From NCBI GenBank assembly GCA_016188455.1, contig JACPHR010000010.1, forward strand, positions 3,655-67,654: a DNA stretch of 64,000 bases, read 5' to 3'. The translations under genes and the position numbers were made by a program. The notes beneath the pieces were generated by a model that saw only the letters and a program-made list of their open reading frames with translations, was not told the origin of the DNA and did not search any database. Source of the DNA: Candidatus Tayloriibacteriota bacterium (GTDB lineage: Bacteria > Patescibacteriota > Minisyncoccia > Phycocordibacterales > SIBU01). Shown here in pieces: positions 1 through 64,000 of the stretch. Each line of letters starts with the position of its first letter. Positions within the stretch are counted from its first letter, which is position 1.

Positions 1-11
1 ATTTAATTCAC

Positions 12-40
12 TTGCCAACGAGCATGCTCAATGCTATACT
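12..40 (+). promoter_or_regulatory. sigma70 promoter (TTGCCA-N17-TATACT, extended -10 TG)
   Basis: -35 at 12-17, -10 at 35-40, 17-nt spacer; points at a small hairpin RNA and the toxin 3' end. Confidence 0.7.
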
Positions 41-46
41 CTCCAC

Positions 47-96
47 ATTAGGGCTTCGGCCTCCGAGGACCCCGCAGAAATGCGGGGTCCGATTTG
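47..96 (+). ncRNA. candidate ~50-nt structured small RNA convergent with PemK-like toxin
   Basis: GGGC-TTCG-GCCT hairpin (51-62) and 10-bp GGACCCCGCA-GAAA-TGCGGGGTCC hairpin (67-90) directly after the promoter. Confidence 0.5.
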
Positions 97-480
97 TTAT
101 AGTGATTTTATCCACACTTTTTTCAATTCATCAAACATGGCTTCATTGAGCACGCCGACTTTGCGCGATAATCTTTTGTTACTTATCACTCGCATTTGAG
201 TCAACTTCACCCAGGTAGTCTTATCTTCGGACTGAATTTTGTGATGGAAACGGTCATCTTTTGGTTTAGTAGTTAATGGTAAAATAACCATCGTCTCCTT
301 GTTATATACTTTCATGACAATAACCGGCCGTTCAAAACTTTCGTTTTTACCGTCAATCTCTGCTCCAAGGTTTACCCCAAGCGAACACCACCATATCTCT
401 CGCGGGTACGCATATTTTTGCGTTAAAGCTTTTTCGAGTTCTTTTTTATTTTCATTCCACTTATCAAAATTTTTAAGCAT
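97..480 (-). CDS. PemK/MazF-family toxin (orphan)
   Basis: REIWWCSLGVNLGAEIDGK..RPVIV..LPLTT..QMRVISNKRL matches the PemK/MazF pattern. Confidence 0.85.
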   Translation of the reverse strand: MLKNFDKWNENKKELEKALTQKYAYPREIWWCSLGVNLGAEIDGKNESFERPVIVMKVYNKETMVILPLTTKPKDDRFHHKIQSEDKTTWVKLTQMRVISNKRLSRKVGVLNEAMFDELKKVWIKSL

Positions 481-543
481 ATACCTTTTCTTTTCGATTA
501 ATAATTCAAAACCAAACTCTACTCATGTGCTCCATATTCCATG

Positions 544-2193
544 CTATGCGCTCTGTGTCCGATTGATATGCTCCCACTCGTAATTCCTAATGGCGCCGAC
601 TTTTTTGCCGGGGTTGAAAATGTTTAGGGGGTCAAAAATACGCTTGGTTTCTTCAAAAAGCTCGATTATCTCCGGAGAGTACATCAAAGGCAAAAAGGAG
701 CTGCGAATCAAGCCGTCGTTGTGCTCGCCACTAATGGTGCCTTTGAAATTTAAAACCAGCCGATAGACCTTGTCGGTAAGTTCTTTGATAATTGCCAGGC
801 TTTCCGGTTTGCTCAGGTTCATCAAGGGAATAATGTGGAAATTGCCGTCGCCCACGTGCCCCGCCACCGTGTAAGTGATTGGGTACTTGGAAAGGATGGC
901 GTTGAGCTTCGGCAGAAACTCCGGCAAAAATTCCGGCCGCACCACGAAGTCGTCAATGAAGGGCGCGGTGCGGAGATTCCTCATGTGCTGGCGCAGGAGA
1001 TTGAAACTCTCGCGCCTGAAAGTCCAGTATTTTTTGGCCTCGGCTTCGTCGCGGGCGATTTTGGTTTTCAGGCCGAAAGGCAAAAGGGATTCTTGGGCGG
1101 CGGCGGCCTTGGCCGCCGCCGCCTCTTGCGTGTCCGCCGTAAACTCGGCAATCAAAATGAGCTTGGGCACGCCGCCGGTAAGCGCCATAAAAAACTCCGG
1201 CAAAAATTGAATCGCCAGTTTGAGCAAACTGCCGTTTAATTTTTTGACAATGGCCGGAAAAAGCTTGAGCGCCACTTTGAGCGTGTGGTCGTCAAACGAT
1301 TCAAAACTTTCGGGCTGGAATTGAAGGACATGGTTGGTAATTTCGGCGAGCGGCCGCAGACTAGGCAAAAACATGATAAGCAAGGACGAGAAAGGCTTGG
1401 GCGCCACCAGCCGAAACTTCACTTCGGTAATGATGCCGAGAGTGCCCTGCGAGCCGACAATGAGCTTGGTCAGGTCAAAAAGGCCTTTTTCTTTGTCGTA
1501 AACGTTCCAAAGAAAGTAACCGGCCGAATTTTTTGAAACCGCCGGCTTGGCTTTTTTCAGAAGGTCGTAATTTTTAACGACCAGCTCAAACATTTGCCGG
1601 CAGACTTCGCCGAAAAAATCCCGCCGGCCGCGCGCTTTTTCCAATTCCGGAATAGTGAGTGGCTGAAAAACGTATTCCCCGCCGTCCGAGAGGACCGTCT
1701 TCACCTGCCGGACGTAATTTTCGGTTTTGCCGTAGGTCAGAGTTTTCTCGCCGCCGGCGTTATTGGCCACCATGCCTCCCACGGTGCAAAGGTCGCGCGA
1801 AGCCGGATAGGAAGGCATCCAAAGGCCGCGCTTCAAAGTTTCCCGCTCAAAATCGCGGTAGTAAACGCCCGGCTCGGTGACGGCGTAGCCCGCGCCCACT
1901 GCTTTGACGTGATTAAAATGCGGCAAAAAATCCACTACGATTGATTCGGTCAAAGGTCCGCCGGTCATATCGGTGCCGGCCGAGCGGACAGTGAGAGAAA
2001 TTTTCCCGCCCTCCCGCTTCTTTCTGGCGGCAAAGGCCACCAAGTTTTTAACGTCATAAACATCCCGCGGCGCCACGACCAGAGCCGGTTTGACTTCAAA
2101 AATACTGGCGTCGTGACTGGCTGCCGCGAGCGTTTTTTCGTCTGAGCGCACTTCGCCTTTGAAAAATTTTTTTATTTCAGGCGCGTAATCCAT
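544..2193 (-). CDS. FAD-linked oxidoreductase, GlcD/D-lactate dehydrogenase family
   Basis: HDAS, RSAGT, TVGGMVANNAGG, GSQGTLGII, GHVGDGNFH, SGEHNDG, DPLNIFNPGK; start moved to ATG 2193. Confidence 0.9.
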   Translation of the reverse strand: MDYAPEIKKFFKGEVRSDEKTLAAASHDASIFEVKPALVVAPRDVYDVKNLVAFAARKKREGGKISLTVRSAGTDMTGGPLTESIVVDFLPHFNHVKAVGAGYAVTEPGVYYRDFERETLKRGLWMPSYPASRDLCTVGGMVANNAGGEKTLTYGKTENYVRQVKTVLSDGGEYVFQPLTIPELEKARGRRDFFGEVCRQMFELVVKNYDLLKKAKPAVSKNSAGYFLWNVYDKEKGLFDLTKLIVGSQGTLGIITEVKFRLVAPKPFSSLLIMFLPSLRPLAEITNHVLQFQPESFESFDDHTLKVALKLFPAIVKKLNGSLLKLAIQFLPEFFMALTGGVPKLILIAEFTADTQEAAAAKAAAAQESLLPFGLKTKIARDEAEAKKYWTFRRESFNLLRQHMRNLRTAPFIDDFVVRPEFLPEFLPKLNAILSKYPITYTVAGHVGDGNFHIIPLMNLSKPESLAIIKELTDKVYRLVLNFKGTISGEHNDGLIRSSFLPLMYSPEIIELFEETKRIFDPLNIFNPGKKVGAIRNYEWEHINRTQSA

Positions 2194-2210
2194 AAGGTAA
2201 ACATACCAAT

Positions 2211-2303
2211 CTACTAATACATACAAATCTGCGAATAACTACGAATAAGAAAAGGCCGAATTAGCAGTTATTAGTAGTATTAGTATAATTCGTATATTAG
2301 TAT
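2211..2303. repeat. degenerate ACGAAT/ATTCGT inverted repeat family (also ~47920-48095, 50345-50447, 53646-53766, 54010-54110)
   Basis: ctactaat..gcgaataactacgaat ... ttattagtagtattag..attcgtatattagtat recurring in intergenic regions. Confidence 0.7.
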
Positions 2304-2307
2304 GACG

Positions 2308-3060
2308 CTAGCTTATCATTTTGCTTATGGCGGCGAGAGTTTCTTCCGGGCCGGAAACTTGAAGGGTGTCGCACACGCCGATGACGGAGTCGTCATTGCC
2401 GCCGGAAAAAAGGGCGTCGCCTATATAGATGGAATCTTCAGTCTTCCAGCCGTAAAACTTCATGAGCTGGGAAATGTTATAGCCTTTATTTTTACCCCGA
2501 CGAAAATAGTCAAAGGATGTCGTGCCGCCGATTTTAACCTCGAGTGTCTTGGACGAAAAGGGAATTTTTTCAAGAATACTGGTGCGCAATTCCACCTTCG
2601 GGTCAAAACGCTCTTTGCGCGTCAGTTCCGCGTTGTGGCCGACAAGGCTGAAGGTAATCTGACAGCCACGGTCTTGAACAAGGTCGTGCTCGTCAACGTC
2701 AACGAACAATTCTTTGAATTGGCGGCGAATGAGGCCAATGTGCTCCATCATTTCTCTTTTTTCGCCCTCCGACAAATTGTTCCTCCATAAATCTTTGCGG
2801 TCCTTGGCCACGGCGTAATTGCCGTTTTGCGCCAACACAAAGACTTTACCGCTAAAATCAACGCCGACTTGCTTCCAAATTTGCTCAATCTGGGCGCCGG
2901 AAACCACGACCACGTCTTTGGTCGCGCACAACTTGAAAAGCGCCGCTTTCATTTGAGGCTCAATCAGCGTCCGGCTGCGGGTCAATGTTTTATCCACGTC
3001 AAAAAAAACATGCTTGTAAATTTTGCCTTGCGAATCCAAAACCGCGTTGAAGTTTTTCAT
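2308..3060 (-). CDS. HAD-IIB hydrolase, phosphomannomutase (PMM/Sec53)-like
   Basis: DVDKTLT motif I, QNG, DRGCQITFS, GGTTSFD, GDALFSGGND. Confidence 0.85.
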   Translation of the reverse strand: MKNFNAVLDSQGKIYKHVFFDVDKTLTRSRTLIEPQMKAALFKLCATKDVVVVSGAQIEQIWKQVGVDFSGKVFVLAQNGNYAVAKDRKDLWRNNLSEGEKREMMEHIGLIRRQFKELFVDVDEHDLVQDRGCQITFSLVGHNAELTRKERFDPKVELRTSILEKIPFSSKTLEVKIGGTTSFDYFRRGKNKGYNISQLMKFYGWKTEDSIYIGDALFSGGNDDSVIGVCDTLQVSGPEETLAAISKMIS

Positions 3061-3140
3061 AATCTAAAGTATAGCAGAGGTATAGACTGCCACAAAACTG
3101 ATTACTCACCGTAAAAATTGCTTTAAAGTTGATTTTTCCA

Positions 3141-3180
3141 AAGTTGAAGTTTTCAACATATGCGGATTAAATAAACTTAG
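3141..3180 (+). repeat. 40-bp dispersed repeat, copy 1 (copy 2 at 40896-40935)
   Basis: AAGTTGAA-N4-TCAACATATGCGGATTAAATAAACT-N-AG, 36/40 identical. Confidence 0.8.
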
Positions 3181-3288
3181 GAAAATGCGTTTCCCTATTC
3201 GTGTGTTTCTATTCGTTAAAACTATTCGCATGCCAATGTCTGAATTATTCGTGTGGGCGTATTTGTAACGCTATTCGCATGCCAAATT

Positions 3289-3316
3289 TTGACTCTGAAA
3301 CAACTTGCCGTATAAT
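3289..3316 (+). promoter_or_regulatory. sigma70 promoter TTGACT-N16-TATAAT
   Basis: near-consensus boxes 30 nt upstream of the glutaredoxin ATG. Confidence 0.7.
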
Positions 3317-3346
3317 GCTATGACTTATCATAAAATTTCAACCGCC

Positions 3347-3583
3347 ATGCGTAGCGTAACAATTTACAGCACCCCCACCTGCCACTTCTGCCACCTGGCC
3401 AAGGATTTTTTCAAGCTAAACAACATCGCTTACACCGATAAAAACGCCGCGGCCGACCCGGTGGCCCGCAAAGAAGCCATCACCAAATCTGGCCAGATGG
3501 GCGTGCCGGTCATTGATATTGACGGCGCTATTGTGGTCGGTTTTGACGAGCCGAAATTACGCAAGCTTTTGGAAATAAATTAG
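3347..3583 (+). CDS. NrdH/glutaredoxin-like protein
   Basis: IYSTPTCHFC, SGQMGVPVIDIDG..VGFD. Confidence 0.9.
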   Translation: MRSVTIYSTPTCHFCHLAKDFFKLNNIAYTDKNAAADPVARKEAITKSGQMGVPVIDIDGAIVVGFDEPKLRKLLEIN

Positions 3584-3606
3584 AAACCTGCTGTTGCACG
3601 GCCACG

Positions 3607-3645
3607 AGAACCACTCCGTCCCGCACTGCGGGACGGAGTGGTTCT
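3607..3645. terminator. 19-bp-arm inverted repeat between convergent genes
   Basis: AGAACCACTCCGTCCCGCA-C-TGCGGGACGGAGTGGTTCT. Confidence 0.7.
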
Positions 3646-3685
3646 GCTTTCCTAAATTCTGCCTATTCCCTAACCCCATCCTCTC

Positions 3686-6600
3686 CTACCGCGCTGTGGA
3701 GCTATTCAGTTGCTTCTGAAGTTCTTGGACGCGCTTGATGGCCTCATCAATTTGTTTCTCCAAAGCTTCCCGCGCCGCTTTTGAAGCGCTGGAAGCTCCT
3801 GCTGAAGTTTCCACCGTGGCGGCGGGCGCACTGGCCGCGCTCATCGCTTTGAGTTGAGCCCGGGTTTTAGGACCAACATCACCATAGCCGCTGTCTCCCG
3901 GATTGGCAATACCATATTTCACTTGGAATCGGCCGACTGCCCTTTGAGTGGCCGGGCCGAAGAAGCCGGTGGCATCGCCTTCAGGGTACAGCTCTTTGTC
4001 TGCCGAAAGGAATATCTGCAAAGCTTTCACGTCATCCCCTCTGGCGCCGCGAACGAGGCCCCGAGTGATGTTCGGCGCGCCGGCGGAGACTCCGGACGAT
4101 GGTGTCGGAGCGGCAGGAGGGGCCGCCGGAACTTGAGCGTTTTCCTTGAAGACTTCATTAATCTTTGCCCGAGTGGCCGGACCGAGTTTGCCCGCGCCAG
4201 CCGACTTTTCACTCTTGATTACTCCGTGCTTTAGCTGAAAGGCCTTAAGCGCTTTTTCAGTCAGAGGACCAAAGAAACCGGTTTGTTCAACGGCTATGAG
4301 AGCCTGCAGACGTTTGACATCCTCCCCTCGGGCTCCACGGGTCAGGTCTTTATTGAAGACCGGGGAAACCAAGCGGGCGGTCGCGGATGCTTGCGCTACT
4401 GACGCCGCCGGTACGGTAACGGCCGCCGGCGCCGGGGTTGAGGTTTTAAACTTCTTGTCAAGCTCCGCTATCTTGGCCGCCGCGCCGACTTCGTCAAGAT
4501 AGACTACCGTACCGTCAGGATAAATCTTTTGGGCGCGTGGGGCAGGAGCGCCAGTACCGCCGCCTCCGCCGCCGCCAGGGGCGGCATTGCCGGCGTTGGC
4601 CGACACCGTGGCGCTCACCGCGCTTGAGGCGGCTGATTCTGAGGCGCCGCTAGATTTGTAAGCCGAAATCTTGTAGTAGTAGGTGGTGCCGGCCGTTACT
4701 GACGTATTGGAATAACTAAGAGTGCTGCCTCCCGATATGTTGGCGAGAAGGGGGAACGAGCCGGTAGAGCTGGTGTCTCTGTAGATGTAGTAACCCTCGG
4801 CGGTGGAAACCGTTCCCCATGAAAGCGCAATGGGGCTGCCGTCCGTCACTCCGGCAGTGGCCGTGAGGCCGCCGGGCGTATCGGGCGGCGAAACGCCGAC
4901 TTGAGACGACAGAGCGTAGGCCGAGAAGTGGGTGCCTTGGGCGGCAAAGGTTACGGATGAGACATTGGAAAGGTCGGCGGAGGGCGACGCCACGGCGGCA
5001 CCGGTGGAATCTTTATAGGTCGGCACGGTAGAAAGCGTTTCCCAGTCTCCCTTGTCGGCGCTGTACGACATTACGGTAAGCTTGTTGACTGCGGTTGTGC
5101 TGGTAATGCTGGAAGAAGTAAGTTCCGCCTTGGTGTAGGTCAATTCAATATCGGCTTTCTTGCCGGTCTGGAGGTTCGTCACCTGACTGCCGCCCGAGAA
5201 GGCGCTGATATCCTTGGCTTTGCTCCCGATAATGTTGACACTGGAGGTGTTCGGATAGTTGCTGGTTTCCTTGGCCGTGATATAAGAGCTGTTGCCTGAA
5301 GCGCCCAAGGCGTTGGCGTCAAGATTGACCTTGGTGTTGACGGAAGCGTCAGAAAACGAACCGGCAGAAGTGTCCGTGAAAGTATTTGAGGTAGCAAGCT
5401 TGGACGAAAGCGAGGATGCCGTCGTGAGCGCCACATTGATGCCGGTTTGGGAACTGTTAACGGTAACCGGATTGGAAGCGGAAGCTCCTTCCGCATAGCC
5501 GTCGGCGGCGGCAAAGACTCTCCAGTTGCCCGGAGTGACGTTTAAGGTATAGGCGCCGCTAGTATCAGTTTGGGTAATCGCCTGGCCGCCGCCGATTTTA
5601 CCGGCGCGGACGAAGGAATTGGCCGCCGCCACGCCTCCGGCCGTGACCGTGCCGGAAATCGTAAGCGAGGATGCCGTCATAATGAAGTTTTGAGTGGTGG
5701 TGCCTGAAACCGTCACCGTTACGGGTGAAGCGACGTATTGGGGTTTGGATACCAGTACTTGGTAGGTGCCGTTCACGGCCTTAATGCTGTAACCGCCGGT
5801 GGAAGTGGCCTGGGCGCCGAACTGCACGCCATTCGTCTGGTCAACGAACTGAATCCAAGCGCCGTCAAGTTCGTTGCCGGCCGTGGCCGCTGTTTTGTAG
5901 ACCGTGCCCGCAATGTTGCTCAAGGCCGCGCCGGTGGACGAAGTGTTGACGGTAATTTTGACCGCTTCGGTGGCATGGCTAACGGAGAGATTGCCGCTTG
6001 ATACGGTGGTCTGCGCGCCGTCTGAGGCCACGGAAATGTTTGCCGGCGGAATACCTTGAATGTAGGCCCGGATGGAAGGCGTGGTGCTTGAAGCGATTAA
6101 GAGCGAGGTGGTTGAAGCGTTGGTAATTTCAATGTGGTTGCCCAAGCCGGTGGTTTTGTCAAAGAGGTCAACGAAGGCCTTGGAGACGACCAGCGGGTTG
6201 CCGTCTGAGTCCTTGATGGTGAAGTTGACGGTGCTCCGAACCGGTACGCGGATGTACTGATTGGTTGATGAAGCGCTGAGGTCAATGGTACCGATAGCCG
6301 TACCCGCGCTGTTATACGCCGCAAGCCTGCCGTAGGACGGCGAGAAGATGTCTCTGATGGTATAGCCACTGGCGGATGGCACGCGGATGGAGAAGGCTCC
6401 GTCAGCGCCTGAAACGCCTTCGTTGACGCTGGTGCTGTTGGAAAGACGGATGACGGCGCCGACAATGGCCTCGGTGGTGGTGGCGTACTTGTTGTTGTCA
6501 TCCAAATCCTCGTAGATATTGCCAGAGTAAATACTGAAACTTTGACTGGAGGAGGGGGCGAAGTTGATACTGGACTGGCTCGCGCCGGCAATGGTGACAG

Positions 6601-9600
6601 TTTGCTCGGCCATCGGTCCGAAACCGGGGATAAACGAGTTGACTTTCCAGGTGGTTGGATTGGCCGCAGTTCCATCCACATAAAGCGTGTAGTTGCCGGT
6701 GGAAGAATCAGTCATGGCATCGGCGCGGCCCGGGCCGTCGGTGCGATAGGCGAAGACCGGCGCGTTGCCCACTGGGTTAGTGCCGTCCGTCACTTGGCCG
6801 GTGATGGTGTACCCCGGCTTGACCATTTTAAGGATGAAAGGATTGGCGCCGCTTGAACCGGTGGAGGCGGTCGGAGAACCGTCAATATAGAATACGTCAG
6901 TTCCGGATGAGTCCATGACTACCGTTACTTTTTTGGATTCGCCGATACCGGGCGAGTAAGCGCCAACCACATAGGAACCGGCCACCACTTTAATGGAGAA
7001 CGTTCCTGAAGTTGAAGTTTGGGTGTTGCCGCCCAAACCGCCGCCGCTATCCGTGTTGGGCGAGAAAGCGAAGACCATGGCGTTCGCTATGGAATTGCCG
7101 CTGCCGTCTTTGAGCACGCCGGAGATGGTTTTATTGGCGGTGGAAATCGTAAAGGTATTTGATGTGGTCGCGAAGCTGTTAACGCTTGATACGCAAGCGC
7201 TTGGACAGCCGGTTACCGTCACATTTATCGCTTTTGGCATAGACCAATTCGGCATGGGAGGCGGGCCACTGAAGCCGCCAGATGTGCCTTTCGGCATGGC
7301 GGGTCCGATACCGATGCCCCAGCTGCCGTTAAACTGCGGAATGGGAATGACGGTCAGAGTTGAAGCCGTCAGAGCCGAAGCGCCGGGCGTAACGGTGCGC
7401 ACCACGAATTGTCCGGGACCGCCGGCGAAGACGTCCACATTTTCGGTCGCCGTAAAGGTATTGGCCGCCGCGGTCAGCCTGACCGTGAAGTTAATGGCGG
7501 ACGAGGTCGCCGTCAGCGCAAAGTTCCTGGTGATGATGGAAGAAGAGGTAGCCTGCACCGGCGTGGGCATGGTGTTGCCGAAGAAGGCGGTGGTAGTAGC
7601 GCCATCGGCATCGCTTACCCCGCTTACAAACGGGTCAGTAAAGAGCATGTAGTGGCTGCCGCCGCCGAAATTGTTCGTCAGAAACTGCGAACCGACAGGC
7701 AGGTTGGAGAAGGTGAAGAGGCCGGTTGAGTCAGTGACGGCGTCAATCGGTCCGGTCTGGGGAGACATTAGGTGAATGGTCGCTCCCGTCAAGTTGCCGC
7801 CGTTGCCCGAAACTGTGCCTCGGATAGTGGTCACCGCTCCGCCGCCGGCCGCGCCGCCGCCGATGTAGATGGGATTGCCGCTGAACGACTCAAGAAGCGT
7901 GCCGTCCGATTTCTTTGATTTAATGTCAAGCACATAGCCGGAGCTGTCCATGCCTTTCGGAATGGAAGGATTGACCATGTCCGCGAGCGAGAATTTAAGG
8001 AAATCATGTTCATCGTTGCCGCTCTTCCTGGTGCCGGTAATGCCGGAACCGGTGGCCTTGAGCGTCAAGGTGATGGTCTTGGCAGTCGAGCTCGTCGCGA
8101 TAGCACTGATGCCGATAGTGCCGTCGCTTGAGCCGTTGATATCGCTGTTGACGGAGGCGAGGAAGGGATTCTTGGCAGAAGTGGTGGCGACGCAACAAAG
8201 GCCAAAGTCGGAACTGGAAGGGAGGGTAATCACGATGCTGCCGCCGTCGTCAATCTGTTTGGCAACCGGAAGCTCAAAGGAATAGGTGGAAGAGGCGCTG
8301 ATGAAGCTGGTAGAAGGCCTGATTGAGACGGGGGGCATGAAGCCGATGCCCGAAGCGCTGAAATCCTTAATCTCGCCGAAGGTGGTGCCGGTAAAGCTTC
8401 CGGGGCCCACAAATCCGCCGGTGCCGCCGGCACCGGTGGCCGAAGAAACGGTGCAGGAACCGCTCATGGGCGCCGTAGTCGTCAAGTTCCCCGACATGTC
8501 CTTAATGTTTGTCGCCGATACCGTAACGGCGGCGCCGGAGGTAAGGCGGAGCCCCGAGAGTTTGGCTGTGCGGGTGCTTTCATCATAAGTAAGAGTGTGT
8601 CCCGCCAGCGCCGAAAGCGTCTGGGCTACTCCGCCCACCGTCAAGGTGTAGTTGGCAAGGGTGGTAGCGTCGGTTTTATTAACTGCTTCGCTGAAAGTCA
8701 CAGCGACCGTGAACTCGTCGGCGTTGACAAAGAGGATGGCCGGCCCGCTGATATCGCTGTTGGCCGCCTCAACCGTCCATGACCTGGTGACATTCGCGGC
8801 CAGAGCCGTGCCGGAAATATTTTTGAGCGCGCCGCCTTTGAGAGTCAGAACTATCGTTTGGCCGACAGGCAGCACGTTGCTTGCCGTGAAGTGGCCCTCT
8901 TTGGAAACCGGGTCGTAGCGAACGCTGCCGGGAAGGTTGGCCCCGCCGGAAATGCCCAGAGTGACGGCTCCGGAGGTGGCCGTGGCTGAGTCAATGTTGT
9001 CGTCAAAGGTGAAGACAAAGTCGTTGGTGTTTGCCGCGATGGTCGTGCTTGGAGTCGGCAATACGCCCACAATCGTCGGTGCCGTGGCATCCGTGCTGCC
9101 GCCAGTGGTAAAGGTGGTGGTGTATGCCGTTGACAGGGCAATGCCCTGGAGAGTGCGCACGCCGGTCCCGACAGTGAGAGTGTATTGGGTGTTAGCGGCC
9201 ACAGTCCCGCGAATGCCCGCTGAAAGGATATTTTTGCCGGTTGAAGTGCTAAAACTGAAACTGCCAAGCGTCAGGCCACCGGAGAGAAAAATGTTGGTGT
9301 TGGTGAAGGTCGTGGTGTCCATCGTTGACTGGTTGAACTCAATCGTGGTGGTGCCTATATTAGTCGGCACATTCTGCGAGCCGCGGAAAGGCGAAGCTCC
9401 CATGACCGCCGGCGGCGTCACGTTGGCCGAGGTAAAACCGGCCGCGCCGGTGGTAAAGGTCGCGGTATAAGACTGACTGCCCGGCGTAAAGCCGTCTTGG
9501 TCCAAAGCGTTGCCGGATAGGTCATAGACGTTTGAAGTAACGGTGAAAGTGTAGGAAGTATTGGCCGACAGAGAAGCGGTCAGGTTGCATTTGGCGGACG

Positions 9601-11074
9601 GCTCAAAGTTTGAAGGGAAGGGATTGTAGGTAACGGTGGTGCAGAGATTCCCCGTGCTGTCAGCGGTTTTTCGCAACACAACGGTCGTTGTCGCAGTTGA
9701 CGTATTCAACCAAATAATAGTGGTAGTGGAAACCGACTTGTTGAAACCAAAACCTAAAAAGGTCATGTCAATCGGCGCGTTGGTCATGCCGTTGCCCGGA
9801 AACGAGCCTTGCACTTGAAGGGTTGAAATGTCCGTGCCGCCGCCGCCGAAAGGAAACTCATGGGGACTGAAACTGTTCTGGGGATTAGCCGTTGTTTGCG
9901 CCACGAATTCGGTTTTGTTGAAATTCTTGTCAAAGCCGTTGCCTTTTGTGGAATCAACGCCGCCCGTGGCCATTGAGGCGGCAGTGGAGGTGGCAGAGGG
10001 ATAACCTGTTGCAAGACGCTCCAGCGATGAACCGTCTTCAGCGAGAGCGGTGGCGCACGGCGTAGAACTTGCCTCTCCGTTCTCGCAATTGCCAGTCTTT
10101 TGCGCTCCCCAGCCGACATAATCAATGGCCGTTGAAGTGGCGAAGGTGCCTAAACTGCTTGTGGCAATGGATACGCCGCCGTCCGCCAGGATAATGTTGA
10201 AACTGGAAGTGGCAAAGACCGCGTCAAGCGGCACCGAACCGCCGTAGCCGATCTGATTACCAATGAGAAAATAACCATACGACGGGATGACTTTTCTGTA
10301 ATAGGTCAGAGGTATGCCGGGCGTTGAACTGCCGGTGGTATAAAAGGAATGGAGCTGAAGACCTAAGTCGGAGAGGTTAATGTCCGCCTCGCCGGAGTTG
10401 TAAAGCTCCACGAACTCATCGCTGGCGTTCACGGCTGTACCCGACTTGACTTCGCTGATTTTAACCGTGGCGTTTTGATTGAGAGTAACTTTTTTATTTG
10501 AGGCCAGGGCCGTACCGACGACGCTCCCCCCAGCCGTGGTTGAAGCATAGCCCGTCTGGAGTTGCGCGTTGAACGCGTGGCCGTTGGTAATACCGGTTGT
10601 ACCAGTGGTGGATGCCACTAGATAGAAAGTGGTAGGGCTACTGCCAATACTTTCCGCGGTCGTCGGCGTAAGAACAATGAGAGTACTGTTCACAAGCGGG
10701 GTAGTAGAAGCCGCGCCAGCGATAAACGTATCGCTATCAAGCTGAAAACCAGGCTGGCCACCCGCCTCTTTCCAGAGCGAAACGCGAGATATCTCCCCTT
10801 GGGACATGGTGGTTGAAGCGACGATCTGGACTCCCACTTTGCTCAGGGTGTCATTGCCAGTAGACTGGACTAGTTGAAAGTTAAGCAGTGGAATAATCGC
10901 GCCGCCGCCAATGGTGGTAGACGCAAAGAAAGCATCCGTAGGCGGCGCCACTTCGGTAATGGCGGCCGAAGCGGTGGAAGCGCCGAGCGCCAAAAGCAAA
11001 GCGGCAGACAGAAAAATACACGCCTTAAGAGCGTGCTTTCTAACTCGCGACCCCAACCTAAAAGCTCTTGCCAT
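3686..11074 (-). CDS. giant secreted surface protein (lamin-tail domain, Ig-like/Big_5 repeats, carboxypeptidase-regulatory-like repeats, FN3, two C-terminal peptidoglycan-binding domains)
   Basis: signal peptide; KISEV..DEFVELYN; FN3 LSW..GYYIYR..TYYYKISAY; two L.RGARG.DVK.LQ..TGFFGP.T..A...FQ repeats; start uncertain (11074 or 11113). Confidence 0.8.
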   Translation of the reverse strand: MARAFRLGSRVRKHALKACIFLSAALLLALGASTASAAITEVAPPTDAFFASTTIGGGAIIPLLNFQLVQSTGNDTLSKVGVQIVASTTMSQGEISRVSLWKEAGGQPGFQLDSDTFIAGAASTTPLVNSTLIVLTPTTAESIGSSPTTFYLVASTTGTTGITNGHAFNAQLQTGYASTTAGGSVVGTALASNKKVTLNQNATVKISEVKSGTAVNASDEFVELYNSGEADINLSDLGLQLHSFYTTGSSTPGIPLTYYRKVIPSYGYFLIGNQIGYGGSVPLDAVFATSSFNIILADGGVSIATSSLGTFATSTAIDYVGWGAQKTGNCENGEASSTPCATALAEDGSSLERLATGYPSATSTAASMATGGVDSTKGNGFDKNFNKTEFVAQTTANPQNSFSPHEFPFGGGGTDISTLQVQGSFPGNGMTNAPIDMTFLGFGFNKSVSTTTIIWLNTSTATTTVVLRKTADSTGNLCTTVTYNPFPSNFEPSAKCNLTASLSANTSYTFTVTSNVYDLSGNALDQDGFTPGSQSYTATFTTGAAGFTSANVTPPAVMGASPFRGSQNVPTNIGTTTIEFNQSTMDTTTFTNTNIFLSGGLTLGSFSFSTSTGKNILSAGIRGTVAANTQYTLTVGTGVRTLQGIALSTAYTTTFTTGGSTDATAPTIVGVLPTPSTTIAANTNDFVFTFDDNIDSATATSGAVTLGISGGANLPGSVRYDPVSKEGHFTASNVLPVGQTIVLTLKGGALKNISGTALAANVTRSWTVEAANSDISGPAILFVNADEFTVAVTFSEAVNKTDATTLANYTLTVGGVAQTLSALAGHTLTYDESTRTAKLSGLRLTSGAAVTVSATNIKDMSGNLTTTAPMSGSCTVSSATGAGGTGGFVGPGSFTGTTFGEIKDFSASGIGFMPPVSIRPSTSFISASSTYSFELPVAKQIDDGGSIVITLPSSSDFGLCCVATTSAKNPFLASVNSDINGSSDGTIGISAIATSSTAKTITLTLKATGSGITGTRKSGNDEHDFLKFSLADMVNPSIPKGMDSSGYVLDIKSKKSDGTLLESFSGNPIYIGGGAAGGGAVTTIRGTVSGNGGNLTGATIHLMSPQTGPIDAVTDSTGLFTFSNLPVGSQFLTNNFGGGSHYMLFTDPFVSGVSDADGATTTAFFGNTMPTPVQATSSSIITRNFALTATSSAINFTVRLTAAANTFTATENVDVFAGGPGQFVVRTVTPGASALTASTLTVIPIPQFNGSWGIGIGPAMPKGTSGGFSGPPPMPNWSMPKAINVTVTGCPSACVSSVNSFATTSNTFTISTANKTISGVLKDGSGNSIANAMVFAFSPNTDSGGGLGGNTQTSTSGTFSIKVVAGSYVVGAYSPGIGESKKVTVVMDSSGTDVFYIDGSPTASTGSSGANPFILKMVKPGYTITGQVTDGTNPVGNAPVFAYRTDGPGRADAMTDSSTGNYTLYVDGTAANPTTWKVNSFIPGFGPMAEQTVTIAGASQSSINFAPSSSQSFSIYSGNIYEDLDDNNKYATTTEAIVGAVIRLSNSTSVNEGVSGADGAFSIRVPSASGYTIRDIFSPSYGRLAAYNSAGTAIGTIDLSASSTNQYIRVPVRSTVNFTIKDSDGNPLVVSKAFVDLFDKTTGLGNHIEITNASTTSLLIASSTTPSIRAYIQGIPPANISVASDGAQTTVSSGNLSVSHATEAVKITVNTSSTGAALSNIAGTVYKTAATAGNELDGAWIQFVDQTNGVQFGAQATSTGGYSIKAVNGTYQVLVSKPQYVASPVTVTVSGTTTQNFIMTASSLTISGTVTAGGVAAANSFVRAGKIGGGQAITQTDTSGAYTLNVTPGNWRVFAAADGYAEGASASNPVTVNSSQTGINVALTTASSLSSKLATSNTFTDTSAGSFSDASVNTKVNLDANALGASGNSSYITAKETSNYPNTSSVNIIGSKAKDISAFSGGSQVTNLQTGKKADIELTYTKAELTSSSITSTTAVNKLTVMSYSADKGDWETLSTVPTYKDSTGAAVASPSADLSNVSSVTFAAQGTHFSAYALSSQVGVSPPDTPGGLTATAGVTDGSPIALSWGTVSTAEGYYIYRDTSSTGSFPLLANISGGSTLSYSNTSVTAGTTYYYKISAYKSSGASESAASSAVSATVSANAGNAAPGGGGGGGTGAPAPRAQKIYPDGTVVYLDEVGAAAKIAELDKKFKTSTPAPAAVTVPAASVAQASATARLVSPVFNKDLTRGARGEDVKRLQALIAVEQTGFFGPLTEKALKAFQLKHGVIKSEKSAGAGKLGPATRAKINEVFKENAQVPAAPPAAPTPSSGVSAGAPNITRGLVRGARGDDVKALQIFLSADKELYPEGDATGFFGPATQRAVGRFQVKYGIANPGDSGYGDVGPKTRAQLKAMSAASAPAATVETSAGASSASKAAREALEKQIDEAIKRVQELQKQLNSSTAR

Positions 11075-11294
11075 TAAAATGCTCCCGGACCCGACATTGG
11101 AAATGAAAATCATTTTATAAAAAATTAAAATTATAATTCAAATAGAACCGAACGCTCTTTCTTCGACAAGAAAGAACGCGCGGTGAGAAAAATCTCACAA
11201 TGTGCCACTATATTATAAAACTTAGTCCGCCATAACTAAAGGGATGAGTGTGGATAACCCCGCAGCAGGTTTTCCTGTCGTTTTGATCACTCAA

Positions 11295-11330
11295 AATAAA
11301 AGAAAAGCCGGCTGGAAATCCAGACCGGCG
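11295..11330 (-). terminator. intrinsic terminator of the RMF-like gene
   Basis: minus strand GCCGGTCTGG-ATTT-CCAGCCGGC followed by TTTTCTTTTATTTT. Confidence 0.7.
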
Positions 11331-11340
11331 TGGGACTGCC

Positions 11341-11571
11341 CTACTTGCCAACCATTTCAACCGTTCTGGCGACCAGCCAGCCGTGGCGCCAGTCGTCATA
11401 CAAAATGGAATCGCCCATAGCCGGTTTATACGCGGCCGGAAAAGCTTCCAAGGTGAGCCCCCTCTGATAGGCATCCCGACCGCTCTTGAAAGCTTCACTG
11501 CGCTCTCTTTTTGAATGACGAGTAGTCAAAGGACCGACGGGTCGGGCAAGCGGTTTTGAGCTGATAGGCAT
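11341..11571 (-). CDS. small protein with an RMF/CrpP-like motif
   Basis: purine-rich RBS, own terminator; KRERSEAFKSGRDAYQRG....P...W..GW resembles ribosome modulation factor. Confidence 0.6.
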   Translation of the reverse strand: MPISSKPLARPVGPLTTRHSKRERSEAFKSGRDAYQRGLTLEAFPAAYKPAMGDSILYDDWRHGWLVARTVEMVGK

Positions 11572-11815
11572 AGTTATACTCTTTCTTTATTTTGTTGAAC
11601 TGTAATGTTTTCCTCCCCACTTCTCGCGAAGCGGGTAAAACAAAACGAGCTCTTTCCAGAGCTCGTTTCCAGCATCGTTTTATAGTGGGGAGTTTAACGA
11701 TAACAGAAATAAGCTCTGGAACTTTTCGTCCAAAAGCCAAAAAAGAAGAAGGTAAAATTGCTACCCGATTTCATAATTAATATCCTATACAAAGCCTCCA
11801 AAAAAGTCAACCAGG

Positions 11816-12592
11816 TTACTTGAACTTATAAAACACCTTGTTGCCGTATCGCAAGTCAATATAGTCCACCTTGGCCAAGCCGCCTGTCCCGCTAAAACCC
11901 GGGTCAGAAACAATGGTGTGAAAATTGTTGAGAACTGAGGCAAAATCGGCGGCTCGGCTGAAAATAAGCCGTTGGCCGGTAAGCAGTTTCGCTTCAAAAT
12001 CGCCGTCCGGCCGTTCGCGAAACAGAGAAGCCGTAAAACTGAGAGAGGCAAGGTTTTTGGCAAATACCGACAGCGCCCGAAAATCTTCGGCTGAGCCGTA
12101 TGTTTGCCCGACGGGATTTTCCTTGTAAACCGCGGAATAAAATCGGATAAAGGCGGGCGAGGTGCTGGCCGCGGCCGAAAACGGCGCGAAAATCAATCCG
12201 TTGTCGTCCAAAAGATAACACCGCTCTCCCCCGCTGGCCGCCAAGGTTAAGGCCAAGGCTTCGCCTTGGCACCACAGCGCCGAGACTCCGCGTTCAGCCA
12301 CTTCAAGGCCGATGGTATGAAAATTTTCAAAGCCGACGGCAACGCGTTCTATCCGTGGAAAAGTCCGGAGAATATCCGCTTCAATGGCGCTCTTCGGGTA
12401 GAAAAAAATGTTGGCCCGAGAGACGGTGAAAAAATACCGGCCGGCTAAAAATTTTTGAGCGGCCTTGGCGAGGTCGGAAGGCGAAACCGAGGTAGCGATG
12501 GAAACCAAAGCGAAAACCGTCCGACTGACGGCGGCCCTGCGCCGCCTGGCTCTGAGCCGCGCGGATTTGAAATTGTGCTTGCGACTAAGCAT
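11816..12592 (-). CDS. ftsQ: FtsQ/DivIB-like cell division protein (N-terminal TM region apparently shortened)
   Basis: basic N-terminus, POTRA-like FPRIERVAV, C-terminal DYIDLRYGNKVFYK. Confidence 0.7.
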   Translation of the reverse strand: MLSRKHNFKSARLRARRRRAAVSRTVFALVSIATSVSPSDLAKAAQKFLAGRYFFTVSRANIFFYPKSAIEADILRTFPRIERVAVGFENFHTIGLEVAERGVSALWCQGEALALTLAASGGERCYLLDDNGLIFAPFSAAASTSPAFIRFYSAVYKENPVGQTYGSAEDFRALSVFAKNLASLSFTASLFRERPDGDFEAKLLTGQRLIFSRAADFASVLNNFHTIVSDPGFSGTGGLAKVDYIDLRYGNKVFYKFK

Positions 12593-13867
12593 TCAAGATT
12601 GGGAGTTTTTGGCAATCACCGCCTTGCCGAAATATTTTTGCAGCTCTTCGGGAATTGCCACGGAACCGTCGGCCTGCTGATTGTTTTCCACGATAGCCGC
12701 CAAAATGCGCGGCGTTGCCGCCGCCGTGCAGTTTAGCGAATGGGCGTAAAACTTTTTGCCGCCGGCGTTATAGCGAATATTAAAACGGCGGGTCTGAAAA
12801 TCATGGTAGTAGGAGGCGCTGGAAAGTTCTCTGTAGGCTTTCTGCGAGGGCATCCACACTTCGGTATCGTATTGTTTTACTTTGCTCAAAGAGAGCTCGC
12901 CGCCGCAAATCAAAAGCCGGCGGTACGGCAAGCGGAGCGATTCCAAAAATTCCTCAAAATTTCTGTTGATTTCCTCATGAAGTTTGACGGATTCGGCGTG
13001 GTCGGCGACTGAAAGAACGAGCTGTTCCAACTTAAAAAATTCGTGGACGCGAATCAAACCTTTGGTGTCTTTGCCGTAACTGCCCGCTTCCCGCCGGAAA
13101 CAGGGCGAAAAAGCCAGGTATCTTTTTGGCAGCTCCTCTGCTCTGAGAATCTCGTCTCCGTGATAGGCCATCATCGCCACTTCGGCCGTACCCGAAAGAT
13201 AACCGCCGTCTTGGGTGTAATATAAATCTTCCGCCTCTTTCGGCAGATGTCCGGTGGCGTAAAAAAATTCTTTTTTTACGACCGAAGGGGCGATAAAGGC
13301 GGTGAAATTTCTCTTGCCGAAAAATTCCCTGCCGTACTGCCACAGCGCCCAAGAAAGCTCCGCCCCGTCGCCTTTTAGAAAGTAGCCCCGAAAACCGTGC
13401 GTTTTCACGCCGCGCTCAAAATCAGCCATGTGAAGGGCGGTCATGAGTTCAATATGGTCCTTCGGTTCAAAAGCGAAGGCCGGCTTATCGCCCCATGTTT
13501 TGATTTCCGCGTTATCGGCCTCCGTCGCGCCCTCCGGCACCGACATGTCTGGCACATTGGGCACTTGGAGCATCAGGGTCTGCCAATCTTTCATCACCGC
13601 TTTGAGCTCCTCCTCCTCTTTTTGAAGGCTTTCTTTGAGGGCTTTCATGGTCACAATGAAAGCTTCGCGCTCGCCGGCAGTTCCCGCTTTGGCGATTTTG
13701 TCGTTAAAAGAGTTCTGCTCCGCCCGTTTTTTCTCGCTTGAAGTCATAAGCTCGCGCCGGCGGTCGTCAAGCCGCAAAAGCCCGTCAATGTCAACCGCCA
13801 GACGCTTTTTTTTGGCGCCCCGCTCTATGATTTCTTTATTGTCGCGGATAAACTTTATGTCCAACAT
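12593..13867 (-). CDS. serS: seryl-tRNA synthetase
   Basis: MLDIKFIR start, GTAE, FRREAGSYGKDTKGLIRVHEF. Confidence 0.97.
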   Translation of the reverse strand: MLDIKFIRDNKEIIERGAKKKRLAVDIDGLLRLDDRRRELMTSSEKKRAEQNSFNDKIAKAGTAGEREAFIVTMKALKESLQKEEEELKAVMKDWQTLMLQVPNVPDMSVPEGATEADNAEIKTWGDKPAFAFEPKDHIELMTALHMADFERGVKTHGFRGYFLKGDGAELSWALWQYGREFFGKRNFTAFIAPSVVKKEFFYATGHLPKEAEDLYYTQDGGYLSGTAEVAMMAYHGDEILRAEELPKRYLAFSPCFRREAGSYGKDTKGLIRVHEFFKLEQLVLSVADHAESVKLHEEINRNFEEFLESLRLPYRRLLICGGELSLSKVKQYDTEVWMPSQKAYRELSSASYYHDFQTRRFNIRYNAGGKKFYAHSLNCTAAATPRILAAIVENNQQADGSVAIPEELQKYFGKAVIAKNSQS

Positions 13868-13974
13868 AAGAATGTTGTACCGATACCAATATGCTAATGG
13901 TACTAATGATACGAATAACCACCAATGAATACCAAGAAGTATATCGTACTTGGAGAAAAGAAAAAAGCAGCGGA

Positions 13975-14220
13975 TTAGACTGCTTCCCAAGCCTCATCAG
14001 CTATGGCCTTAACGCAAACGGCGATAATCCGGTCGGCCGCGGCATCGCCTAAAATCCGCTTGCCTATGCCGGCAATGCCGACAACATTTGAATCGCGAAA
14101 ATCGCCTCTGGCTTTCTTCAAGCCCAGAGTCAGGGCTGTTTGGAAATATTTCTCGGCTTCTTGCCGTTGCCGCGCCTTGACAAGAGTTAGAAGAGACAGC
14201 TGTAAATCCAACATTTCCAT
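13975..14220 (-). CDS. hypothetical protein (81 aa)
   Basis: AAAGGAAG RBS before ATG 14220; helical ORF. Confidence 0.55.
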   Translation of the reverse strand: MEMLDLQLSLLTLVKARQRQEAEKYFQTALTLGLKKARGDFRDSNVVGIAGIGKRILGDAAADRIIAVCVKAIADEAWEAV

Positions 14221-14292
14221 AAGACTTCCTTTGGGTTGATTGTGATTGGTACAAGCAAAAACCGTACATATGGTATAAAATGGATGAGAAAA

Positions 14293-15171
14293 ATGCAAAA
14301 AGTCCAAACGTCAAGTATCAGAAAACTTGACAGAAAAGATTTTCCCAGACGGCTTTTGGAAATACCCGACTGTCCTGAGAAATTATACATCCGAGGGCAA
14401 TTGCCGCCGGAGGAATATAAGTGGCTCTGCGTGGTCGGCTCGCGAAAGTATTCCGAATACGGCAGGCAGGCGGTGAAAAAAATGATTGGCGGCTTGCGCG
14501 GCTACCCCGTAGTTATCGTCTCTGGGCTGGCGCTTGGCATTGATTCAATCGCTCATCGCGCTGCTTTGGAGGCAGGCTTGCTTACTGTCGCCGTACCTGG
14601 CTCGGGTCTTGACCTAAAAGTTTTATATCCGGCGAGCCACCAGCAACTGGCGGAAAAAATCGTGGCCGCCGGCGGGGCGCTCCTCTCTGAGTTTGAACCG
14701 GCTTTCCAAGCCACGGCCTACAGCTTTCCCCAAAGAAATCGCATCATGGCCGGTCTCTCGGACGCGGCGCTCATCGCGGAAGCGGAACTGAAATCGGGCA
14801 CGCTTATCACTGCCAAATTCGCCGCCGATTACAACCGCGACGTCCTGACAATTCCCGGCTCAATCTTTTCGCAAACCGCCGCCGGACCCCACATGCTCAT
14901 CCGCCTGGGCGCCGCGCCCATTACCTCAAGCGCGGAACTTTTGGACGCTCTCGGTTTTGAACTAAAAACTAAAAACTCACAACTAACAACTGCTTATAAC
15001 GATTGTTCCCCAGATGAACTGAAAATCATCGCGCTTCTTCAAACGCCCCTGCCCCGCGACGAACTTATCCGGGCCATCGGCATGAATGCTCGAGACGCCA
15101 ACATTCTCCTCTCAATGATGGAGCTGAAGGGATTGATTAAAGAAATGATGGGAGAAATTCACTTGGTGTGA
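14293..15171 (+). CDS. dprA: DNA-processing protein DprA
   Basis: VVGSRK, VSGLALGID, FPQRNRIMAGLS, SGTLITA; start approximate. Confidence 0.95.
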   Translation: MQKVQTSSIRKLDRKDFPRRLLEIPDCPEKLYIRGQLPPEEYKWLCVVGSRKYSEYGRQAVKKMIGGLRGYPVVIVSGLALGIDSIAHRAALEAGLLTVAVPGSGLDLKVLYPASHQQLAEKIVAAGGALLSEFEPAFQATAYSFPQRNRIMAGLSDAALIAEAELKSGTLITAKFAADYNRDVLTIPGSIFSQTAAGPHMLIRLGAAPITSSAELLDALGFELKTKNSQLTTAYNDCSPDELKIIALLQTPLPRDELIRAIGMNARDANILLSMMELKGLIKEMMGEIHLV

Positions 15172-15234
15172 TAAAAAAGCCGTTCCGAGAATGTCGGAAC
15201 GACTTGGGTATGGGGGCAATAGCAACTGGCTATC

Positions 15235-15759
15235 TCACCTCATCATCTCATGTTGGAACTCTTTGTAGCGTTTCCGCAAAAGATTCGCCACCTTGCGCGC
15301 GAAGTCGTTCAAGGCAGTCTTGGATAAAAGGTCCGCCGGCGTCAGAAGCAGGTCGGTTTTCTTCTGGCCGGAGCGAATCTTATCGCGATTGGTCGTAAGA
15401 TCAACGGTGACGATAACTTTTGTCCCGGCCAGTTTGAAATAACAGTCAACGCCCCAATGAATGTCTATGGGGGTGCCCAAGGCATTGCCCAGCTCGACCT
15501 GAATCAGAGGCTTGAGACGGAGCGCGTTTTGAACTGCCTGCTGTATTTCAAGCGCCGTGATGGTAGGCGGGCTACCGGGGTTCCAAGTGCCGGCGCGCAG
15601 TTTATTCGCGGCATTGGCTTCCGCCTGCGTTAAGCTATCGGCAAAAGAGAGTTGGGGTACCCGACCGGCCTGCTCTCTGGTGAGCGGGACCGTCTCGCCA
15701 AAAATCATCAACTCAAACCTTCGGCCGCGCGCCCTCACCATCGCGTTGTTAACTTTCAT
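15235..15759 (-). CDS. hypothetical protein (possible PD-(D/E)xK-like fold)
   Basis: AAAGGGGG RBS; GTPID..GVD.....VTVDLT..K pattern. Confidence 0.65.
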   Translation of the reverse strand: MKVNNAMVRARGRRFELMIFGETVPLTREQAGRVPQLSFADSLTQAEANAANKLRAGTWNPGSPPTITALEIQQAVQNALRLKPLIQVELGNALGTPIDIHWGVDCYFKLAGTKVIVTVDLTTNRDKIRSGQKKTDLLLTPADLLSKTALNDFARKVANLLRKRYKEFQHEMMR

Positions 15760-15948
15760 GATTCACTTCACCCCCTTTCTTGTTTCTTTACTGCCTTCAT
15801 TTAAGCACCTCGGCCTTCAAAATGCAAACTCTTTGGCGACCTTACCGCTTATCCACTTTGTATGCACAGTTTTTCCCCTTGAGCAACCTTGCCAAAAAAA
15901 CCAGCCGTGTTACTCTGCCCACCGGAAGTAGTTCAAGCCAAGCACTAA

Positions 15949-16116
15949 ATGAAGGACAGAAAAATCGCCATCGCGCTCGCCAAAAGCGCCGCCCGCGCTC
16001 GCGAGCTGGAACATCACCCCAAACTCAAGGGACAAACAATTCATTTCACCGTTGAATCAAGAACCGCGAAAGCGAGCGATTTGATAACTCGGCCAAACCG
16101 GTTCGCGTTGATTTGA
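15949..16116 (+). CDS. possible small protein or gene fragment (55 aa, MKDRKIAIALAKS..)
   Basis: ORF read by hand, host-like codon usage, ends just before a strong palindrome. Confidence 0.35.
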   Translation: MKDRKIAIALAKSAARARELEHHPKLKGQTIHFTVESRTAKASDLITRPNRFALI

Positions 16117-16125
16117 CCGCGGGAT

Positions 16126-16161
16126 GCCCCGCCCCGTTCGCCGCGGCGAACGGGGCGGGGC
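16126..16161. repeat. perfect 36-bp GC-rich palindrome (CCCCGCCCCG family; relatives at 28870-28904, 42484-42509, 43717-43737)
   Basis: GCCCCGCCCCGTTCGCCG|CGGCGAACGGGGCGGGGC. Confidence 0.8.
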
Positions 16162-16412
16162 GGAAGGTTCGCTTTCATTGTGCCACAATCAGTGGCACTT
16201 TTCTTTTGCGAAAATTTATCTCTTCGCTTTACATCTCGCCTTACAGCTTCACCCTTTCCTTCATACACCAATTATACACGGCCGTGTAGGATTGGTGTAT
16301 ACAACTTCACTGCGAGGTTTGCAAAAAATTTTGATTGCGCCGCGCCCTGTTAGATATTTTCAGTTCAGCTAAACTTGCCTCAAACGGCAATATGTGTAAA
16401 TCTTAATCAATC

Positions 16413-18683
16413 ATGAAATTATTGATCGTTGAATCGCCGGCGAAGGCGAAAACCATTTCAAAATATCTGGACGGCCTGCCTGCGCCTGCCGGCGCGAAAG
16501 CAGGCGGGCAGGCGGGCCGGTACATCGTCAAGGCTTCCGTCGGCCATGTCCGCGACCTGCCAAAGAGCAATAAAAACGCCATTGACATTGAGGGCGGCTT
16601 TGTGCCCCATTACGAAATTTCCAAAGGCAAGGAAAAGGTGGTCTCTGAGATAGAGGCTTTGGCCAGGAAGGCGGACACCGTGCTCTTGGCCACCGACCCC
16701 GACCGCGAGGGCGAGGCCATTGCTTGGCACTTATCCGAGCTTATAAAGGATAAGCTCGGAGAATCACGAATCAAGAATCACGAATCAAGAAGACCGATAC
16801 AGAGGGTGGTGTACCATGAAATAACGAGGGAGGCCATAAAAGAGGCTTTGGAGCATCCGCGAGACATTGACGAAAACTTGCGGCGCGCTCAGGAGGCGCG
16901 GCGGGTTTTAGACCGTCTCGTCGGCTACGACCTCTCCGGCCTGATTTGGAAAAAAGTGCGCTACGGCTTGTCCGCCGGCCGGGTTCAGTCTCCGGCTCTG
17001 CGCATTTTGGTGGAACGGGAGCGGGAAATTCGCGCCTTTAAGCCGGAAAAATTTTTCGTCATCAGCGCGGAAGTGGAAAGCAAAACCGGCGGTCGGTTCA
17101 TGCTTTTCTGCGTGGCAGAACCGCGCGACAAAGGGCTGGTGGAAAAAATCCTGGCGGCGGGCCGGCGCGAAGATTGGGTCGTTAAAGAGATTGCCGAAAC
17201 CGAAGCCAAGCGAACGCCGAAGGCGCCTTTCATCACCTCCACTCTCCAGCAAACCGCGAGCTCGCGGCTGGGATTCGCCCCCTCGCGCACCATGGGCATC
17301 GCCCAAAAACTTTACGAAGCGGGACTGATTACCTACATGCGCACCGACAGCACCACTTTGTCCGCCCACGCCCTGGCCCAAATCGGCCCGGCCATTCTGA
17401 AAAAATTCGGCGCCGGCCTCCACCAAAACCGGGTCTTCGCCAAAAAAAGCAAGAACGCCCAGGAAGCCCACGAAGCCATCCGCCCGACCAATCTTTCTCT
17501 GGAATCCGCCGGCGCGGGAAACGAGGCCCGCAAGCTCTACCGTTTGATTTGGCAGAGGACAATCGCCAGCCAAATGATTGACGCCAAAATTTTACGAAGC
17601 AAGATTACTGTCAGGGTCGGCACGGGCCCCTCGCCTGCGCTCGGGGCAAGCGAAATTCCGGACTTTGCCGTGGGCGGCTCGCGGTTGCTTTCCCCCGGCT
17701 GGCTCTTGGCCGACCCCGAAGCGCGGGGCGAGGATGTTGAACTGCCGAAAGTTTCCTTGAACGAAAAACTAACGCTCCTTCAACTGAAAACGGAAGAAAA
17801 AGCGACGGAGCCGCCGCCGCGCTACAGCGAAGCGGGTCTGGTCAAAGAGCTTGAGAAGCGCGGCATTGGCAGGCCCTCAACCTACGCCTCCATCCTCAAA
17901 ACCATTGAAGACCGGGGCTACGTGACCAAAGAAAACAAAGCCTTGAAACCGACGGATACCGGCGAAGTGGTCAGCGGCTTTCTGGAAGACAATTTTCCGA
18001 CTTACATTAGCGACAATTTTACCGCGGAGATGGAAGACAAACTTGACGATATCGCCGTAGGAGCGCGTCAGTACGAAAAAACTCTTGAGGAATTTTATAA
18101 ACCCTTCCATAAGGAAGTAAAAGCCAAGGAAAAGGCGGAAAAAGCCACCAACCTTGGAGAAGGCCCGAAAGAATTTTCCTGTCCGGTCTGCGACGGGCCC
18201 ATGATTATAAAACTCGGCAGGAGTGGAAGATTTTTAAGCTGCGCCAAATTCCCCGATTGCTTGGGCGCCCGCGCCATTGACGGCAAGGAACTTGAAGGGC
18301 CGAAAGAAACCGGCGAACTCTGTCCGGAATGTAAAACCGGCAAACTGGTTGAGCGCGACGGCAAGTTTGGCCGCTTTATCGCCTGCTCCAATTATCCGAA
18401 ATGCAAATATGTCAAGAAAGACGAGGCGCTGGAAAAGCAAAACTCAACCGGTGTCCTCTGCCCCGTCTGCAAGGAAGGCTTCATGACCGAGCGCCGCGGC
18501 CGATTCGGCCTTTTTTACAGCTGTTCCAACTATCCCAAATGCAAAAACGCCATCAAAGCCAAACCGACCGGAGCGCTCTGCCGCCTCTGCGGCGCGCTGA
18601 TGATGGAAGGCACGAAAACCATCCCCGAAAGATGCAGTAATAAAACTTGTGCCAACCATAACCCCCACAAACTCGCGAAGTAA
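16413..18683 (+). CDS. topA: DNA topoisomerase I with C-terminal Zn ribbons
   Basis: IVESPAKAKTI, ATDPDREGEAI, SAGRVQS, ITYMRTDS. Confidence 0.98.
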   Translation: MKLLIVESPAKAKTISKYLDGLPAPAGAKAGGQAGRYIVKASVGHVRDLPKSNKNAIDIEGGFVPHYEISKGKEKVVSEIEALARKADTVLLATDPDREGEAIAWHLSELIKDKLGESRIKNHESRRPIQRVVYHEITREAIKEALEHPRDIDENLRRAQEARRVLDRLVGYDLSGLIWKKVRYGLSAGRVQSPALRILVEREREIRAFKPEKFFVISAEVESKTGGRFMLFCVAEPRDKGLVEKILAAGRREDWVVKEIAETEAKRTPKAPFITSTLQQTASSRLGFAPSRTMGIAQKLYEAGLITYMRTDSTTLSAHALAQIGPAILKKFGAGLHQNRVFAKKSKNAQEAHEAIRPTNLSLESAGAGNEARKLYRLIWQRTIASQMIDAKILRSKITVRVGTGPSPALGASEIPDFAVGGSRLLSPGWLLADPEARGEDVELPKVSLNEKLTLLQLKTEEKATEPPPRYSEAGLVKELEKRGIGRPSTYASILKTIEDRGYVTKENKALKPTDTGEVVSGFLEDNFPTYISDNFTAEMEDKLDDIAVGARQYEKTLEEFYKPFHKEVKAKEKAEKATNLGEGPKEFSCPVCDGPMIIKLGRSGRFLSCAKFPDCLGARAIDGKELEGPKETGELCPECKTGKLVERDGKFGRFIACSNYPKCKYVKKDEALEKQNSTGVLCPVCKEGFMTERRGRFGLFYSCSNYPKCKNAIKAKPTGALCRLCGALMMEGTKTIPERCSNKTCANHNPHKLAK

Positions 18684-18817
18684 ATTTGGGAGCACGCAAC
18701 CTGCGTTGCGTGCGCAAGGGGTTTTCGTGAGGCGGAGTCATGTTTCGTCAGCGGACGAAACGGACGAGCCGGGGTCGCGAAAAATCCTGCTCGACGGAGC
18801 AGGGTTTATTTGTGACC
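18684..18817 (+). mobile_element. ~135-bp guide-bearing structured element, topA copy
   Basis: hairpin 18692-18713, GGTTTTCGTG (reverse complement of topA 18611-18620), CGGAG..CGAG, GGGTCGCGA..GACG..TGTGACC. Confidence 0.75.
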
Positions 18818-18887
18818 GAAGACGATTCCCGAACGTTGCTCCAACAAAACATGCGCAATGCACAACCCTCATAAACTCGCGAAGTAA
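18817..18887 (+). pseudogene. displaced duplicate of the topA 3' end (71 bp)
   Basis: encodes KTIPERCSNKTCAMHNPHKLAK* versus topA KTIPERCSNKTCANHNPHKLAK*. Confidence 0.9.
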
Positions 18888-18951
18888 TGAAAAAGCGTGG
18901 AGCCTGCTAATGAAGCCCCTTGCCCGAGATATCCCGTTGCAGTAGCATATA

Positions 18952-20460
18952 ATGAATATGGCAACCGTCAAAGACATCACCGACCTGATGCAAAATCCCT
19001 CGGCAGAGGACCTGACCGTCATCGCCAAAGCCTACGATTTCGCCGAGAAAGCCCATGCTGGTCAGCGGCGCGTTTCGGGAGAACCCTACTTCCTCCACCT
19101 CGTTGAAACGGCCAAAACTCTGGCCGAGCTCGGCATGGGTACCATGACTATTTCCGCCGGCCTGCTCCACGATTCAATTGAAGACGTAAACGTCAAACCG
19201 GAAAGCATTGAACGGGAGTTCGGCAAAGAAATCCGCTTTCTGGTGGAAGGGGTGACCAAACTGGGCAAACTTCACTACAGTGGTGCGGAACGTTATACCG
19301 AGAGTCTCCGCAAACTCTGCGTGGCCATGTCTAAAGACGTTCGGGTGCTGATTATCAAGCTGGCGGACCGGCTTCAGAACATGAAAACCCTTGAGGTGTT
19401 GCCGAAGGAAAAACGCGAACGCATCGCTTTGGAAACTCTGGAAATTTACGCCCCCTTGGCCTACCGCCTCGGCATCCGAAAGTTCAACCGTGAGTTGGAA
19501 GACCTGGCTTTTCCCCACGTGCATCCGGTCGAACACCGCAAAGTCAAAGAGTTGCTTAAAACAAAAAGCCGCGAGAAAGCGCGCCGTCTGGAAAAATTCC
19601 ACAAAGGAGTTTTGCGCCAGCTGGCCCGCGGAGGCGTCACCGAAATTCAGACCGGCTACCGGCTCAAAGGCTTATACAGCCTCTATCGCAAGCTCTTGAG
19701 AAAAAATTGGGACATTGAAAAAATCTACGACATTTCCGCTCTGAGGATTATCGTACCGACCGTTGGCGATTGCTATCGGGTGCTCGGTTTGATTCACAAC
19801 GTTTGGCGGCCGCTACCCGGCCGCATCAAAGACTACATCGCCTTCCCCAAGCCGAACAATTACCGGGGCATTCACACGACGATTTTTACCGGCGACGGCG
19901 GCATCATTGAAGTCCAAATCAGAACCCAGGAGATGCACCGGAAAACCGAGTACGGCATGCACTTTGAATACAAAGAAACCGCGGGCAATCCGAAACCGAA
20001 TTTCGCCGGCATTGAGTGGGTAAAGCGGTTCTTCCCGGCGTTCATACTCGGCAACAGGGAAATAAAAGAGGGGCAAAAAAATCCCGAGAGGACGCCGTCG
20101 TGGATTCAGGAGCTGGGCGAATACAACAAAGAGGTTTCGGGCGCCGAAGAGTTTGTTGAGGACGTCAAAAGCGATTTTTTCAGCGACAGGGTTTTCGTTT
20201 TTACGCCTAAAGGCGACGTGATTGATTTACCGACAGACTCAAGCCCTGTTGATTTTGCCTATGCCATTCACTCTGATATAGGCAATCACATGTCGGGAGC
20301 GAAGGTTAACGGCAAACTGGCGGCCCTGGAAACCAAGCTTCAAAATGGCGACATCGTGGAAATAGTGACCAAACCACCCGCTCGTCCAAGCCGAAAATGG
20401 CTGGCAATAACCAAAACCACCTTGGCCAAAAAACACATCAAGGCGGCGCTGGAAACGTAG
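18952..20460 (+). CDS. relA: RelA/SpoT homolog (HD + synthetase + TGS, no ACT domain)
   Basis: HAGQRRVSGEPY, LLHDSIED, KLADRLQNM, KDYIAFPKPNNY, VFTPKGD TGS. Confidence 0.93.
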   Translation: MNMATVKDITDLMQNPSAEDLTVIAKAYDFAEKAHAGQRRVSGEPYFLHLVETAKTLAELGMGTMTISAGLLHDSIEDVNVKPESIEREFGKEIRFLVEGVTKLGKLHYSGAERYTESLRKLCVAMSKDVRVLIIKLADRLQNMKTLEVLPKEKRERIALETLEIYAPLAYRLGIRKFNRELEDLAFPHVHPVEHRKVKELLKTKSREKARRLEKFHKGVLRQLARGGVTEIQTGYRLKGLYSLYRKLLRKNWDIEKIYDISALRIIVPTVGDCYRVLGLIHNVWRPLPGRIKDYIAFPKPNNYRGIHTTIFTGDGGIIEVQIRTQEMHRKTEYGMHFEYKETAGNPKPNFAGIEWVKRFFPAFILGNREIKEGQKNPERTPSWIQELGEYNKEVSGAEEFVEDVKSDFFSDRVFVFTPKGDVIDLPTDSSPVDFAYAIHSDIGNHMSGAKVNGKLAALETKLQNGDIVEIVTKPPARPSRKWLAITKTTLAKKHIKAALET

Positions 20461-20567
20461 CAGTGAGAGCGCAAAACACAGTTCACAAAATCCAAACAAA
20501 ACACAAAACCACCAAACATACAAACAGTTCACTCCCCTTTTGGGTTTTGGGAAACTGTGCTTTGTTT

Positions 20568-20789
20568 ACCTTGAATTACGAAACTCGGTTTCCGCGAAGA
20601 GCACTTCATCCCGCGCGCCTTATCCGGACTGAGGCAAGCCCCCGCACCAATTTCACCAAAGATGCGCGAGGGGTTTTGACGAGAGAGGCGGGTATAGACA
20701 CGCGACAATCACTGCATATCTGTTTTGTTAAATTGGTGTTGGGGCAAGCGGGAAGAAGTTCTCGAAACGCCAGTTCCGTAATTCAAGGT
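20568..20789. repeat. 222-bp nested inverted-repeat element (MITE-like or long-hairpin RNA)
   Basis: 18-bp terminal IRs 17/18 (ACCTTGAATTACGRAACT); inner CCCCGCACCAATTT..AAATTGGTGTTGGGG. Confidence 0.6.
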
Positions 20790-20851
20790 TTGTTTAGTTT
20801 TTGCCTGCCCGACTTCGCATGGACGAAGTTCGGGCGGGCGCCTGTTTTACC

Positions 20852-21814
20852 CTAGATACTGAAATTTTTGAGCGAATAGAGTTCTTCTTCGTTTTCGTCG
20901 GCTTGAATCTCATCCTTGGTCCTATCGTCAACCGGCGCTTCGGCGGCGGCCGCGGCGGCAATCGGCGCCGCTAAGCCGGCCGGCTTTCGGGCGTTTATCG
21001 TCTCCACCAAAGCATGAAGGTCGTCATCGGAAAAAAACTCAATGGTAATCTTGCCGCCCACTTCTTTCCGCTCAATCCGCACCCTGGTGCCGAGCGACTC
21101 CTTGAGCTTGGCCTCAATGGCCAAAAGCTCCGGGTCAACGTCGGCATTGTGAGCGCGGACGCGGTCAAGGGCAATCTTGCGGGCGATGACCTCCGCCTCC
21201 CGAACGGTAATTTTCCTAAAAATAATTTCCTTAAAAAGCGTCGCCTGCTCCGACGGCCGGTCAATGAGCATCAAAAGCGGCCGGGTGTGGCCTTCGGAGA
21301 TTTTGCCTTCCGAAAGGGCGATGAGCATCTCCTCCGGCAGGGCCAAAATGCGGAGAGTGTTTGAAACATAGACGCGGCTTTTGCCAACCTTGGCCGCAAT
21401 CTCGGCGTGCGTAAATCTAAATTCCGTGCTTAGCCGATAAAAAGCCCTCGCCCTGTCAACGGGGTTCAAATCTTCGCGCTGTAAATTTTCAATAATGGCC
21501 AGTTCCAGTTTTTCTCGGTCACTTTGCTCTGTTGAACGGATAATCACCGGCACTTGTTCAAGACCGGCCAGTTTGGAGGCCCGGAGCCGCCGCTCGCCGG
21601 AAATCAGCTCGTACTCCACCAAAAGCCCGCCGTCCTCTTTCATTCGTTCATGGCGGGTAACGACCAGCGGCTGAAGCACGCCGTACATGCGGATGGAGTC
21701 GGCCAAATCCCGAAGCTTCACCTCGTCAAACTCGTGCCGCGGCTGGTACGGGTTCGGATGAATCTTGTCAACCTCAATCCAAAATATGGCGTCGTTAAAA
21801 AATTGCGAGGGCAT
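20852..21814 (-). CDS. parB: ParB/Spo0J partition protein
   Basis: PNPYQPR, GVLQPL, SGERRLRA, IENLQREDLNP. Confidence 0.95.
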   Translation of the reverse strand: MPSQFFNDAIFWIEVDKIHPNPYQPRHEFDEVKLRDLADSIRMYGVLQPLVVTRHERMKEDGGLLVEYELISGERRLRASKLAGLEQVPVIIRSTEQSDREKLELAIIENLQREDLNPVDRARAFYRLSTEFRFTHAEIAAKVGKSRVYVSNTLRILALPEEMLIALSEGKISEGHTRPLLMLIDRPSEQATLFKEIIFRKITVREAEVIARKIALDRVRAHNADVDPELLAIEAKLKESLGTRVRIERKEVGGKITIEFFSDDDLHALVETINARKPAGLAAPIAAAAAAEAPVDDRTKDEIQADENEEELYSLKNFSI

Positions 21815-21940
21815 AAAAAAGTTGAAAGTTACAAGTTTGTAAAGTTATAAAGTAAAAAGAATCACACCCACATGGTAACATACAAGAACGGCATGTGAAA
21901 TTGATTTTTGTGTATAATTTGATTAGACTGATAATTTAAA

Positions 21941-22025
21941 GCCAGAGTGATGAAATTGGCAAACATACTCGACTCAAAATCGAGCGCCGAAAGGCTTGTG
22001 GGTTCAAATCCCACCTCTGGCACCA
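21941..22025 (+). tRNA. tRNA-Leu(CAA)
   Basis: GCCAGAG/CTCTGGC acceptor, CTCGA-CTCAAAA-TCGAG anticodon arm, long variable arm, CCA. Confidence 0.95.
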
Positions 22026-22223
22026 ACGCTCGTCAAGGCGACCCACCCAACTCGCTGCAGACGCATCTGCGTCGAAGCGGGCGGGAGTCAGGTAGGCAAA
22101 ATCACGCGGGGCAATCTATGAGAGTTTGATCCCCTCCTCGCCCACCACTTGTGCTAGATTTTCTCCCGCGTCACCATCCCCACGTGACTACTGCTCAGTT
22201 CACAAGCAAGATTAATTCCCCGC

Positions 22224-22259
22224 TCTTATATTCTAATTCGCGCGAATTAGAATATAAGA
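22224..22259. repeat. perfect 36-bp palindrome, TCTAATTCGCGCGAATTAGA family
   Basis: other copies at 22553-22576, 23938-23969, split copy 23599-23663, partial copy in miaA 23288-23313. Confidence 0.9.
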
Positions 22260-22268
22260 AAAACAATG

Positions 22269-22529
22269 CTATAAAACCTTCAGCACTGATTGAATGACTG
22301 CGGGAGATTTGCCATTCAGAAAATAGTAAACCTCAAGAGCCTGCTGGCGCTTGTCCAGAATATCAGCGCGAGAGAGTATATTGAGATGCTTCGAGGTCGA
22401 GGTGAATGACAGTTTAATCTCATCGGCGATTTCTCCCACTGTTGCCTCATGTTCCTTTTTCAGAAATGCAACAATGGCAAGACGTCTGCGATTCGCCATG
22501 GCTTTCAATACTCGCTCATATTCTTTCAT
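22269..22529 (-). CDS. ArsR/SmtB-family HTH regulator
   Basis: LKAMANRRRLAI..TVGEIA..LS..STSKHL..L. Confidence 0.9.
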   Translation of the reverse strand: MKEYERVLKAMANRRRLAIVAFLKKEHEATVGEIADEIKLSFTSTSKHLNILSRADILDKRQQALEVYYFLNGKSPAVIQSVLKVL

Positions 22530-22552
22530 GGTACTATATATTATACCGGTAC

Positions 22553-22576
22553 TTTCTAATTCGCGCGAATTAGAAA
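22553..22576. repeat. perfect 24-bp palindrome upstream of ArsR copy 1
   Basis: TTTCTAATTCGC|GCGAATTAGAAA. Confidence 0.9.
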
Positions 22577-22626
22577 ATGATGAATTTGTGGATAAGCATC
22601 ACATGGAGGCGAGTTTTGAGAAATAC

Positions 22627-23589
22627 ATGAGAAGAGCTGATAAAATTATCATTATTGCTGGGCCGACGGCGGTCGGAAAAAGCACGCTCGCCGTTAAGAT
22701 TGCAAAGAAATTCGGCGGAGAGATTGTTTCAGCCGATTCGCGGCAGGTCTATCGCGGATTAAACATCGGCACGGGAAAAATTACCAAAAAAGAAATGTGC
22801 GGAGTACCGCATCATTTGCTTGACGTGGCGAGCCCGCGTCGCAGATTCAGCGTGGTGGAGTATCAAAAGCTCGCCCGACAAAAAATCAAGGATGTTTTGT
22901 CTATGGGCAAGCTCCCCATCATCTGCGGCGGGGCCGGTTTCTACATTGAAGCCGTCGCGGACAATGTGGCCCTGCCCGACGCGCCGCCGAATGAAAAACT
23001 CCGCGCTCGGCTCCGAAAAGAAACTCCTGAAACTCTGCTGAACCTGCTGATGAAACTTGACCCGGCCCGAGCCGAAAACATTGACCGAAAAAATCCCCGC
23101 CGGCTGATTCGGGCGATTGAGGTCGCCCGGTCTCTCGGCTCCGTTCCTTCTCCTCTTCCTCTTCAACATTCATACGTTCCCTGCCTTGCCGGCAGGCAGG
23201 CTAGGAATGTAGGAATGTCAAAGAAAGAATTCAACGTACTCTGGATCGGGCTTACCCTGCCTCCGGCGGAACTGAAAAGGAAAATTGCTATTCGCTTATT
23301 CGCGCGAATTAGAAAAGGTATGATACAAGAAGCCCGGCGGCTTCACAAAAACGGCCTCTCGTGGAAACGAATGGAGGAGCTGGGTCTTGAGTATCGCCAC
23401 CTCGCGCGCTACCTGCGAAATAAAACGTCAAAACTGGAAATGACTGATAAATTGCAGACAGAAATCTGGCGCTACGCCAAGCGCCAGCTAACCTGGTTCA
23501 AACGCAACCGGCGAATCAGGTGGTTCCAGCCAAACCAAACGGAAGAAATTAAAACGTTGGTTAAAAACTTCCTGTCAAAATCAAAATGA
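22627..23589 (+). CDS. miaA: tRNA dimethylallyltransferase
   Basis: GPTAVGKS, SADSRQVYRGLNIGTGK, AKRQLTWF; start moved to ATG 22627. Confidence 0.96.
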   Translation: MRRADKIIIIAGPTAVGKSTLAVKIAKKFGGEIVSADSRQVYRGLNIGTGKITKKEMCGVPHHLLDVASPRRRFSVVEYQKLARQKIKDVLSMGKLPIICGGAGFYIEAVADNVALPDAPPNEKLRARLRKETPETLLNLLMKLDPARAENIDRKNPRRLIRAIEVARSLGSVPSPLPLQHSYVPCLAGRQARNVGMSKKEFNVLWIGLTLPPAELKRKIAIRLFARIRKGMIQEARRLHKNGLSWKRMEELGLEYRHLARYLRNKTSKLEMTDKLQTEIWRYAKRQLTWFKRNRRIRWFQPNQTEEIKTLVKNFLSKSK

Positions 23590-23613
23590 CATCCCGCACT
23601 ATTCGCTTATTCG

Positions 23614-23652
23614 CCCGCCTGCCAAAGCCTGAGCTTGGCGATGGCGGGCAGG
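23614..23652. repeat. CCCGCCTGCC..GGCGGGCAGG palindromic insert
   Basis: removal restores a 26-bp match to 23288-23313. Confidence 0.85.
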
Positions 23653-23658
23653 CGCGAA

Positions 23659-23919
23659 TTAGAGAACAGAAATAAGATATTTAATAACAGGCACTTGTAA
23701 GTTGGTGATTTTATAAAACATTTGAAGGCTGACTTGCTCTTTTTCAAGAATTTCTGCGGCACTTAGAATAAGCAAATGTTTAGAAGTTGATGTGAAAGAA
23801 AGCTTGATGTTCTCTGCAACTGCACCAACTGACGCGACTTTCTTTTTCTTGAGGAAAGCCAGAATCGCTAACCGTCTTTTGTTCGCCACTGCCTTCAATT
23901 GTCTTTCGAGTTTTATCAT
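23659..23919 (-). CDS. ArsR/SmtB-family HTH regulator (paralog)
   Basis: LKAVANKRRLAILAFLKK..IKLSFTSTSKHL. Confidence 0.9.
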   Translation of the reverse strand: MIKLERQLKAVANKRRLAILAFLKKKKVASVGAVAENIKLSFTSTSKHLLILSAAEILEKEQVSLQMFYKITNLQVPVIKYLISVL

Positions 23920-23937
23920 CCCTATTTTTTATTTATC

Positions 23938-23969
23938 TTATTGTCTAATTCGCGCGAATTAGACAATAA
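23938..23969. repeat. perfect 32-bp palindrome upstream of ArsR copy 2
   Basis: TTATTGTCTAATTCGC|GCGAATTAGACAATAA. Confidence 0.9.
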
Positions 23970-23992
23970 ATTAATTATTTTGAGGCATTTTC

Positions 23993-24154
23993 GGCGGGAG
24001 CTGGAGGAATCGGTCACAACTCTCGTTCTCCCGTCGGAGAACTCGGTCGCGACCCCGCCTCGTTCTCGCTCGGAACTCGCGAGATACTCCGGCTTCCGCT
24101 TCCTCTCGCGACCCAAGCAGTTGGCTCGCTCAACTCCCCATTCGGCCGCACTCA
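23993..24154 (-). mobile_element. guide-bearing structured element, tRNA-Trp copy, plus 21-bp duplicate of the tRNA 3' end
   Basis: 23993-24013 = 24156-24176; ACTGCT loop, CGGAG, GGGGTCGCGA..GACG..TGTGACC on the minus strand. Confidence 0.75.
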
Positions 24155-24228
24155 TGGCGGGAGCTGGAGGAATCGGACCTCCGACCGACGTTTTGGAGAC
24201 GTCCATTATGCCACTTAACTAAGCTCCC
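24155..24228 (-). tRNA. tRNA-Trp(CCA)
   Basis: GGGAGCT/AGCTCCC acceptor, GACGT-CTCCAAA-ACGTC anticodon arm, CCA. Confidence 0.93.
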
Positions 24229-24290
24229 GGTGCGAGCAATATAGCACAAAAGGCGCGGGTTGCCAAAAAATAACCTCGCCCGGAGAGGGA

Positions 24291-24449
24291 TTATTTTTTG
24301 GCTTCTTTGTGCGGTGTCCGCGCGCGACACCATTTGCAAAATTTCTTGAGCTCTATCTTGCGCTCTACCTTCTTCTTGTTCTTTTCAGACCAATAGTTGG
24401 TGCGCTGACACTGGGAACAATTGAGCTTTATAAGTCGTTCCTGGCTCAT
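24291..24449 (-). CDS. rpmG: 50S ribosomal protein L33 (zinc-ribbon type), absent from the ORF track
   Basis: MSQERLIKLNCSQCQRTNYWSEKNKKKVERKIELKKFCKWCRARTPHKEAKK. Confidence 0.95.
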   Translation of the reverse strand: MSQERLIKLNCSQCQRTNYWSEKNKKKVERKIELKKFCKWCRARTPHKEAKK

Positions 24450-24532
24450 ATGCTAGTTGGTAAGTTAATAACTTGGCACGTCTGTAAGTTTTAAGAGAAA
24501 CAGAATATAGCAGAAAACCACAGAAAAGAAAA

Positions 24533-24561
24533 GGCCTGAACTCGCAAGCGAGTTCAGGCCT
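24533..24561 (-). terminator. intrinsic terminator
   Basis: AGGCCTGAACTCGC-AA-GCGAGTTCAGGCCT with a T-run on the minus strand. Confidence 0.7.
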
Positions 24562-24583
24562 CACAAACACAACTTTAGCCTTT

Positions 24584-25711
24584 CTAGCCTTTTCCGGGAG
24601 TGGTGGTATTGTCCTCGGAGGGCACATGGTGCCGCTCACGATAATTGCGGCCGAAGTCGGGGTCTTCCCAATCATCCAAGATGATGTAGTAGAGTCCAGC
24701 ATCCAATTCCCCGGAAACCGGAGCGCTCTCGGAAGTGGAAAACTCTCCGAGAAAGCGACCCTTGCCATCAAGGAGCTGTCCTTTGCAGGCGTGAGTCAAA
24801 ATTTCAACCTGCCCGTTCACAAACCGATATCCCGTTGAAGGGAATATCGTCACTTTTAAACGTGCCGTGAACAGAACTGGCTGAACGAACTGCGGCGATG
24901 TTTCTTCTGCTTCGCCGCGGATTTCGCTCGGGTTCACAAGCAAGGGTCGGAAATTGGCGAAGGCGACGTTCGCCGTACCGCTGACCCGCTCCGGAGTAAC
25001 GAGTACTCCGCCGCGGAAGGTATCCTCGTGATATCCGTCCGAGTCCTGCACGAAGACCGAGAGCTCTCCGTAGCTATCCTCAAACTGGCCGCTGTCACGA
25101 TACTCCTCCACATTGCCGATGAGACCGACCGGGAACCTGATTTCTCCGTCAACGACGGGAATGTTTACTGTGCGGATGATGAAGCCTTCCTTCGTTTTCT
25201 GAACGAAGCGGGCCCACGAAGCGCCTTGGTAGGCGAAATAGACTTCGTCCACAATGCGCGGCTTGATCTTTCCCGCAACGAGGCGAAACCGACCCAATTC
25301 GGCCGGCACCACATACGCCGCCTCCGAGCCGTAAAAGAGCTGGCGCCCTTTTCGGTCAAAGAGGTTGAGGTACGCGTAGAGGCCATTCGTATCGGTGATA
25401 GCGAAGTCAAGCACGGCCGAGCCGAGCTTATCCGCAATTGTCTGGTGGTTCGCTCCGGTAACGTCCTGCGACAACAACACCTGCACATAGTTAGTGTTAT
25501 TGGAGTTTTCGGAGAGATTTTCCCCCCAGACCCCGACTTGACCCTGACTCGCCTGGTTAAGCGCCCACACCCAGAGCTGTTCAATATTCCGAATGGGCAA
25601 CTGGCTGGGCGCGCCTCCTCCCCCGCCGCCTCCGCCGGAACTTGAGGTTTGAGCGCTGGCCGCAAAGGCGATGCACATCGCCGACACGACTACTGATAAT
25701 ATGGTCTTCAT
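24584..25711 (-). CDS. hypothetical secreted protein (375 aa)
   Basis: signal peptide, Gly linker, AAAGGAAAG RBS. Confidence 0.75.
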   Translation of the reverse strand: MKTILSVVVSAMCIAFAASAQTSSSGGGGGGGGAPSQLPIRNIEQLWVWALNQASQGQVGVWGENLSENSNNTNYVQVLLSQDVTGANHQTIADKLGSAVLDFAITDTNGLYAYLNLFDRKGRQLFYGSEAAYVVPAELGRFRLVAGKIKPRIVDEVYFAYQGASWARFVQKTKEGFIIRTVNIPVVDGEIRFPVGLIGNVEEYRDSGQFEDSYGELSVFVQDSDGYHEDTFRGGVLVTPERVSGTANVAFANFRPLLVNPSEIRGEAEETSPQFVQPVLFTARLKVTIFPSTGYRFVNGQVEILTHACKGQLLDGKGRFLGEFSTSESAPVSGELDAGLYYIILDDWEDPDFGRNYRERHHVPSEDNTTTPGKG

Positions 25712-25758
25712 TTTCTACTTTCCTTTCTTTCCTTTGTTTTTGGTTTACGGTTTTTGGT

Positions 25759-26016
25759 TTAGGGCTGTTTACGACTCGGCACCAACGACACAGATACTCC
25801 CTCCATGCGGACATGGTAGAGACCGTCGTTTGTCCCGACCGTGTTGGTTTTGGTTTCCGCGACGGGCTCGAAAACCGGGCTTTCAGCCAATGACCGAATC
25901 GTAACCGACTCGGTCGGAGGCGAGTGAACCGCTTGAGGTTGAGGTTGTTGAGATTTTTCTGTCAGTATTGCTAAAGACAGAGTCACAAATATAAGGCAAC
26001 CGAGGAGCTTCTTCAT
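25759..26016 (-). CDS. hypothetical exported protein (85 aa)
   Basis: MKKLLG signal-like N-terminus; upstream of the 375-aa gene. Confidence 0.5.
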   Translation of the reverse strand: MKKLLGCLIFVTLSLAILTEKSQQPQPQAVHSPPTESVTIRSLAESPVFEPVAETKTNTVGTNDGLYHVRMEGVSVSLVPSRKQP

Positions 26017-26145
26017 TTGGTTTAGGACTTAGGTAGTTATTTAACTGTCGAACAACGAAGGCAATTTTCCAAAACTGCCAATAAAAATAAGGGTTTTCAC
26101 CCTCACTTTTTTCCGGTGCTATTGTAAGCTATAACTCTTAGTCTG

Positions 26146-27342
26146 TCAAGTGAAGATTCTTTTGATGAGAGGGTTGATACGGGTGACAATTTCATAACAT
26201 GACGAGTCGGTGAGAGCGCCCAGCTCCTCTGCGGTAATTTTTTTGCCCATGATAGTAACTTCGTCGTGAAGGGATACGCCTTTTATATCAGTAACGTCAA
26301 TCGTAATCATATCCATGCTGACGCGGCCTATGACCTTTGCCTGCCCGCCGACCTGCCCGTTCGCGGAACGCAGGCGGGAGCCGTTTCGGCGCAGGCGGGA
26401 CATTTGACCTTGAACAATAACCCGGCCAATTGAAGAGAGAGCGCGTGGATAACCATGCCAGTAACCGACGGGCACGATGGCCACTTTGCTTTCCTTGTCC
26501 AAGGTTTCGGCAAGGTCGTAGCCGATGCGGCTTCCCTTTGGTAATTTTTTTATTTCAGTAATAATTGATTTCCAGACCAACGCCGGCTCGAGCGAAATCT
26601 TTTTCTTTAGAAATTCTTTTACTTCAGCGGCCGGCCAAAGACCGTAAAGGCCGATGCCGATGCGCACCATGTCAAAGTGAGACTCGGGAAGAAGCATGCA
26701 GCCTGCGGTGGCGGCGGCGTGCGCCATCGGCCGCATCCCTTCTTTTTGAAAGGCCGCTATCCATTTCTTAAATTCCGCGAGCTGGGCAAGCGTGTCTTTC
26801 GGGAAGGCGGGATTTTTCGCGCTGGCAAAATGCGTGTAGAGTCCCTCAACAACTATTTTTGCATTTTGAGTTTTGATTTTTGATATCAGGGTTTTTTGCT
26901 GCCGCAGCAAAAAACCCTGGCGGTGCATACCGGTGTCCACTTTGATGTGAACGCGTAGGGGCTTGGAAAAGTTTTTACTGTTTGCCGCGATATATCGTAT
27001 TATTTCAAAAGAGGAAACCGTAATAGAAATGTCATTTGCCGAAGCCGCCGCGACCATTTCGGGCAGAGTGTAGCCAAGTATCAAAATGGGCAGTTTGATT
27101 CCCTCTCGCCTTAAAGCCAGGCCTTCCGTGACCGAATCAACGCCGAGAAAATCCGCCCCGAGTTTTTCCATCTCGCGCGAAAAATCAATAAGCCCGTGGC
27201 CGTAGCCGTTGCTTTTGACCACCGCCATCAACTTGGTTCGCTTCGCAATGAGCTTCTCAAAAACGTTAAAATTGTGCTTGACGGCCTTTCGGTCAACTTC
27301 AATCCAGGTGCGCAAACCTTTGTGGGCGGTTTTGCTTCGCAT
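26146..27342 (-). CDS. alr: alanine racemase
   Basis: AVVKSNGYGHG, HIKVDTGMHRQG, GRVSMD; 20-aa palindromic insertion. Confidence 0.96.
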   Translation of the reverse strand: MRSKTAHKGLRTWIEVDRKAVKHNFNVFEKLIAKRTKLMAVVKSNGYGHGLIDFSREMEKLGADFLGVDSVTEGLALRREGIKLPILILGYTLPEMVAAASANDISITVSSFEIIRYIAANSKNFSKPLRVHIKVDTGMHRQGFLLRQQKTLISKIKTQNAKIVVEGLYTHFASAKNPAFPKDTLAQLAEFKKWIAAFQKEGMRPMAHAAATAGCMLLPESHFDMVRIGIGLYGLWPAAEVKEFLKKKISLEPALVWKSIITEIKKLPKGSRIGYDLAETLDKESKVAIVPVGYWHGYPRALSSIGRVIVQGQMSRLRRNGSRLRSANGQVGGQAKVIGRVSMDMITIDVTDIKGVSLHDEVTIMGKKITAEELGALTDSSCYEIVTRINPLIKRIFT

Positions 27343-27398
27343 GAGGATAATATTATCTAAAATGAAAAAAAACGCCAATGGAAAACTCTCATTAGTGT

Positions 27399-27436
27399 TA
27401 TTCTACCATCTTGGCGATCGCCAAGATGGTAGAATA
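27399..27436. repeat. perfect 38-bp palindrome TTCTACCATCTTGGCGATCGCCAAGATGGTAGAA
   Basis: related copies at 28075-28108 and 39804-39835. Confidence 0.9.
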
Positions 27437-27457
27437 GCGTTTCAACCTTCTTCAAAT

Positions 27458-28057
27458 TCAAATGACGGGCCGAAGAGTTCCAGTTTGGCCAACCTGAAAA
27501 ATTTCAACGCACTTTATGAGGCGCAATCTGTATAAATCGTCAAGAAATTCCTGGGGAATTTTAACTCTTCCCATCCAAAAACTTTTTTGCACCATCTTCA
27601 GACCCAAATGCTTAAGCGCCTCGCGCAACCAGTCACGCTTTCTTTTCTCCTTTTGTGGGACGTCAAAAGCCACGATGGTTAAATGCTCACCCGACTGCCG
27701 TGGATACTCTATCAAAGGAAACCGGGCTGAAATTTGCAACTTCAGTCTGCGTTCGGCGTCTTTTCCGCGAGCAGTGATTGATAACAGTGTTTTATCGGCA
27801 TTTTTGCTTATGGCAATCAAACCGTCATGCTTTAACTTTGAAATCAATTTCTGGTATCTCAGTACAAGCTCTTTCTCTCCTACTGGAAGAGGGCGTTTAT
27901 TACTCCTCTTCTTCTGCCTTTCTCTGAGAACATAGCGGATTCTTCCCGGCGACGCGCCGTATCCGGCAATAAGAATGGCTTCGCACAGTTCTAGAGATTC
28001 TACTGCCATTTTACCGAGTGTCTGAAGAATATAAAGTGTAATGTGTCCTTTTTTCAT
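27458..28057 (-). CDS. PaaX-like protein (wHTH + Cas2-like domain)
   Basis: LSITARGK; IVAFDVPQKEKRKRDWLREALKHLGLKMVQKSFW. Confidence 0.85.
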   Translation of the reverse strand: MKKGHITLYILQTLGKMAVESLELCEAILIAGYGASPGRIRYVLRERQKKRSNKRPLPVGEKELVLRYQKLISKLKHDGLIAISKNADKTLLSITARGKDAERRLKLQISARFPLIEYPRQSGEHLTIVAFDVPQKEKRKRDWLREALKHLGLKMVQKSFWMGRVKIPQEFLDDLYRLRLIKCVEIFQVGQTGTLRPVI

Positions 28058-28168
28058 TATAGTATTTTGTTATATTCTACTAAAAAGGCGATCGCTAAGA
28101 TAGTAGAAAAACACTTTAGCGAGGGAAAAGTGGAACATTTTAAGTACTGCTCGCCATCTCAAATTTTG

Positions 28169-28252
28169 TGCCGAGGGTGGGACTCGAACCCACACGGTCT
28201 AAACGACCCCGAGATTTTAAGTCTCGTACGGCTACCATTACGTCACCTCGGC
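28169..28252 (-). tRNA. tRNA-Leu(TAA)
   Basis: GCCGAGG/CCTCGGC acceptor, CGAGA-CTTAAAA-TCTCG anticodon arm, long variable arm. Confidence 0.93.
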
Positions 28253-28296
28253 AAAAAACTTGGAAGGACAAACGCATCTCCTGATTCCGCTTGCAT

Positions 28297-28442
28297 GAGG
28301 CCACGGTGGGACTTGGTTACAGCTCTCGTCGCGCCGTCGCGCTCCTCGGCCGCGACCCCGCCTCGCTGCCGCTCTGAAACTCGCGGCGTGCTCCGGCTTG
28401 CAATTCCACACGCACGCAAAGCAGTTTGCGTGCTCGTCGCCT
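28297..28442 (-). mobile_element. guide-bearing structured element, tRNA-Cys copy, plus 19-bp duplicate of the tRNA 3' end
   Basis: 28297-28315 = 28445-28463; GCACGCAA-ACTGCT-TTGCGTGC, CGGAG, GGGGTCGCG..GACG..TGTAACC. Confidence 0.75.
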
Positions 28443-28518
28443 TGGAGGCCACGGTGGGACTTGCACCCACGTATAACGGTTTTGCAGACCGCTGCGTTGC
28501 TATCTTCGCCACGTGGCC
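28443..28518 (-). tRNA. tRNA-Cys(GCA)
   Basis: GGCCACG/CGTGGCC acceptor, GCGGT-CTGCAAA-ACCGT, U73-CCA. Confidence 0.93.
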
Positions 28519-28525
28519 TTGGATT

Positions 28526-28849
28526 TTACTTCTGAGACAATACGTCAATCTTCTGTCTGTTCTTCTCGCCTAAGTCTATCTCAAAATCCACAAAGGGCAA
28601 CTGGAAAAGTTTGCTTTCCTCTTTGAGAAATTCTCTGAAATCGGAGCGCTTGCGTTTGGCGAAATCCATTACCCCCTTTTCTTTTTCGCTCGGATAAACG
28701 GTCAAAAATATCAAGGCCTTTTTACCTTTGGCCAGAAGCTTGACGTCGGTAACGGTAATCAAAGCCTGGCCGCTGGATTCTCTCTCCAAAAATGCGGAAG
28801 CCTTTTGGCGAACAATTGCCTTTACTCGCTCATTTTTAATGTCGCTCAT
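28526..28849 (-). CDS. rbfA: ribosome-binding factor A
   Basis: ITVTDV..A.IF.TV, downstream of infB. Confidence 0.88.
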   Translation of the reverse strand: MSDIKNERVKAIVRQKASAFLERESSGQALITVTDVKLLAKGKKALIFLTVYPSEKEKGVMDFAKRKRSDFREFLKEESKLFQLPFVDFEIDLGEKNRQKIDVLSQK

Positions 28850-28915
28850 TAGGATTTAAGAATCAGTCGGGCCCCACCCCGCCCGCCGCGGGCGGGGTGG
28901 GGCCGCCAGTCTTGT

Positions 28916-30466
28916 TTACTTTTTGACGATGACAAACGACTCAATAACATCCCCGGGGGCGATTTCAATCCGGGCTTCGGCCATGGCTCCAAACTCGCGG
29001 TCTTTGACCACTTCGTCCGTTTTCACTTTTTGCTGCTGCAATTCGCGGATTTTGCCGGTGCCGACTTCGGCGCCGCGGCGGATGATTTTAAATTCATCGC
29101 CGGTTCTGACTAAACCTTCAATCACCTTTCCACCGATGACTTGCCGGTCTTTGACAACGCTAAACAGCCTTATGATTTTAGCCTTGCCTCTGGTTTCAAC
29201 CACTTCGATTTTCGGGGTACGTTCAAGGAGAATCTCTCGCGCCCGCTCCACCAGTTTATAAATCACCTCAAAGATTTGGACCTCTATGCCGTCCCGTTCA
29301 GAGAGACTTTTTGCCGCGTTGTCAATTTTCACATTGAAACCGAGAATGTGCGCGCCGGTGCCGCTCGAGGCGATTTTAACGTCCGATTCGTTGACGTCAC
29401 CGGTCCCGGTATGGATGATTTTCGGGAAAACTTTATCGGTCGCCAGTTTTCGCAGTTCATACTCTATGGCTTCAAGCGAGCCCGACACATCCGTCTTAAC
29501 GACAATCGGCACCGCTATCCGCTCTTCGGACCGATTTTTCGTCATGTGCGGCCGCTTCGGCGGCACCGCCCGCGCCGCCGCCAAGTATTTTTCGGCTTCT
29601 TTTTTGGTGGCGAACGAAAGAAAAGGACTACCAGTCTCAGGCATGCTGTCCCAACCCAAGACGGCCACCGGCGTGCCCGGACCGGCCGAAGAAATTTCTT
29701 CGCCTAAAAAATTTTGCATCACCCGAAGCGAGGAGACGGCCTCCCCAGCCACGATGGCCATACCTTTTTTGAGCGTGCCGTCTTTGACGATGAGCGTCGC
29801 CGAAAGGCCTTTTTCTTTTGACCGCGCGGCTTCCAGCACCACGCCTTCGGCCGGCTTATCTTTGCGACCGCAAATATTTTCCACGTCCGCCACCAGAAGA
29901 ATCATGTCAAGCAAGTCGCCAACGCCCGCGCCGGAGAGCCCCGAAACTGGCACGCTGGGAATCTCGCCGCCGTAGCCTTCAATGTATATTTCGTGTTCCA
30001 GCAAACTTTGTTTGGCCCTTTCAATGTTGGCGGCTGGCTTGTCAATTTTGGTCAGGGCGACGATGAAAGGTGTTTTGCTTTCCTTGATAAACTTCAAAGC
30101 CTCGAGAGTTTGCGGTTTAACACCGTCCTCGGCGGAGACAACCAGGACTCCAATATCGGCGATGCGGGCGCCTCGCGAGCGAATGCCGGCAAAAGCTTCG
30201 TGTCCGGGAGTGTCAAGAAAAGTGATTAGTTTGATTTTACCTTCAGCCGTTGTGCGGCTGACTTCATAGGCCGAAACATGCTGGGTGATGCCGCCGGCCT
30301 CGCCCGCCGCCGCGTTCCGGTGCCTTTTTTCGGCACTGATGGCGCAACATTGCCGAATGTAATCAAGCAAAGTGGTTTTGCCGTGGTCAATATGGCCCAT
30401 CACCGCCACCACCGGCGGGCGCGGCGTAACCGCTTCTTTTACTGTTTTTTTGTGCAATGCGTTCAT
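28916..30466 (-). CDS. infB: translation initiation factor IF-2 (short form)
   Basis: RPPVVAVMGHIDHGKTTLLD, GGITQH, DTPGHEAF; start moved to ATG 30466. Confidence 0.96.
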   Translation of the reverse strand: MNALHKKTVKEAVTPRPPVVAVMGHIDHGKTTLLDYIRQCCAISAEKRHRNAAAGEAGGITQHVSAYEVSRTTAEGKIKLITFLDTPGHEAFAGIRSRGARIADIGVLVVSAEDGVKPQTLEALKFIKESKTPFIVALTKIDKPAANIERAKQSLLEHEIYIEGYGGEIPSVPVSGLSGAGVGDLLDMILLVADVENICGRKDKPAEGVVLEAARSKEKGLSATLIVKDGTLKKGMAIVAGEAVSSLRVMQNFLGEEISSAGPGTPVAVLGWDSMPETGSPFLSFATKKEAEKYLAAARAVPPKRPHMTKNRSEERIAVPIVVKTDVSGSLEAIEYELRKLATDKVFPKIIHTGTGDVNESDVKIASSGTGAHILGFNVKIDNAAKSLSERDGIEVQIFEVIYKLVERAREILLERTPKIEVVETRGKAKIIRLFSVVKDRQVIGGKVIEGLVRTGDEFKIIRRGAEVGTGKIRELQQQKVKTDEVVKDREFGAMAEARIEIAPGDVIESFVIVKK

Positions 30467-30494
30467 AATTTTTGCAGTGTCCGGTCGCGGCGGA

Positions 30495-30636
30495 AATTCC
30501 AAATCACAAATACCAAACCCCAAACAATGCACAAATTCAAATGATCAAAATTGGGAACCGCGCCGAGGGGCAGTTGCGGTTTTGAATTTAAATATTTGAA
30601 TTTGTTTAGGATTTCGAATTTCGTGCTTCGGATTTT
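30495..30636. repeat. degenerate heptamer tandem repeats arranged as an inverted pair
   Basis: CAAATnn runs then nnATTTG runs; same style at 50976-51077, 57595-57808, 47595-47648, 49016-49053. Confidence 0.7.
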
Positions 30637-31102
30637 AGGCACGAAGTGTTTGTCTGGCCTTTTCTATCGCTTCCCGTTCCTCTTTCGTAAGCTCGTACGC
30701 CGATTTGAAATTATTGATTGGCTTGGCAAAGACGCTTACGCGGTCACGGGAGTAAAGGCTGGAGATGGCGACGCCGCCTTTCTCATTGAGGAAACTGGCG
30801 GCGAAACTCTGGTTGCCGCCCTCACCTTTGCCTTTGAACGGATTGAAACGTACCGTGCCGACTCCCCGCACGCTCTGGCAGAGCCGCTGCTCCACGGTTT
30901 CCAAATACCGCTCAATCTCTTCACGGAACTGTTTGAACCGCTTAATATCCGAGACGTTGCCGGCAATTACCGCTTCAAGGTCTTTGCCGGTTTTGCCGCG
31001 AAGCAGTCGGTTAAGGCGAAACTCCAGGTGAATGACAAGAGTGATGAGAATCGCGATAACGATTGCCGAGCCCACAATGATTTCTTGGATGTACGGCTCC
31101 AT
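30635..31102 (-). CDS. DUF4446-like membrane-anchored protein
   Basis: TM helix + coiled coil + VRFNPF..GGNQSF..G..ISSLYSR...FAKP. Confidence 0.8.
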   Translation of the reverse strand: MEPYIQEIIVGSAIVIAILITLVIHLEFRLNRLLRGKTGKDLEAVIAGNVSDIKRFKQFREEIERYLETVEQRLCQSVRGVGTVRFNPFKGKGEGGNQSFAASFLNEKGGVAISSLYSRDRVSVFAKPINNFKSAYELTKEEREAIEKARQTLRA

Positions 31103-31212
31103 GACCTTGGGATTATACGTCAAGTTGAAACTTTTTTCCAGCGAAGATAAAAAGGCCAGCACATGCTGGCTGATGGAGCTATAGAATCATTGCTTGTTCG
31201 GCACAATCTCTG

Positions 31213-31587
31213 TCAGTCGTGCGTCCCGCTGTCTTTCCTTTCTTTGCGACGACGGATAAAATTTTCGAACAATTTAACAACAGCAGGAGGTGGTTGATTC
31301 TTTAATTTCTCAAAAGTTCTGTCGCTGGTGTAGCCCCCTCTTTCGTCGGGCCAGTGTACCCATATAATCGGGTTCCCATCTATACCGTCATACAGTGTTA
31401 CCACTTTCCCCCGATAGAGGGTGCCATACGCTCTTCCCTGTTCTACCACTTCATCTCCGAGAGATACTTTGAATCCACTCTCATCTTGAATGCTTATCAC
31501 CGTATGGTCTGTTTGCACTTCTACAATGAAACCGCGGGTGTTTTGCCTTTTCGTTGTGTCTGTTCTTTCGCTGTTTGACGTATTCAT
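31213..31587 (-). CDS. hypothetical protein (124 aa)
   Basis: GGGAG RBS; single long ORF in the gap. Confidence 0.6.
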   Translation of the reverse strand: MNTSNSERTDTTKRQNTRGFIVEVQTDHTVISIQDESGFKVSLGDEVVEQGRAYGTLYRGKVVTLYDGIDGNPIIWVHWPDERGGYTSDRTFEKLKNQPPPAVVKLFENFIRRRKERKDSGTHD

Positions 31588-31650
31588 TTTGTGTCTCCCA
31601 TAGAAGATTCTTGAGTGTTTCTGTAAGAATGATAGTATTCCTTCGTATAC

Positions 31651-32925
31651 ATGTCAAACAAGCGAATTTATCTCGATTGCGCCGCCACAACTCCGCTTGA
31701 CCAGCGGGTTTTGAAAGTTATGCTGCCCTATTTCGGGAAAAAGTTCGGTAATCCAAGTTCGATTCACGCCGAAGGGGTAGATGCGAAGAAAGCGCTTGAA
31801 GCGGCGCGCAAGAGTGTCGGGGGAATTCTCCGCGCCCGAGCCGACGAAATGATTTTTACCTCCGGCGGCACCGAGTCAAACAACCTTGCCATCCATGGCG
31901 TTCTGAACGCCATCACGGATATACGCAGATTGGACGCAAACAAACGCGGATTGAATATCAGCGTGCATCAGCGTAGTCATCAGCGTGCATCCGCGGAAAA
32001 ATTGCATATGGTGACGACTAACATTGAACACTCGTCCGTGCTGGAGCCGATACGGGCGCTCGAGCGGCGCGGCGTGGCCGTAACCTACGTGCCGATTGAG
32101 CCAAACGGTATCGTGGACCCTAAAAAAATCGCCGCCGCTTTGCGTCCGGAAACAGTTTTGGTTTCGGTCGGCTACGCCAATAATGAAATCGGCACCATAC
32201 AACCGATTTCTAAAATTGCCCGCGAGATTCGCATTTTTAGAAATCGGCTGAAAGCACAAATCACAAATCCCAAATTCAAACTTTCAAATTTCCAAACCCC
32301 GATTTTCCATACGGATGCTTGCCAAGCTCCCTTGTATCTAGATTGCAACATGGACAAGCTCGGCGTTGACCTTTTGACGCTCGACGGCCACAAAATGTAC
32401 GGGCCCAAGGGGGTCGGCGCCCTCTACATAAGGCACGGCACCCCTATTGCGCCAATGCTTTTTGGCGGCGGCCAGGAAAGCAGTCTTCGTTCAACAACGG
32501 AAAATGTGGCGGCTATCGTCGGTTTCGCTCGGGCGCTTGAGATGGCCGCGTCAAAACGCGACAAAGAATCCGCGCGTCTCACGAAGCTCCGCGACTTCTG
32601 TCATTCCAACATTCTTGAGAATGTTGGAATGACAGAAGTGATAATTAATGGCGATATGAAAGAACGGCTGCCGAATAACCTAAACCTCTCCTTCCCGGGC
32701 ATTGATACCGAAATGCTTCTGCTGCGGCTTGACGCTTTGGGCATCGCCTGCTCCACAAAAAGTTCCTGTCTGCGAGATGAGCCGGGTTCCTATGTCGTCC
32801 TGGCCTTGGGCGGCGGTGAAGCTCGGGCAAAATCAACTCTTCGCTTCAGCTTCGGCCGCGAAACGACCAAAAAAGATATTGATTATCTAATTATCCAACT
32901 TGTCCGCGTTATACAGCAATCTTGA
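31651..32925 (+). CDS. iscS: cysteine desulfurase (IscS/NifS type)
   Basis: YLDCAATTP, FTSGGTESNN, HTDACQ, GHKMYGPKG, catalytic Cys in STKSSC. Confidence 0.94.
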   Translation: MSNKRIYLDCAATTPLDQRVLKVMLPYFGKKFGNPSSIHAEGVDAKKALEAARKSVGGILRARADEMIFTSGGTESNNLAIHGVLNAITDIRRLDANKRGLNISVHQRSHQRASAEKLHMVTTNIEHSSVLEPIRALERRGVAVTYVPIEPNGIVDPKKIAAALRPETVLVSVGYANNEIGTIQPISKIAREIRIFRNRLKAQITNPKFKLSNFQTPIFHTDACQAPLYLDCNMDKLGVDLLTLDGHKMYGPKGVGALYIRHGTPIAPMLFGGGQESSLRSTTENVAAIVGFARALEMAASKRDKESARLTKLRDFCHSNILENVGMTEVIINGDMKERLPNNLNLSFPGIDTEMLLLRLDALGIACSTKSSCLRDEPGSYVVLALGGGEARAKSTLRFSFGRETTKKDIDYLIIQLVRVIQQS

Positions 32926-32929
32926 TTTT

Positions 32930-32981
32930 TTACCGCACACATTAACTTTTCACTATAGTGAAAAGTTAATGTGTGCGGTAA
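32930..32981. repeat. perfect 52-bp palindrome
   Basis: TTACCGCACACATTAACTTTTCACTA|TAGTGAAAAGTTAATGTGTGCGGTAA. Confidence 0.9.
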
Positions 32982-33116
32982 TCTTGTATAAGTTAATGCT
33001 TGCTTTTTCTAACTTCAGAACTTTTTCCGTCTTGCCAAACCTGTGAAGCGGAACAAACCGGCAACTCCCTCAAAAATGTCTTGCATTTTTCACGGAGCTG
33101 ATTTATTATTCGACAC

Positions 33117-33989
33117 ATGGAAGGCCTCACTAAACAACAAATCGTCCTGGTGACCCTTCTCGTCTCGTTCGTCACCTCTGTCGCCACCGGCATCGTGACG
33201 GTGGCGCTCATGGACCAAGCGCCGCCCGGCGTAACCCAAACCATCAATCGGGTCGTTGAACGAACCGTTGAAAAGGTGGTGCCCAATCCCAACCAGGCCG
33301 CCGCCGTGGTTACCAAAGAAACGGTCGTCGTCAAAGAAGATGATTTGGTCATCCAGGCGGTTGAGAAAAACGCCAAAAGTTTGGTTTCAATCACAAAAGT
33401 TTCGGGCGAAGGCGAAGCCAAGACCGAAACTTTCGCCGGCAACGGTCTGGTCTTATCCAAAGAGGGTCTCATGGCGAGTGATTCGTCGGTGGCCGCTCCC
33501 GCTCTTGACGACAACGGCAATCCTCTCCAGCAGAGCCTGAAAGCGGTCTTGGCCGACGGCGCGGCTTTGCCGCTTACGGTTGTTTCCGCCGACAACGCCA
33601 CCGGCCTAATTTTCCTCAAGCCGACTTTGGACGACAAAACCAAAAACACGGTTTTCATTCCGGCAACCATCGCGGATGCCGGCTCGCTCAAGCTCGGCCA
33701 GACGGTTATTGCGCTCGGTGGCGAGAAAGTCTCCGTGGCCACGGGCATAGTGTCAAATCTTTCTCAGAGCGAGCAAAAGCCGGTCTCCCAAGACGGCGCC
33801 GCCACCTCCACCTCAAAATCTTCAACCGGCCAAATTATCAAAACCGACATCTCCGCGCCGGCCAAAGCCCTCGGCGCCATTTTGGTAAATCTTTCCGGGG
33901 ACGTGGTCGGCATCAGAGCGCTTACGGCGGGCAGCGCCGACAATCTTTTCCTGGCGGCCAGTCTGGTCGCCAAAGCGTTGGGGAAGTAA
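33117..33989 (+). CDS. HtrA/trypsin-like protein, catalytically degenerate
   Basis: N-terminal TM; GNGLVLSKEG, LKLGQTVIALG, TGIVS, GAILVNLSGDVVGI. Confidence 0.75.
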   Translation: MEGLTKQQIVLVTLLVSFVTSVATGIVTVALMDQAPPGVTQTINRVVERTVEKVVPNPNQAAAVVTKETVVVKEDDLVIQAVEKNAKSLVSITKVSGEGEAKTETFAGNGLVLSKEGLMASDSSVAAPALDDNGNPLQQSLKAVLADGAALPLTVVSADNATGLIFLKPTLDDKTKNTVFIPATIADAGSLKLGQTVIALGGEKVSVATGIVSNLSQSEQKPVSQDGAATSTSKSSTGQIIKTDISAPAKALGAILVNLSGDVVGIRALTAGSADNLFLAASLVAKALGK

Positions 33990-34000
33990 GATTTTAATAA

Positions 34001-35458
34001 ATGGCGGCAGAACAAAAAGTGTCTCGTACTGAACTGAAGGAGCAGGAACTCAAATTACTTTTTGAGGTTTATAAAAATGACCCGAAGCTTTTTCTGCGAC
34101 CGACATTTATTGAAGATGCTAAAACACTTGCGGATTTCGGTATTTATATTCCCGAGAAGGACACTTTTCCGTTCGGTGTAATAAAGTTTGTGCCACAGGA
34201 TTTTATTGTGGAAGAAGTTTCTGAATCCGGAGAAGTTTTTACCATAAAGAAGGAAAATTGGTTGTCATCCGAAACCGTCCTTTCGGAGGGCTCCACTTTA
34301 TACGCTACTTTGGTAAAATGCGGTCTTTCAACGCTTCAAGCGGCTGCCGAAATAGCAACTCATTTTTCTTGTTCTCCAGAACAGATTCGCTATGCCGGTT
34401 TGAAAGACAGAGACGCTATTACGGCCCAACGTCTTTCTTTTCGTCAAATTTCCCTAAAACAACTTAAAACGCTTAATTCTCCGCACCTTTTTCTTAAAGA
34501 CGTTGCAAGCGGCAAAGGAGCTTTGGAAAAAGGCAAGCTTAAAGGGAATCAATTTACGATTTTTTTAAGGACTGAAAAAACATTTATTGAATCAGGCCGC
34601 GGTGCGGTTTTTATAAACCAATTGGCCAAAGTTCGAGAAAAAGGATTTTATAATTATTTCTATCTGCAGAGATTCGGCACGCCCAGATTGATAGCGCATT
34701 ATCTTGGCATGGACCTTGTTCATGGATATTACCGGAAAGCTTTGGAGACTTTTATTTGTTTTCCTTCCCCAAACGAAATTCCTTACTTTAAGAATATCAG
34801 AAAAGAGCTCAGAAAAAATTTCGGTAATTGGTCTCAAATGCTTGCGGTTATGGAATCTTTTCCTCTGATCTTGGGGAACGAACTCAAAGTCGTTAGATAC
34901 CTTGAACAGAAGCCTGAAGATTTTGCCGGCGCGCTTTTGCAAATTCAGGACCAGGCTGGGATGTGGGTTGGCGCTTTTTCTTCCTGGCTTTTCAATCAAA
35001 AAGTCGCTTCATATCTTAAAAAAGGAGAAGAGCCGCCGCAGTCTCTGCCTTTGTTTTTAGATACGGCTAATTCAGGGTCTGTGTACAAGGAACTTATGCG
35101 CGAACTTCGGGTTTCAGTAAATGACTTTAGAAATTTACGCAAACTGCCGTTTATTCAAGCTCCGAAGCGTCCGCTTGTTACTCGGGAACTTGTAATGATT
35201 GATAAAGCCGAAATTGCTGACGCGGGCATTGTGTTGAAATTCTTTTTGCCAAAAGGGGAATATGCCACCACTTTTCTTTCGCATTTGTTTAACTTAATTT
35301 CAGACAGACCGCCAATTGAGATAGACCAGACAATTGTTGATACGAAAGCGGCCTTGGGAGACGGGAGCAATGCTGAAACCCTGGAGTATTTCGCGCCGGT
35401 TATTCATCCAAAAAGCGCGAATTACTTTGAGGAACTTTTAAAAGAGGAAGGACAATAA
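34001..35458 (+). CDS. truD: tRNA pseudouridine(13) synthase
   Basis: DFIVEE, YAGLKDRDAITAQ, GNQFTI, NYFYLQRFG, FFLPKGEYAT. Confidence 0.93.
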   Translation: MAAEQKVSRTELKEQELKLLFEVYKNDPKLFLRPTFIEDAKTLADFGIYIPEKDTFPFGVIKFVPQDFIVEEVSESGEVFTIKKENWLSSETVLSEGSTLYATLVKCGLSTLQAAAEIATHFSCSPEQIRYAGLKDRDAITAQRLSFRQISLKQLKTLNSPHLFLKDVASGKGALEKGKLKGNQFTIFLRTEKTFIESGRGAVFINQLAKVREKGFYNYFYLQRFGTPRLIAHYLGMDLVHGYYRKALETFICFPSPNEIPYFKNIRKELRKNFGNWSQMLAVMESFPLILGNELKVVRYLEQKPEDFAGALLQIQDQAGMWVGAFSSWLFNQKVASYLKKGEEPPQSLPLFLDTANSGSVYKELMRELRVSVNDFRNLRKLPFIQAPKRPLVTRELVMIDKAEIADAGIVLKFFLPKGEYATTFLSHLFNLISDRPPIEIDQTIVDTKAALGDGSNAETLEYFAPVIHPKSANYFEELLKEEGQ

Positions 35459-35525
35459 AAATACAAAAAGAAAACCGCGTACACACAAACTTGTGCATAC
35501 GCGGTGTGATGGAAATGACGGTCGC

Positions 35526-36221
35526 TTATTCCAGCCCCTCCTCGATAGGGTCCATGACCGGAACGTAAGTAAGCGTCCGGTCGCGGACCACCAGTGCGTG
35601 GCGGGGCCGGCCATCGGGACGGCGGTGGATACAGTTGATAGTGACGACGCCGTTGGGGTTTTGCCAGATATGCACAAACCCCCACGTCACTCTGGCCAAA
35701 GCTCGCAAGGCTGCCTGCACCTCGGGATTGATTACGAGGGGCTGTTGAGCATTGGTCACGGTTTGGTCAGAGAAGGATGCGGCCACGACCCCCCTGGTTT
35801 TTCTGGGGTCGCCACCGGGAACCTGCTTGAACCAGTGGATGTTGACCAAAGGAAAACTGATGTTGGCCAACCCGCGCCGGATCATTGCCACCTGAACCTT
35901 TTCCAGATTCTGAATCACAGGCTTACCAGTGTCCACTCGACCCTCACGAACTCGTCCGATTTCTCCGAGGGATTGGTCTCCGCCGGTGTATTTCCCACCC
36001 TGGTGAATTTGGTCAACCACCTGGTCGCCAGTTCTGACTGGCACTTGGTCAGGTCTTGGTTGACGGACGATGCCCGAACCGCTCTGACCGTTTCGGATTT
36101 GGCGCTCCGGGATGCCGTGGGGTAAATGACTGGGATTCGTGAAGCCAAACTTCACGATGACTGTGTGAACCGTCCCGCTTAGGGGGACGGAAGGTATTTG
36201 CTGAGATATGGTAGTCTGCAC
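35526..36221 (-). CDS. hypothetical protein (231 aa, GTG start)
   Basis: GAAAGG RBS; promoter at 36359-36387. Confidence 0.7.
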   Translation of the reverse strand: MQTTISQQIPSVPLSGTVHTVIVKFGFTNPSHLPHGIPERQIRNGQSGSGIVRQPRPDQVPVRTGDQVVDQIHQGGKYTGGDQSLGEIGRVREGRVDTGKPVIQNLEKVQVAMIRRGLANISFPLVNIHWFKQVPGGDPRKTRGVVAASFSDQTVTNAQQPLVINPEVQAALRALARVTWGFVHIWQNPNGVVTINCIHRRPDGRPRHALVVRDRTLTYVPVMDPIEEGLE

Positions 36222-36358
36222 TATTGGCCTTTCTCCGGCTAATGCCGGAATGGGTTGTTGTTTGTTTAAACTGCTAGCCTTTCGACTATAAGAAACCTTC
36301 CAGCCGAGAGGCTAGCAGTTACCAAGATGCAATTTTTAAGGAACTTCTACTGCCCAAA

Positions 36359-36387
36359 AGGATAGCATGGTTTTATAATATAGTCAA
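36359..36387 (-). promoter_or_regulatory. sigma70 promoter TTGACT-N17-TATCCT
   Basis: extended -10 TG; divergent from the clpB promoter. Confidence 0.6.
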
Positions 36388-36395
36388 GCAAATGA

Positions 36396-36423
36396 TTGAC
36401 GGAAGTTTTTTAATTGCTATAAT
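36396..36423 (+). promoter_or_regulatory. sigma70 promoter TTGACG-N16-TATAAT (clpB)
   Basis: near consensus with extended -10. Confidence 0.65.
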
Positions 36424-36590
36424 ACCGTTATAAGCTATGTTTTAAGGCCTTGTTTTGAGATTTTTAGGGCAGTTTCCTTAAAGTGTTCTGTGCGTTATAA
36501 TAATGGTGTTAATGAAATTGTTATCTAGTTTAAAAGTTCGTAAACCGGTTTCAATTTTACATTTTGATATTTAAATTTTAATTTACTATC

Positions 36591-39314
36591 GTGCCACCTT
36601 TTAACCACTTCACCACCAAAGCCAAGGAGGCCATTCGTAGGGCCCACGAGCTCGCCATTGAACGCGGCCAGAATCACGTCAACCCGGTGCATCTTTTGGC
36701 CGCCCTGGTGCTTCAAGAAGAGTCCATGGTCAACGCCATTTTAGAAAAGCTGGACGTTGACACGGTGCTTCTGACCGATTCAATCTTGGAAACCATTGAA
36801 GGCGACATTGGCTCTTCCACCCTCTCGCCGTCGTACCAGATTTATCTGACGCCCGAGCTCGCCCAGACGTTGGAAAGTTCTTCCAAAGTGGCGACTAGCC
36901 TCAAAGACGAGTTTGTTTCCACCGAACATCTTTTCATCGCCATGCTGGACATCCCCGGCGCGGCGCGCGAACTGCTTTCCCGTTTCCGGATTGACAAGAC
37001 AGATGTCTTGCGGGTTTTGGAAGAACTCAAGAACACCAAAACAACTGACGTGGTTCAGCCGAGACGGCTCCGTTCCATTTCAAAATACACCCGGAGTCTG
37101 ACCGGCCTAGCCCGTGAAAACAAGCTTGACCCGGTCATCGGCCGAGACAATGAAATTTCCCGCATCATCCAAATACTTTCTCGCCGCACCAAGAACAACC
37201 CGATTCTCATCGGCGAGTCGGGCGTCGGCAAGACGGCCATCGCCGAGGGCCTAGCCATTAGGATGGCCTCGGGCGACATACCCGAGTCGCTCAAGGACAA
37301 AGAGCTGGTGTCGCTTGACCTGGGACTTTTGATCGCCGGCACCAAGTACCGCGGCGAGTTTGAAGAACGTTTGAAAAATATCATGAAGGAGATTGAGAAG
37401 TCCGAGGGCCGGATCGTGCTTTTCATTGACGAGATACACACGATTGTCGGCGCCGGCGCGGCCGAGGGTTCAATGGACGCTTCAAACATGCTGAAGCCCG
37501 CCCTGGCCAGAGGCGAACTGCGGGCCATCGGGGCAACAACGCTCAAGGAGTATCAGAAGCATATTGAAAAGGACCCTGCCTTGACCCGGCGCTTTCAGCC
37601 GGTCTATGTTTCCGAGCCGTCGGTGGAAGACGCCATCGCCATTATGCGGGGACTAAAAGAGAAGTACGAGCTCTATCACGGGGTGCACATTACGGACAAC
37701 GCCATTGTGGCCGCCGTCACTCTTTCATCGCGCTACATTACCGACCGATATTTGCCGGACAAGGCGGTTGACCTGATTGACGAGTCGGCTTCCTCTTTGA
37801 AAATTTCGCTTGAAAACATGCCGCCGATTTTGGAAGAAACCCATCGCAAAGTGATGCGACTGGAAATTGAGCGCGAAGCCCTGAAGAAAGAATCGTTGAC
37901 CTCAAGGAAGGCAAAAATGCGAACCAAAAAAATTGAAAAGGAAATCGCCGACCTCAAGGAGAAAACTTCGGAAATAGAACTAAAGTGGAAAAACGAAAAA
38001 GAAACCCTCGTCCAGATAAAAACTGCTAAGAAAGAGCTTGAATCCTTGCGGCTCGAGGCCGAGGCGGCCGAGGCGCGGGCCGATTTGGCCAAAGCGGCGG
38101 AAATCCGCTACGGCAAAATTCCGGCGCTGCAAAAAGAGCTTGACCTCAAAACCAAGCGCTTAAAGAAACTCCAAAGCTCGCGGCGGATTCTCAAGGAAGA
38201 AATCATGGAGGCCGACATTGCCGAAGTGGTCGCCAAGTGGACGGGCATTCCGGTGACCCGAATGCTGGAGGAAGAGGCCGCCAAGCTCTCACGCATGGAG
38301 GAAGAGATTAAAAAAAGAATCATCGGCCAAGACGAAGCGGTGCGAAAAATCGCCGATACCATTAAGCGCTCCAGGGCCGGCATCAGCGACCCGAACCGGC
38401 CCATCGGCTCGTTCATCTTTTTGGGTCCGACCGGCGTGGGTAAAACCGAGCTCACCAAGGCGCTGGCCGAGTTTATGTTTAACGACGACAAAGCGCTCAT
38501 CCGCGTTGACATGTCGGAGTTCATGGAAAGGCACAGCGTGTCCAAACTTATCGGCGCGCCGCCCGGCTATGTCGGCCACGAGGAAGGCGGCAACTTGACG
38601 GAGATGGTGCGCCACCGGCCGTACGCGGTGATTCTCTTTGATGAAATTGAAAAAGCCCATCCGGAAGTGTTTAACATTCTGCTTCAGATTTTTGACAACG
38701 GCCGGCTGACCGACGGCAAGGGTCGCTCGGTGAATTTCCGAAACGCCATCATCATCATGACCTCAAACATCGGAGCGCAATTTATTGACAAGATGGAGCG
38801 CATCGGTTTCGCCACCAGTGAAAACAAGAAGGTTGATTATGAAAGCGCCAAGACGAAAGTGCAGGCGGCGCTCAAAGATTATTTCCGCCCCGAATTTCTC
38901 AATCGTCTGGACGACATTATTGTCTTTGACATTTTGAGCCAGGAGGCGATAAGTAAAATCGTGGAAATTCAGGTTGGCCACGTGCGTGAACGGCTGGCGG
39001 CCAAAAATATCGGTCTGGAAGTGGCGCCAGAGGTTTTGGCGTACTTGGCGAAAGAAGGCTACAACCCACAGTATGGAGCGAGACCGCTGAAACGGATTAT
39101 TCAAAATAAAATTCTGACGCCGGTGGCTTCCCAGATTATCGGGCGGACGGTAGGCGAAGGCAGTACGATTTTAGTCGGTATCAAAGAGGGCGACCAGTTT
39201 GTTTTTGACATCCGGAAGCCAAAATCGGCAAAGCCCATCAAGAGCGACTTACTTGTGGAAAAGTTGCACCCGCCCGAAGAACTGAAAACGTCTTTCAGTC
39301 GGGCGGGAGTTTGA
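36591..39314 (+). CDS. clpB: ATP-dependent chaperone ClpB
   Basis: two AAA+ modules ([16 protein letters not shown]) and long middle domain [11 protein letters not shown]. Confidence 0.95.
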
Positions 39315-39433
39315 ACCTGCCTGAACCCCGCCTGAATGACTTGAAGTCGGACAGGGACTGAGATCGTTCCCCGCCCGGGTGAACATCCATTCGGACGGGG
39401 GTCGGGCGGGAGTTATAAAGTTCAGAAAAGGAA

Positions 39434-39469
39434 AGCTGAATAAAAAGACCATGGTCTTTTTATTCAGCT
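39434..39469. terminator. perfect 36-bp palindrome after clpB
   Basis: AGCTGAATAAAAAGACCA|TGGTCTTTTTATTCAGCT. Confidence 0.55.
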
Positions 39470-39562
39470 AAAGAGCAAAAACAATTACACCGCGTCCTGC
39501 CTTGCGGGGCGCGGCGATTGCCGTTTGGATAAAATTTGCTACAATGCCCGAAGCGTAGCTGA

Positions 39563-39647
39563 GCGTCGGTACTCAAGTGGTCAACGAGGGCGGTCTGTAA
39601 AACCGCTGGCATCGCCTACGCAGGTTCGAATCCTGCCCGACGCACCA
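39563..39647 (+). tRNA. tRNA-Tyr(GTA)
   Basis: GCGTCGG/CCGACGC acceptor, GCGGT-CTGTAAA-ACCGC, CCA; promoter TTGCCG-N16-TACAAT at 39518-39545. Confidence 0.95.
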
Positions 39648-39783
39648 ATTGAGCGAAGCGAAATTTTCAGTCGGAGCCCCGATGGGTATCGGGGCGTGAG
39701 GGATTCGAAAAGGTTCTCCCCTATCGAGTCCGCGAGATGGGAAACCTGTACTGAAGCGGTACGCTTCGAATCCTGCCCGACGC
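39648..39783 (+). mobile_element. tRNA-Tyr-linked structured mini-element with 19-bp 3'-end duplication
   Basis: 39765-39783 = 39625-39643; internal GGGATTCGAA antisense to the junction. Confidence 0.6.
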
Positions 39784-40197
39784 CCCAAGTTGACACTATT
39801 GTGTCTACTATCCTGACGATCGCCTTGATAGTAGAATACTGGCAAGTGGAAATTGAAAAAAGATGGCTAACATCTTTACCACCTTTACTCTTTCTTATCA
39901 TTGCGGTGCTTCTGCAAAATGCGACTGCTCGGCAAACAGTGCAAATAAGGAAATCAGACTTCAATTTTTTGAGAAAATCTGATAAAGTAACACAAAAGCA
40001 GTGCGCCAGCTAAAGCTGGCACAAATTCCGTTGGCGTTCAAAGCGAGGCCGCGGCGGAAGAGGGGTGTGGTGGAAATTCCGCCACACCTGAGCGAATACA
40101 GAAAGAGATCAGCCCCGGGGCCTGCTCTGTCAGGGGCAGAACACCAAAGAAAATTTTTGTTTTCCTTTATATTACAAAGAATGTTCCGTAAATAAAC

Positions 40198-40270
40198 GCG
40201 CCCATAGCTCAGTTGGTAGAGCAATCGCCTCTTAAGCGAAAGGTCGTTGGTTCGAATCCAACTGGGCGCA
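40198..40270 (+). tRNA. tRNA-Lys(CTT)
   Basis: GCGCCCA/TGGGCGC acceptor, TCGC-CTCTTAA-GCGA, GTTGG-TTCGAAT-CCAAC. Confidence 0.92.
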
Positions 40271-40673
40271 CACGCCAGAAAAATCTTCACTGCTGAAGAT
40301 TTTTCTGGACGTGCGCGGGACGGAGGCATGTTCGGTCAGCAGACCGAACAGCCGAGTCCGGGTCGGGAAATTTTACTCGTGACGACGAGTAAAATATTCC
40401 TGACCACACGCCAGAAAAATCTTCACTGCTGAAGATTTTTCTGGACGTGCGCGAGGCGGAGCCGTGTTTCTGTAGCAACAGAAACAGACGAGCCAGGGTC
40501 GTGAAAATTTTTGAGCGACGGCGAAAAAATTATTTCTGACCACGGCCAGAAAAATCCGCACTGCTGGAGATTTTTCGGGACTTGCGCGGGACGGAGGTAT
40601 GTTTTGTCAGCGGACAAAACAACCGAGTCGGGGTCGCGAGTTCCGAGCCCGATGGGGTGAGGAAACTTGTGAC
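40269..40673 (+). mobile_element. tandem array of three guide-bearing elements (136, 136, 133 bp)
   Basis: units 40269-40404, 40405-40540, 40541-40673, each CAC..ACTGCT..CGGAG..GGGTCG..TGAC. Confidence 0.8.
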
Positions 40674-40776
40674 CACAAGAAAAATAAAACTTAGTAACTT
40701 GTGACTCTAAAATCCAACTAAATTAGAAATTCAAACTTTGAGTCGCGGGTGAATCCAACTGGGCTTTTTGAAAGAC

Positions 40777-40863
40777 GGGCAGGTGGCGAAATTGGTAGCC
40801 GCGCCAGCCTTAGGAGCTGGTCCTAGCAATAGGATGGGAGTTCAAATCTCCCCCTGCCCACCA
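40777..40863 (+). tRNA. tRNA-Leu(TAG)
   Basis: GGGCAGG/CCTGCCC acceptor, CCAGC-CTTAGGA-GCTGG, CCA. Confidence 0.95.
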
Positions 40864-40958
40864 AAGTTTAACCAGCTCACGCCGGTTTTTGCTTGAAGTT
40901 GAAATAATCAACATATGCGGATTAAATAAACTCAGAGAACATCAGAGAACAGAAAAAG

Positions 40959-40987
40959 TTGACTTTATACAGAAAGCATGCTAGTCT
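40959..40987 (+). promoter_or_regulatory. sigma70 promoter TTGACT-N17-TAGTCT
   Basis: extended -10; just downstream of the 40-bp repeat copy 2. Confidence 0.55.
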
Positions 40988-41068
40988 TTTGGTAGTTCTA
41001 AATTGAGCGGATGGCGAGAAACCGCCATCCCCTGACAACTAAATAAACCAAAAAAACGGAAAGGAAAT

Positions 41069-42382
41069 ATGATAACTTTAGTACTTTTGACGACTCTTGT
41101 CTTACTGCTGTTTGGCGTTGCCCCGCTTGCTGTGTCGTTTTTGTACTATGCGGCAAAGAAAAAACAACAAGCGAGCTTCGTGCGCGAAGCAACAATGGAA
41201 TTCGTCATGGCTGGCGGTCGGTGCATTAGAATTCTTGAAAACATCAAGGGTTGGTACTATGACCGGCGGGAGTTTGTGGAGAAAAAAGACCCTGCTACCG
41301 GCGTTGTAACACATACGCCGCTTACTTACACCACAAAGGTGGGAAAACTGGCAACCGCGGATATAAGAAACCTTGACGGTACTCTAAAAACAGCGGCTAA
41401 CACATGGTACCTAGACAATGTGCAGGTGCCGGTAAAGGAGGCAGTCCTTCTTGGGAATCCCACCCACAAACCCAGCACATGGTGGAAAAAGGTCAGGCAA
41501 TATTTACGACACAGATGGGGTTTCTTCTGGGTAAGCGCGTTTTACCCCCAAACGCACATCCACAAATTCCAAGTGGTCAAGTCACGGCTACGAAGAAATG
41601 TGGAACACGGCCAAACGCCTATTGAGGAGATGATTGAGGTGGATGCGACCCCGGCCGAGGTGGACAACTTGCTGTGGCGTTTCCCGCGCGCGGTGCTTAT
41701 TGGTGATATTGAGTTTGCCGACAGGTTAACGGCAAGCCTGGTTGCGATGTCAAACTTCCAGGTAGTAATGCCGAACATACCGGTGTTTATCTATAAAGCG
41801 GACTTCTTCCCGCAGATAGAATCGCTGGTGCGCTCAACGGTCATTGATTACTGCAGAAAAGTCAAACTGGCGGACTTTATCACCTCAAGTCCCATCGGCC
41901 CAGTCTTAAGTTTCTTCACTCAAATCATCAGCCAAGTGAATCCAGAGATGATAAGTCAGTACGGCGTGGAAATTCAAAGTTCCTGGATTGTTGAAATTGA
42001 GCTGGGAGACAGCGAGGAACAAAAAGCCCTCAAAGCGAAAGAGCTGGCGGAACTTCAAGGCCAGGCCGGGGTAACGGCGGCGGAACTAGCGGCCAAGGCG
42101 GTGGTAGCCACAGCAGAGGGCGCGGCTAAAGCGACGGTAATTGGGGCAGAAGCTGCGGCTAAAGCCACAACCCTAAAGGGTACAGCCGAGGCGGAAGTGC
42201 TTAAAACTAAAGTGGAAAAAGCAGGGGAGGCTGTAGTCATTGCGGACCTCCACCGGCAACGAGTAACCGGGTTCACGGGCTCGGTACTCAGCGAAGGCGG
42301 CGCTTCGGGAACGGGAGTAATGGTCAGTGTGCCGGCAAAACCTGAAAGACCGGCTCCAACCGCGACTCCGCCTACGCCTTGA
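41069..42382 (+). CDS. SPFH/flotillin-like membrane protein
   Basis: N-terminal TM, YGVEI, AE-rich coiled coil, GAAAGGAAAT RBS; terminator 42400-42428. Confidence 0.65.
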   Translation: MITLVLLTTLVLLLFGVAPLAVSFLYYAAKKKQQASFVREATMEFVMAGGRCIRILENIKGWYYDRREFVEKKDPATGVVTHTPLTYTTKVGKLATADIRNLDGTLKTAANTWYLDNVQVPVKEAVLLGNPTHKPSTWWKKVRQYLRHRWGFFWVSAFYPQTHIHKFQVVKSRLRRNVEHGQTPIEEMIEVDATPAEVDNLLWRFPRAVLIGDIEFADRLTASLVAMSNFQVVMPNIPVFIYKADFFPQIESLVRSTVIDYCRKVKLADFITSSPIGPVLSFFTQIISQVNPEMISQYGVEIQSSWIVEIELGDSEEQKALKAKELAELQGQAGVTAAELAAKAVVATAEGAAKATVIGAEAAAKATTLKGTAEAEVLKTKVEKAGEAVVIADLHRQRVTGFTGSVLSEGGASGTGVMVSVPAKPERPAPTATPPTP

Positions 42383-42635
42383 AAAATACAAACTCGCAGA
42401 CCGGTATCGCAAGATGCCGGTTTTTTTATTGTAATTGCGGATAATACCCGCTCCGCCACGGCGGACGGGGACGAAGCCTAATGCCCCATCCCCGCAACGC
42501 GGGGCGGGGACAGGACGAGGCCAAACTTTATTTGACAAAAACATATATTCATGATAACTTGTAACAAGTTTCAAAGGACAGCCCTTTGACAAACACAACA
42601 ACTGCCAGCTATTAAGCTGGTGAAAAAATATCGTT

Positions 42636-43640
42636 ATGAAAAAAATACTGAAAAGTTTCGGTTCCTGGTGTCGTACAACGGCTTGGCCAAAGACGAAAGC
42701 CTCCATGAAAAGGTTTTACTTCTGGTCAAAGCCTCGCCTGCAAAAGGTTTGGACTAATACCAAATCGGGGGCGAAATGGGCCTTTACTCACAGGACAGAG
42801 AAGAAGGTGTGGCTTTCGGCGGCAATCCTTGCCGGATTCACTCTTCTGACTGTGGGGGCCATTTTTACAATCCGTGGCTTGCAAGCGGTGACGTCGGGCA
42901 ACTGGCAAATCTCGTGGCTAGTTTGGATACTGCTTGCGTTTCTTGGGCTAGTGGTGGTTGTCTTGGAAATCTTTGCGTGGGGGCTTGTTTTGCAAGGTAC
43001 GGCCAAAACAAAAACCGTTCTCAAAGTCCACGCGTGGATTGCGGGAATTGTCGGATTGCCAGCTGTCTTGATTGCCTTCGGGCACTACTTAAAGGCAGCC
43101 GCGGCAATGCCATTAAATTGGTACACGCTACTGGCGGTTGTAGTCTCCTTATGCCTCTTGGGCGTGATTGTCCTCAGGGCGTTCGGACCAAGAACCCCGG
43201 CTACCCAAACTACAAGTAGTTACAGTGGCAGCGGGAAGTCGGGATGGGGTACATTGGTAGCCGCCGTGGTTGTCATGTACGGACTCTGGATGATAGCCAG
43301 CCTCTTTATGCTCGGCAAAGAGCAGGCGGACAGGCGGAACCTCGGCCAGTGGGCGGCGCAAGGGTCTATGGGCCAGGCCGGCGTACCAAGGCACTTTTTC
43401 GTTACGGCTACGCCGGACGCGGAAGTGCCGGTCTACATTGACACCGGCATGACCTGCACCAACCAGTTGGTGCATCCGAACGAAAAAGTTTGGGTGCGCC
43501 GAACCGGAGAGGAACGGTTTCTCTACTGGAAAGGCAAGGCCGTGGCGGTGGCAAACCTTTCCGGACCGCACCAAATCTGGTTTCAATCGGCCGAGACCCA
43601 CCCGGTTTTGGTTGAAGTCAGCATCTACCCCAGACCTTAA
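42636..43640 (+). CDS. hypothetical multi-pass membrane protein
   Basis: about 5 hydrophobic segments plus a C-terminal beta domain; TTGACA-N17-TAACTT at 42532-42560. Confidence 0.7.
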   Translation: MKKILKSFGSWCRTTAWPKTKASMKRFYFWSKPRLQKVWTNTKSGAKWAFTHRTEKKVWLSAAILAGFTLLTVGAIFTIRGLQAVTSGNWQISWLVWILLAFLGLVVVVLEIFAWGLVLQGTAKTKTVLKVHAWIAGIVGLPAVLIAFGHYLKAAAAMPLNWYTLLAVVVSLCLLGVIVLRAFGPRTPATQTTSSYSGSGKSGWGTLVAAVVVMYGLWMIASLFMLGKEQADRRNLGQWAAQGSMGQAGVPRHFFVTATPDAEVPVYIDTGMTCTNQLVHPNEKVWVRRTGEERFLYWKGKAVAVANLSGPHQIWFQSAETHPVLVEVSIYPRP

Positions 43641-43696
43641 AGGTCAGAGGTGGATTAACCCAAGCGAGGTTGAGATAACATCAACGCCTCGCTTTT

Positions 43697-44042
43697 TTAT
43701 TATCCGCCCACAGAATCCGCCCCGCAACGCGGGGCGGATTCTGTGGCTTGCGAATAATAAACCCCGCACCATTTTCACTAAATCAAAATTGCCGCTAAAT
43801 GGCAGGTTGTTTTTCAACCATTCAATAATTTTATGAATTGCTGTTCGGCAAAAATGGTGCTGGGGTAAACGCCCACAGAATATCCACCGCTTGGGGTGGT
43901 AATTCTGTGGCTTGCGGATAATAACCCCTGCCTGACGGCAGGCAGGCCGCACCAATCCTAGGGCGAGCGCGTGTCCCGAATAGGGACATCCCTTGTTGGG
44001 CGAAGCGAGAGCATGTATGCCCTCTGGTGCTGGGGTTATTTC
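43697..44042. repeat. cluster of nested palindromic elements
   Basis: CCACAGAAT..ATTCTGTGG x2, CCCCGCACC..GGTGCTGGGG x2, CCTGCCTGACGGCAGGCAGG insert at 43927-43946. Confidence 0.8.
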
Positions 44043-44153
44043 CGGCCGTGAAATACCGGCCGCTCACGATCTCAAGACCTCTCCTTAACTATGACTATAA
44101 TGTTTACGGCTCACTTAAAGCTTTCCACACAGAATCTTTTCTCTATTTTGCCG

Positions 44154-44191
44154 TCCAACTTTAAGATTGCTATAGCAATCTTAAAGTTGGA
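44154..44191. repeat. perfect 38-bp palindrome
   Basis: TCCAACTTTAAGATTGCTA|TAGCAATCTTAAAGTTGGA. Confidence 0.9.
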
Positions 44192-44251
44192 TAACATTTT
44201 TAGGGTCACGCACGAATCTTTCCGTTTAATATCATCGTTAGCCATTAGAGA

Positions 44252-44509
44252 CTACTTTATGATTGAGTATTCAAACGTAAAAGGTGATTCGATCTCTGTT
44301 GGTTTTTCTTGAAGCTGAACATTAAACGCGGAAAAAATAGCGTCTCGTATTTGAGATTCTATTTCAATAGATGTCGGATTGGGGTTAGTGTTGGAAGAGA
44401 TAATGCCAGGCACTTCGTTGCATACGGCAGTCCACCCCTCTTCATCAAAATTAACCTTAAATGAAAGTCCGCCGATATTTTCTATCTGTTTGCCCACTCG
44501 CAACTGCAA
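44252..44509 (-). pseudogene. HicB-like antitoxin fragment, probably 5'-truncated
   Basis: DEEGWTAVCNEVPGIIS..IESQIRDAI; ORF runs into a palindrome with no ATG/RBS. Confidence 0.55.
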
Positions 44510-44555
44510 ATATACAGGTCAGACCTATATATATAGGTCTGACCTGTATATTTGC
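44506..44555. repeat. perfect 50-bp palindrome built from two AGGTC-W-GACCT mini-palindromes
   Basis: GCAAATATACAGGTCAGACCTATAT|ATATAGGTCTGACCTGTATATTTGC. Confidence 0.9.
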
Positions 44556-44565
44556 GATAAACTAT

Positions 44566-45021
44566 TCAAAACTTCATACTAACCTCATTCTGCCGAGGTT
44601 TTCTCAAAACAAGGAGTAGAAGAAGTCCGAGAATCAAAGTGGAGACTGCCTCCACCAAAAACAGCCCGTGATTGTAATTTGTTTGAGACGGGCCAACAAG
44701 CGCCCTGCCTCCCCCGCCGGTTTTTGGCAGTTGCGGCGTGGGTGTCGTGGCCGTCGGCGTAGAGGAAAAAGCGCTCGCGACCGAAGCCGCCTGGGCGGCC
44801 CTTAAAGGAACGGCGGCTCTTTGAGGAGCGACTGCCACTGGTCTTCGCGCCGACACGACAGTTCTTGGACCTTGACTTACGGCCAGCCGGGCGGCGCCGT
44901 ATTGGTAGGTAGTCGGGCTGTAAGAAACGATGCTCTTGATATATGTTTGCGCCGATGAGCTTGCGGGTGAAAGCGAAAGAAGCGCAAAAAGCGCGAGGGT
45001 TGAGAGGGTTTTTTTATCCAT
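44566..45021 (-). CDS. secreted protein with LPxTG-type C-terminal anchor
   Basis: signal peptide; LPKTG + TM + RKPR. Confidence 0.7.
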   Translation of the reverse strand: MDKKTLSTLALFALLSLSPASSSAQTYIKSIVSYSPTTYQYGAARLAVSQGPRTVVSARRPVAVAPQRAAVPLRAAQAASVASAFSSTPTATTPTPQLPKTGGGGRALVGPSQTNYNHGLFLVEAVSTLILGLLLLLVLRKPRQNEVSMKF

Positions 45022-45022
45022 A

Positions 45023-45373
45023 TTAGAGTGTCGTGGCGGTATTTTTGATGATAGTCACCAAGGCCGCGGCCGCAATCATGACGGTCATGCCGACTATGCC
45101 CCAAATCATCTGCCGGGCCCCCTTCCCCCGAGCTTCCGGGTCATCAGCAGAAGTGACAAAACCTTGAACGCCCCAAATAAATACCAGGGTGGCCAAGGCA
45201 AACATCAAAAACATCAGCGGCTTTAAGATGAAAGTGCTGATATTATTGACGAGCTTGTTAACTTCCGTTATACCCTCGGCAAAACCGAAAGCCGGCAGAA
45301 AGCTAAAAGCGGCAAAAATTAGCTTTTTCACAATTAAACGAACGCCAGTCACTTTTGCATTCTTACTCAACAT
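45023..45373 (-). CDS. VirB2/TrbC-like pilin
   Basis: FIWG...F......EAR.KG...MIWGIVG. Confidence 0.8.
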   Translation of the reverse strand: MLSKNAKVTGVRLIVKKLIFAAFSFLPAFGFAEGITEVNKLVNNISTFILKPLMFLMFALATLVFIWGVQGFVTSADDPEARGKGARQMIWGIVGMTVMIAAAALVTIIKNTATTL

Positions 45374-45770
45374 TTATATCTCCAGGAACAGTTGGAACCG
45401 TGACACCAGAAATGTCCTTGCTAAGATTTAACGAATTCTCCAGAATAGTCACCAACCCCCAAACCGAGAGCATGATGAAAATGCCGATGATTCCCCAAAT
45501 AATAAATTGCTTGGCGTTGGCCCGAGCTTCTTCGTCGGCGGCATTGCTGATGAAGCTAAAGACTCCGTAGATGACAACGAGGACAGCAAGACCGATAAGA
45601 AACGGAATGATGTAGTTTATAATCCGGTTGAGAGCGGTAATAAGACCGCCGATACCTGAGATATCAAACCCCACAGTTTTTTCAACAACTGGTGCAGGTT
45701 GGGCCGCCGCGACCTGGGCAAAACCGAGAAGAGCGGTGCCGAAAGAAGAACCCAAAATAAGCTTTTTCAT
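45363..45770 (-). CDS. VirB2/TrbC-like pilin
   Basis: IIPFLIGLAV..IYG..DEEARANAKQFIIWGIIG. Confidence 0.8.
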   Translation of the reverse strand: MKKLILGSSFGTALLGFAQVAAAQPAPVVEKTVGFDISGIGGLITALNRIINYIIPFLIGLAVLVVIYGVFSFISNAADEEARANAKQFIIWGIIGIFIMLSVWGLVTILENSLNLSKDISGVTVPTVPGDINVE

Positions 45771-46020
45771 TGTTAAAATTTGATTATTATGAACGACCTT
45801 TTAATAATAAAGACTTTCTCATAGTATACCCCTCCTAATCCGAATGGCAAGCGGGGTGTGGATAGCGGTATGCGAACAGCCTTGGCGAATAGGCACATGC
45901 GAATTAAGAAAGGTATGCGAATCCCAGTAGCAGAACAAGGCTCGCTACGGGACAGGTAGCCTTAACGAAACGAATAGGCACATGCGGATAAGCATGCGAA
46001 TCGCGAAATTCCCCCCCCCC

Positions 46021-46758
46021 TCAGCCGGATTGCCGGTCAGGCGTTGCCTCCGTTACCGGCAAGTTCGGCAAGTCAGGAATGGTCGGCCCCACCTTATCCA
46101 GCTCAAAACTTTTGACTAAGATGTTCACCAGACCCCAGATGGAAAGCATAATAAAAATACTGATAATGCCCCAGATAATGAACCGCCGTCCCTCGGCGCG
46201 CTTTTCTTCGTTATCCCCCTGACGAATGTAATTGATGATGCCGAAAAGGACGATGAAAACGCCAATGCCGACAAGAAACGGTATGACATGACTGCCGATG
46301 GCGATGGCCCGGTCAATGAATTCCGGTACCGTGGTGGGCACTTCCAGGTCGGAAACGTCAACCGGCTGGCCGTAAATATCCGTTACGACAGTAGTTGAAG
46401 TGTCAAGGTTGAAGCTGTTGACCAAAATAACCACGAAGCCCCAGACGGATAGCATGGCAAACACCCCGAGCACGCCCCACATGATGAAGTCCCGCGCTTG
46501 TTTGCGCTTTTCCTCATCCGCGGCCGAGGAAATGTAACCAAGAATGCCGTAGATGATGATAAACACCGCCAAACCGACAAGGAACGGGATAATGACATTG
46601 AGTATATTTTCAATTTGAACGATAAAATCGGCAATGCCGCCGTCCACCGCGTAGACAAAAACAGGAAGGATGACAAACAAACCTGAAAAAACGGCTCGCG
46701 GAAAAAGATTGGCCGCGCCGGCAATGAAGTGGTTACGGGAGTTTGAAAATAATGCCAT
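46021..46758 (-). CDS. tandem double VirB2/TrbC-like pilin
   Basis: two IPFLVG..EEKR..FI.WG..MLS.WG modules. Confidence 0.8.
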   Translation of the reverse strand: MALFSNSRNHFIAGAANLFPRAVFSGLFVILPVFVYAVDGGIADFIVQIENILNVIIPFLVGLAVFIIIYGILGYISSAADEEKRKQARDFIMWGVLGVFAMLSVWGFVVILVNSFNLDTSTTVVTDIYGQPVDVSDLEVPTTVPEFIDRAIAIGSHVIPFLVGIGVFIVLFGIINYIRQGDNEEKRAEGRRFIIWGIISIFIMLSIWGLVNILVKSFELDKVGPTIPDLPNLPVTEATPDRQSG

Positions 46759-46788
46759 GGATAACTTTAGTTAATGGGGAGTGGCTGA

Positions 46789-47466
46789 CTATAAAGCATT
46801 CTGAAAAGCTTGGCTGGCGGCTGTTTTTGCCGCGTTCAAGGTCGTCATCAGAGCCGCTTTATCAAGGTTAAATTTAGCAATAAGAGCTTTGAGGTCGGTT
46901 TGCTGTCTTGTCTGGGCGGCCTTGACGACGTCTTTATAAACCTTGTAGGCCGCATCAATTCTTGTTTTGGCAACGGTAAAATTGTCGGTTAACCTCCTCT
47001 TCTCCGTATTGAAGGTGCCAGTAGGACCAACTTTAGCGGCGTTAAAGACGCCCTTGGCCGCTGTGTCGGCGGTTTTTTTAGCGGTGACAGCGGCGGTTTT
47101 GGCAACACTGAGGTTAGTTTCAGTTTGGCGTCTAGCGTTTGCCTTAGCCACTGTGTCCGTCATGGCGTTGACCCTGGCAATGGCGGTATTATAAGCATTC
47201 TGGGCCGCGAGCAAAGCCGCGTCATAAGCAGTTTTGGCTCTTGTGAGAGCGGCTATGTAGGCATCGGCGGCGGGCTTGAGCGCGTTGTCCAGAGCGGTCT
47301 TGGCGGCTTTTATGCCGGCATCCCTTGTGGCTGTGAGGTCTTTAACGGCAGAGGCGTAAATCTGCTCGCCTGTCCTTGCCGTCTGGGCCTGTACGACAGC
47401 AAGGCCAAACGAGAGCGCTAAGGCGCTCGCGGCGATAACGGCCAAAAATATTTTTTGTTTTAACAT
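46789..47466 (-). CDS. secreted Ala/Lys-rich helical protein
   Basis: signal peptide, AAKTA-type repeats. Confidence 0.75.
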   Translation of the reverse strand: MLKQKIFLAVIAASALALSFGLAVVQAQTARTGEQIYASAVKDLTATRDAGIKAAKTALDNALKPAADAYIAALTRAKTAYDAALLAAQNAYNTAIARVNAMTDTVAKANARRQTETNLSVAKTAAVTAKKTADTAAKGVFNAAKVGPTGTFNTEKRRLTDNFTVAKTRIDAAYKVYKDVVKAAQTRQQTDLKALIAKFNLDKAALMTTLNAAKTAASQAFQNAL

Positions 47467-47643
47467 GTTTTTTAATAATTTACTTGTAAATCTAGCTAAA
47501 GCTATTATAGCACGATTTCATTCTTGTTCATCCCCCCGTCCCGAGGTTCAACCTTTCTCCCGATTTAAGGTTGAATCTCGGGATTTCCTTTTTGCTATTT
47601 TCTACTATCTATTATCTATTTCTACCTATCTATTATCTATTTT

Positions 47644-47973
47644 CTATACTCCCAAATAGGTTTTAGCCAAAATCCTGGCAAGGCCCCAAAAGGAAAAGAT
47701 GACTAGCATGCCGACAAGGCCGTAAACGATGAGCTGTTTGGCTTTGCCCAAACGTTCTTCATCGCCGCCCGCGCCGACATATTTCAAAACGCCGGTGAAG
47801 AGACCAAAGAAACCAAAGAGGGCGAGGAACGCCACCACCGGATTGAGGATGGCAATAAAATTGTGGACGAAGTCGGTCAAATTTTCCGGCCTGCCGTCCG
47901 CGGTCATGGCAGAAACCGTAATTGGTAGATACGAACATGCGAATGTTACAAACCATACTAACATTACGAACAT
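47644..47973 (-). CDS. VirB2/TrbC-like pilin (start uncertain)
   Basis: LPITVSA leader; AGGDEERLGKAKQLIVYGLVG. Confidence 0.75.
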   Translation of the reverse strand: MFVMLVWFVTFACSYLPITVSAMTADGRPENLTDFVHNFIAILNPVVAFLALFGFFGLFTGVLKYVGAGGDEERLGKAKQLIVYGLVGMLVIFSFWGLARILAKTYLGV

Positions 47974-48104
47974 TGTACGAAAATACAAAAAAATATGAAC
48001 GCCATAGCGGTATTTGCAAAGTTCTCGTATGCGTTCGTATAGTGCGTATGAAGTTCGTAATGTTCGTATCATTTGTATAGTTGGTATGTTGGTATGGCTT
48101 TAGC

Positions 48105-48512
48105 CTAGGGTGTTGGACAGGTAAGGCCCGCGGTGCCCAACTGCTCGATGGTGCCGCAAACGACGGCGGAAAGCACTTTGGCGCCGAGAAGGATGGCAAT
48201 GCCGATAACCGTCCAGAGAAGGGCGGTTTTGGCTTCGCTTAACTTGTCTTCGTTGCCGCCGGCCATAACCATTTTGAAGCCCGAGTAAATCAGGAAAAAA
48301 ATCGCCACCACGCTGGCAATCGGGAAAACGGTGTCAAGCAACAAAGTGATAAACTTGAAAAGGGTGTCGTTTTCGCGGCCGAGAGGATTGGGAATGGTGG
48401 CTGACGTGTTGGTGACTATGTCGTGGTTGGTAGCCAAAACTAAAGCCCGCGGAAGGTAAAAAAGAAAGCCGGCGGCAACCCAAAAAAACTTTTTACTTCT
48501 TTTTATAAACAT
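48105..48512 (-). CDS. VirB2/TrbC-like pilin
   Basis: IPNPLG, IYSGF..AGGNEDKLSEAK..LWTVIG. Confidence 0.85.
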   Translation of the reverse strand: MFIKRSKKFFWVAAGFLFYLPRALVLATNHDIVTNTSATIPNPLGRENDTLFKFITLLLDTVFPIASVVAIFFLIYSGFKMVMAGGNEDKLSEAKTALLWTVIGIAILLGAKVLSAVVCGTIEQLGTAGLTCPTP

Positions 48513-48532
48513 GATAGATTTTGTTAGCTAGC

Positions 48533-48979
48533 TTAAGGTGTGGTCGGAGTCAACAACGACTTGAACTGGCTGTCTTTGATGAAACCGGCCTCAATGGCGT
48601 GAACGATAAGCCAAGCGGAGAGCATAATGAGAAAGCCGATAAGCACTTTGCCGAAAATTGACTTGGCCTGCTCTATTTTACTCATTTCGCCGCCAGCCGT
48701 CATCATCAGGAAACCGGCCCAGCCGAAAGCCACCGCCGAGAAGGCGGCCCCGAGAATGATGAGATAGTTGGTAATGTTCCCCACCAGCTTAACCAGGTCG
48801 GCCCAGCCGCAGTCATGCTTGAAGGCCGCGTTTATCGGCTGACCTTGTGCGTCAACCGCGTTCGAAGCGTAACCGCAAGGCACAATGGGCGACTGGGCCG
48901 CCGCCACGAGGGGCGCCGCCGCAAACAGACTAAAAACGATAGCTATGGCGCCGACAAAAATTGTTCCTCTCTGCAACAT
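48533..48979 (-). CDS. VirB2/TrbC-like pilin with Cys pair
   Basis: IVPCG..C..DL; AGF.MMTAGG....EQAK. Confidence 0.85.
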   Translation of the reverse strand: MLQRGTIFVGAIAIVFSLFAAAPLVAAAQSPIVPCGYASNAVDAQGQPINAAFKHDCGWADLVKLVGNITNYLIILGAAFSAVAFGWAGFLMMTAGGEMSKIEQAKSIFGKVLIGFLIMLSAWLIVHAIEAGFIKDSQFKSLLTPTTP

Positions 48980-49020
48980 TGATTTTTACTTTTTACTTTT
49001 TCCCCAATTCTTACTGTATT

Positions 49021-49053
<33 letters not shown>

Positions 49054-49058
49054 GACTC

Positions 49059-50339
49059 CTAAAGTCCCCTCGACAAACCAATTAAATTTTGCCCCGCGAC
49101 GCTGATGGCCCGGCCGACCTCAAGCTCCCCGCCCGTCACGGATTCTATCATACTTTGAAAAACAGCCTGCGAGGCCGCGGGATTGGGGTCAAGCCAAGCG
49201 CGCGCTCTGACGGCCGAGTTGTAAAAAATGGTTTGATAAGGGTCATTGGGGCTCGGCGCGAGCATCGCCCGCCTGACCGGCGGCAGGCCGGTGGCTTGGC
49301 TCAAACGGCCGAGGGGGCCGGGGCCGGTGATGGCGACGGCCGCTTGGAGGGCGCCGACGGCGTTTCCGGAATTTTTGAGCACCGCCAGACCCTGCATCCG
49401 CCCAAAAGTAAGAGCCACCGAGGCGCCTTTGGGCTGAGGGAAGAAAGTGACGTCAAAATTGAGGTTGGGATTTTTATCGCGAATCTTGGCAATCTCCGAA
49501 GCAAAGCCGAAATAAAAAGCCAAGTCGCCGGCGGTAAACATCTCTCGGGAATTGCTAAGCGCCCGGTTCCAGGCGTAATCCGGCTTGACCGGATTGGCAA
49601 AATCGGTATAAAAATTGAGGGCGCCGACGGTGCCGAGAGTGGGCGGGGTGAGCTTGACCTCAAGGCCGGCCGGGCCGTAGGCGGTGATGGGGTTGCCGGT
49701 CTGCATCAGGAGGGCGGCGATAATCTCTTTAGCGTTGGTGATATTGCGGAACTCGCCCAAAGCCACGGCGCTTTTCAAGATATTGAGATTCTTGTCTTTG
49801 ACGGTAAGCTTTGGCGCGAGAGCGATAAACTCGTTCCAAAACGCCGGCGGCAGGGACAAGCCGGCGTTTATAAGCAGATCGCGATTCCAATACATCACCA
49901 GCGGGTCAACGGCGAAAGGCAGGGCGATAATGCCGGCGTCGTCCAAATAGAGCTCCGCTTCCTGAATGAAAGTATTTTTGAACGTCGGCAGCGACATTGA
50001 GCTGTAAGACAAAGGCAAAACCTTGCCGCGGTATCTCATAATCAAGTCCTGCGGCAGCAGAATGGCGTCCGGCCCGACGCCCGAGGCCAGCGCTTCTATC
50101 AACCCCTGGTCAAAACTTTCCGGCTTCTTCTCAATGTAGGTGAGTTTCAAACCGGCCTTGCCCTGCTTGAGGTCGGCGACGGCGTTGTTAAACTCCGCGA
50201 CGGGCATTGTGCCCCAGATGACGACGGGGAAACTATTGCCGCGATTGGCGCTTTTAGTGGTGGCAAGCACAATCACGCCGGCGATAATCGCCAGAGCGAA
50301 AACGGCGAGAGTGATGGCTTGGAAAGGGGTAATCTTCAT
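49059..50339 (-). CDS. extracellular solute-binding protein family 1
   Basis: VIWG, ALASGVGPD, ALPFAVDPLVMYWNRDL. Confidence 0.85.
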   Translation of the reverse strand: MKITPFQAITLAVFALAIIAGVIVLATTKSANRGNSFPVVIWGTMPVAEFNNAVADLKQGKAGLKLTYIEKKPESFDQGLIEALASGVGPDAILLPQDLIMRYRGKVLPLSYSSMSLPTFKNTFIQEAELYLDDAGIIALPFAVDPLVMYWNRDLLINAGLSLPPAFWNEFIALAPKLTVKDKNLNILKSAVALGEFRNITNAKEIIAALLMQTGNPITAYGPAGLEVKLTPPTLGTVGALNFYTDFANPVKPDYAWNRALSNSREMFTAGDLAFYFGFASEIAKIRDKNPNLNFDVTFFPQPKGASVALTFGRMQGLAVLKNSGNAVGALQAAVAITGPGPLGRLSQATGLPPVRRAMLAPSPNDPYQTIFYNSAVRARAWLDPNPAASQAVFQSMIESVTGGELEVGRAISVAGQNLIGLSRGL

Positions 50340-50447
50340 ATGTAGCGATGCTAATCTACGAATTCATGCGAATGATACGAATAAAATGGTGTAACGATAT
50401 TGTACCAACATTCGCGTTATTCGCATACATTCGCGGGTTCGCATCGG

Positions 50448-50972
50448 TTATCTTCTAAAGATAAGCCCGTAGTGATGCTCTCCCGCTTTGATGCCACGCT
50501 CAAAATCAAAACCGGCTTTTTCAAACAGAGAGCGAGCGTCCTCTTCAGAGAAAACATGCTCGGGTTGCGGACCTAAACCGCCAAAAGATTCTTTCCAGTC
50601 AACCACAAGCACTCGGCCCCCGGGCTTAAGGATTCTTTTGACTTCAAGAGGGAAATCATTTTTGCGCTCAAGCTGAAAAAGAGTGTTGCAGACAAGCGCT
50701 GAGTCCACCGAAGCATCGGCCAGCCTGGTGCCGCCAAGCTTTTCAATGTCGCCCCAGAGAGCTTCAATGTTCGGCAAGCCGCTCCGCTGGGCTTCGTTTT
50801 TAATTTTTTGGAGCATCTCTTTCAAAGCGTCAATGGCATATACCCGGCCGAGCTTGCCCACCGCCCGGGCGGCGGCCATGGTATAAAAACCGGCGCCTGA
50901 ACCGAGGTCGGCGACATGGGAGCCGGGCGCTAGGCTAAATTGCTCTATGTTTTTTTGAGGGTCGGAGAACAT
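50448..50972 (-). CDS. class I SAM-dependent methyltransferase
   Basis: VADLGSGAG, RILKPGGRVLVVDW. Confidence 0.9.
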   Translation of the reverse strand: MFSDPQKNIEQFSLAPGSHVADLGSGAGFYTMAAARAVGKLGRVYAIDALKEMLQKIKNEAQRSGLPNIEALWGDIEKLGGTRLADASVDSALVCNTLFQLERKNDFPLEVKRILKPGGRVLVVDWKESFGGLGPQPEHVFSEEDARSLFEKAGFDFERGIKAGEHHYGLIFRR

Positions 50973-51130
50973 GCCAAAATGAAAATTGAAAAATCAAAAT
51001 GGAAAATGACAATGTAAAATCTTAAAATTTTTAATTTTGCATTGTCATTTTGATTTTTGATATTTACATTTTACATTATTATAGCCTAGTTAGCAGCAAA
51101 TAAAAAGTCAGAATATCTTATATCACTTGG

Positions 51131-53608
51131 CTAAAGACATGTTAGAGACGCAATAGCGTCCCCTTCGCGCAACTTCATGACGCGCACCCCTTGAGTCTGG
51201 CGGCCGATAATCGGAATCTCTTTGACATCAACCCGGATCACCTGGCTCTTTTTGGAAATGGCGATGACTTCTTCGGTTTCCGTTTCGTCAACAACTTTTG
51301 AGGCCATGAGCTTGCCGGTCTTGGCGGTAATTTTGACCGTCTTAATGCCGGAGCCGCCGCGCTTCTGGGTCTTGTATTCCTTAAGCAAGGTCTTTTTGCC
51401 GTAGCCGTTTTCCATAATGACGAGCAGGGTCGGATTTTTCTGGCCTTTCTTGATGACGTCGGCGCCGACCAGGGTGTCGGCCTTTTTTAGGCGGACAACC
51501 CGCACGCCGCCGGCGCTTCGGCCCATTTCGCGGATATCGCTTTCTTGGAAACGGATGGCTTGGCCGTTTCTCGTGACTACAATGCAGTCGTCGCCTTTCT
51601 CCGCGAACGAAGCCGAAATCAGCTGGTCGTTTGGCTTAAGCTTGATGGCAATCAAGCCGGAACGGCGCACGTCATGAAAACTTTTGGCGGCCACTTTTTT
51701 ACCGACGCCGTTTTTGGTCACCATCAAAAGCGACAGGCTTGACTGCTTCACCGCCTTGGGCATGGCCAAAATGCCGGTGACTTTTTCGTCGTCGGCAAGC
51801 GGGATGAAATTGACGATTGACTTGCCGCGCGTCGCCCGCCGGCCTTCCGGCATTTCATACATCTTGATTTGGTAGGCCTTGCCTTTGTCGCTGAAAAATA
51901 AGAGGTCGCTGTGGGTGGTGGTGGTGAGAAAGGTGGTGACAAAATCTTCTTCTTTGGTGTCAAGGTCAACGACGCCGACGCCGCCGCGTTTTTGCTTGCG
52001 GTATTCTTCCGGGTCGGTGCGCTTGATATAGCCGCCTTTGGTGAGCACCAAGACGCTCTCGGTGTCCGGAATCAAATCTTCCTCGGAAAAAGCGCCCACA
52101 CCCTGTTTGATGATTTTGGTGCGACGCTCGTCCCCGTATTTGGCTTTGATTTCTTTCAGTTCGTCCTTGATGATGGCAAGAATTTTTTTCGGGCTGGCCA
52201 AAATTTCCTTAAGGGTTTTGATGAGGGTTTGAGTGACTTTGAGCTCGTCTTCAATTTTCTGCCGTTCAAGGGAAGCCAAGCGCGAGAGTTTCATTTCCAA
52301 AATGGCTACGGCTTGTTTATCGGAGAACTTGAATTGCTTCATTAGGTTGGCCTTGGCCTCATCCGTATCTTTTGACCTCTTGATGAGCTTAATGATTTCG
52401 TCGATGCGGTCAAGGGCCTTTTTGAGACCGATCAAAATGTGCTCCCGCTCTTCCGCTTTTTTAAGGTCAAACTCAGTCCGGCGCCGGACGACGCTCACCC
52501 GATGGGCCACAAACTCTTCAAGCAGGGCTTTGAGCGGCAAGGTCTGGGGGACGCCGTCCACGAGCGCCACCACGTTGAAGTGAAAGGTCTCCTCGAGCTG
52601 GGTGTGTTTGTACAGGAAATTCAAAACTTTCTCCGGATAGGCTCCCTGCTTCAGGTCTACGACGACGCGGATATCCTTGGACGATTCGTCGCGCAGGCCC
52701 TTAATACCTTCAACTTTTTTCTCCCTGACTAAATCGGCAATCCGCATGATGAGTTCGGCTTTGTTGACCCGATACGGAATAGAAGAGATGACAATCTGCG
52801 TCATGCCGGCTTTGCCTTCTGTGATTTCAGCCACGCCGCGTGTTACGACGCCGCCGCGGCCCGAGCCGTAGGCGTGCTGGAGGTCTTTGGCGCCAAAGAC
52901 GATGCCGCCGGTCGGAAAATCAGGCCCTTTGATGAACTGGAACAGGTCTTCAGTGGTGGCGTTTTTGTCGTCAATCAAGTGAACCGTCGCATCCACAACC
53001 TCGTCTAAGTTGTGAGGCGGAATGTTGGTAGCCATACCGACGGCAATACCGAGCGTGCCGTTCAAAAGCAGATTGGGGACAGCAGCCGGTAAAACTGTCG
53101 GCTCTTTCCTCGTACCTTCGTAATTGGGCCGCCAGTCCACCGTCTCCCGGTCTATGTCTCGAAGCATTTCTTGCGCCATGCGGGACATTTTGGCTTCCGT
53201 ATATCTGTCAGCGGCGGCATTATCGCCGTCAATCGAACCGAAGTTTCCCTGACCAATGACAAGGGGATAACGCATGCGAAAATCTTGGGCCATGTTGACC
53301 ATTGAATCATAGACAGCTACGGTGCCGTGGGGATGATAGTTACCGGTAACATCTCCGACAATTTTGGCGGATTTTCTGGTTTTAGCATTGGCAGTAAGAC
53401 CTAATTCGTGGAGCGTATACAAAATCCGCCGGTGTACCGGCTTCAAACCGTCGCGCACGTCCGGGAGGGCGCGGGCGGTGATGACCGACATAGCGTAGTC
53501 CAGATAAGACTCCTTCATTTCGGCCGAAATGTTGCGGGTAATAACATTCACATGCGGGCCTATTTCAGGCCTTTTTTCGGGCTTTTTGTCGTCCTTTCGG
53601 TCGGGCAT
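51131..53608 (-). CDS. gyrA: DNA gyrase subunit A
   Basis: [18 protein letters not shown], GyrA-box QKRGGVG. Confidence 0.98.
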
Positions 53609-53755
53609 AGTGCTGTAATTCTAGCAAAAATAGAGGCCTTTGGCCATACCAATCTACTAATGAATACGAATCTGCGAATAACTACCAATGTGATATGCGT
53701 GGGGGTATTATTCGTAGTTATTGGCGGTATTGGCAACATTCGTATATTGGTATAT

Positions 53756-54013
53756 TCATTTGTATCCGAAAATGTCGGCGCTGATTTTTTTGACCGAATC
53801 AATGAAACTGACAATGTTCGTTTTGACTTCATCAATCGGCCGCAACTGTTTCGCCAAGGCCGCGCTGTCTGCGTCGCTGACCTTCAGATTCAAATCAAAG
53901 GTGGAAAGCCACACAATAAAAATGACGCCCGTAATAACAGCGGTGGTAAAAAGCAAAACCCGTTTTCTGTAAGCCAACGGCTTTTTCCGGAGCTGTTCCA
54001 AGTAGTTAAACAT
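53756..54013 (-). CDS. hypothetical single-TM protein
   Basis: LEQLRKKP..RKR + TM. Confidence 0.7.
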   Translation of the reverse strand: MFNYLEQLRKKPLAYRKRVLLFTTAVITGVIFIVWLSTFDLNLKVSDADSAALAKQLRPIDEVKTNIVSFIDSVKKISADIFGYK

Positions 54014-54109
54014 ACTAATATACTATACTGCTAATAACTGCGAATACTCCCGGTAGACAACATTAAGTAGTTATTCGCAGATTCGTACTAATTCGTATAT
54101 TGGTATCGG

Positions 54110-54754
54110 TTATTGCGCCAGCAATACGACCACCTCTCCCTCCTTTCCCTCCAAATCTTTTTTCTTGAGAGTCAACTTGTCAACGGGCTTGGTTTCCTCT
54201 TCCCCCGCTTCCTTGAGAAAAACTTTGAGAGCTTTATCACCCACGCCGCCGTAGTGCATCGGAATTATCAATCGAGGCTCAAGCTTGACCGAGAGTTCAT
54301 AGGCGGCCGCGGGCGACAGTACGCCGCCGCCCACCGGCACGAACAAAATATCAATATCGTCAAGCGCCTCTTTGGTTTCAGCCGGCAAATCTTTTGAATC
54401 AAGCGCGCCGAGAAAACAGAGGTTCATGCCTTCGAGCGAAACGTTGTAAATAGTGTTGATGCGAGAATCTTTCGAGCCCGCCTCTAGTCCGTAACGCGAC
54501 TCTCCCTTGAAACCTTTTATAAAAATACCTTTTATCTCATACTCGCCCGGACCGCTAATGACAAACGGCGCCCGCTCGCCGTGGGTGACGTTCTCCACGC
54601 CGTTAAAATCCTTGTCGTTGAGACTGACCAAGGCGATATCGGCGCCGAAGCGGGCGCCCTTGTGTTTTGATTCTTTGGCAATGGGGTTAAAAGCGATAAC
54701 CGTGTCGCCGAATTGGATTTTGAATGCTTCAAGCCCAAGGTAGGTGATAATCAT
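54110..54754 (-). CDS. MBL-fold protein (Lactamase_B_3-like)
   Basis: ITYLG..FKI, GPGEYEIKG, DILFVPVGG, IIPMHY. Confidence 0.85.
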   Translation of the reverse strand: MIITYLGLEAFKIQFGDTVIAFNPIAKESKHKGARFGADIALVSLNDKDFNGVENVTHGERAPFVISGPGEYEIKGIFIKGFKGESRYGLEAGSKDSRINTIYNVSLEGMNLCFLGALDSKDLPAETKEALDDIDILFVPVGGGVLSPAAAYELSVKLEPRLIIPMHYGGVGDKALKVFLKEAGEEETKPVDKLTLKKKDLEGKEGEVVVLLAQ

Positions 54755-54965
54755 AGGGAGAATAGTAAATAGAAAATAGAAAATAGTAAAGAGTTTTGCC
54801 TATTTTCTGTTGGGACGTTTGCTATGTTCGGGTTGTTATGTATAATATCCCGCATGCCTGTCTGCCCTCTCATTTTGGCGGTTTGCTAACGCAAAGGCCA
54901 TTAATAAAACGCGCCGGGGTTAACCTTGCGGACATGGGTTCGTAAACCCCCGGCCGCCATTGATA

Positions 54966-56168
54966 ATGAAAAAAAACGATACTGCGGCAACCGCTCTCAA
55001 AGAAGCCACTGACTTAGTAAACAGTCTACGGGGGTCGGCTAGGTCAACCGGACTAACCCAAAAAGACAGCAACGGCAAAACGGCGGAAGAGGAAAAAGAA
55101 AAAAAGGAAAGCCTGATGAGCAGGCTCCTGAAAGAGAGCGGCAATCCGCCTGCCGTTGGCGACTTGATTGAAGGTGGGGTTCTAAACATTGAGAAGGCTA
55201 GGGTGTTCGTTGACCTGCCGCCTTACGGCACGGGCGTCATCTACGGCCGCGAGTATATCAACGCCCGCGACGTCATCAAGAAAATTTCAATCGGCGACAA
55301 AATCACCGCCAAAGTCGTTGACGTGGAAAACGAAGACGGCTACATTGAGCTGTCGCTTCGCGAGGCCCGCCAAGCCATGATCTGGAGCGAGGCCGAGACG
55401 GCCATCCGCGACAAGAAAATCCTGGACCTCACGGTCAAAGAGGCCAACAAGGGCGGACTGATTCTTGAGTGGCAGAGCATCGCGGGTTTTCTGCCCGCCT
55501 CCCAGCTCAAAGCCGAACACTACCCGCGCGTGGCCGACGGCGACAAGGATAAAATTCTTGAGGAACTGCGAAAACTGGTCGGCGAGCGAGTTTTGGTGTC
55601 GGTCATTTCCGCCATTCCCAAGGAGGGTAAACTGATTTTCTCCGAAAAAAGCCCCGAGTCAAAAGACAAGAAAAAGATTGTCGGCAAGTACACTGTGGGC
55701 GACGAAGTGGCGGGTGAAGTGACCGGCACCGTGGACTTCGGCGTATTCGTAAAGCTGGAAGAAGGCCTGGAGGGCTTGGTGCACATTTCGGAAATTGATT
55801 GGGCGCTCGTTGAAGACCCGAGACTGCTTTTCAAGGTCGGCCAGAAGGTAAAGGTAAAAATCATTGAAATCAAAGACGGCAAGATTTCCCTCTCCATCAA
55901 GGCTCTCAAACCAAACCCTTGGATTGAAGCAGCCAAGAAATACAAGAAAGATGACGTGGTCAAAGCCGTCATCATTAAATTCAACAAACACGGCGCGCTG
56001 GCCTCAATTGAAGAAGGGGTGGCCGGCCTTGTCCACATTTCCGAATTCGGCACCGAGGATAAACTGCGTGCCAATCTTGAGCTCGGTAAAACCTATACCT
56101 TCAAAATCACCTTCTTTGACCCTAAGGAGCAAAAAATGGCGCTCTCCTTCGTGGCTGATAAAAAATAA
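54966..56168 (+). CDS. rpsA: ribosomal protein S1-like (four S1 domains)
   Basis: ANKGGL, GFLPASQL, DFGVFV..GLEGLVHISEI. Confidence 0.9.
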   Translation: MKKNDTAATALKEATDLVNSLRGSARSTGLTQKDSNGKTAEEEKEKKESLMSRLLKESGNPPAVGDLIEGGVLNIEKARVFVDLPPYGTGVIYGREYINARDVIKKISIGDKITAKVVDVENEDGYIELSLREARQAMIWSEAETAIRDKKILDLTVKEANKGGLILEWQSIAGFLPASQLKAEHYPRVADGDKDKILEELRKLVGERVLVSVISAIPKEGKLIFSEKSPESKDKKKIVGKYTVGDEVAGEVTGTVDFGVFVKLEEGLEGLVHISEIDWALVEDPRLLFKVGQKVKVKIIEIKDGKISLSIKALKPNPWIEAAKKYKKDDVVKAVIIKFNKHGALASIEEGVAGLVHISEFGTEDKLRANLELGKTYTFKITFFDPKEQKMALSFVADKK

Positions 56169-56179
56169 ATGAACCCTCC

Positions 56180-56219
56180 TTTATCTCATATAGATACGAT
56201 GGTAATTATATGAGATAAA
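56180..56219. repeat. palindrome CTCRTATA-N14(ACGATGGT)-TATRTGAG, copy 1 (copy 2 at 56833-56864)
   Basis: 13-bp arms; homologous copy on the other side of the PaaX-like gene. Confidence 0.8.
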
Positions 56220-56237
56220 TGATAAAATTCCGAGTAA

Positions 56238-56813
56238 ATGGGGGAAAAACCTAAAAGCGTGAAAAGACTTCGGGTCGGCACTACCCAAAAACAAATTCTT
56301 CTCTTGTTGCTTGCCGGAACGGCAATGGGGCTGTCAGGGTCGCCAAAAACCTTTTTCAAAATACTTTCTTCTCTGCCGGAAGCTTTAAGAGAAATAGAAG
56401 AAAAAAATGTTCGCCGAGCGATTCAAAACCTCTATAGATCGCGCCTGGCGGAAAAACAAGAACACCCTGACGGCACCATGACACTGGCGCTGACTGATGA
56501 AGGAAAGCGCGTGGCTCTACGCTACGACATCAACAAGATGAAGGTGGTAAAACCTCGGAAATGGGACGAGAAGTGGCGAATCGTGACGTTCGATATTCCT
56601 CAAAAAGCCAGGTGGATTCGCGACAGTCTCCGAGAGCATCTGCGGCAACTTCAATTTTATGAACTGCAGAAATCGGTCTTCGTTCATCCGTTTGATTGTA
56701 AAAATGAAATTGACTATATCGTTGAATTCTACAACATTCGCCGCCACGTGCGTTTCATTATCGCCGACTCAATCGACAATGAGCTGCACATCATGCATTG
56801 CTTAGGGCTCTAA
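56238..56813 (+). CDS. PaaX-like protein (wHTH + Cas2-like domain)
   Basis: LTDEGK; KWDEKWRIVTFDIP..RDSLR..L..LQKSVFVHPFDC. Confidence 0.88.
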   Translation: MGEKPKSVKRLRVGTTQKQILLLLLAGTAMGLSGSPKTFFKILSSLPEALREIEEKNVRRAIQNLYRSRLAEKQEHPDGTMTLALTDEGKRVALRYDINKMKVVKPRKWDEKWRIVTFDIPQKARWIRDSLREHLRQLQFYELQKSVFVHPFDCKNEIDYIVEFYNIRRHVRFIIADSIDNELHIMHCLGL

Positions 56814-57000
56814 AAACATCCCTTTCCTTCTTGCTCGTATACCAACGATGGTTGTTATGTGAGCCAAAAGTAACGTCAGTAACGTAACGTGGTTCACCGA
56901 AGGTGATTTAAAAGTGATTCAAAAGTCATTCACCGGCAGCTTTCCTTACCTTAATTAAAACGCGAGTCAAGCACGCGGCAAGGCCAGGCCATGATATTTC

Positions 57001-57591
57001 TCATATGTATTGCCGGCTCATCGCCTTCTCACGGCCGTCAACGACGAGCGACTTGAGGGCTTCGGCGATTTTGGGGGAAAGTTTTTTGAGCGCGGCGAGC
57101 TCCACGGGCGAAAATTCGCCGAGTATGTGTTTGTCCACCGCCGCGTCGCCACGCGGTTTTTTTAACTTACCGGAAGGCGTTGCGGGAGAAATGCCCACCC
57201 GAAGACGCAGAAAGGCTTGAGTTTTCAAAGCTTTGATGATTGATGCCACTCCGCGGTGGCCGCCCGAGCTTTTGTTGAAAGAAATTTTGAATTTCCCGAG
57301 GGGGATATCAAGGTCGTCGTGAATCACCACCAGATGCTCCACGGCCTTCTTGCTTTTTATAAGCGGTGCGACAGAAATCCCTGATTGATTCATAAAAGTT
57401 TCCGGTTCAACGAGCGTGACTGCCTCTCTCCCCAATTTTCCTGAAGAAGACAGTGCTTTGATTTTTGCGCTCAACTGCCAAGCGGGCAATTTTTCGGCTA
57501 TGCGAAAGGTTTCCAGGACCATTCGTCCCGTGTTGTGGCGAGTATCTTTATATTCATTACCCGGGTTACCGAGTCCCACGACAATATACAT
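57001..57591 (-). CDS. pth: peptidyl-tRNA hydrolase
   Basis: VGLGNPG..TRHNTG, TFMNQSG, HDDLD, GGHRG. Confidence 0.96.
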   Translation of the reverse strand: MYIVVGLGNPGNEYKDTRHNTGRMVLETFRIAEKLPAWQLSAKIKALSSSGKLGREAVTLVEPETFMNQSGISVAPLIKSKKAVEHLVVIHDDLDIPLGKFKISFNKSSGGHRGVASIIKALKTQAFLRLRVGISPATPSGKLKKPRGDAAVDKHILGEFSPVELAALKKLSPKIAEALKSLVVDGREKAMSRQYI

Positions 57592-57687
57592 AAAAGTTAA
57601 AAAATTAAAGTGGAAAATGACAATGTAAAATTCAAAATTATCTGATTCGGCCAATTTTACACTTTAAACTGTCATTTTAGATTTTGA

Positions 57688-57791
57688 CCCGCCTGCCTTC
57701 GCCTAAAGCTAACTCTCATTGCTCAACAAGTTGTAAAATTTTCTTTGCTTTTCATTAATCAAATAATCCGGCTCAGGCTTTGGCGGGCAGG
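57688..57791. repeat. 104-bp CCCGCCTGCC..GGCGGGCAGG insert inside a heptamer repeat
   Basis: removal restores TTTTGATATTTACATTTTACATT as at 51055-51077. Confidence 0.8.
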
Positions 57792-57918
57792 TATTTACAT
57801 TTTACATTGATAGACACGGAAGTCCACTCGCCAAAATTCAAAAATTTTAGGTAGTAAGTAGTGCGACATACTTAAAGACCTTGCGTCAACCGACTTCTGG
57901 TACTAAAATTGAAAACAA

Positions 57919-58563
57919 ATGAACGGAGAAAAAGAAAAGTCTCTCGGACAATCCGCAGAAAATAATTTTTCTCAAGAACCGCAACTTCAAAAAAGTCCCG
58001 ACACCGACCCGAAGCAAGAATCCTGGTGGGACATCGTCAAATTTGCCCTCATCACCGCGGCCATTGTCCTGCCCATCAGATTTTTTATCGCCCAACCGTT
58101 CATGGTTTCCGGACCTTCAATGGAACCGACATTCAGCAACCATGATTATCTTATCGTGGATGAAATAAGCTACCGTTTTGAGAAACCGAAACGGGGCGAG
58201 GTCATTATCTTCAACCGGCCGGAAGAAAAAAAGTATCTGATAAAAAGAATTATAGGGCTGCCGGGTGAAACCTTGGAGCTTGAGGGCGACACTATTACCG
58301 TCAAAAACGCCGAGCGCCCCGAAGGTTTTACGCTTGACCAAACATTCGTCGTCAACAAAAAATCGGAACCGAAATTAACCGTTATCCTGGACAATGAACA
58401 CTACTTCGTCTTGGGAGACAATCGTTCCGTTAGCTACGATTCCCGCGGCTGGGGGCCGCTTGACGCGAAAAATATCGTCGGCCGGGCACTTTTGAGGCTC
58501 TACCCCTTCACAGCGCTGGCAGTTTTTCCGGGAGACGCCAGCAAAATACTGAATAACCAATAA
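57919..58563 (+). CDS. lepB: signal peptidase I
   Basis: SGPSMEPT, IKRIIGLPGE, GDNRSVSYDSR. Confidence 0.95.
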   Translation: MNGEKEKSLGQSAENNFSQEPQLQKSPDTDPKQESWWDIVKFALITAAIVLPIRFFIAQPFMVSGPSMEPTFSNHDYLIVDEISYRFEKPKRGEVIIFNRPEEKKYLIKRIIGLPGETLELEGDTITVKNAERPEGFTLDQTFVVNKKSEPKLTVILDNEHYFVLGDNRSVSYDSRGWGPLDAKNIVGRALLRLYPFTALAVFPGDASKILNNQ

Positions 58564-58657
58564 CGTACAACTGAATCAGTGAATAACATCGGTCTAAAGG
58601 GTTTTTGTCATTCAGTTATAAGTAATTCAGTTATTTGTTTATCAACAACGCACGTCA

Positions 58658-59953
58658 ATGTCTCACGCTCTCAAAGAAAAACCTATGAGAACTGTCCACG
58701 CCCATACAGAGCGAAGGCGGGAATATTGGTACAAAAACCTTGACCGGCCGGCCGAAGTGGCGCTTTATTACGGTTTTAATCCCATGGAAACGCCGGTCGT
58801 CACCAAAGAGGACGCCAGAAAAGCCAGAGCGCTCTGCGAAACCGAACTGCGAAAAGACGCTCCCGATTCGCCCGGCCGATTCGCCATTGAAGAAAAAATC
58901 GCGGTGCTGCGCCTCTACGAAGAACGAAATATGCAAAACTGGCCGCAACCGGTGATGCTCTATTTTGGAAAACCGATTCTCCGACAAGACGGCTCGAAAA
59001 AAAGCCTCGGCAAACCCGCCCGTACCGAACGTGGTTCGGCGCCTACCCGACTACATTCAGGCGGGCATTCGGGCGGGGAGCGGACCGTGATTCTTGAAGC
59101 TTTAGGCACGTCAAATAGCATCGCCGAAGCCCTCCTTATTAAGACCGCCCTGGAAATTTTGAAAGAAGAGGAATTTGAAAATCTTTCCGTTCATATCAAC
59201 AGTGTCGGCGACCGCGACACCGTATGGCGCTTCGCCCGCGAGCTTTCCGCCTATTACCGCAAGAACATTGAAACTCTCCCCGCCCATTGCCGACAACTGC
59301 TGAAAAAGGACGTTTTTGACCTGCTTTCGTGCAAAAATGAAAAGTGCCGCATCATCAAAGAAAGCGCGCCTAAGTCCATGAGCTTTCTTTCGGAACCGAG
59401 CAGGCAGCATTTCAAAGAAGTTTTGGAATATCTTGAGTTTCTTGAAATCCCTTATGAGATTGACCATTTTCTGGTGGGCAATCGGGCATTCGCCTGTCAA
59501 ACGCTTTTTGAAATCTACGACCCCGAAAGCCGCGAGCTCTGCCGGCCGCTAGCCGTCGGCGTCCGCTATGCGAACCTTGGAAAAAAAATCGGGCTGAAGA
59601 AAGACATCCCGGGCGTCGGCGCGCGCTTGGTTTTTAAAGAAAAAAATCCGAGCAAGAATCTTAAATTTCTTAAACCGAAAATTTACTTCATCCAGCTCGG
59701 CTTTGAAGCGAAGCTGAAAAGTTTGAAAATCATAGAAATCCTCCGTCAGGCCAAAATTCCGATGTATCACGGCATTTCACGAGATAAGCTCACGAGCCAA
59801 ATCTCCGCGGCGGAAAATATGAAAATTCCCTATACCGTCATCATGGGCCAAAAAGAGGCGCTTGAAAACACTGTCATCGTGCGGCACATGACCGACCGCT
59901 CTCAAGAGAGCGTCAGAATTGAAAATTTGCCGCAGTATTTCAAAAAGCTCTGA
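58658..59953 (+). CDS. HisS-like paralog (degenerate catalytic domain + anticodon-binding domain)
   Basis: YYGFNPMETP, LHINSVG-like, HFKEVLEYLE, C-terminal IMGQKEA..VIVR. Confidence 0.75.
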   Translation: MSHALKEKPMRTVHAHTERRREYWYKNLDRPAEVALYYGFNPMETPVVTKEDARKARALCETELRKDAPDSPGRFAIEEKIAVLRLYEERNMQNWPQPVMLYFGKPILRQDGSKKSLGKPARTERGSAPTRLHSGGHSGGERTVILEALGTSNSIAEALLIKTALEILKEEEFENLSVHINSVGDRDTVWRFARELSAYYRKNIETLPAHCRQLLKKDVFDLLSCKNEKCRIIKESAPKSMSFLSEPSRQHFKEVLEYLEFLEIPYEIDHFLVGNRAFACQTLFEIYDPESRELCRPLAVGVRYANLGKKIGLKKDIPGVGARLVFKEKNPSKNLKFLKPKIYFIQLGFEAKLKSLKIIEILRQAKIPMYHGISRDKLTSQISAAENMKIPYTVIMGQKEALENTVIVRHMTDRSQESVRIENLPQYFKKL

Positions 59954-60083
59954 AATATGAAATGCAAATCGGCACAAAGTTACAAATAAAGACTCCGTTT
60001 TAATTTGTAATTTGTATATTCGTATTTATTTGTATTTCGTATTTAATTTGCGAAAAAAGTTTTCTGTGCTATTATAGCGGCTT

Positions 60084-60320
60084 ATGGCCATCAATGTTGA
60101 AGTGGCAAAAACCGGCACGGAAAGCGGCGTGAGCCTCTTGCGGCGCTTTACCAAGCGCGTCCAGGGCGCGGGCATTTTGCCGCGGGTGCGCTCCCTGCGC
60201 TACAAAGACCGAAATAAATCCCCCGGCACGCGCAAAAAAATGACTTTGAAGAAATTGGCCCGGCGAAAAGAAGTAGACCGGCTCATCAAGCTGGGCAAAG
60301 CAGTTGAAAAGACCCGCTAG
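60084..60320 (+). CDS. rpsU: 30S ribosomal protein S21
   Basis: ES..SLLRRFTKRVQGAGIL...R..RY. Confidence 0.8.
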   Translation: MAINVEVAKTGTESGVSLLRRFTKRVQGAGILPRVRSLRYKDRNKSPGTRKKMTLKKLARRKEVDRLIKLGKAVEKTR

Positions 60321-60325
60321 AGAGC

Positions 60326-60721
60326 ATGCTTCCGAAAACCGGAAAAAACTTGTCGGTTACAAACCTCACCAAAGGCAAACTCCCCCGCTTGCCTTTTATG
60401 GCCGTGAAGGAGGCGATACTGGGCAAGGGCTACGATTTGAGTGTGGTCTTCGCTTCGCGGGCGACGCTCCGGAAGCTCAACCGCGCCTACCGCTTAAAGG
60501 ACAAAGCGACCGACATTTTGAGTTTTCCCCTGGGTAAAATCCGGGGTGAAATTTTCATCAGTCCGGAGGAAGCGCGGAAAGAATCAAAAAAGTTCGGGCG
60601 AAATTTTGAAAATTTCCTTGGTTTCCTGTTTATCCACGGTTTGGCGCATTTGAAAGGATTACGGCATGGTAGTAAAATGGAGGAACAAGAAATCAAATTC
60701 CGCAGGCGTTTCGGAATTTAA
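60326..60721 (+). CDS. ybeY: rRNA maturation RNase YbeY
   Basis: LNRAYR.KDKATDILSF, HGLAHLKGLRH. Confidence 0.92.
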   Translation: MLPKTGKNLSVTNLTKGKLPRLPFMAVKEAILGKGYDLSVVFASRATLRKLNRAYRLKDKATDILSFPLGKIRGEIFISPEEARKESKKFGRNFENFLGFLFIHGLAHLKGLRHGSKMEEQEIKFRRRFGI

Positions 60722-60807
60722 TTTCTACTTTTGACTCTTAATTATTAACTCTTGACCTGTGATTCTTCAGTTAATGGTTAACGGTTAATGGTTAATAGTC
60801 TTTCTCA

Positions 60808-61986
60808 ATGTCCCGTAACATTTCAGTCGGCATAGATATCGGTTCCTACCAAATCAAAGTGGTGGTGGCCTTAAGGGCGCGCGAAAAAGAAAGAGCTTTT
60901 CCGAAAATCACAGGCTTCGGCTATGCGGAATCTCGCGGCCTGCGCCACGGCTACATCCTCAATCAAGAGGAGGTGGCCAAGAATTTGCGTCTGGCTCTTG
61001 ACCAGGCGGAGAAAGCCGCGGCGGTGAAAATTAAAAAGGCTTTCGTTTCAATCGGCGGCGTGGGCCTGTCCGGCGTCACCGTAAACGGCAGCGTTATCAT
61101 CTCGCGGGCGGACGGAGAAATTACCGACCTTGACGTCAAAAAAGCCGTGGACGCCAGCCAGTCTGAAATCCCCCAGTCATTCTCGCTCAACCGGCGAATC
61201 ATTCACACGGTGCCGATCCAATTCAAAGTTGACGGCAAACCGGTTTACGGCAGACCCGCCGGCATGAAAGGCACAAAGCTTGAAGCCAAAACGCTTTTTA
61301 TCACCTGCCTCGAACACCATTTCAACGACCTGGTGGAAACTCTCGGTGAAGCCGGCGTGGAAGTGGAAGACGTGGTGGCCGCGCCGATAGCGGCCTCTCT
61401 GGTCACGCTTTCTAAAGCCCAAAAAATCGCCGGCTGCGTCCTGGCGAACATCGGCTCCGAAACGGTTGCCATCGCGGTGTTTGAAAATAACATGCCAATA
61501 TCTTTGGAAGTTTTTCCCTTGGGCGGCAACGACATCACCAACGACATCGCTCTGGGCTTGAAAATTCCGCTTGAGGAAGCCGAGGACTTAAAGCGCGGCG
61601 CGATTGTGGGCGTTACCTATCCGCGGAAAAAACTGGAAGAAATCATCGCCGCCAGGCTTTCGGATATCTTTGACCTGATTGAAGCCCACTTGAAAAAAAT
61701 CGGCCGCAGCGGCTTGCTGCCCGCCGGCATCGTGCTCACCGGCGGCAGCTCGGGCATAGAAACCATTGATGACTTGGCCAAGGCGGCCCTGCGCCTGCCA
61801 TCACGCATCGCGAGCATCAATTTCGGCGAGGGCAGCAAAGGCCAGATTAAAGACGCTTCCTGGTCCGTGGCTTTCGGCCTCTGTATTTTAGGCCTAAGCG
61901 AAGAGGACGACGGTTTGAGTGGCATTAAGCTCGCCAAGCGGGCGAAAAACGATATTGTGGGCTGGCTGAAGCAATTTTTGCCGTAA
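60808..61986 (+). CDS. ftsA: cell division protein FtsA
   Basis: GIDIGS, SRGLRHG, GGNDITNDIA, VLTGGSS. Confidence 0.95.
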   Translation: MSRNISVGIDIGSYQIKVVVALRAREKERAFPKITGFGYAESRGLRHGYILNQEEVAKNLRLALDQAEKAAAVKIKKAFVSIGGVGLSGVTVNGSVIISRADGEITDLDVKKAVDASQSEIPQSFSLNRRIIHTVPIQFKVDGKPVYGRPAGMKGTKLEAKTLFITCLEHHFNDLVETLGEAGVEVEDVVAAPIAASLVTLSKAQKIAGCVLANIGSETVAIAVFENNMPISLEVFPLGGNDITNDIALGLKIPLEEAEDLKRGAIVGVTYPRKKLEEIIAARLSDIFDLIEAHLKKIGRSGLLPAGIVLTGGSSGIETIDDLAKAALRLPSRIASINFGEGSKGQIKDASWSVAFGLCILGLSEEDDGLSGIKLAKRAKNDIVGWLKQFLP

Positions 61987-62177
61987 CACGACACCAATTT
62001 ACGAATGAGCGCGAATGACACGAATAGAGAAGTTGTGCGGAATTAGAAATTATGAATTAGTAATGAAGCCCAGCCCCAGAAATTTTGCCGCAAAATTTCT
62101 GGGCTGTTTTGTGCTTAAATCTATTCTTAAATTCTCAAGAATGCCAGAATAGAATTTGAATAAAAAAAAGCGGGAGG

Positions 62178-62510
62178 TTAATTCCCCCGCCGCAATTTTT
62201 CCAACCTTGCAACTCGCAATTGTTTCAGATGAGCATTCATCGCCTCACTTGAACCGGACTTCTGCAACTCAACTTCGTCTTCCGGTTCCAACCGAACGAT
62301 AGTCCCGGCATGGCTTCCCCACACCATCACGGCGTTGCCCTTTTCGGATTGGTCTTCTGCCAATTTAAGGCAAGTTACATTAAAACCTAGCAAACCGTGC
62401 TCTTCAACCGCGTTGGTATTAAAGATGTCTCCCGGACGAAGTTTTTTAAATGTTTCCGGCAAAAATCGGTCTTCAAACTGCCGCGCCAAAGGCCTAATGG
62501 TTGCTGGCAT
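62178..62510 (-). CDS. hypothetical protein (110 aa)
   Basis: AAAGGAAT RBS; lies between ftsA and ftsZ on the opposite strand. Confidence 0.6.
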   Translation of the reverse strand: MPATIRPLARQFEDRFLPETFKKLRPGDIFNTNAVEEHGLLGFNVTCLKLAEDQSEKGNAVMVWGSHAGTIVRLEPEDEVELQKSGSSEAMNAHLKQLRVARLEKLRRGN

Positions 62511-62720
62511 CTTTTATTCCTTTCAAATCTGACGATTTTTTACTGGATACTTTATACTTAATACTTAATTAAAAGTCAACCCTTGTATTTATTTTGGCCT
62601 TTAGCTATGATAGGATTCTACGAAAATGGCTTATAAGGCTTATGCTTTATTCCGCCTTTGTTCTTGGTTTTTTAGGATTTATTTTTCATTTTTACTTTTT
62701 AATATTTTAATCTCTCTATC

Positions 62721-63860
62721 ATGCCCCAAGTATCACCAGAGGTTGAAACTTTCGCTCGCATCAAAGTTTTAGGCGTGGGCGGCTCAGGCAAAAACGCCAT
62801 CAACCACATGATCAACTCCAAAGTGAAGGGGGTTGAATTCGTGGCGGTCAACACCGACGCGCAGGATTTGCACCACACCCTCTCCAAGAAAAAAATCCAC
62901 ATCGGCAAAAATCTCACTCGTGGCCTCGGCACCGGCATGAATGTTGAGCTCGGCAAGCGGGCCGTGGAAGAAACCAAAGAGGAAATCCAGGAAGCCGTCA
63001 AGGGCGCGGATATGGTCTTTATCGCCGGCGGCATGGGCGGCGGCACCTGCACGGGCGCGGCACCGGTGGTGGCCAAAACGGCTAAAGAAATCGGCGCCCT
63101 GACCGTGGCTGTGGTTACCAAACCGTTCTTTTTTGAAGGCGCCCAGAGAATGCGTTTGGCTGAACAGGGCTTGGAAGAGCTGCGAAAATCGGTTGACGCC
63201 ATCATCGTTATTCCCAATGACCGTTTGCTTAGTACGGTCAGCAAAGAAACTACGGCCCGGGCCGCTTTCGCCATGTGCGACGAGATTTTGAAACAAGCGG
63301 TTGAAGGCATCTCCGACCTCATCACCACCCCGGGCATCATCAATATTGATTTCGCCGACATCCGCTCCGTCATGGAAAACGCCGGCAGCGCTCTCATGGG
63401 CATCGGCAACGCCTCGGGTGAAAAACGCGCCGAGGAAGCGGCCAAAAACGCCATCAACTCTCCCCTGTTGGAACTTTCCATCCACGGCGCCAAGGGCGTG
63501 CTGTTCTCCATTGCCGGCGGCGACGACCTCACCATGTTTGAAATCCAGGATGCGGCCAAGGTCATTACGGAATCAATTGACTCCAACGCCAAGGTCATTT
63601 TCGGCACCGTCCGCGACGAAAAACTAAAGAAGGGCGAGGTCAGAATTACCGTTATTGCGTCGGGTTTTCCCGAAAACGTGGTCAAACGGAGTCTCTTCCA
63701 CCTTGATACGGGGGATGACAAAAAAGCCAAGCCCCATGGGGCCATAGGCGGTCAAGCCGCGACGAAAGAAGTTTCAAAAGCCGAAGAAAAGAAGGCGGCG
63801 GAAGAAGCCGACGATGATTGGAGCGCGGTGCCCGCTTTTTTGCGCCGAGCGAAAAAATAG
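62721..63860 (+). CDS. ftsZ: cell division protein FtsZ
   Basis: GVGGSG.NA, NTDAQDL, INIDFADI, C-terminal VPAFLRR. Confidence 0.98.
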   Translation: MPQVSPEVETFARIKVLGVGGSGKNAINHMINSKVKGVEFVAVNTDAQDLHHTLSKKKIHIGKNLTRGLGTGMNVELGKRAVEETKEEIQEAVKGADMVFIAGGMGGGTCTGAAPVVAKTAKEIGALTVAVVTKPFFFEGAQRMRLAEQGLEELRKSVDAIIVIPNDRLLSTVSKETTARAAFAMCDEILKQAVEGISDLITTPGIINIDFADIRSVMENAGSALMGIGNASGEKRAEEAAKNAINSPLLELSIHGAKGVLFSIAGGDDLTMFEIQDAAKVITESIDSNAKVIFGTVRDEKLKKGEVRITVIASGFPENVVKRSLFHLDTGDDKKAKPHGAIGGQAATKEVSKAEEKKAAEEADDDWSAVPAFLRRAKK

Positions 63861-64000
63861 CATCACGAATCAAGAATCTTGAATCAAGAATGAGACCCGC
63901 GGGAGCGGGTTTAATTCTTTCTATAAAAAAGTGTGCCGGTAAAACATTTTTGTTATAATTAACCTTATGAGTAAGCAAAAAGTTTTTTATTCATAATTCC

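Follow-up and report, generated by a model that had tools for sequence, protein, structure and literature searches.

CRISPR transposons carry out natural RNA-guided programmable insertion, as do bridge RNA systems, and natural DNA guides, 4 nt long, are known from IS608, for which longer targeting had to be engineered. Guide pairing is also familiar from group I introns, in which the guide pairs across the 5' junction, the same sequence starts the 3' exon, and there is a catalytic core and a terminal G. For IS608, the accessible part of the source describes strand-specific ends that fold as single-stranded DNA, cleavage sites paired to internal guides and a preference for C at +1; the 4-nt guide pairs solely 5' of the cut, and its engineered lengthening was made on the upstream side (PMC5934647). 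The bridge RNA, as far as the available portion of its source goes, binds the donor as well as the two strands of the target by base pairing around a common core, and lies beside the recombinase gene (PMC11208160). Integrase islands and prophages are described, in the accessible parts of two sources, as entering tRNA T loops or 3' ends and restoring the gene (PMC1762012; 10.1101/2020.11.02.365908). Finally, Ssn GIY-YIG nucleases perform site-specific single-strand DNA cutting beside a hairpin; in the available part of that paper, Ssn repeats carry neither guide nor target copy, and no joining activity is described (PMC11893778).

In the 64-kb window analysed here (the whole stretch of DNA, at its full length), a short DNA element devoid of genes is present in several copies; it is real and widespread, with about 260 genomic and 113 metagenomic copies collected from Paceibacteria and Elusimicrobiota, all of them sharing one common fold with compensated changes. 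The element is non-coding and mobile, its scaffold is fixed and covarying, its variable segment tracks its site, and its ends are fixed, at position -2 on the left and at TGAC on the right. The length of ~135 bp given in a preliminary description of this DNA was too short, because the left arm from -2 belongs to the element; with the arm counted in, the window copies measure 136-206 nt, and the element in general 130-200 nt. Cognate copies make up 215 of 236 arm-bearing ones, and the target 3' end is duplicated and the gene restored in 215 of 262 copies in total, counts that include related genomes and hence are not independent. Their targets, all with one scaffold, comprise about 40 tRNA/tmRNA types plus topA and rplL, and they lie on the sense strand of transcribed genes. 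The places of insertion differ widely (T loop, CCA end, topA, rplL), with a precise right junction in each; the duplicate ranges from 0 to 70 nt, and the left end (the arm) is unlike the right end (TGAC). One genome, G715, has an identical arm at about 10 sites, and filled and empty sites are patchily distributed. When the window and five loci were compared with Rfam 15, as the preliminary description had advised, only tRNAs reached threshold, and the element had no match. It is undescribed in the literature consulted, including the accessible part of a preprint (10.64898/2026.10.21.760802) whose supplements or database could contain the cluster, and four scans of viral contigs gave chance matches only among the matches listed.

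The six copies claimed for the window, their order of parts and the four guide-junction matches are all present in the sequence. The entire topA copy, on the forward strand, begins with CA, its 2-nt left end, and finishes with TGAC (18611..18816). Its left arm (18611..18683) is the working topA 3' end (KTIPERCSNKTCANHNPHKLAK*); hairpin 1, with a CTGC loop in the fold, occupies 18692..18713, and the guide GGTTTTCGTG (18720..18729) pairs 10/10 with positions -2..+8. Hairpin 2 (18731..18770) consists of CGGAG..CGAG plus two covarying base pairs taken from the 'linker', and the base pairing of hairpin 3 (18773..18816) spans the right junction, between TGAC and C. The downstream duplicate of the topA 3' end (18817..18887) shows differences that are almost all synonymous, with one N>M change. 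On the reverse strand, the tRNA-Trp copy (24013..24177) has its left end, TC, within the T loop, its guide at 24095-24105 and its 3'-end duplicate at 23993..24012, while the tRNA-Cys copy (28316..28465), with left end TG, guide at 28399-28407 and a partly decayed right end, TAAC, has its duplicate at 28296..28315. The three tRNA-Lys copies, all forward, span 40267..40404 (left end CG, guide 40310-40317), 40405..40540 (guide 40446-40453) and 40541..40673, the guide of the third, CTTGCGCG (40581-40588), matching the downstream CACAAG. The duplicate of the target 3' end is found throughout, as claimed, but that of tRNA-Lys is merely ~5 nt (CACAA, 40674..40678). Two sister elements lie on the forward strand as well: one of family C, in the tRNA-Tyr T loop (39625..39766; guide 39700-39709; duplicate 39767-39784), which keeps the layout of arm, guide, scaffold and duplicate despite a different scaffold, and a family-B remnant made of a right end and a tRNA-Lys T-loop duplicate (40737..40764).

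In the folds of the whole integrated topA, Trp, Cys and first Lys forms, a stem on the left junction is closed by the guide, and sense-strand RNA z-scores are between -3.5 and -12.4 for five copies and -1.4 for the Cys copy. Of the six copies in the window, five find support in other assemblies; single contigs run across the topA copy and across the Cys copy, and in X4 one contig does so for the Trp copy. The first Lys copy may be an assembly artefact derived from the tRNA-Lys(TTT) locus on C1: the contig over 40288-40408 continues into a C1-type neighbour at about single-copy depth (4/4 runs) and carries three C1 letters in 3/4 runs, and no piece bridging the first and second Lys copies was found among the pieces listed.

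The variable segment had been described as antisense to the junction in one register, and this holds across many targets. In 64 copies whose junction was placed from the duplicate alone, the guide-site match was 8.97/10 at shift 0 versus at most 3.58 at shifts 1-4, and a held-out set (n=45) gave 8.71 versus at most 3.58 when shifted. T-loop guides matched their own sites at 5.01/6, compared with 3.13+/-0.09 after swapping (n=95, a set that includes copies found by a guide-biased scan), and a second T-loop swap yielded 4.91 versus 2.92+/-0.17 (n=35); 55 chance matches provided a null of 0-5/8. In one locus (L276) cut and guide are displaced together by 1 nt, and a tandem G.A variant, seen at topA too, substitutes two pairs in 19/47 guides. 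The guide, ~11 nt long, spans the cut and lies mostly 3' of it. A junction C, as first proposed, is found in 208/215 cognate copies, but the others have G (3), A (2) or T (2). The register itself stood, whereas the 2 nt before the junction, taken earlier as target, proved to be element-borne and to replace target bases, so that the true left end is 2 nt before the earlier 'junction'. Two target bases are replaced at insertion in 6/6 cases with an intact twin tRNA, the loss across copies being 2-3 nt, and the right junction is devoid of the -2/-1 bases. The element puts two bases of its own in place of the lost ones, which restores cognate genes; and, as the -2/-1 nucleotides are element-borne, the certain partner of the guide is the element's own left arm. 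Guide and arm covary with each site, and we infer that the guide pairs with the incoming target.

Target choice by base pairing, as put forward in the preliminary description, has in its favor that the guide tracks its site, but the certain partner is the element's own arm, and a minority 'free' class does without a long match. The latter has a self-paired arm and occupies 22 unrelated sites with no duplication there, which means that long target pairing is not obligatory; target duplication, claimed for the copies at large, is a property of the cognate class but not of the free one. Free copies also lie antisense to tRNA-like and 5S-like sequence.

A useful view of these events is offered by topA, whose site is filled in 9/32 ends. 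Empty sites in relatives, which it had been suggested to look for, were found: after removal of two false 'filled' rows (L348, L351) and with a remnant (L362) set aside, there are 9 filled and 22 empty topA ends, and within the genus 3/7 are filled. The fixed topA site is reached in unrelated lineages. The guide follows synonymous changes in topA, matching 32/36 synonymous sites versus 19.5+/-2.6, and of the two copies it is the upstream arm that it matches more closely in 7 of the 9 cases, the other 2 being ties. Across hosts, upstream arms are not significantly more alike than empty alleles (0.728 vs 0.716, p 0.15), and an N>M change common to 4 downstream copies is absent from empty alleles. 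Both topA ends of the window appear coding; an argument based on codon bias as to the native copy did not hold.

The fold was shown to comprise the arm:guide stem, hairpin 2, and hairpin 3 pairing across TGAC and +1. Assessed by patterns and pair counts, the scaffold bears out the claim of differing yet paired stems: at one position, 205/211 pairs are Watson-Crick versus 73 when permuted, and two-sided changes number 71 versus 20.6+/-4.3, while the unpaired GGA/GA motif and the junction helix are near-invariant. Among 358 loops there are 53 DNA-type GNA triloops, 7 GNRA and 2 UNCG, compared with 5 GNA and 4 GNRA in a small control of 64 loops, and at one sense-strand position G.T occurs 103 times and A.C once. 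The loop types favour single-stranded DNA, and the catalytic RNA contemplated initially is disfavoured, since GNA triloops outnumber GNRA and UNCG. Terminator-like hairpins frequently precede the guide, and no conserved recombinase binding arms are evident in the element. Two ideas were dropped, namely kissing between hairpin loops, whose pairs lacked covariation on inspection, and a likeness to the hairpin ribozyme, whose G+1 is not kept.

Comparison of defining features agreed with the initial view that neither IS110 nor IS200/IS605 layouts fit. The element resembles IS200/IS605 and REP/RAYT in its strand-specific subterminal hairpins, its base-paired cut sites (in the predicted fold) and the preferred C at +1. 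However, it has no tnpA between its ends, and Y1 does not co-occur; unlike in IS608, the ~11-nt guide lies across the cut, a target copy is carried and 2-3 target bases are lost; and, whereas IS200/IS605 members insert 3' of a constant 4-5 nt target that is neither duplicated nor shortened, its targets vary, with a gene-end duplicate, a 2-3 nt loss and, in G715, no lagging-strand template bias. With the IS110/IS1111 bridge and seek RNAs, which are expressed from the circle junction, it shares a fixed scaffold, a variable target-matching segment and a 2-nt crossover feature, but it has one antisense guide and no core on the right junction, and 5/5 element-rich genomes lack a DEDD recombinase gene (PF01548). 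Like integrase islands, it uses the same tRNA sub-locations, with a 3' copy that restores the gene and a displaced duplicate downstream; unlike them, it is 130-200 nt long, has no tyrosine or serine integrase beside the site, carries an antisense address, was absent from the viral-contig matches listed and, instead of one integrase making a conservative crossover at one site, it serves ~40 tRNA/tmRNA types plus topA and rplL and replaces target bases. Small GIY-YIG genes are common in element genomes, which recalls Ssn, but the flanking of the ssn gene by Ssn repeats is an arrangement not seen for the element. The guide pairing over the 5' junction, with the same sequence again at the start of the 3' exon, recalls group I introns, yet the element is far shorter, lacks catalytic core, terminal G and Rfam match, and restores the gene without splicing. 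Classical MITEs have terminal inverted repeats and a short fixed duplication, while here the ends differ and the duplicate spans 0-70 nt.

The statement that no recombinase is recognisable was corroborated, as no enzyme adjoins the element. Our searches yielded no enzyme acting in trans, as had been proposed, either. Longer, ORF-bearing copies were looked for and none was found: there was no autonomous partner in the clustered neighbours of 152 parsed matches, which are housekeeping genes, or at metagenome loci, no autonomous copy in 20 right-half loci or 16 open left halves of 122, and no partner ORF between hairpins 2 and 3. Copper ATPases and nrdAB were rejected as cargo and read as separate islands inserted in the arm, and serine-recombinase pieces were also read as separate islands. 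Y1 (PF01797) was rejected because it occurs in 18/30 element-rich versus 17/30 element-poor genomes, and the Y1 genes of the genome itself have other palindromes; IS110 (PF01548) was discarded with 0/5 element-rich genomes, and reverse transcriptase (RT) with 5/20 rich versus 12/20 poor ones. Small GIY-YIG genes were present in 18/20 element-rich versus 13/20 element-poor genomes, an association that is only suggestive. Just 1/65 Y1, GIY-YIG, integrase and RT loci has a whole element nearby. Subtracting the proteins of the element-free G697 from those common to G000 and G715 leaves 103 ORFs, including putative GIY-YIG, Y1, four-helix-bundle and PaaX/Cas2-like proteins, with no decisive candidate. 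A count by hand on one near-complete chromosome, that of G715, revealed no lagging-strand bias (10/27 co-directional vs 9/16 head-on tRNA/tmRNA genes), and no circle or empty-site joint appeared in the contigs assembled from 4 runs, where rare variants are lost; IS200/IS605 elements are marked by a single-stranded circle and 5'-phosphotyrosine chemistry.

The reading that we modestly favour is that of a non-autonomous mobile element whose arm copies the target 3' end and pairs with the guide, and which probably travels as single-stranded DNA in folded form, with cutting and joining done by an enzyme acting in trans. Counting against it are the failure of our searches to yield an enzyme or an autonomous copy, the near-equal occurrence of Y1 in element-rich and element-poor genomes, the absence of lagging-strand bias in G715, the 22 free-class sites and the closer match of the guide to the upstream topA arm. 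The target sense strand, single-stranded in transcription or replication, would exchange onto the guide, displacing the arm; the enzyme would then cleave the target at a point 2 nt into the duplex so formed and connect TGAC to +1, with trimming of the 2-nt overlap while the left end is joined. Free-class copies may dispense with the address and settle in hairpin stems that already exist. The enzyme may be a strand transferase, either HUH-like or of the host, or else a GIY-YIG nickase working with host repair.

Four other readings were weighed. The CTX phage attP(+) is a folded site that mimics the target duplex for XerCD, and the arm:guide stem might likewise be a mere folded attachment site, the site being picked via the arm by a recombinase (of the host or in trans) or through homologous pairing, and the guide never pairing with incoming DNA. 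We regard this as unlikely, albeit deserving of attention: the guide's certain partner is its own arm, -2/-1 bases included, in none of the 9 topA cases does the downstream copy suit it better than the arm, an Xer-like gene is present and a dedicated enzyme was not found, but a single crossover in the arm should place the 2 nt at the right junction as well, where they were not seen; moreover, the precise right junction in T loop, CCA end, topA and rplL needs a register-setting contact, and conserved recombinase binding arms are not evident. The sense-strand position of cognate copies in transcribed genes, the pairings across both junctions, the coding appearance of both window topA ends and the absence of replication-strand bias would also suit an RNA (ribozyme or ribonucleoprotein) that splices out or reverse-splices by means of P1/P10-like junction pairings and is copied back by a reverse transcriptase. 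This seems distinctly improbable in view of the GNA triloops, far above GNRA and UNCG, the lack of a ribozyme match in Rfam, the rarer RT in element-rich genomes (5/20 vs 12/20), the terminator-like hairpins often ahead of the guide and the free copies that lie antisense to tRNA-like and 5S-like sequence.

We find it very hard to believe that the scaffold enters structured DNA without an address, the guide being a passive inverted copy from template switching, and that cognate copies dominate by sparing the gene. The existence of the free class, the long inverted repeats that reach past the gene end (at least 150 bp on C2/C20) and the TCG and GAG guide forms at one locus in related genomes speak for it; even so, 215/236 arm-bearing copies are cognate, though harmless intergenic sites are far commoner, the tandem G.A form of the guide, which copying would erase, persists at different targets, and unrelated lineages have reached the same fixed topA site. 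Almost no credence is given to the folded DNA itself being a natural deoxyribozyme for strand transfer, with host ligase or repair completing the join, for which we know of no precedent. A partner gene emerged in no test, the unpaired GGA/GA and junction helix are near-invariant and the element is spread over two phyla; nevertheless, the conserved motifs fit protein recognition equally well, and the partner-gene tests covered Pfam families.

Coming back to a folded single strand moved by a trans enzyme, a broader proposal, plausible but tentative, is that of a natural DNA-guided reprogrammable insertion, in which a gene-less folded strand would set its site anywhere through an 11-nt DNA guide and deliver a replacement gene end, one strand transferase serving several scaffold families in two phyla. 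If this is true, tRNA halves and the C-termini of proteins could be rewritten by such insertion; and should the guide be all that sets the site, the missing enzyme would amount to a compact tool for gene writing, with unusual cut-and-replace chemistry. One small scaffold has been re-addressed in the wild to dozens of genes, repairing what it interrupts; the element offers a route to swap gene ends between lineages, and it accounts for the many duplicated tRNA tails packed into these very small genomes.

The six copies of the element, and the matches of their guides, are present in the window as the preliminary description had reported them, and in Rfam, where only tRNAs came up, the element matched no family. 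In the host, a Patescibacteria genome of 893 kb (G000), a six-copy profile gave 16 matches at E up to 3e-4, 10 of them outside the window and some partial. Contigs assembled from four sequencing runs include ones that bridge the topA, Trp and Cys copies; Lys1, the first of three tRNA-Lys copies, is doubtful and looks like the Lys(TTT) copy of contig C1 threaded into the window locus, judging by the four-run contigs among the matches listed. A strict pattern lacking the guide matched 18 of 401 genomes of the phylum, 63 of 301 genomes of the class (versus 9 for the reversed pattern) and 14 of 15 chosen close relatives, one of which, the element-rich G715, alone provided 18 matches. Genuine copies extend to Elusimicrobia, where inspection found them in 5 of 61 genomes, and 6 of 7 matches were genuine in one genome, G717. 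Viral contigs yielded only chance hits among the matches listed.

The variable segment had been proposed to be complementary to the insertion site in a single register, and this was borne out using junctions defined solely by the duplicate, as was possible for 114 of 211 copies (64 of these being non-tandem and recovered with guide-free patterns). With the reservation that kinship of the genomes inflates every one of these statistics, the match was 8.97 of 10 bases versus at most 3.58 at other registers; swapping guides among T-loop targets reduced matches from 5.01 to 3.13 of 6; topA guides matched 32 of 36 synonymous sites versus 19.5 when permuted; in 19 of 47 guides, as at topA, two pairs were replaced by a tandem G.A variant; and in held-out metagenome data, with 113 copies from 105 of 122 loci, the 45 copies with a duplicate-defined junction gave a guide match of 8.71, the T-loop swap falling from 4.91 to 2.92 of 6. 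At locus L276, guide and cut were displaced by one base together. Empty sites were also encountered: of 32 topA ends, 9 were filled, 22 empty and 1 carried a remnant.

The three-nucleotide linker originally assigned after the guide proved to be a single nucleotide, the last two bases pairing with the two bases that follow CGAG. This pairing is Watson-Crick in 205 of 211 copies versus 73 permuted, at one position, and covariation is equally strong for the pair above GGAG (205 of 211 paired) and for the third pair of hairpin 3 (206 of 211). In a 56-row alignment, whose invariant columns are set by the search pattern and hence uninformative, 97.7% of cells pair, with 71 two-sided changes versus 20.6, and pairing is kept in variant right ends (GGCTG/TAGCC).

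Regarding the boundaries, the guide-site match stood, and the left end had to be moved. Among 262 copies, 215 are cognate, with an arm matching the gene of the site, 26 have no detectable arm and 21 were flagged as non-cognate; in 12 of the latter the arm is self-paired and 29-31 nt long, the others being decayed or mis-parsed. In six cases a non-cognate copy occupies a dead tRNA shell beside its intact twin, and each time the element's own two bases stand in place of the target's two before the right flank (CG>TT, CT>TT twice, GT>TT, TT>CT twice). In G715, one arm starting with CT is found at about ten sites, some inside other copies. A class starting with GT (the free class) occupies 22 sites, all without a duplicate, and where a sister element or a tRNA complement allowed the host to be inferred, it had lost 3 bases, ambiguously in G runs. 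The two-base replacement, the shared arm and the GT class place the left end at -2 and indicate, for these classes, that arm and scaffold travel together. The certain partner of the guide is, therefore, the element's own arm, and pairing with the incoming target would most simply account for the precision of the right junction at cognate sites.

A tRNA or tmRNA gene (40 types) lies at most 450 nt upstream in 168 of 211 genuine copies, and the ends of topA and rplL are targeted as well. The order arm, guide, scaffold and duplicate is common to several other scaffolds with different ends: sister families B and C (window 39625-39784, at tRNA-Tyr; G000 contigs C2, C8, C14, C15, C26 and C29) and further ones in other loci. 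Tiny GTAA- or GTAC-loop hairpins at +3 of dead downstream duplicates (loci L128, L143, L149, L151, L187, L213 and others) look like family-C right ends. Elements are also nested in others, within hairpin 2, the guide arm or the base of hairpin 3 (G715 C7, L441-L465; L744, L748, L776, L782), each a parasite of the parasite, and free-class copies lie within duplicates that we take to be 5S-rRNA-like, on both strands (L674, L683).

Further features were noted in the window and elsewhere in the host. Another GC-rich hairpin element lies just upstream of tRNA-Lys (window 40060-40149), a piece of it recurring at the end of C2. Window positions 27458-28106 (minus), 56238-56813 and 39805-39824 hold PaaX/Cas2-like genes, which have about ten paralogues in the genome, and a CTACTAT..ATAGTAG palindrome that stands in front of one of them and is found again downstream of other tRNAs. 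On C20, tRNA-Val(GAC) is linked to an element copy through an inverted repeat at least 150 bp long (G000 C2 7400-11592, C20 70370-70527), and nrdAB-like genes on C2 sit within a second one. The window also encodes a surface protein of 2475 aa in which Ig-like domains recur (3686-11113, minus) and six consecutive T4SS-pilin-like genes (45023-48979).

As for the mechanism, we lean towards a folded single DNA strand being copied out and inserted by a trans-acting enzyme. The element strand, folded and single-stranded, would be copied out with the enzyme supplied in trans; the target strand would exchange onto the guide and be cut at a point 2 nt into the duplex before being joined to TGAC; and the 2-nt overlap would be trimmed while the arm is joined, restoring the cognate gene. 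For free copies, ready-made stems would serve as sites. The integrated form adopts a multi-arm junction fold with both junctions at stem bases. A folded attachment site read by a host recombinase is, in our estimation, a rather unlikely alternative. The sense strand is the folding strand, since G.T pairs mark it, and 358 hairpin loops include 53 GNA triloops, 7 GNRA and 2 UNCG, the internal control being small. GNA triloops are stable in DNA; an RNA route appears distinctly unlikely. Passive copying combined with selection would be a very improbable origin for the copies, and a DNA catalyst is scarcely credible.

The longer, autonomous copies anticipated earlier did not appear: no enzyme for the element was found among ORFs between hairpins, of which there were none, among neighbours, which are housekeeping genes, or by co-occurrence. 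Between genomes rich and poor in matches, a split made with two strict patterns in which the poor group may conceal divergent copies, Y1 genes occurred in 18/30 versus 17/30, RT genes in 5/20 versus 12/20 and small GIY-YIG genes in 18/20 versus 13/20; IS110 occurred in 0 of 5 rich genomes. In G000 (C26 28067, C8 13231) and in G715 (C7 66224, 156362 and 287853), small GIY-YIG genes stand immediately before tRNA or tmRNA genes; those in G000 follow a duplicate of the 5' portion of the tRNA concerned. Four RAYT-like Y1 genes (G000 C28 15697, C19 6865, C14 54263, C18 6433) each have their own flanking short palindrome family.

The element is not a member of IS200/IS605, integrase islands, MITEs or Rfam families; it was also compared with CTX and group I features. 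Unlike IS200/IS605, the element sits in G715 at 10 of 27 co-directional versus 9 of 16 head-on genes, with origin and terminus taken from GC skew. Nearest in working is IS608, whose cut sites are held by base pairing with C preferred at +1, according to PMC5934647; IS110 membership, judged against PMC11208160, fails. PMC11893778 (Ssn), PMC6006769 (Y1 classes), 10.64898/2026.10.21.760802, PMC1762012 and 10.1101/2020.11.02.365908 served for further comparison, and no published description of the element was found in the literature searched. With its anatomy shown, the element represents a real and apparently undescribed class of self-addressed mobile elements.

Follow-up and report, generated by a model that had tools for sequence, protein, structure and literature searches.

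A short gene-less element at the duplicated end of topA appears to carry its own base-pairing guide

The 3' end of topA is present twice in the window, by which we mean the whole 64,000-nucleotide stretch of DNA that was analysed. We read positions 18613–18816 as a gene-less folded element that probably moves as a single-stranded DNA circle, is served by an enzyme in trans and installs its own gene tail at GGCA/C, the slash marking the exchange point. We give this reading a probability of about one half. Comparison of sequences directly supports the architecture, the existence of a family, a fold in the sense strand, the covariation of a guide with the in-gene site and the exclusion of A at position −2, and it places the resident tail downstream in the closest pair of relatives.

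The target gene topA (16413–18683, on the forward strand like all features of this locus) encodes a type IA topoisomerase of 756 residues with Pfam Toprim, Topoisom_bac and zinc-ribbon domains. Its last 22 codons and stop codon form the in-gene tail (18613–18683), which probably arrived with the element, as the linkage of in-gene tails to bodies suggests. After a spacer of 133 bp follows the downstream tail (18817–18887), the putative displaced resident end of topA. This assignment draws on the polarity seen in relatives, the two tails of this genome having 14 versus 14 differences from the nearest empty relative, which is distant. The second tail ends with its own stop just upstream of relA/spoT (18952–20460), the usual 3' neighbour, which lies outside the element. 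Tail and body together (18613–18816, 204 bp) would make up the whole mobile unit, judging from the period of 204, the sizes of other units and the tandem arrays. From the start of the match between the copies, the exchange point is placed between 18612 and 18613, in the Thr codon of GTKTIPERC. As the sequence-only reading of this DNA had reported, the two tails are 71 bp each and differ at 17 positions, 15 of them in synonymous codons and two in one Asn/Met codon, so that 21 of 22 residues are equal. When 17 substitutions were placed at random, at least five amino-acid changes resulted in 20,000 of 20,000 trials, against the one observed. That reading had also named a chimeric assembly of two strains as what would overturn it. 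The locus is not a chimera, because contigs from four samples (runs X1, X2, X3 and X4, all of one study, from which this DNA may itself derive) cross the whole region with 0 differences; moreover, more than 100 other genomes share the architecture. In a second study, contigs of one sample (X5 and X6) extend over about 18815–18997 with 0 differences and do not cross the insert. Neither a circle joint nor an empty-site joint was seen in the contigs of the six runs, a form of data that drops rare forms. The genome size is 893 kb.

The spacer at topA is predicted to fold as three hairpins (z −5.9), and two-sided changes occur in 22 of the 29 pairs of the body fold. Hairpin 1 (18692–18713), with a 9-bp stem and a CTGC loop, is variable and is short or missing in some relatives. 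P2 (18731–18770) is an imperfect hairpin with an AGCR loop and an internal purine loop, which probably contains tandem G.A pairs. P3 (18773–18817) has an outer stem of GGTCGCG with TGTGAC/C that encloses the right junction at 18816/18817; this stem holds two G.T wobbles and one bulged A, the latter conserved at 90% or more. The folded core is about 90 nt. P3 closure was found in the sense strand at 86–94 and in the opposite strand at 39–72 of the 99 topA loci among the matches listed, and in these models the sense strand is, by its G.T and G.A features, the more likely folding strand. Folding as DNA or as RNA gave like results over the 99 listed loci, P1 being above 0.5 in 67 versus 71. A preference for DNA, which the locus itself had suggested (P1 of about 0.7 versus 0.05, DNA versus RNA), was rejected on these numbers. 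Among the matches listed, 78 of 106 topA units have a length of 190–209 bp and 83 of 106 a guide-to-junction distance of 95–99 nt; all 106 measured are below 340 bp and none of those listed exceeds 370 bp. No cargo gene was found in the topA units or, as parsed, in the 120 metagenome matches listed, and the unit of only 204 bp holds no integrase gene.

At the foot of P2 lies a guide segment (18720–18729) that is the exact reverse complement, 10 of 10, of the left junction site at positions −2 to +8 (18611–18620); its agreement with the right junction is 6 of 10. We compared this segment with both tails at the 94 of 99 listed topA loci that have a structure-anchored guide, five having no anchor and four visibly mis-anchored rows being kept; guide positions −1 and +1 are fixed by the anchor. 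Positions +2, +5 and +8 are third-codon positions at which the two tails differ, and at all three the guide follows the in-gene copy. It agrees with the in-gene versus the downstream copy in 36 versus 2 of 41 informative loci at +2, 36 versus 1 of 37 at +5, and 32 versus 8 of 55 at +8, each among the 94 listed loci. The base at −2, which is upstream of the junction and outside the duplicated part, is matched by the guide in 86 of the 94, the expected number being 46.8. Among the matches listed, whose kin are not independent, none of 120 filled or guide-bearing sites has A at −2, against 14 of 99 empty sites. In L053 and L080, whose bodies are otherwise 94% identical, the guide has switched together with the in-gene base. 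The guides of downstream tandem units retain the original −2/−1 bases, not those of their present neighbours. Copies of the tRNA type carry matching guides, whose bases at −2/−1 read, partly by eye, TT, TC, TG or CG according to the target and in this genome suit every type of tRNA target, and in seven T-loop copies a guide variant sets GA against GA. That the guide changes base for base with silent topA codon positions speaks directly, by comparison of sequences, for programmable base-pair targeting; this covariation is cleaner in the topA copies than it can be in the tRNA copies. Site specificity appears to be set by an internal base-pairing guide, and the 10-base complementary stretch is likely a built-in, reprogrammable guide for an enzyme in trans. 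The sequence-only reading had missed the guide. As a separate observation among the matches listed, C stands at +2 in 7 of 112 downstream tails and in 25 of 99 empty sites, T and G being enriched in the tails.

The same body is found behind topA, tRNA and tmRNA ends, which bears out the earlier proposal that the family hits a protein gene besides tRNAs. In the window, one member lies behind tRNA-Trp (24006–24154, reverse strand) and one behind tRNA-Cys (28309–28442, reverse strand), both with approximate ends and at the T-loop sublocation, and three tandem members lie behind tRNA-Lys at the 3'-end sublocation (40269–40676, forward strand). This genome holds 14 covariance-model matches, and by a strict script test the element stands behind 16 of its 46 tRNA/tmRNA genes. 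Within the order the covariance model has matches in 52 of 61 genomes, the richest of which holds 39 copies; elsewhere in the phylum it matches 6 of 140 genomes. Of 120 metagenome body matches listed, at least 70 are at tRNAs, at least two at tmRNA and at least three at topA; among the rest, 25 are without an assigned target, many resembling tRNA/tmRNA fragments, and 20 were not parsed. The viral collection gave one match. In an unbiased sample of the same order, the body and the start of a second tail were present at 8 of 29 other topA ends read. The junction pattern was found in at least 119 rows of the genome collection, and the 119 listed comprise 99 with the upstream in-gene topA site, three topA tails with a short flank and 17 unrelated ones. 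After genus searches were added, at least 227 distinct topA ends were available: 112 filled, eight guide-only, 99 empty and eight too short. All counts from both pattern scans are lower bounds. No claim depends on data from G125, an unpublished genome. Within genera, presence of the element is patchy.

We also inspected the coding history of the tails. The downstream tail is intact over 19 codons in 79 of 98 listed loci and fails in 19, and this intactness is inflated, since the junction pattern requires five intact downstream codons; in the eight unbiased cases about half of the downstream tails are truncated. The 79 intact pairs listed have 657 synonymous versus 107 non-synonymous codon differences, which agrees with the earlier view that the two tails evolved as coding sequence and did not arise by local slippage. 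At these listed pairs, the downstream protein agrees with its own in-gene partner at 17.6 of 19 residues and with other loci at 15.9, and the own partner is closer in 69 of 79. As the downstream protein is nearest to its own partner, the tails travel among related hosts. The proposal of a foreign tail holds in that the in-gene tail probably arrived from elsewhere, but the donors are related hosts and not arbitrary foreign lineages, and some tails are mosaic. The in-gene tails of L087/L180 and L109/L120 have diverged in their 5' part, their 3' part and the body being near-identical.

The polarity proposed earlier, a foreign tail in the gene and the resident tail downstream, is very probably right, with later mosaicism. 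The closest filled/empty pair among the matches listed is L341 (filled) and L340 (empty), whose TopA sequences upstream are 97% identical. The downstream tail of L341 differs from L340 at 3 of 59 bases and has the same 3' flank, whereas its in-gene tail has 21 differences; over the first 45 bases, before a 1-nt deletion, the numbers are 1 for the downstream and 15 for the in-gene tail. The in-gene tail of L341 instead resembles the in-gene tail and hairpin of the element-bearing L339. The grouping that the sequence-only reading had predicted, downstream copy with the host lineage and in-gene copy with element-bearing donors, is thus seen at this locus, but the wider tally is modest: of the 20 filled listed loci whose empty relative reaches 85% or more, 11 have the downstream tail nearer to it, 6 have the in-gene tail nearer and 3 are tied. 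In the same 20, four downstream tails and no in-gene tail have a C-terminal extension equal to that of the empty relative. Against a resident downstream tail stand the even score of this genome and the second-closest listed pair, L080/L413, in which the in-gene tail is favoured by 5 versus 9 differences. In the 24 closest element pairs listed, which are not independent, all five segments of the in-gene tails lie closer together than background (0.11 versus 0.19 at +1–9, the downstream values being 0.20 versus 0.21), and downstream +1–20 is without linkage to the body. Within one genus, KKGLSIE and HKLMK are found as in-gene ends exclusively where the element is present; KKGLSIE runs on into hairpin 1. 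Among tandem arrays, L111 and L095 have a second guide that agrees better with the preceding tail, and L058 one that agrees better with the following tail, so that two of the three informative arrays favour a unit of tail plus body. Mantel-type correlations and GC3 gave no signal of polarity (GC3 r 0.47 in-gene versus 0.48 downstream), and the nearest empty relatives of 46 loci, being distant genomes, gave a null result of 21 versus 25 by protein and 22 versus 20 by DNA. The correlation with upstream divergence is weak, 0.07 in-gene versus 0.14 downstream. L187, tried as a clean example of polarity, is an insertion at a second site deeper in the tail and was not used. An exchange point after +2 was also considered; the tRNA copies, identical at +2 in 31 of 33, do not support it.

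In the mechanism that we propose, the element would move as a single-stranded DNA circle. In the sense strand two pairings would bridge the junctions, that of the guide, at the foot of P2, on the left and that of the P3 foot on the right, and a trans-acting enzyme is predicted to cut and rejoin at both junctions. After strand exchange the gene would be closed again with the downstream tail, and the circle so released would read the next target with its two free guide bases (−1 and −2). Insertion at GGCA/C would put the element's tail into the gene and displace the resident tail downstream. With a new guide and a new carried gene end, the same body could be retargeted to the tRNA T-loop, the tRNA 3' end, tmRNA or topA.

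A search through several candidate classes did not find the enzyme. Y1/HUH genes (PF01797) are present in 39 of 61 genomes of the order and in the element-free G013 and G016, and are lacking in at least eight element-rich genomes, among them G003, G011, G034, G049, G053 and G055, which as MAGs may be incomplete; four Y1 genes are flanked by other palindromes. Reverse transcriptase (RT) genes occur in 24 of 61 genomes of the order, and in this genome lie on other contigs than the topA element; none was found in G040 with its 39 copies or in G002, G057, G034, G011 and G003. The genomes without Y1 or RT include several element-rich, near-complete ones. A XerD-like tyrosine recombinase (PF00589) is encoded by one gene in this genome and is present in 57 of 61 of the order. 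A serine recombinase was found in four of five element-rich genomes, and IS91 Y2 in 0 of 5 genomes, where the control likewise matched nowhere. No recurrent enzyme was seen among the 79 flanking ORFs scanned of the 120 listed. Regarding an orientation towards the lagging-strand template, as in IS608, positive local skew was found at 12 of 16 versus 22 of 30 tDNAs (p=1), skew being confounded with gene direction.

The element lacks a defining feature of each known system compared, namely e14, Islander, IS608 and CTX. To our knowledge, gene-end replacers use an integrase that reads the site as a protein, and DNA-guided transposons read 4–5 bases and leave no duplication. Element e14 in Escherichia coli icd leaves a 165-bp icdC duplication with 12 nucleotide and two amino-acid changes, as given in PMC11148124. 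Both elements lie between two copies of a gene end that differ mostly silently, the frame being kept; e14, however, is a prophage of several kilobases that encodes an integrase, while the topA unit is 204 bp, gene-less and guide-bearing and has relatives at tRNA targets. The likeness to attP/attB integration drawn by the sequence-only reading holds for the outcome and not for the means, as no integrase is carried and specificity apparently comes from the guide. Islander islands, according to PMC4383910, restore the gene, displace its 3' fragment, use tRNA/tmRNA targets and form tandem arrays. The topA element does all of these; Islanders, however, are kilobase islands that require a tyrosine integrase, whereas here none is carried and one body serves many targets.

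The IS608 guide layout (GL/CL, GR/CR), with its preference for C at +1, is described in PMC5934647; the IS200/IS605 single-strand transposons and their non-autonomous derivatives are also the subject of PMC3201880 and PMC5027513. By predicted fold and covariation, the topA element likewise has a guide, placed at the 5' base of an imperfect hairpin, that would pair with the left site, a second segment that would pair across a hairpin with the right site, C favoured at +1, and use of one strand. It differs in that it has no TnpA and does not co-occur with Y1 genes, and in that its guide of about 10 nt spans the junction (−2 to +8), while the 4–5-nt target of IS608 is wholly 5' of the cut. IS608-type insertion is not known to make a target duplication; in the topA element the left junction and the guide are separated by a carried gene tail, and a 71-bp duplication results. 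In attC arrays, which are newest-first, the inverted partner matches the unit's own start, and the topA element appears to share both traits. CTX phage and IMEX have a folded single-strand attachment site and an enzyme in trans, according to PMC3089051. A folded single-strand site is common to these, attC and, by predicted fold, the topA element, but its targets are topA, tRNA and tmRNA, not dif or attI, its specificity varies with the guide, and by eye no XerC/D arm or GTTRRRY consensus is seen. As to an IntI gene, this genome (G000) has only one tyrosine recombinase. The topA element also has no curated RNA family match: no Rfam family reached its gathering score, and in 18560–18950 the best E was 7.5. 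Base-pairing guides set the target or splice site in IS110 bridge RNAs and group I/II introns, and DGRs rewrite gene ends. No DEDD recombinase gene of the IS110 type was found in six genomes searched (PF02371 0 of 1, G000; PF01548 0 of 5 element-rich genomes; controls matched in 6 of 14). A DGR template/variable repeat pair was rejected, as the differences are not adenine-specific (A at 5 of 17 sites in the in-gene and 2 of 17 in the downstream tail). A search of the literature, with subscription journals largely outside it, gave no published description of the element.

Against the preferred reading of a guided single-stranded circle weigh the lack of an enzyme and the Y1 distribution, the 4-nt IS608 guides that end at the cut without duplication, the mixed tandem arrays (L111/L095 versus L058) together with L080/L413, and the absence of a DNA-over-RNA folding preference in 99 listed loci and of a visible strand bias. 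The host's single XerD-like recombinase might instead act on a folded single strand in the manner of CTX phage or attC, with unit and polarity unchanged and the guide mainly serving as the partner strand through which the recombinase arm becomes double-stranded. Such an enzyme would always be at hand, and CTX (PMC3089051), the conserved bulged A of P3, and the T-loop and 3'-end targets, which are typical of tyrosine integrases (PMC4383910), speak for it. We consider this unlikely, as a near-universal gene has no discriminating value, inspection by eye shows no evident dif-like or attC consensus, and the target-side arm is wholly different among topA, T-loop and 3'-end targets, which better fits base-pair than protein reading. 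Quite unlikely is a path through RNA, in which the element would be spliced from, and reverse-spliced into, topA mRNA or pre-tRNA and return to DNA by reverse transcription. It would suit a folding strand that is the sense strand with G.U and tandem G.A features, every assigned target being transcribed in the sense direction, and P1 and P3 forming no worse under RNA parameters, and splicing would also account for selection on the downstream tail. Yet RT genes are missing from the element-rich genomes named above, Rfam offers no match, the core is of about 90 nt, the 321 body hairpins have few loops of the RNA type (3 GNRA and 0 cUNCGg), and downstream tails are so often truncated that they are not needed.

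We think it very unlikely that a larger integrase island collapsed and left the unit as its scar, the guide match being a by-product, either an inverted att arm or local quasi-palindrome conversion. The outcome is identical to that of e14 in icd (PMC11148124) and the joint switch in L053/L080 would follow; the tight conservation of size, the lack of larger topA units and cargo among the matches listed, a single body with many targets and up to 39 copies per genome, and the −2/−1 bases kept by tandem-unit guides do not fit, and conversion does not explain the absence of A at −2. Reverse polarity, with the in-gene tail resident, the guide reading the whole recipient and the downstream tail brought in (or the exchange point deeper in the tail), is highly improbable. 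It would account directly for the match at −2, and it draws on L080/L413 and five others of the 20 listed pairs, on the part-diverged in-gene tails of L087/L180 and L109/L120, and on a downstream +2 base spectrum unlike that of listed empty sites. L341/L340, the 4 versus 0 exact C-terminal matches and the unlinked downstream +1–20 contradict it, as do the tRNA copies at +2, and the 657:107 synonymous bias of listed pairs is not expected of a carried tail that never coded. Local slippage or chimeric assembly has a negligible chance: tandem amplification does occur locally in G004, L108, L255 and L256, and 6 of the 79 listed intact pairs have no synonymous difference, but the synonymous bias is far above chance, the spanning contigs are free of differences and more than 100 genomes share the junction.

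What is new here, at the level of sequence, is the base-level covariation of a guide with silent codons, the selection of targets at −2 and the filled/empty pair. Tentatively, such elements may form a natural class of gene-less, self-guided integrative elements of about 200 nt, built from a 90-nt core, a swappable guide of about 10 nt and a carried gene end, with the chemistry left to a housekeeping host enzyme or to the nucleic acid itself. If so, ends of essential genes (tRNA, tmRNA and topA) would be seamlessly replaced without a known transposase or integrase, and rewriting the guide would retarget the element. The same small body is found at a wide range of conserved gene ends. To serve as a protein target, a gene may need no more than a conserved motif that lies about 70 nt or less from its stop codon. 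A substrate of 300 nt makes the mechanism accessible in vitro. Since 52 of 61 genomes of the order carry the element, the C-terminus of an essential enzyme would be quietly shuffled among related hosts. The junction-pattern matches listed come mostly from records titled as Patescibacteria groups; three topA-bearing ones are titled Bdellovibrionales and several simply "bacterium".

In L158, a sequence from a viral collection, tandem tRNA-type elements of the family (positions 2900-3400) adjoin the remnant of a tRNA end, a position that looks like a provirus edge. The host genes adjoining these elements are not Patescibacteria-like in appearance, and L158 suggests that the family reaches outside the phylum. 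Another family member is located on contig C29 of the window's own genome (25473-25570), where the site matched by the guide is a short CCCACCA-type end and no tRNA is called upstream.

The longer topA units L091, L107, and L116 carry an extra module between hairpins P2 and P3. The end of this module resembles the tRNA-Tyr/Glu/Ile-type inserts of the window's genome (window 39648-39770), and the module is apparently a sister element nested inside the body.

The topA tail hosts further insertions and duplications. Five topA ends (L057, L150, L134, L079, and L187) contain a second insert type, which lies deeper in the same tail, at approximately the Arg-Cys-Ser-Asn codons, and likewise leaves behind a partial copy of the tail. 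In L187, the tail remnant and its flank match the empty relative L162. L012, from genome G050, has two topA tail copies that differ synonymously and are separated by a 146-nt spacer lacking the element body. In the filled topA end L341, comparison of the in-gene tail with that of the element-bearing relative L339 reveals an apparent 1-base deletion that shifts the last codons, which is either a true change or an assembly error. Within topA of the window, short palindromic or repeat inserts are present in frame at 16475-16520, 16760-16790, and ~17620-17655 (sequences LPAPAGAKAGGQAG, ESRIKNHESR, and GPSPALGAS).

Directly upstream of topA is dprA (window 14236-15171), and natural transformation could be a route for travelling single-stranded units. 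The window's genome encodes four Y1 proteins of ~230 aa each, having their own palindromes or repeats on the flanks, and three reverse transcriptases (together L032-L038), each of the latter adjoining an ORF of ~120 aa; we take the Y1 proteins and the reverse transcriptases to be RAYT-like and DGR-like, respectively. The window also contains a 2475-aa ORF on the minus strand (3686-11113).

Follow-up and report, generated by a model that had tools for sequence, protein, structure and literature searches.

The window, that is, the whole stretch of 64,000 nucleotides that was analyzed, belongs to a genome of 0.89 Mb in 31 contigs (G000) and includes a tRNA-Lys(CTT) gene that ends at 40271 and is followed by tRNA-Leu, which starts at 40777. 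The spacer between the two genes is occupied by an array of three structured units, beyond which lie the traces of apparently older elements:

40198..40271, + strand: tRNA-Lys(CTT), the target gene; junction CG|CAC between 40268 and 40269
40269..40404, + strand: proximal unit 1 with intact stems; its left arm and hairpin 1 lie at 40275-40308
40310-40317, + strand: unit 1 guide (antisense)
40318-40404, + strand: unit 1 core; hairpin 2 with a tandem G.A loop, hairpin 3 ending in TGAC
40405..40540, + strand: unit 2; guide 40446-40453, core 40454-40540, which is unlike that of unit 1
40541..40673, + strand: distal unit 3, in which hairpin 1 has decayed; guide 40581-40588, core 40589-40673
40674..40676, + strand: 3-nt copy of the target (CAC) at the end of the short-form array
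40689..40719, + strand: probable decayed right end of an older family member, judged by its likeness to intact ends in relatives, then a T-loop-like remnant
40733..40764, + strand: right end of an older long-form element (second core type) and a 14-bp duplicate of the tRNA-Lys T-arm/acceptor strand

The units run from a CAC that begins at 40269, 40405 and 40541 to a TGAC that ends at 40404, 40540 and 40673, as proposed in the initial annotation, and the boundaries are borne out by related elements located behind tRNAs that end in CG|GAC: in 3 of 3 such elements, the base after TGA(C/T) is G and so belongs to the duplicated target. The three units show 71-82% pairwise identity, and each folds into three hairpins (z = -11.4, -5.6 and -3.9 for units 1, 2 and 3, respectively, compared to their own shuffles); the fold energies obtained with DNA parameters go from -50.8 to -37.4 to -27.7 in the same order, that is, the fold decays away from the tRNA. 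The guide CGTGCGCG is found at 40310 (unit 1) and at 40446 (unit 2), and the guide CTTGCGCG at 40581 (unit 3). The annotation had these guides fitting CG|CACACG and a reconstructed original site CG|CACAAG, respectively; both guides are present, and each pairs with the site named for it at 7 of 8 positions, with the same A.C mismatch. The three stem pairs that had been quoted as varying between units yet remaining paired are present as well, but all three belong to hairpin 2 rather than to hairpins 2 and 3. The 14-bp duplicate at 40751-40764 is identical to 40254-40267 (chance of about 2e-6 within 600 nt) and represents the right junction of an older long-form family member, in agreement with the older event that had been suspected. 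A search of the window against Rfam matched the tRNAs and detected neither Theta nor any other RNA.

The layout of the elements on the sense strand is L | T, hairpin 1, antisense, hairpin 2, hairpin 3 ending in TGAC | T, where the antisense spans the final 2 bases of L and the start of T. Long-form elements have their junction before C56 of the T-loop and duplicate about 18-21 nt; short-form elements, the type that makes up the array, have it before N72 and duplicate 3 nt; at topA, the duplication is about 70 nt. The match between guide and target was assessed starting from 71 cores with a tRNA upstream, of which 68 were first in line and 67 were parsed; after four mis-anchored ones were dropped, 63 elements were included in the final set. 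The 2 bases outside the duplication are matched by the guide in all 63 of these (shuffle maximum 36), namely in 43/43 long and 20/20 short elements, against within-form shuffle means of 32.3 and 10.2 and maxima of 39 and 17, respectively; given that the form was assigned by the better guide match and that the genomes are kin, the shuffle test overstates the case and these values are not clean probabilities. The stronger point is the diversity of the matched triplets, which include TTC, TCC, TGC, CGC, CGG, GGC, AGC and GAC. The covariation of guide and target that had been claimed for the array accordingly holds across the whole family. In cases of disagreement between the copies of T, the guide agrees with the upstream one 20 times, with the downstream one 6 times and with neither 2 times.

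In 11 of the 43 long elements, the guide reads GA opposite G57-A58, so that positions 57-58 of the tRNA would form tandem G.A rather than Watson-Crick pairs, a variant that works only on the folded sense strand. In the alignment of the cores, 94.5% of the cells are paired, compared to 36-47% in slid controls, and 24 of the 30 pairs have changed on both sides, which is not the random divergence without compensation expected of units duplicated in place. The mismatches are strongly biased when read on the sense strand (G.A 84 vs C.T 2; G.T 20 vs A.C 5). In hairpin 3, a G stands opposite the end T in 91 of 93 cases, this T having been part of the search pattern, and an unpaired A is present at position -9 in 82 of 93. 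As far as can be judged from the sequences, the mismatches point to the sense strand as the one that folds, whether as RNA or as single-stranded DNA.

The core, sought with a covariance model built from 38 sequences, was found in 36 of 41 related genomes, in 0 to 44 copies per genome. A strict pattern search across the phylum detected it in 9 of 301 genomes, so that this core type is found mainly in one class; two further core types have the identical layout, and the named records that carry the element come mostly from Patescibacteria. Within G000, units like those of the array are located behind tRNA-Lys(TTT) (two units), tRNA-Val (cut short) and tRNA-Arg(TCG) and at the end of topA. An antisense copy of the tRNA end within 140 nt was found for 18 of the 46 tRNA/tmRNA genes of G000 (4 with the reversed-query control), for 26 of 43 genes of G040 (control 0), and for 4/48 and 3/38 genes of two poor near-complete relatives (controls 0 and 3, respectively). 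The other family members in the window are the following:

39648..39783, + strand: long-form member behind tRNA-Tyr, third core type; antisense 39701-39709, 17-nt duplicate 39767-39783
18613..18887, + strand: topA 3'-end member; working gene end 18613-18683, antisense 18720-18729, core 18730-18816, second gene-end copy 18817-18887
23993..24154, - strand: long-form member behind tRNA-Trp, with a 20-nt duplicate at 23993-24012 and an antisense that matches the unusual TCC T-loop
28297..28442, - strand: long-form member behind tRNA-Cys, with a 19-nt duplicate at 28297-28315 and an antisense that matches the TGC T-loop

Altogether, the targets include tRNA genes, tmRNA, the end of topA, the end of rplL (in G040) and an intergenic repeat (in G000), the latter two read by eye. 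Among 120 viral contigs, one held a clear element; loose-pattern matches in viral contigs were rejected as chance, and so was a 13-mer present in 401 genomes, with 0 of 30 loci being real. Cores are also located within duplicated tRNA 5' halves upstream of tRNA genes, or as armless intergenic copies (G040 C7:313622, 600030, 173019). At G040 C7:172901-172974 (L061, L473), a tRNA-Lys-like gene with the anticodon TTA (called tRNA-Stop) is accompanied by a two-unit short-form array. At another locus (L059:892-1638), the short-form element that follows tRNA-Arg is truncated by an HTH protein gene, which terminates within the 5' end of the following tRNA gene; 3 core loci encode homologs of this protein.

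Within one genus, three genomes carry an element at the topA site (G000, G002 and G004), and in three others the site is empty (G001, G003 and G006). The topA guides track the variable third base of a threonine codon along with the 2 pre-junction bases in 7 of 7 elements (two by eye). Of the 23 codons compared between the two topA-end copies in G000, 12 show synonymous differences and 1 another difference, so that one of the copies comes from another working allele. As for the source of the guides, tRNA-Leu(TAG) and tRNA-Leu(GAG) of G040 are followed by an identical trailer with a guide that fits only Leu-TAG, where an apparently inherited guide is seen; tRNA-Arg(TCG) of the same genome is followed, after an 8-nt loop, by a perfect 20-nt inverted copy, and this guide looks freshly copied from the target. 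Given that both inherited and copied guides are seen, the choice of site is not attributed to the guide alone in every case. Each tRNA in the comparison of G040 trailers retains its own 3' end. One core occurs on both long and short left modules in G040, and some copies are spread by recombination.

The units of the array are mosaics of this kind. Units 1 and 2 contain an identical 49-nt left module joined to different cores; unit 1 is 98% identical to the proximal unit behind tRNA-Lys(TTT) on contig C1; hairpin 3 of unit 3 is 91% identical to that of the distal unit behind tRNA-Lys(TTT) and its hairpin 2 is 90% identical to that of the unit behind tRNA-Arg(TCG), with which units 2 and 3 have hairpins in common at 85-90%. 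The cores are 52-83% alike within the array and 85-100% alike to modules at other loci, and the two Lys arrays (CTT and TTT) have the same proximal type and related distal types. The contention that the array did not arise by simple tandem duplication is upheld by these modules, which are closest to units at other loci. The contigs from four public DNA runs of one study cover units 2 and 3 and both flanks of the array; none of them bridges the joint between units 1 and 2, and the exact unit-1 core appears in one of the four runs, where it is joined to the tRNA-Lys(TTT) flank, a result that fits strain polymorphism, assembly slip and filter loss alike, given that such contigs drop variants and lose real branches.

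The proposal that the array records the order of acquisition holds in part. Proximal-first stacking is likely, and the distal short units retain a tRNA-type overhang, CG in five, TG in one and GA in one of those examined by script and likewise in units 2 and 3; a GT overhang that would fit the present neighbor was found in 0/7 distal short units by script and in neither unit 2 nor unit 3. A strict order is overstated because units 1 and 2 carry the same left module on different cores and whole trailers have been swapped between loci. The case for the guide of unit 3 as a record of the original site is weak: it comes down to one base, this is the commonest guide of the family (7/20), and the short-form guides otherwise agree with their own left arm (at 16 positions) and never with the downstream flank (0). 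The initial annotation does not include the family beyond this locus, the targets other than tRNA genes or the link to E. coli tRNA-linked repeats.

The tRNA-linked repeats (TLRs) of E. coli, which include the 178-bp repeats of tyrT/tyrV and RtT RNA (Rfam RF00391), resemble the units described here in being gene-less, structured, located directly behind tRNA genes and organized in arrays; both end in a copy of the 3' end of the gene, and the function of TLRs is unknown as well. In the part of the TLR study considered here (PMC8144298), 22 units at ten loci are described, the last 18-19 bp of which repeat the end of the gene upstream and for which neither function nor origin has been established since 1978, and the RrA, B and F repeats are reported to be transcribed and processed to defined RNAs; an antisense arm or mobility is not mentioned in that part. 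A locus-matched antisense arm, which lies outside the TLR definition given there, is present both in the family and in E. coli units: among 12 K-12 loci examined, exact antisense runs of 8-11 nt were found at tyrV, tyrT, serX and lysQ and shorter or broken ones at proK and the other lys units (by eye), with neither duplicate nor antisense detected at serW and alaX. The GAGAA variant is common to tyrV, tyrT, serX, proK and those long elements of the family in which the guide reads GA opposite G57-A58. In metagenome and viral contigs, the TLR-type pattern was found at 139 loci, of which 77 have a tRNA/tmRNA gene just upstream (19 types); in these 77, the part of the guide outside the pattern matches 3.86 of 6 bases, compared to 2.14 in shuffles (maximum 2.53), and a duplicate is present in 52. 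TLR sequences on plasmids and phages come mostly from chromosome-like records, and in viral contigs they lie outside prophage ends. In the part of a mobilome preprint considered here (10.1101/2024.07.17.603846), the tyrT region shows raised coverage, ascribed to RNA-DNA hybrids rather than to circles. Among the full texts covered by our literature search, no description of these Patescibacteria elements or of the TLR antisense arm was found.

With three units directly 3' of tRNA-Lys(CTT), the array is within the TLR range of 1-5 units per locus behind a tRNA or rRNA gene; the target duplicate of its short units is 3 nt only rather than 18-19 bp, and that of the long-form sisters in the window reaches or approaches the TLR length (17, 19 and 20 nt). 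The RtT core (RF00391) had no match in the window and none above the cut-off in five genomes, and the family core model R1 gave a best E of 1.1 at tyrT, that is, the cores do not cross-match in either direction. The array works like a TLR array but lacks these two published features, duplicate length and RtT core. Besides the unrelated core, the family differs from TLRs in its junction (before C56 or N72 vs 58-59), in the additional targets topA, rplL and intergenic DNA, and in that its array units are mosaics, whereas those of TLR arrays are near-identical copies. The TLR in the E. coli rrfB trailer (L573), although rRNA-linked, is complementary to the tRNA T-loop and not to the 5S end (by eye), as if it might have derived from a tRNA-type unit.

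The search for an enzyme that could move the elements did not identify one. The G000 repertoire includes four RAYT-like Y1 genes, five small GIY-YIG genes, one Xer-like recombinase and three reverse transcriptases, and no IS110 recombinase, which is present in 2 of the 41 genomes. No Y1 gene flanked by element ends was found among the 29 loci of relatives (from the 65 matches listed) or the four loci of G000, where the RAYT-like genes are flanked by other palindromes. Two of 30 GIY-YIG loci contain a core; 12 of the 30 adjoin a tRNA/tmRNA gene, mostly in a different, 5'-end module. The neighbors of the 88 core loci are mostly housekeeping genes, with no integrase or cargo between the tRNA and the duplicate. 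The element load correlates neither with the number of Y1 genes (rho 0.09) nor with that of small GIY-YIG genes (rho 0.13). Comparison of the gene content of two rich and two poor genomes yielded 42 candidates, including small GIY-YIG and four-helix-bundle proteins. A small GIY-YIG gene is present in 32 of 36 element carriers vs 2 of 5 other genomes, with p = 0.028 for one of two families tested, uncorrected, disregarding kinship and based on counts entered by hand; two rich genomes lack such a gene, and the association is a lead only. In other cases (L387, L395, G000 C26:28067-28328), a small GIY-YIG gene immediately precedes a tRNA gene whose 5' end is present as an interrupted duplicate. 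At G000 C8:12650-13500 (L072, L075), a small GIY-YIG gene lies on either side of tRNA-Ser(GCT); one belongs to a module in which the 5' end of this tRNA is duplicated, and the other is located inside a long-form family element. The three reverse transcriptases of G000 (C14:43761-44774, C21:4671-5279 and C30:14098-15123) are related proteins of about 340-360 aa, presumably resembling diversity-generating types.

Several known mobile systems share some of these features. IS608, a member of the IS200/IS605 family, is not known to duplicate the target end. IS200/IS605 elements and the units both form imperfect subterminal hairpins on a single strand, with a guide on the 5' side of a hairpin foot that pairs outside the left end (2 bases, in 63/63 elements here), and both have a self-contained right end; they differ in that no Y1 gene with the same ends was found for the family and in its target duplication of 3 to about 70 nt. 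In IS608, as described in the portion of PMC5934647 used here, a guide at the foot of the end hairpin pairs with bases just outside the element; the family has a 2-base overhang instead of a tetranucleotide, its pairing extends into its own left arm, and no transposase is linked to it. REP/BIME/REPIN sequences with RAYT also form gene-less hairpin units in mosaic arrays that are possibly moved in trans, and CGTC-type REPs lack a dedicated transposase, as far as the part of PMC3733652 considered here goes; neither a GTAG or CGTC tag with a RAYT gene flanked by the same repeat nor a fixed cut dinucleotide was found in the family.

When integrase islands insert into tRNA genes, the gene end is restored by a duplicate, and in integron cassette arrays new units displace older ones. 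The family differs from these systems in consisting of 130-nt units without an integrase, in the internal antisense arm, in the absence of attC core boxes and in a junction identity that starts at C56 or N72, without the 7-bp overlap of integrase islands. In the bridge/seek RNAs of IS110/IS1111, a short stretch inside the element likewise corresponds to the target on both sides of the insertion point; the family has no two-strand guide loops, the DEDD recombinase is absent from G000 and from 39/41 genomes, and instead of a core dinucleotide the target side shows TT, TC, TG, CG, GG, GA, AG and CA and the element end AC. A likeness to group II introns (GTGCG, AC end, bulged A) was rejected given that GTGCG varies with the target and the stem reaches the last base, and a primer-binding site of the retroviral type was ruled out by the topA and rplL targets.

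Taken together, these observations indicate that the array is a real feature and a variant of the tRNA-linked-repeat kind that likely arose by guide-directed insertion. The complete scenario, to which we assign a probability of roughly 0.5, is insertion of the folded sense strand by an enzyme acting in trans, with proximal stacking and later recombination. Under this scenario, a gene-less unit would fold on the sense strand such that its antisense spans the insertion point, and would be inserted where the antisense pairs by a putative nick-and-join enzyme, for which hairpins 2 and 3 may be the binding sites and determine where the two cuts fall; the gene would survive through duplication of the target's 3' end. 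Each new short unit would enter beside the tRNA, because only the tRNA end offers CG|CAC, and push the older units outward, and subsequent recombination between loci would shuffle the modules and blur the order. The folded intermediate could be single-stranded DNA, which is favored by analogy to IS200/IS605 ends, or RNA, and the guide could be inherited, copied from the target, or both, an example of each route being seen. Several findings count against guide-directed insertion: the pairing runs on into the duplicated segment, unlike in IS608; neither an insertion event nor an excision circle or joined-end junction was observed in the assembled contigs of the public runs; no Y1, IS110, RT or GIY-YIG gene could be tied to the elements; and the trailer shared by Leu-GAG and Leu-TAG, as well as the Arg-TCG fold-back, is also expected from gene conversion and template switching. 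More tentatively, TLRs and the Patescibacteria units may form one widespread class of mini-insertions programmed by base pairing, in which the folded core would set the two cut sites, a rewritable guide would choose any matching site, including the ends of protein-coding genes, the gene end would be rebuilt and a putative enzyme would do the joining; the arrays would then be ordered insertion logs.

The elements could also have spread without a dedicated enzyme, with template switching inverting the copies of the tRNA ends and keeping them matched, and with gene conversion and DNA uptake spreading cores and trailers. We consider this somewhat unlikely, even though perfect fold-backs of 17-20 nt behind several G040 tRNAs, a hairpin 1 left arm that equals the final downstream flank (L204), the identical trailers of the two Leu genes, the mosaic modules, serX-type repeats at 1 to 12 places per E. 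coli genome and the negative enzyme search all agree with it, because it leaves unexplained a match that ends exactly 2 bases past the duplication beside a fixed core, the common non-Watson-Crick G.A variant, the strict conservation of the core structure, and guide-matched entry into the unrelated genes topA and rplL. Alternatively, the units might be functional RNAs, that is, co-transcribed trailers processed like RtT/RrB, in which the antisense arm would tune pre-tRNA maturation and the pairing would be under host selection. The sense direction seen at tRNA, tmRNA, topA and rplL targets and the G.A and G.U pairs on the sense strand are in line with such a role, as is the transcription, processing and binding to Hfq and CsrA of the TLRs in E. 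coli rRNA operons, as described in the part of PMC8144298 considered here; the load of 0 to 44 per genome with two near-complete relatives at background (4/48 and 3/38), the patchy presence at topA within a genus, the decay of distal copies and the commonest loops, which are neither GNRA nor UNCG, make it unlikely.

Insertion templated by RNA, whereby a trailer RNA would pair with both target strands through the antisense arm and the 3' duplicate and be reverse-transcribed into a nick, could account for the sense orientation, the variable duplication length and the unit common to the two Leu genes, which starts at the CCA end and stops a few bases into the duplicate, and G000 does encode three reverse transcriptases; given that no homolog of two of these was detected in the richest genome, G040, of which 707 kb (about 88%) were covered, and that no reverse transcriptase is located beside any element at the 88 core loci, we regard this route as very unlikely. 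Least probable is local tandem duplication followed by drift, or misplacement of unit 1 by assembly: the 49 bases identical in units 1 and 2 and the public contig that joins the exact unit-1 core to the tRNA-Lys(TTT) flank suggest it, but the cores are closer to modules at other loci than to each other and their changes are compensatory, and an assembly slip would affect unit 1 alone and leave the family in place.

With an overhang fixed at 2 bases, a short form that duplicates 3 nt, targets in protein genes and sites that are filled in some genomes and empty in others, TLRs become candidates for guide-directed insertion rather than passive repeats, an idea that is testable in a laboratory strain since the antisense arm is also present in E. 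coli K-12. An enzyme, if it exists, would be a new kind of reprogrammable inserter; if there is none, the family shows that hairpin DNA can spread through reduced genomes on host machinery alone. Such trailers follow up to 26 of the 43 tRNA genes of one genome, and their duplicates can mislead the annotation of island scars.

Several other features in the vicinity of the array were noted. Two ORFs behind tRNA-Leu (41069-42382 and 42636-43640) encode membrane-anchored proteins of 437 and 334 aa without a Pfam match. A hairpin-rich repeat (39290-39415) overlaps the stop codon of a ClpB-like gene and is followed by a perfect 36-nt palindrome (39434-39469). The short repeat type at 40010-40140 is also matched by unrelated contigs in the public runs, and that at 39804-39835 recurs behind other tRNA genes of G000.
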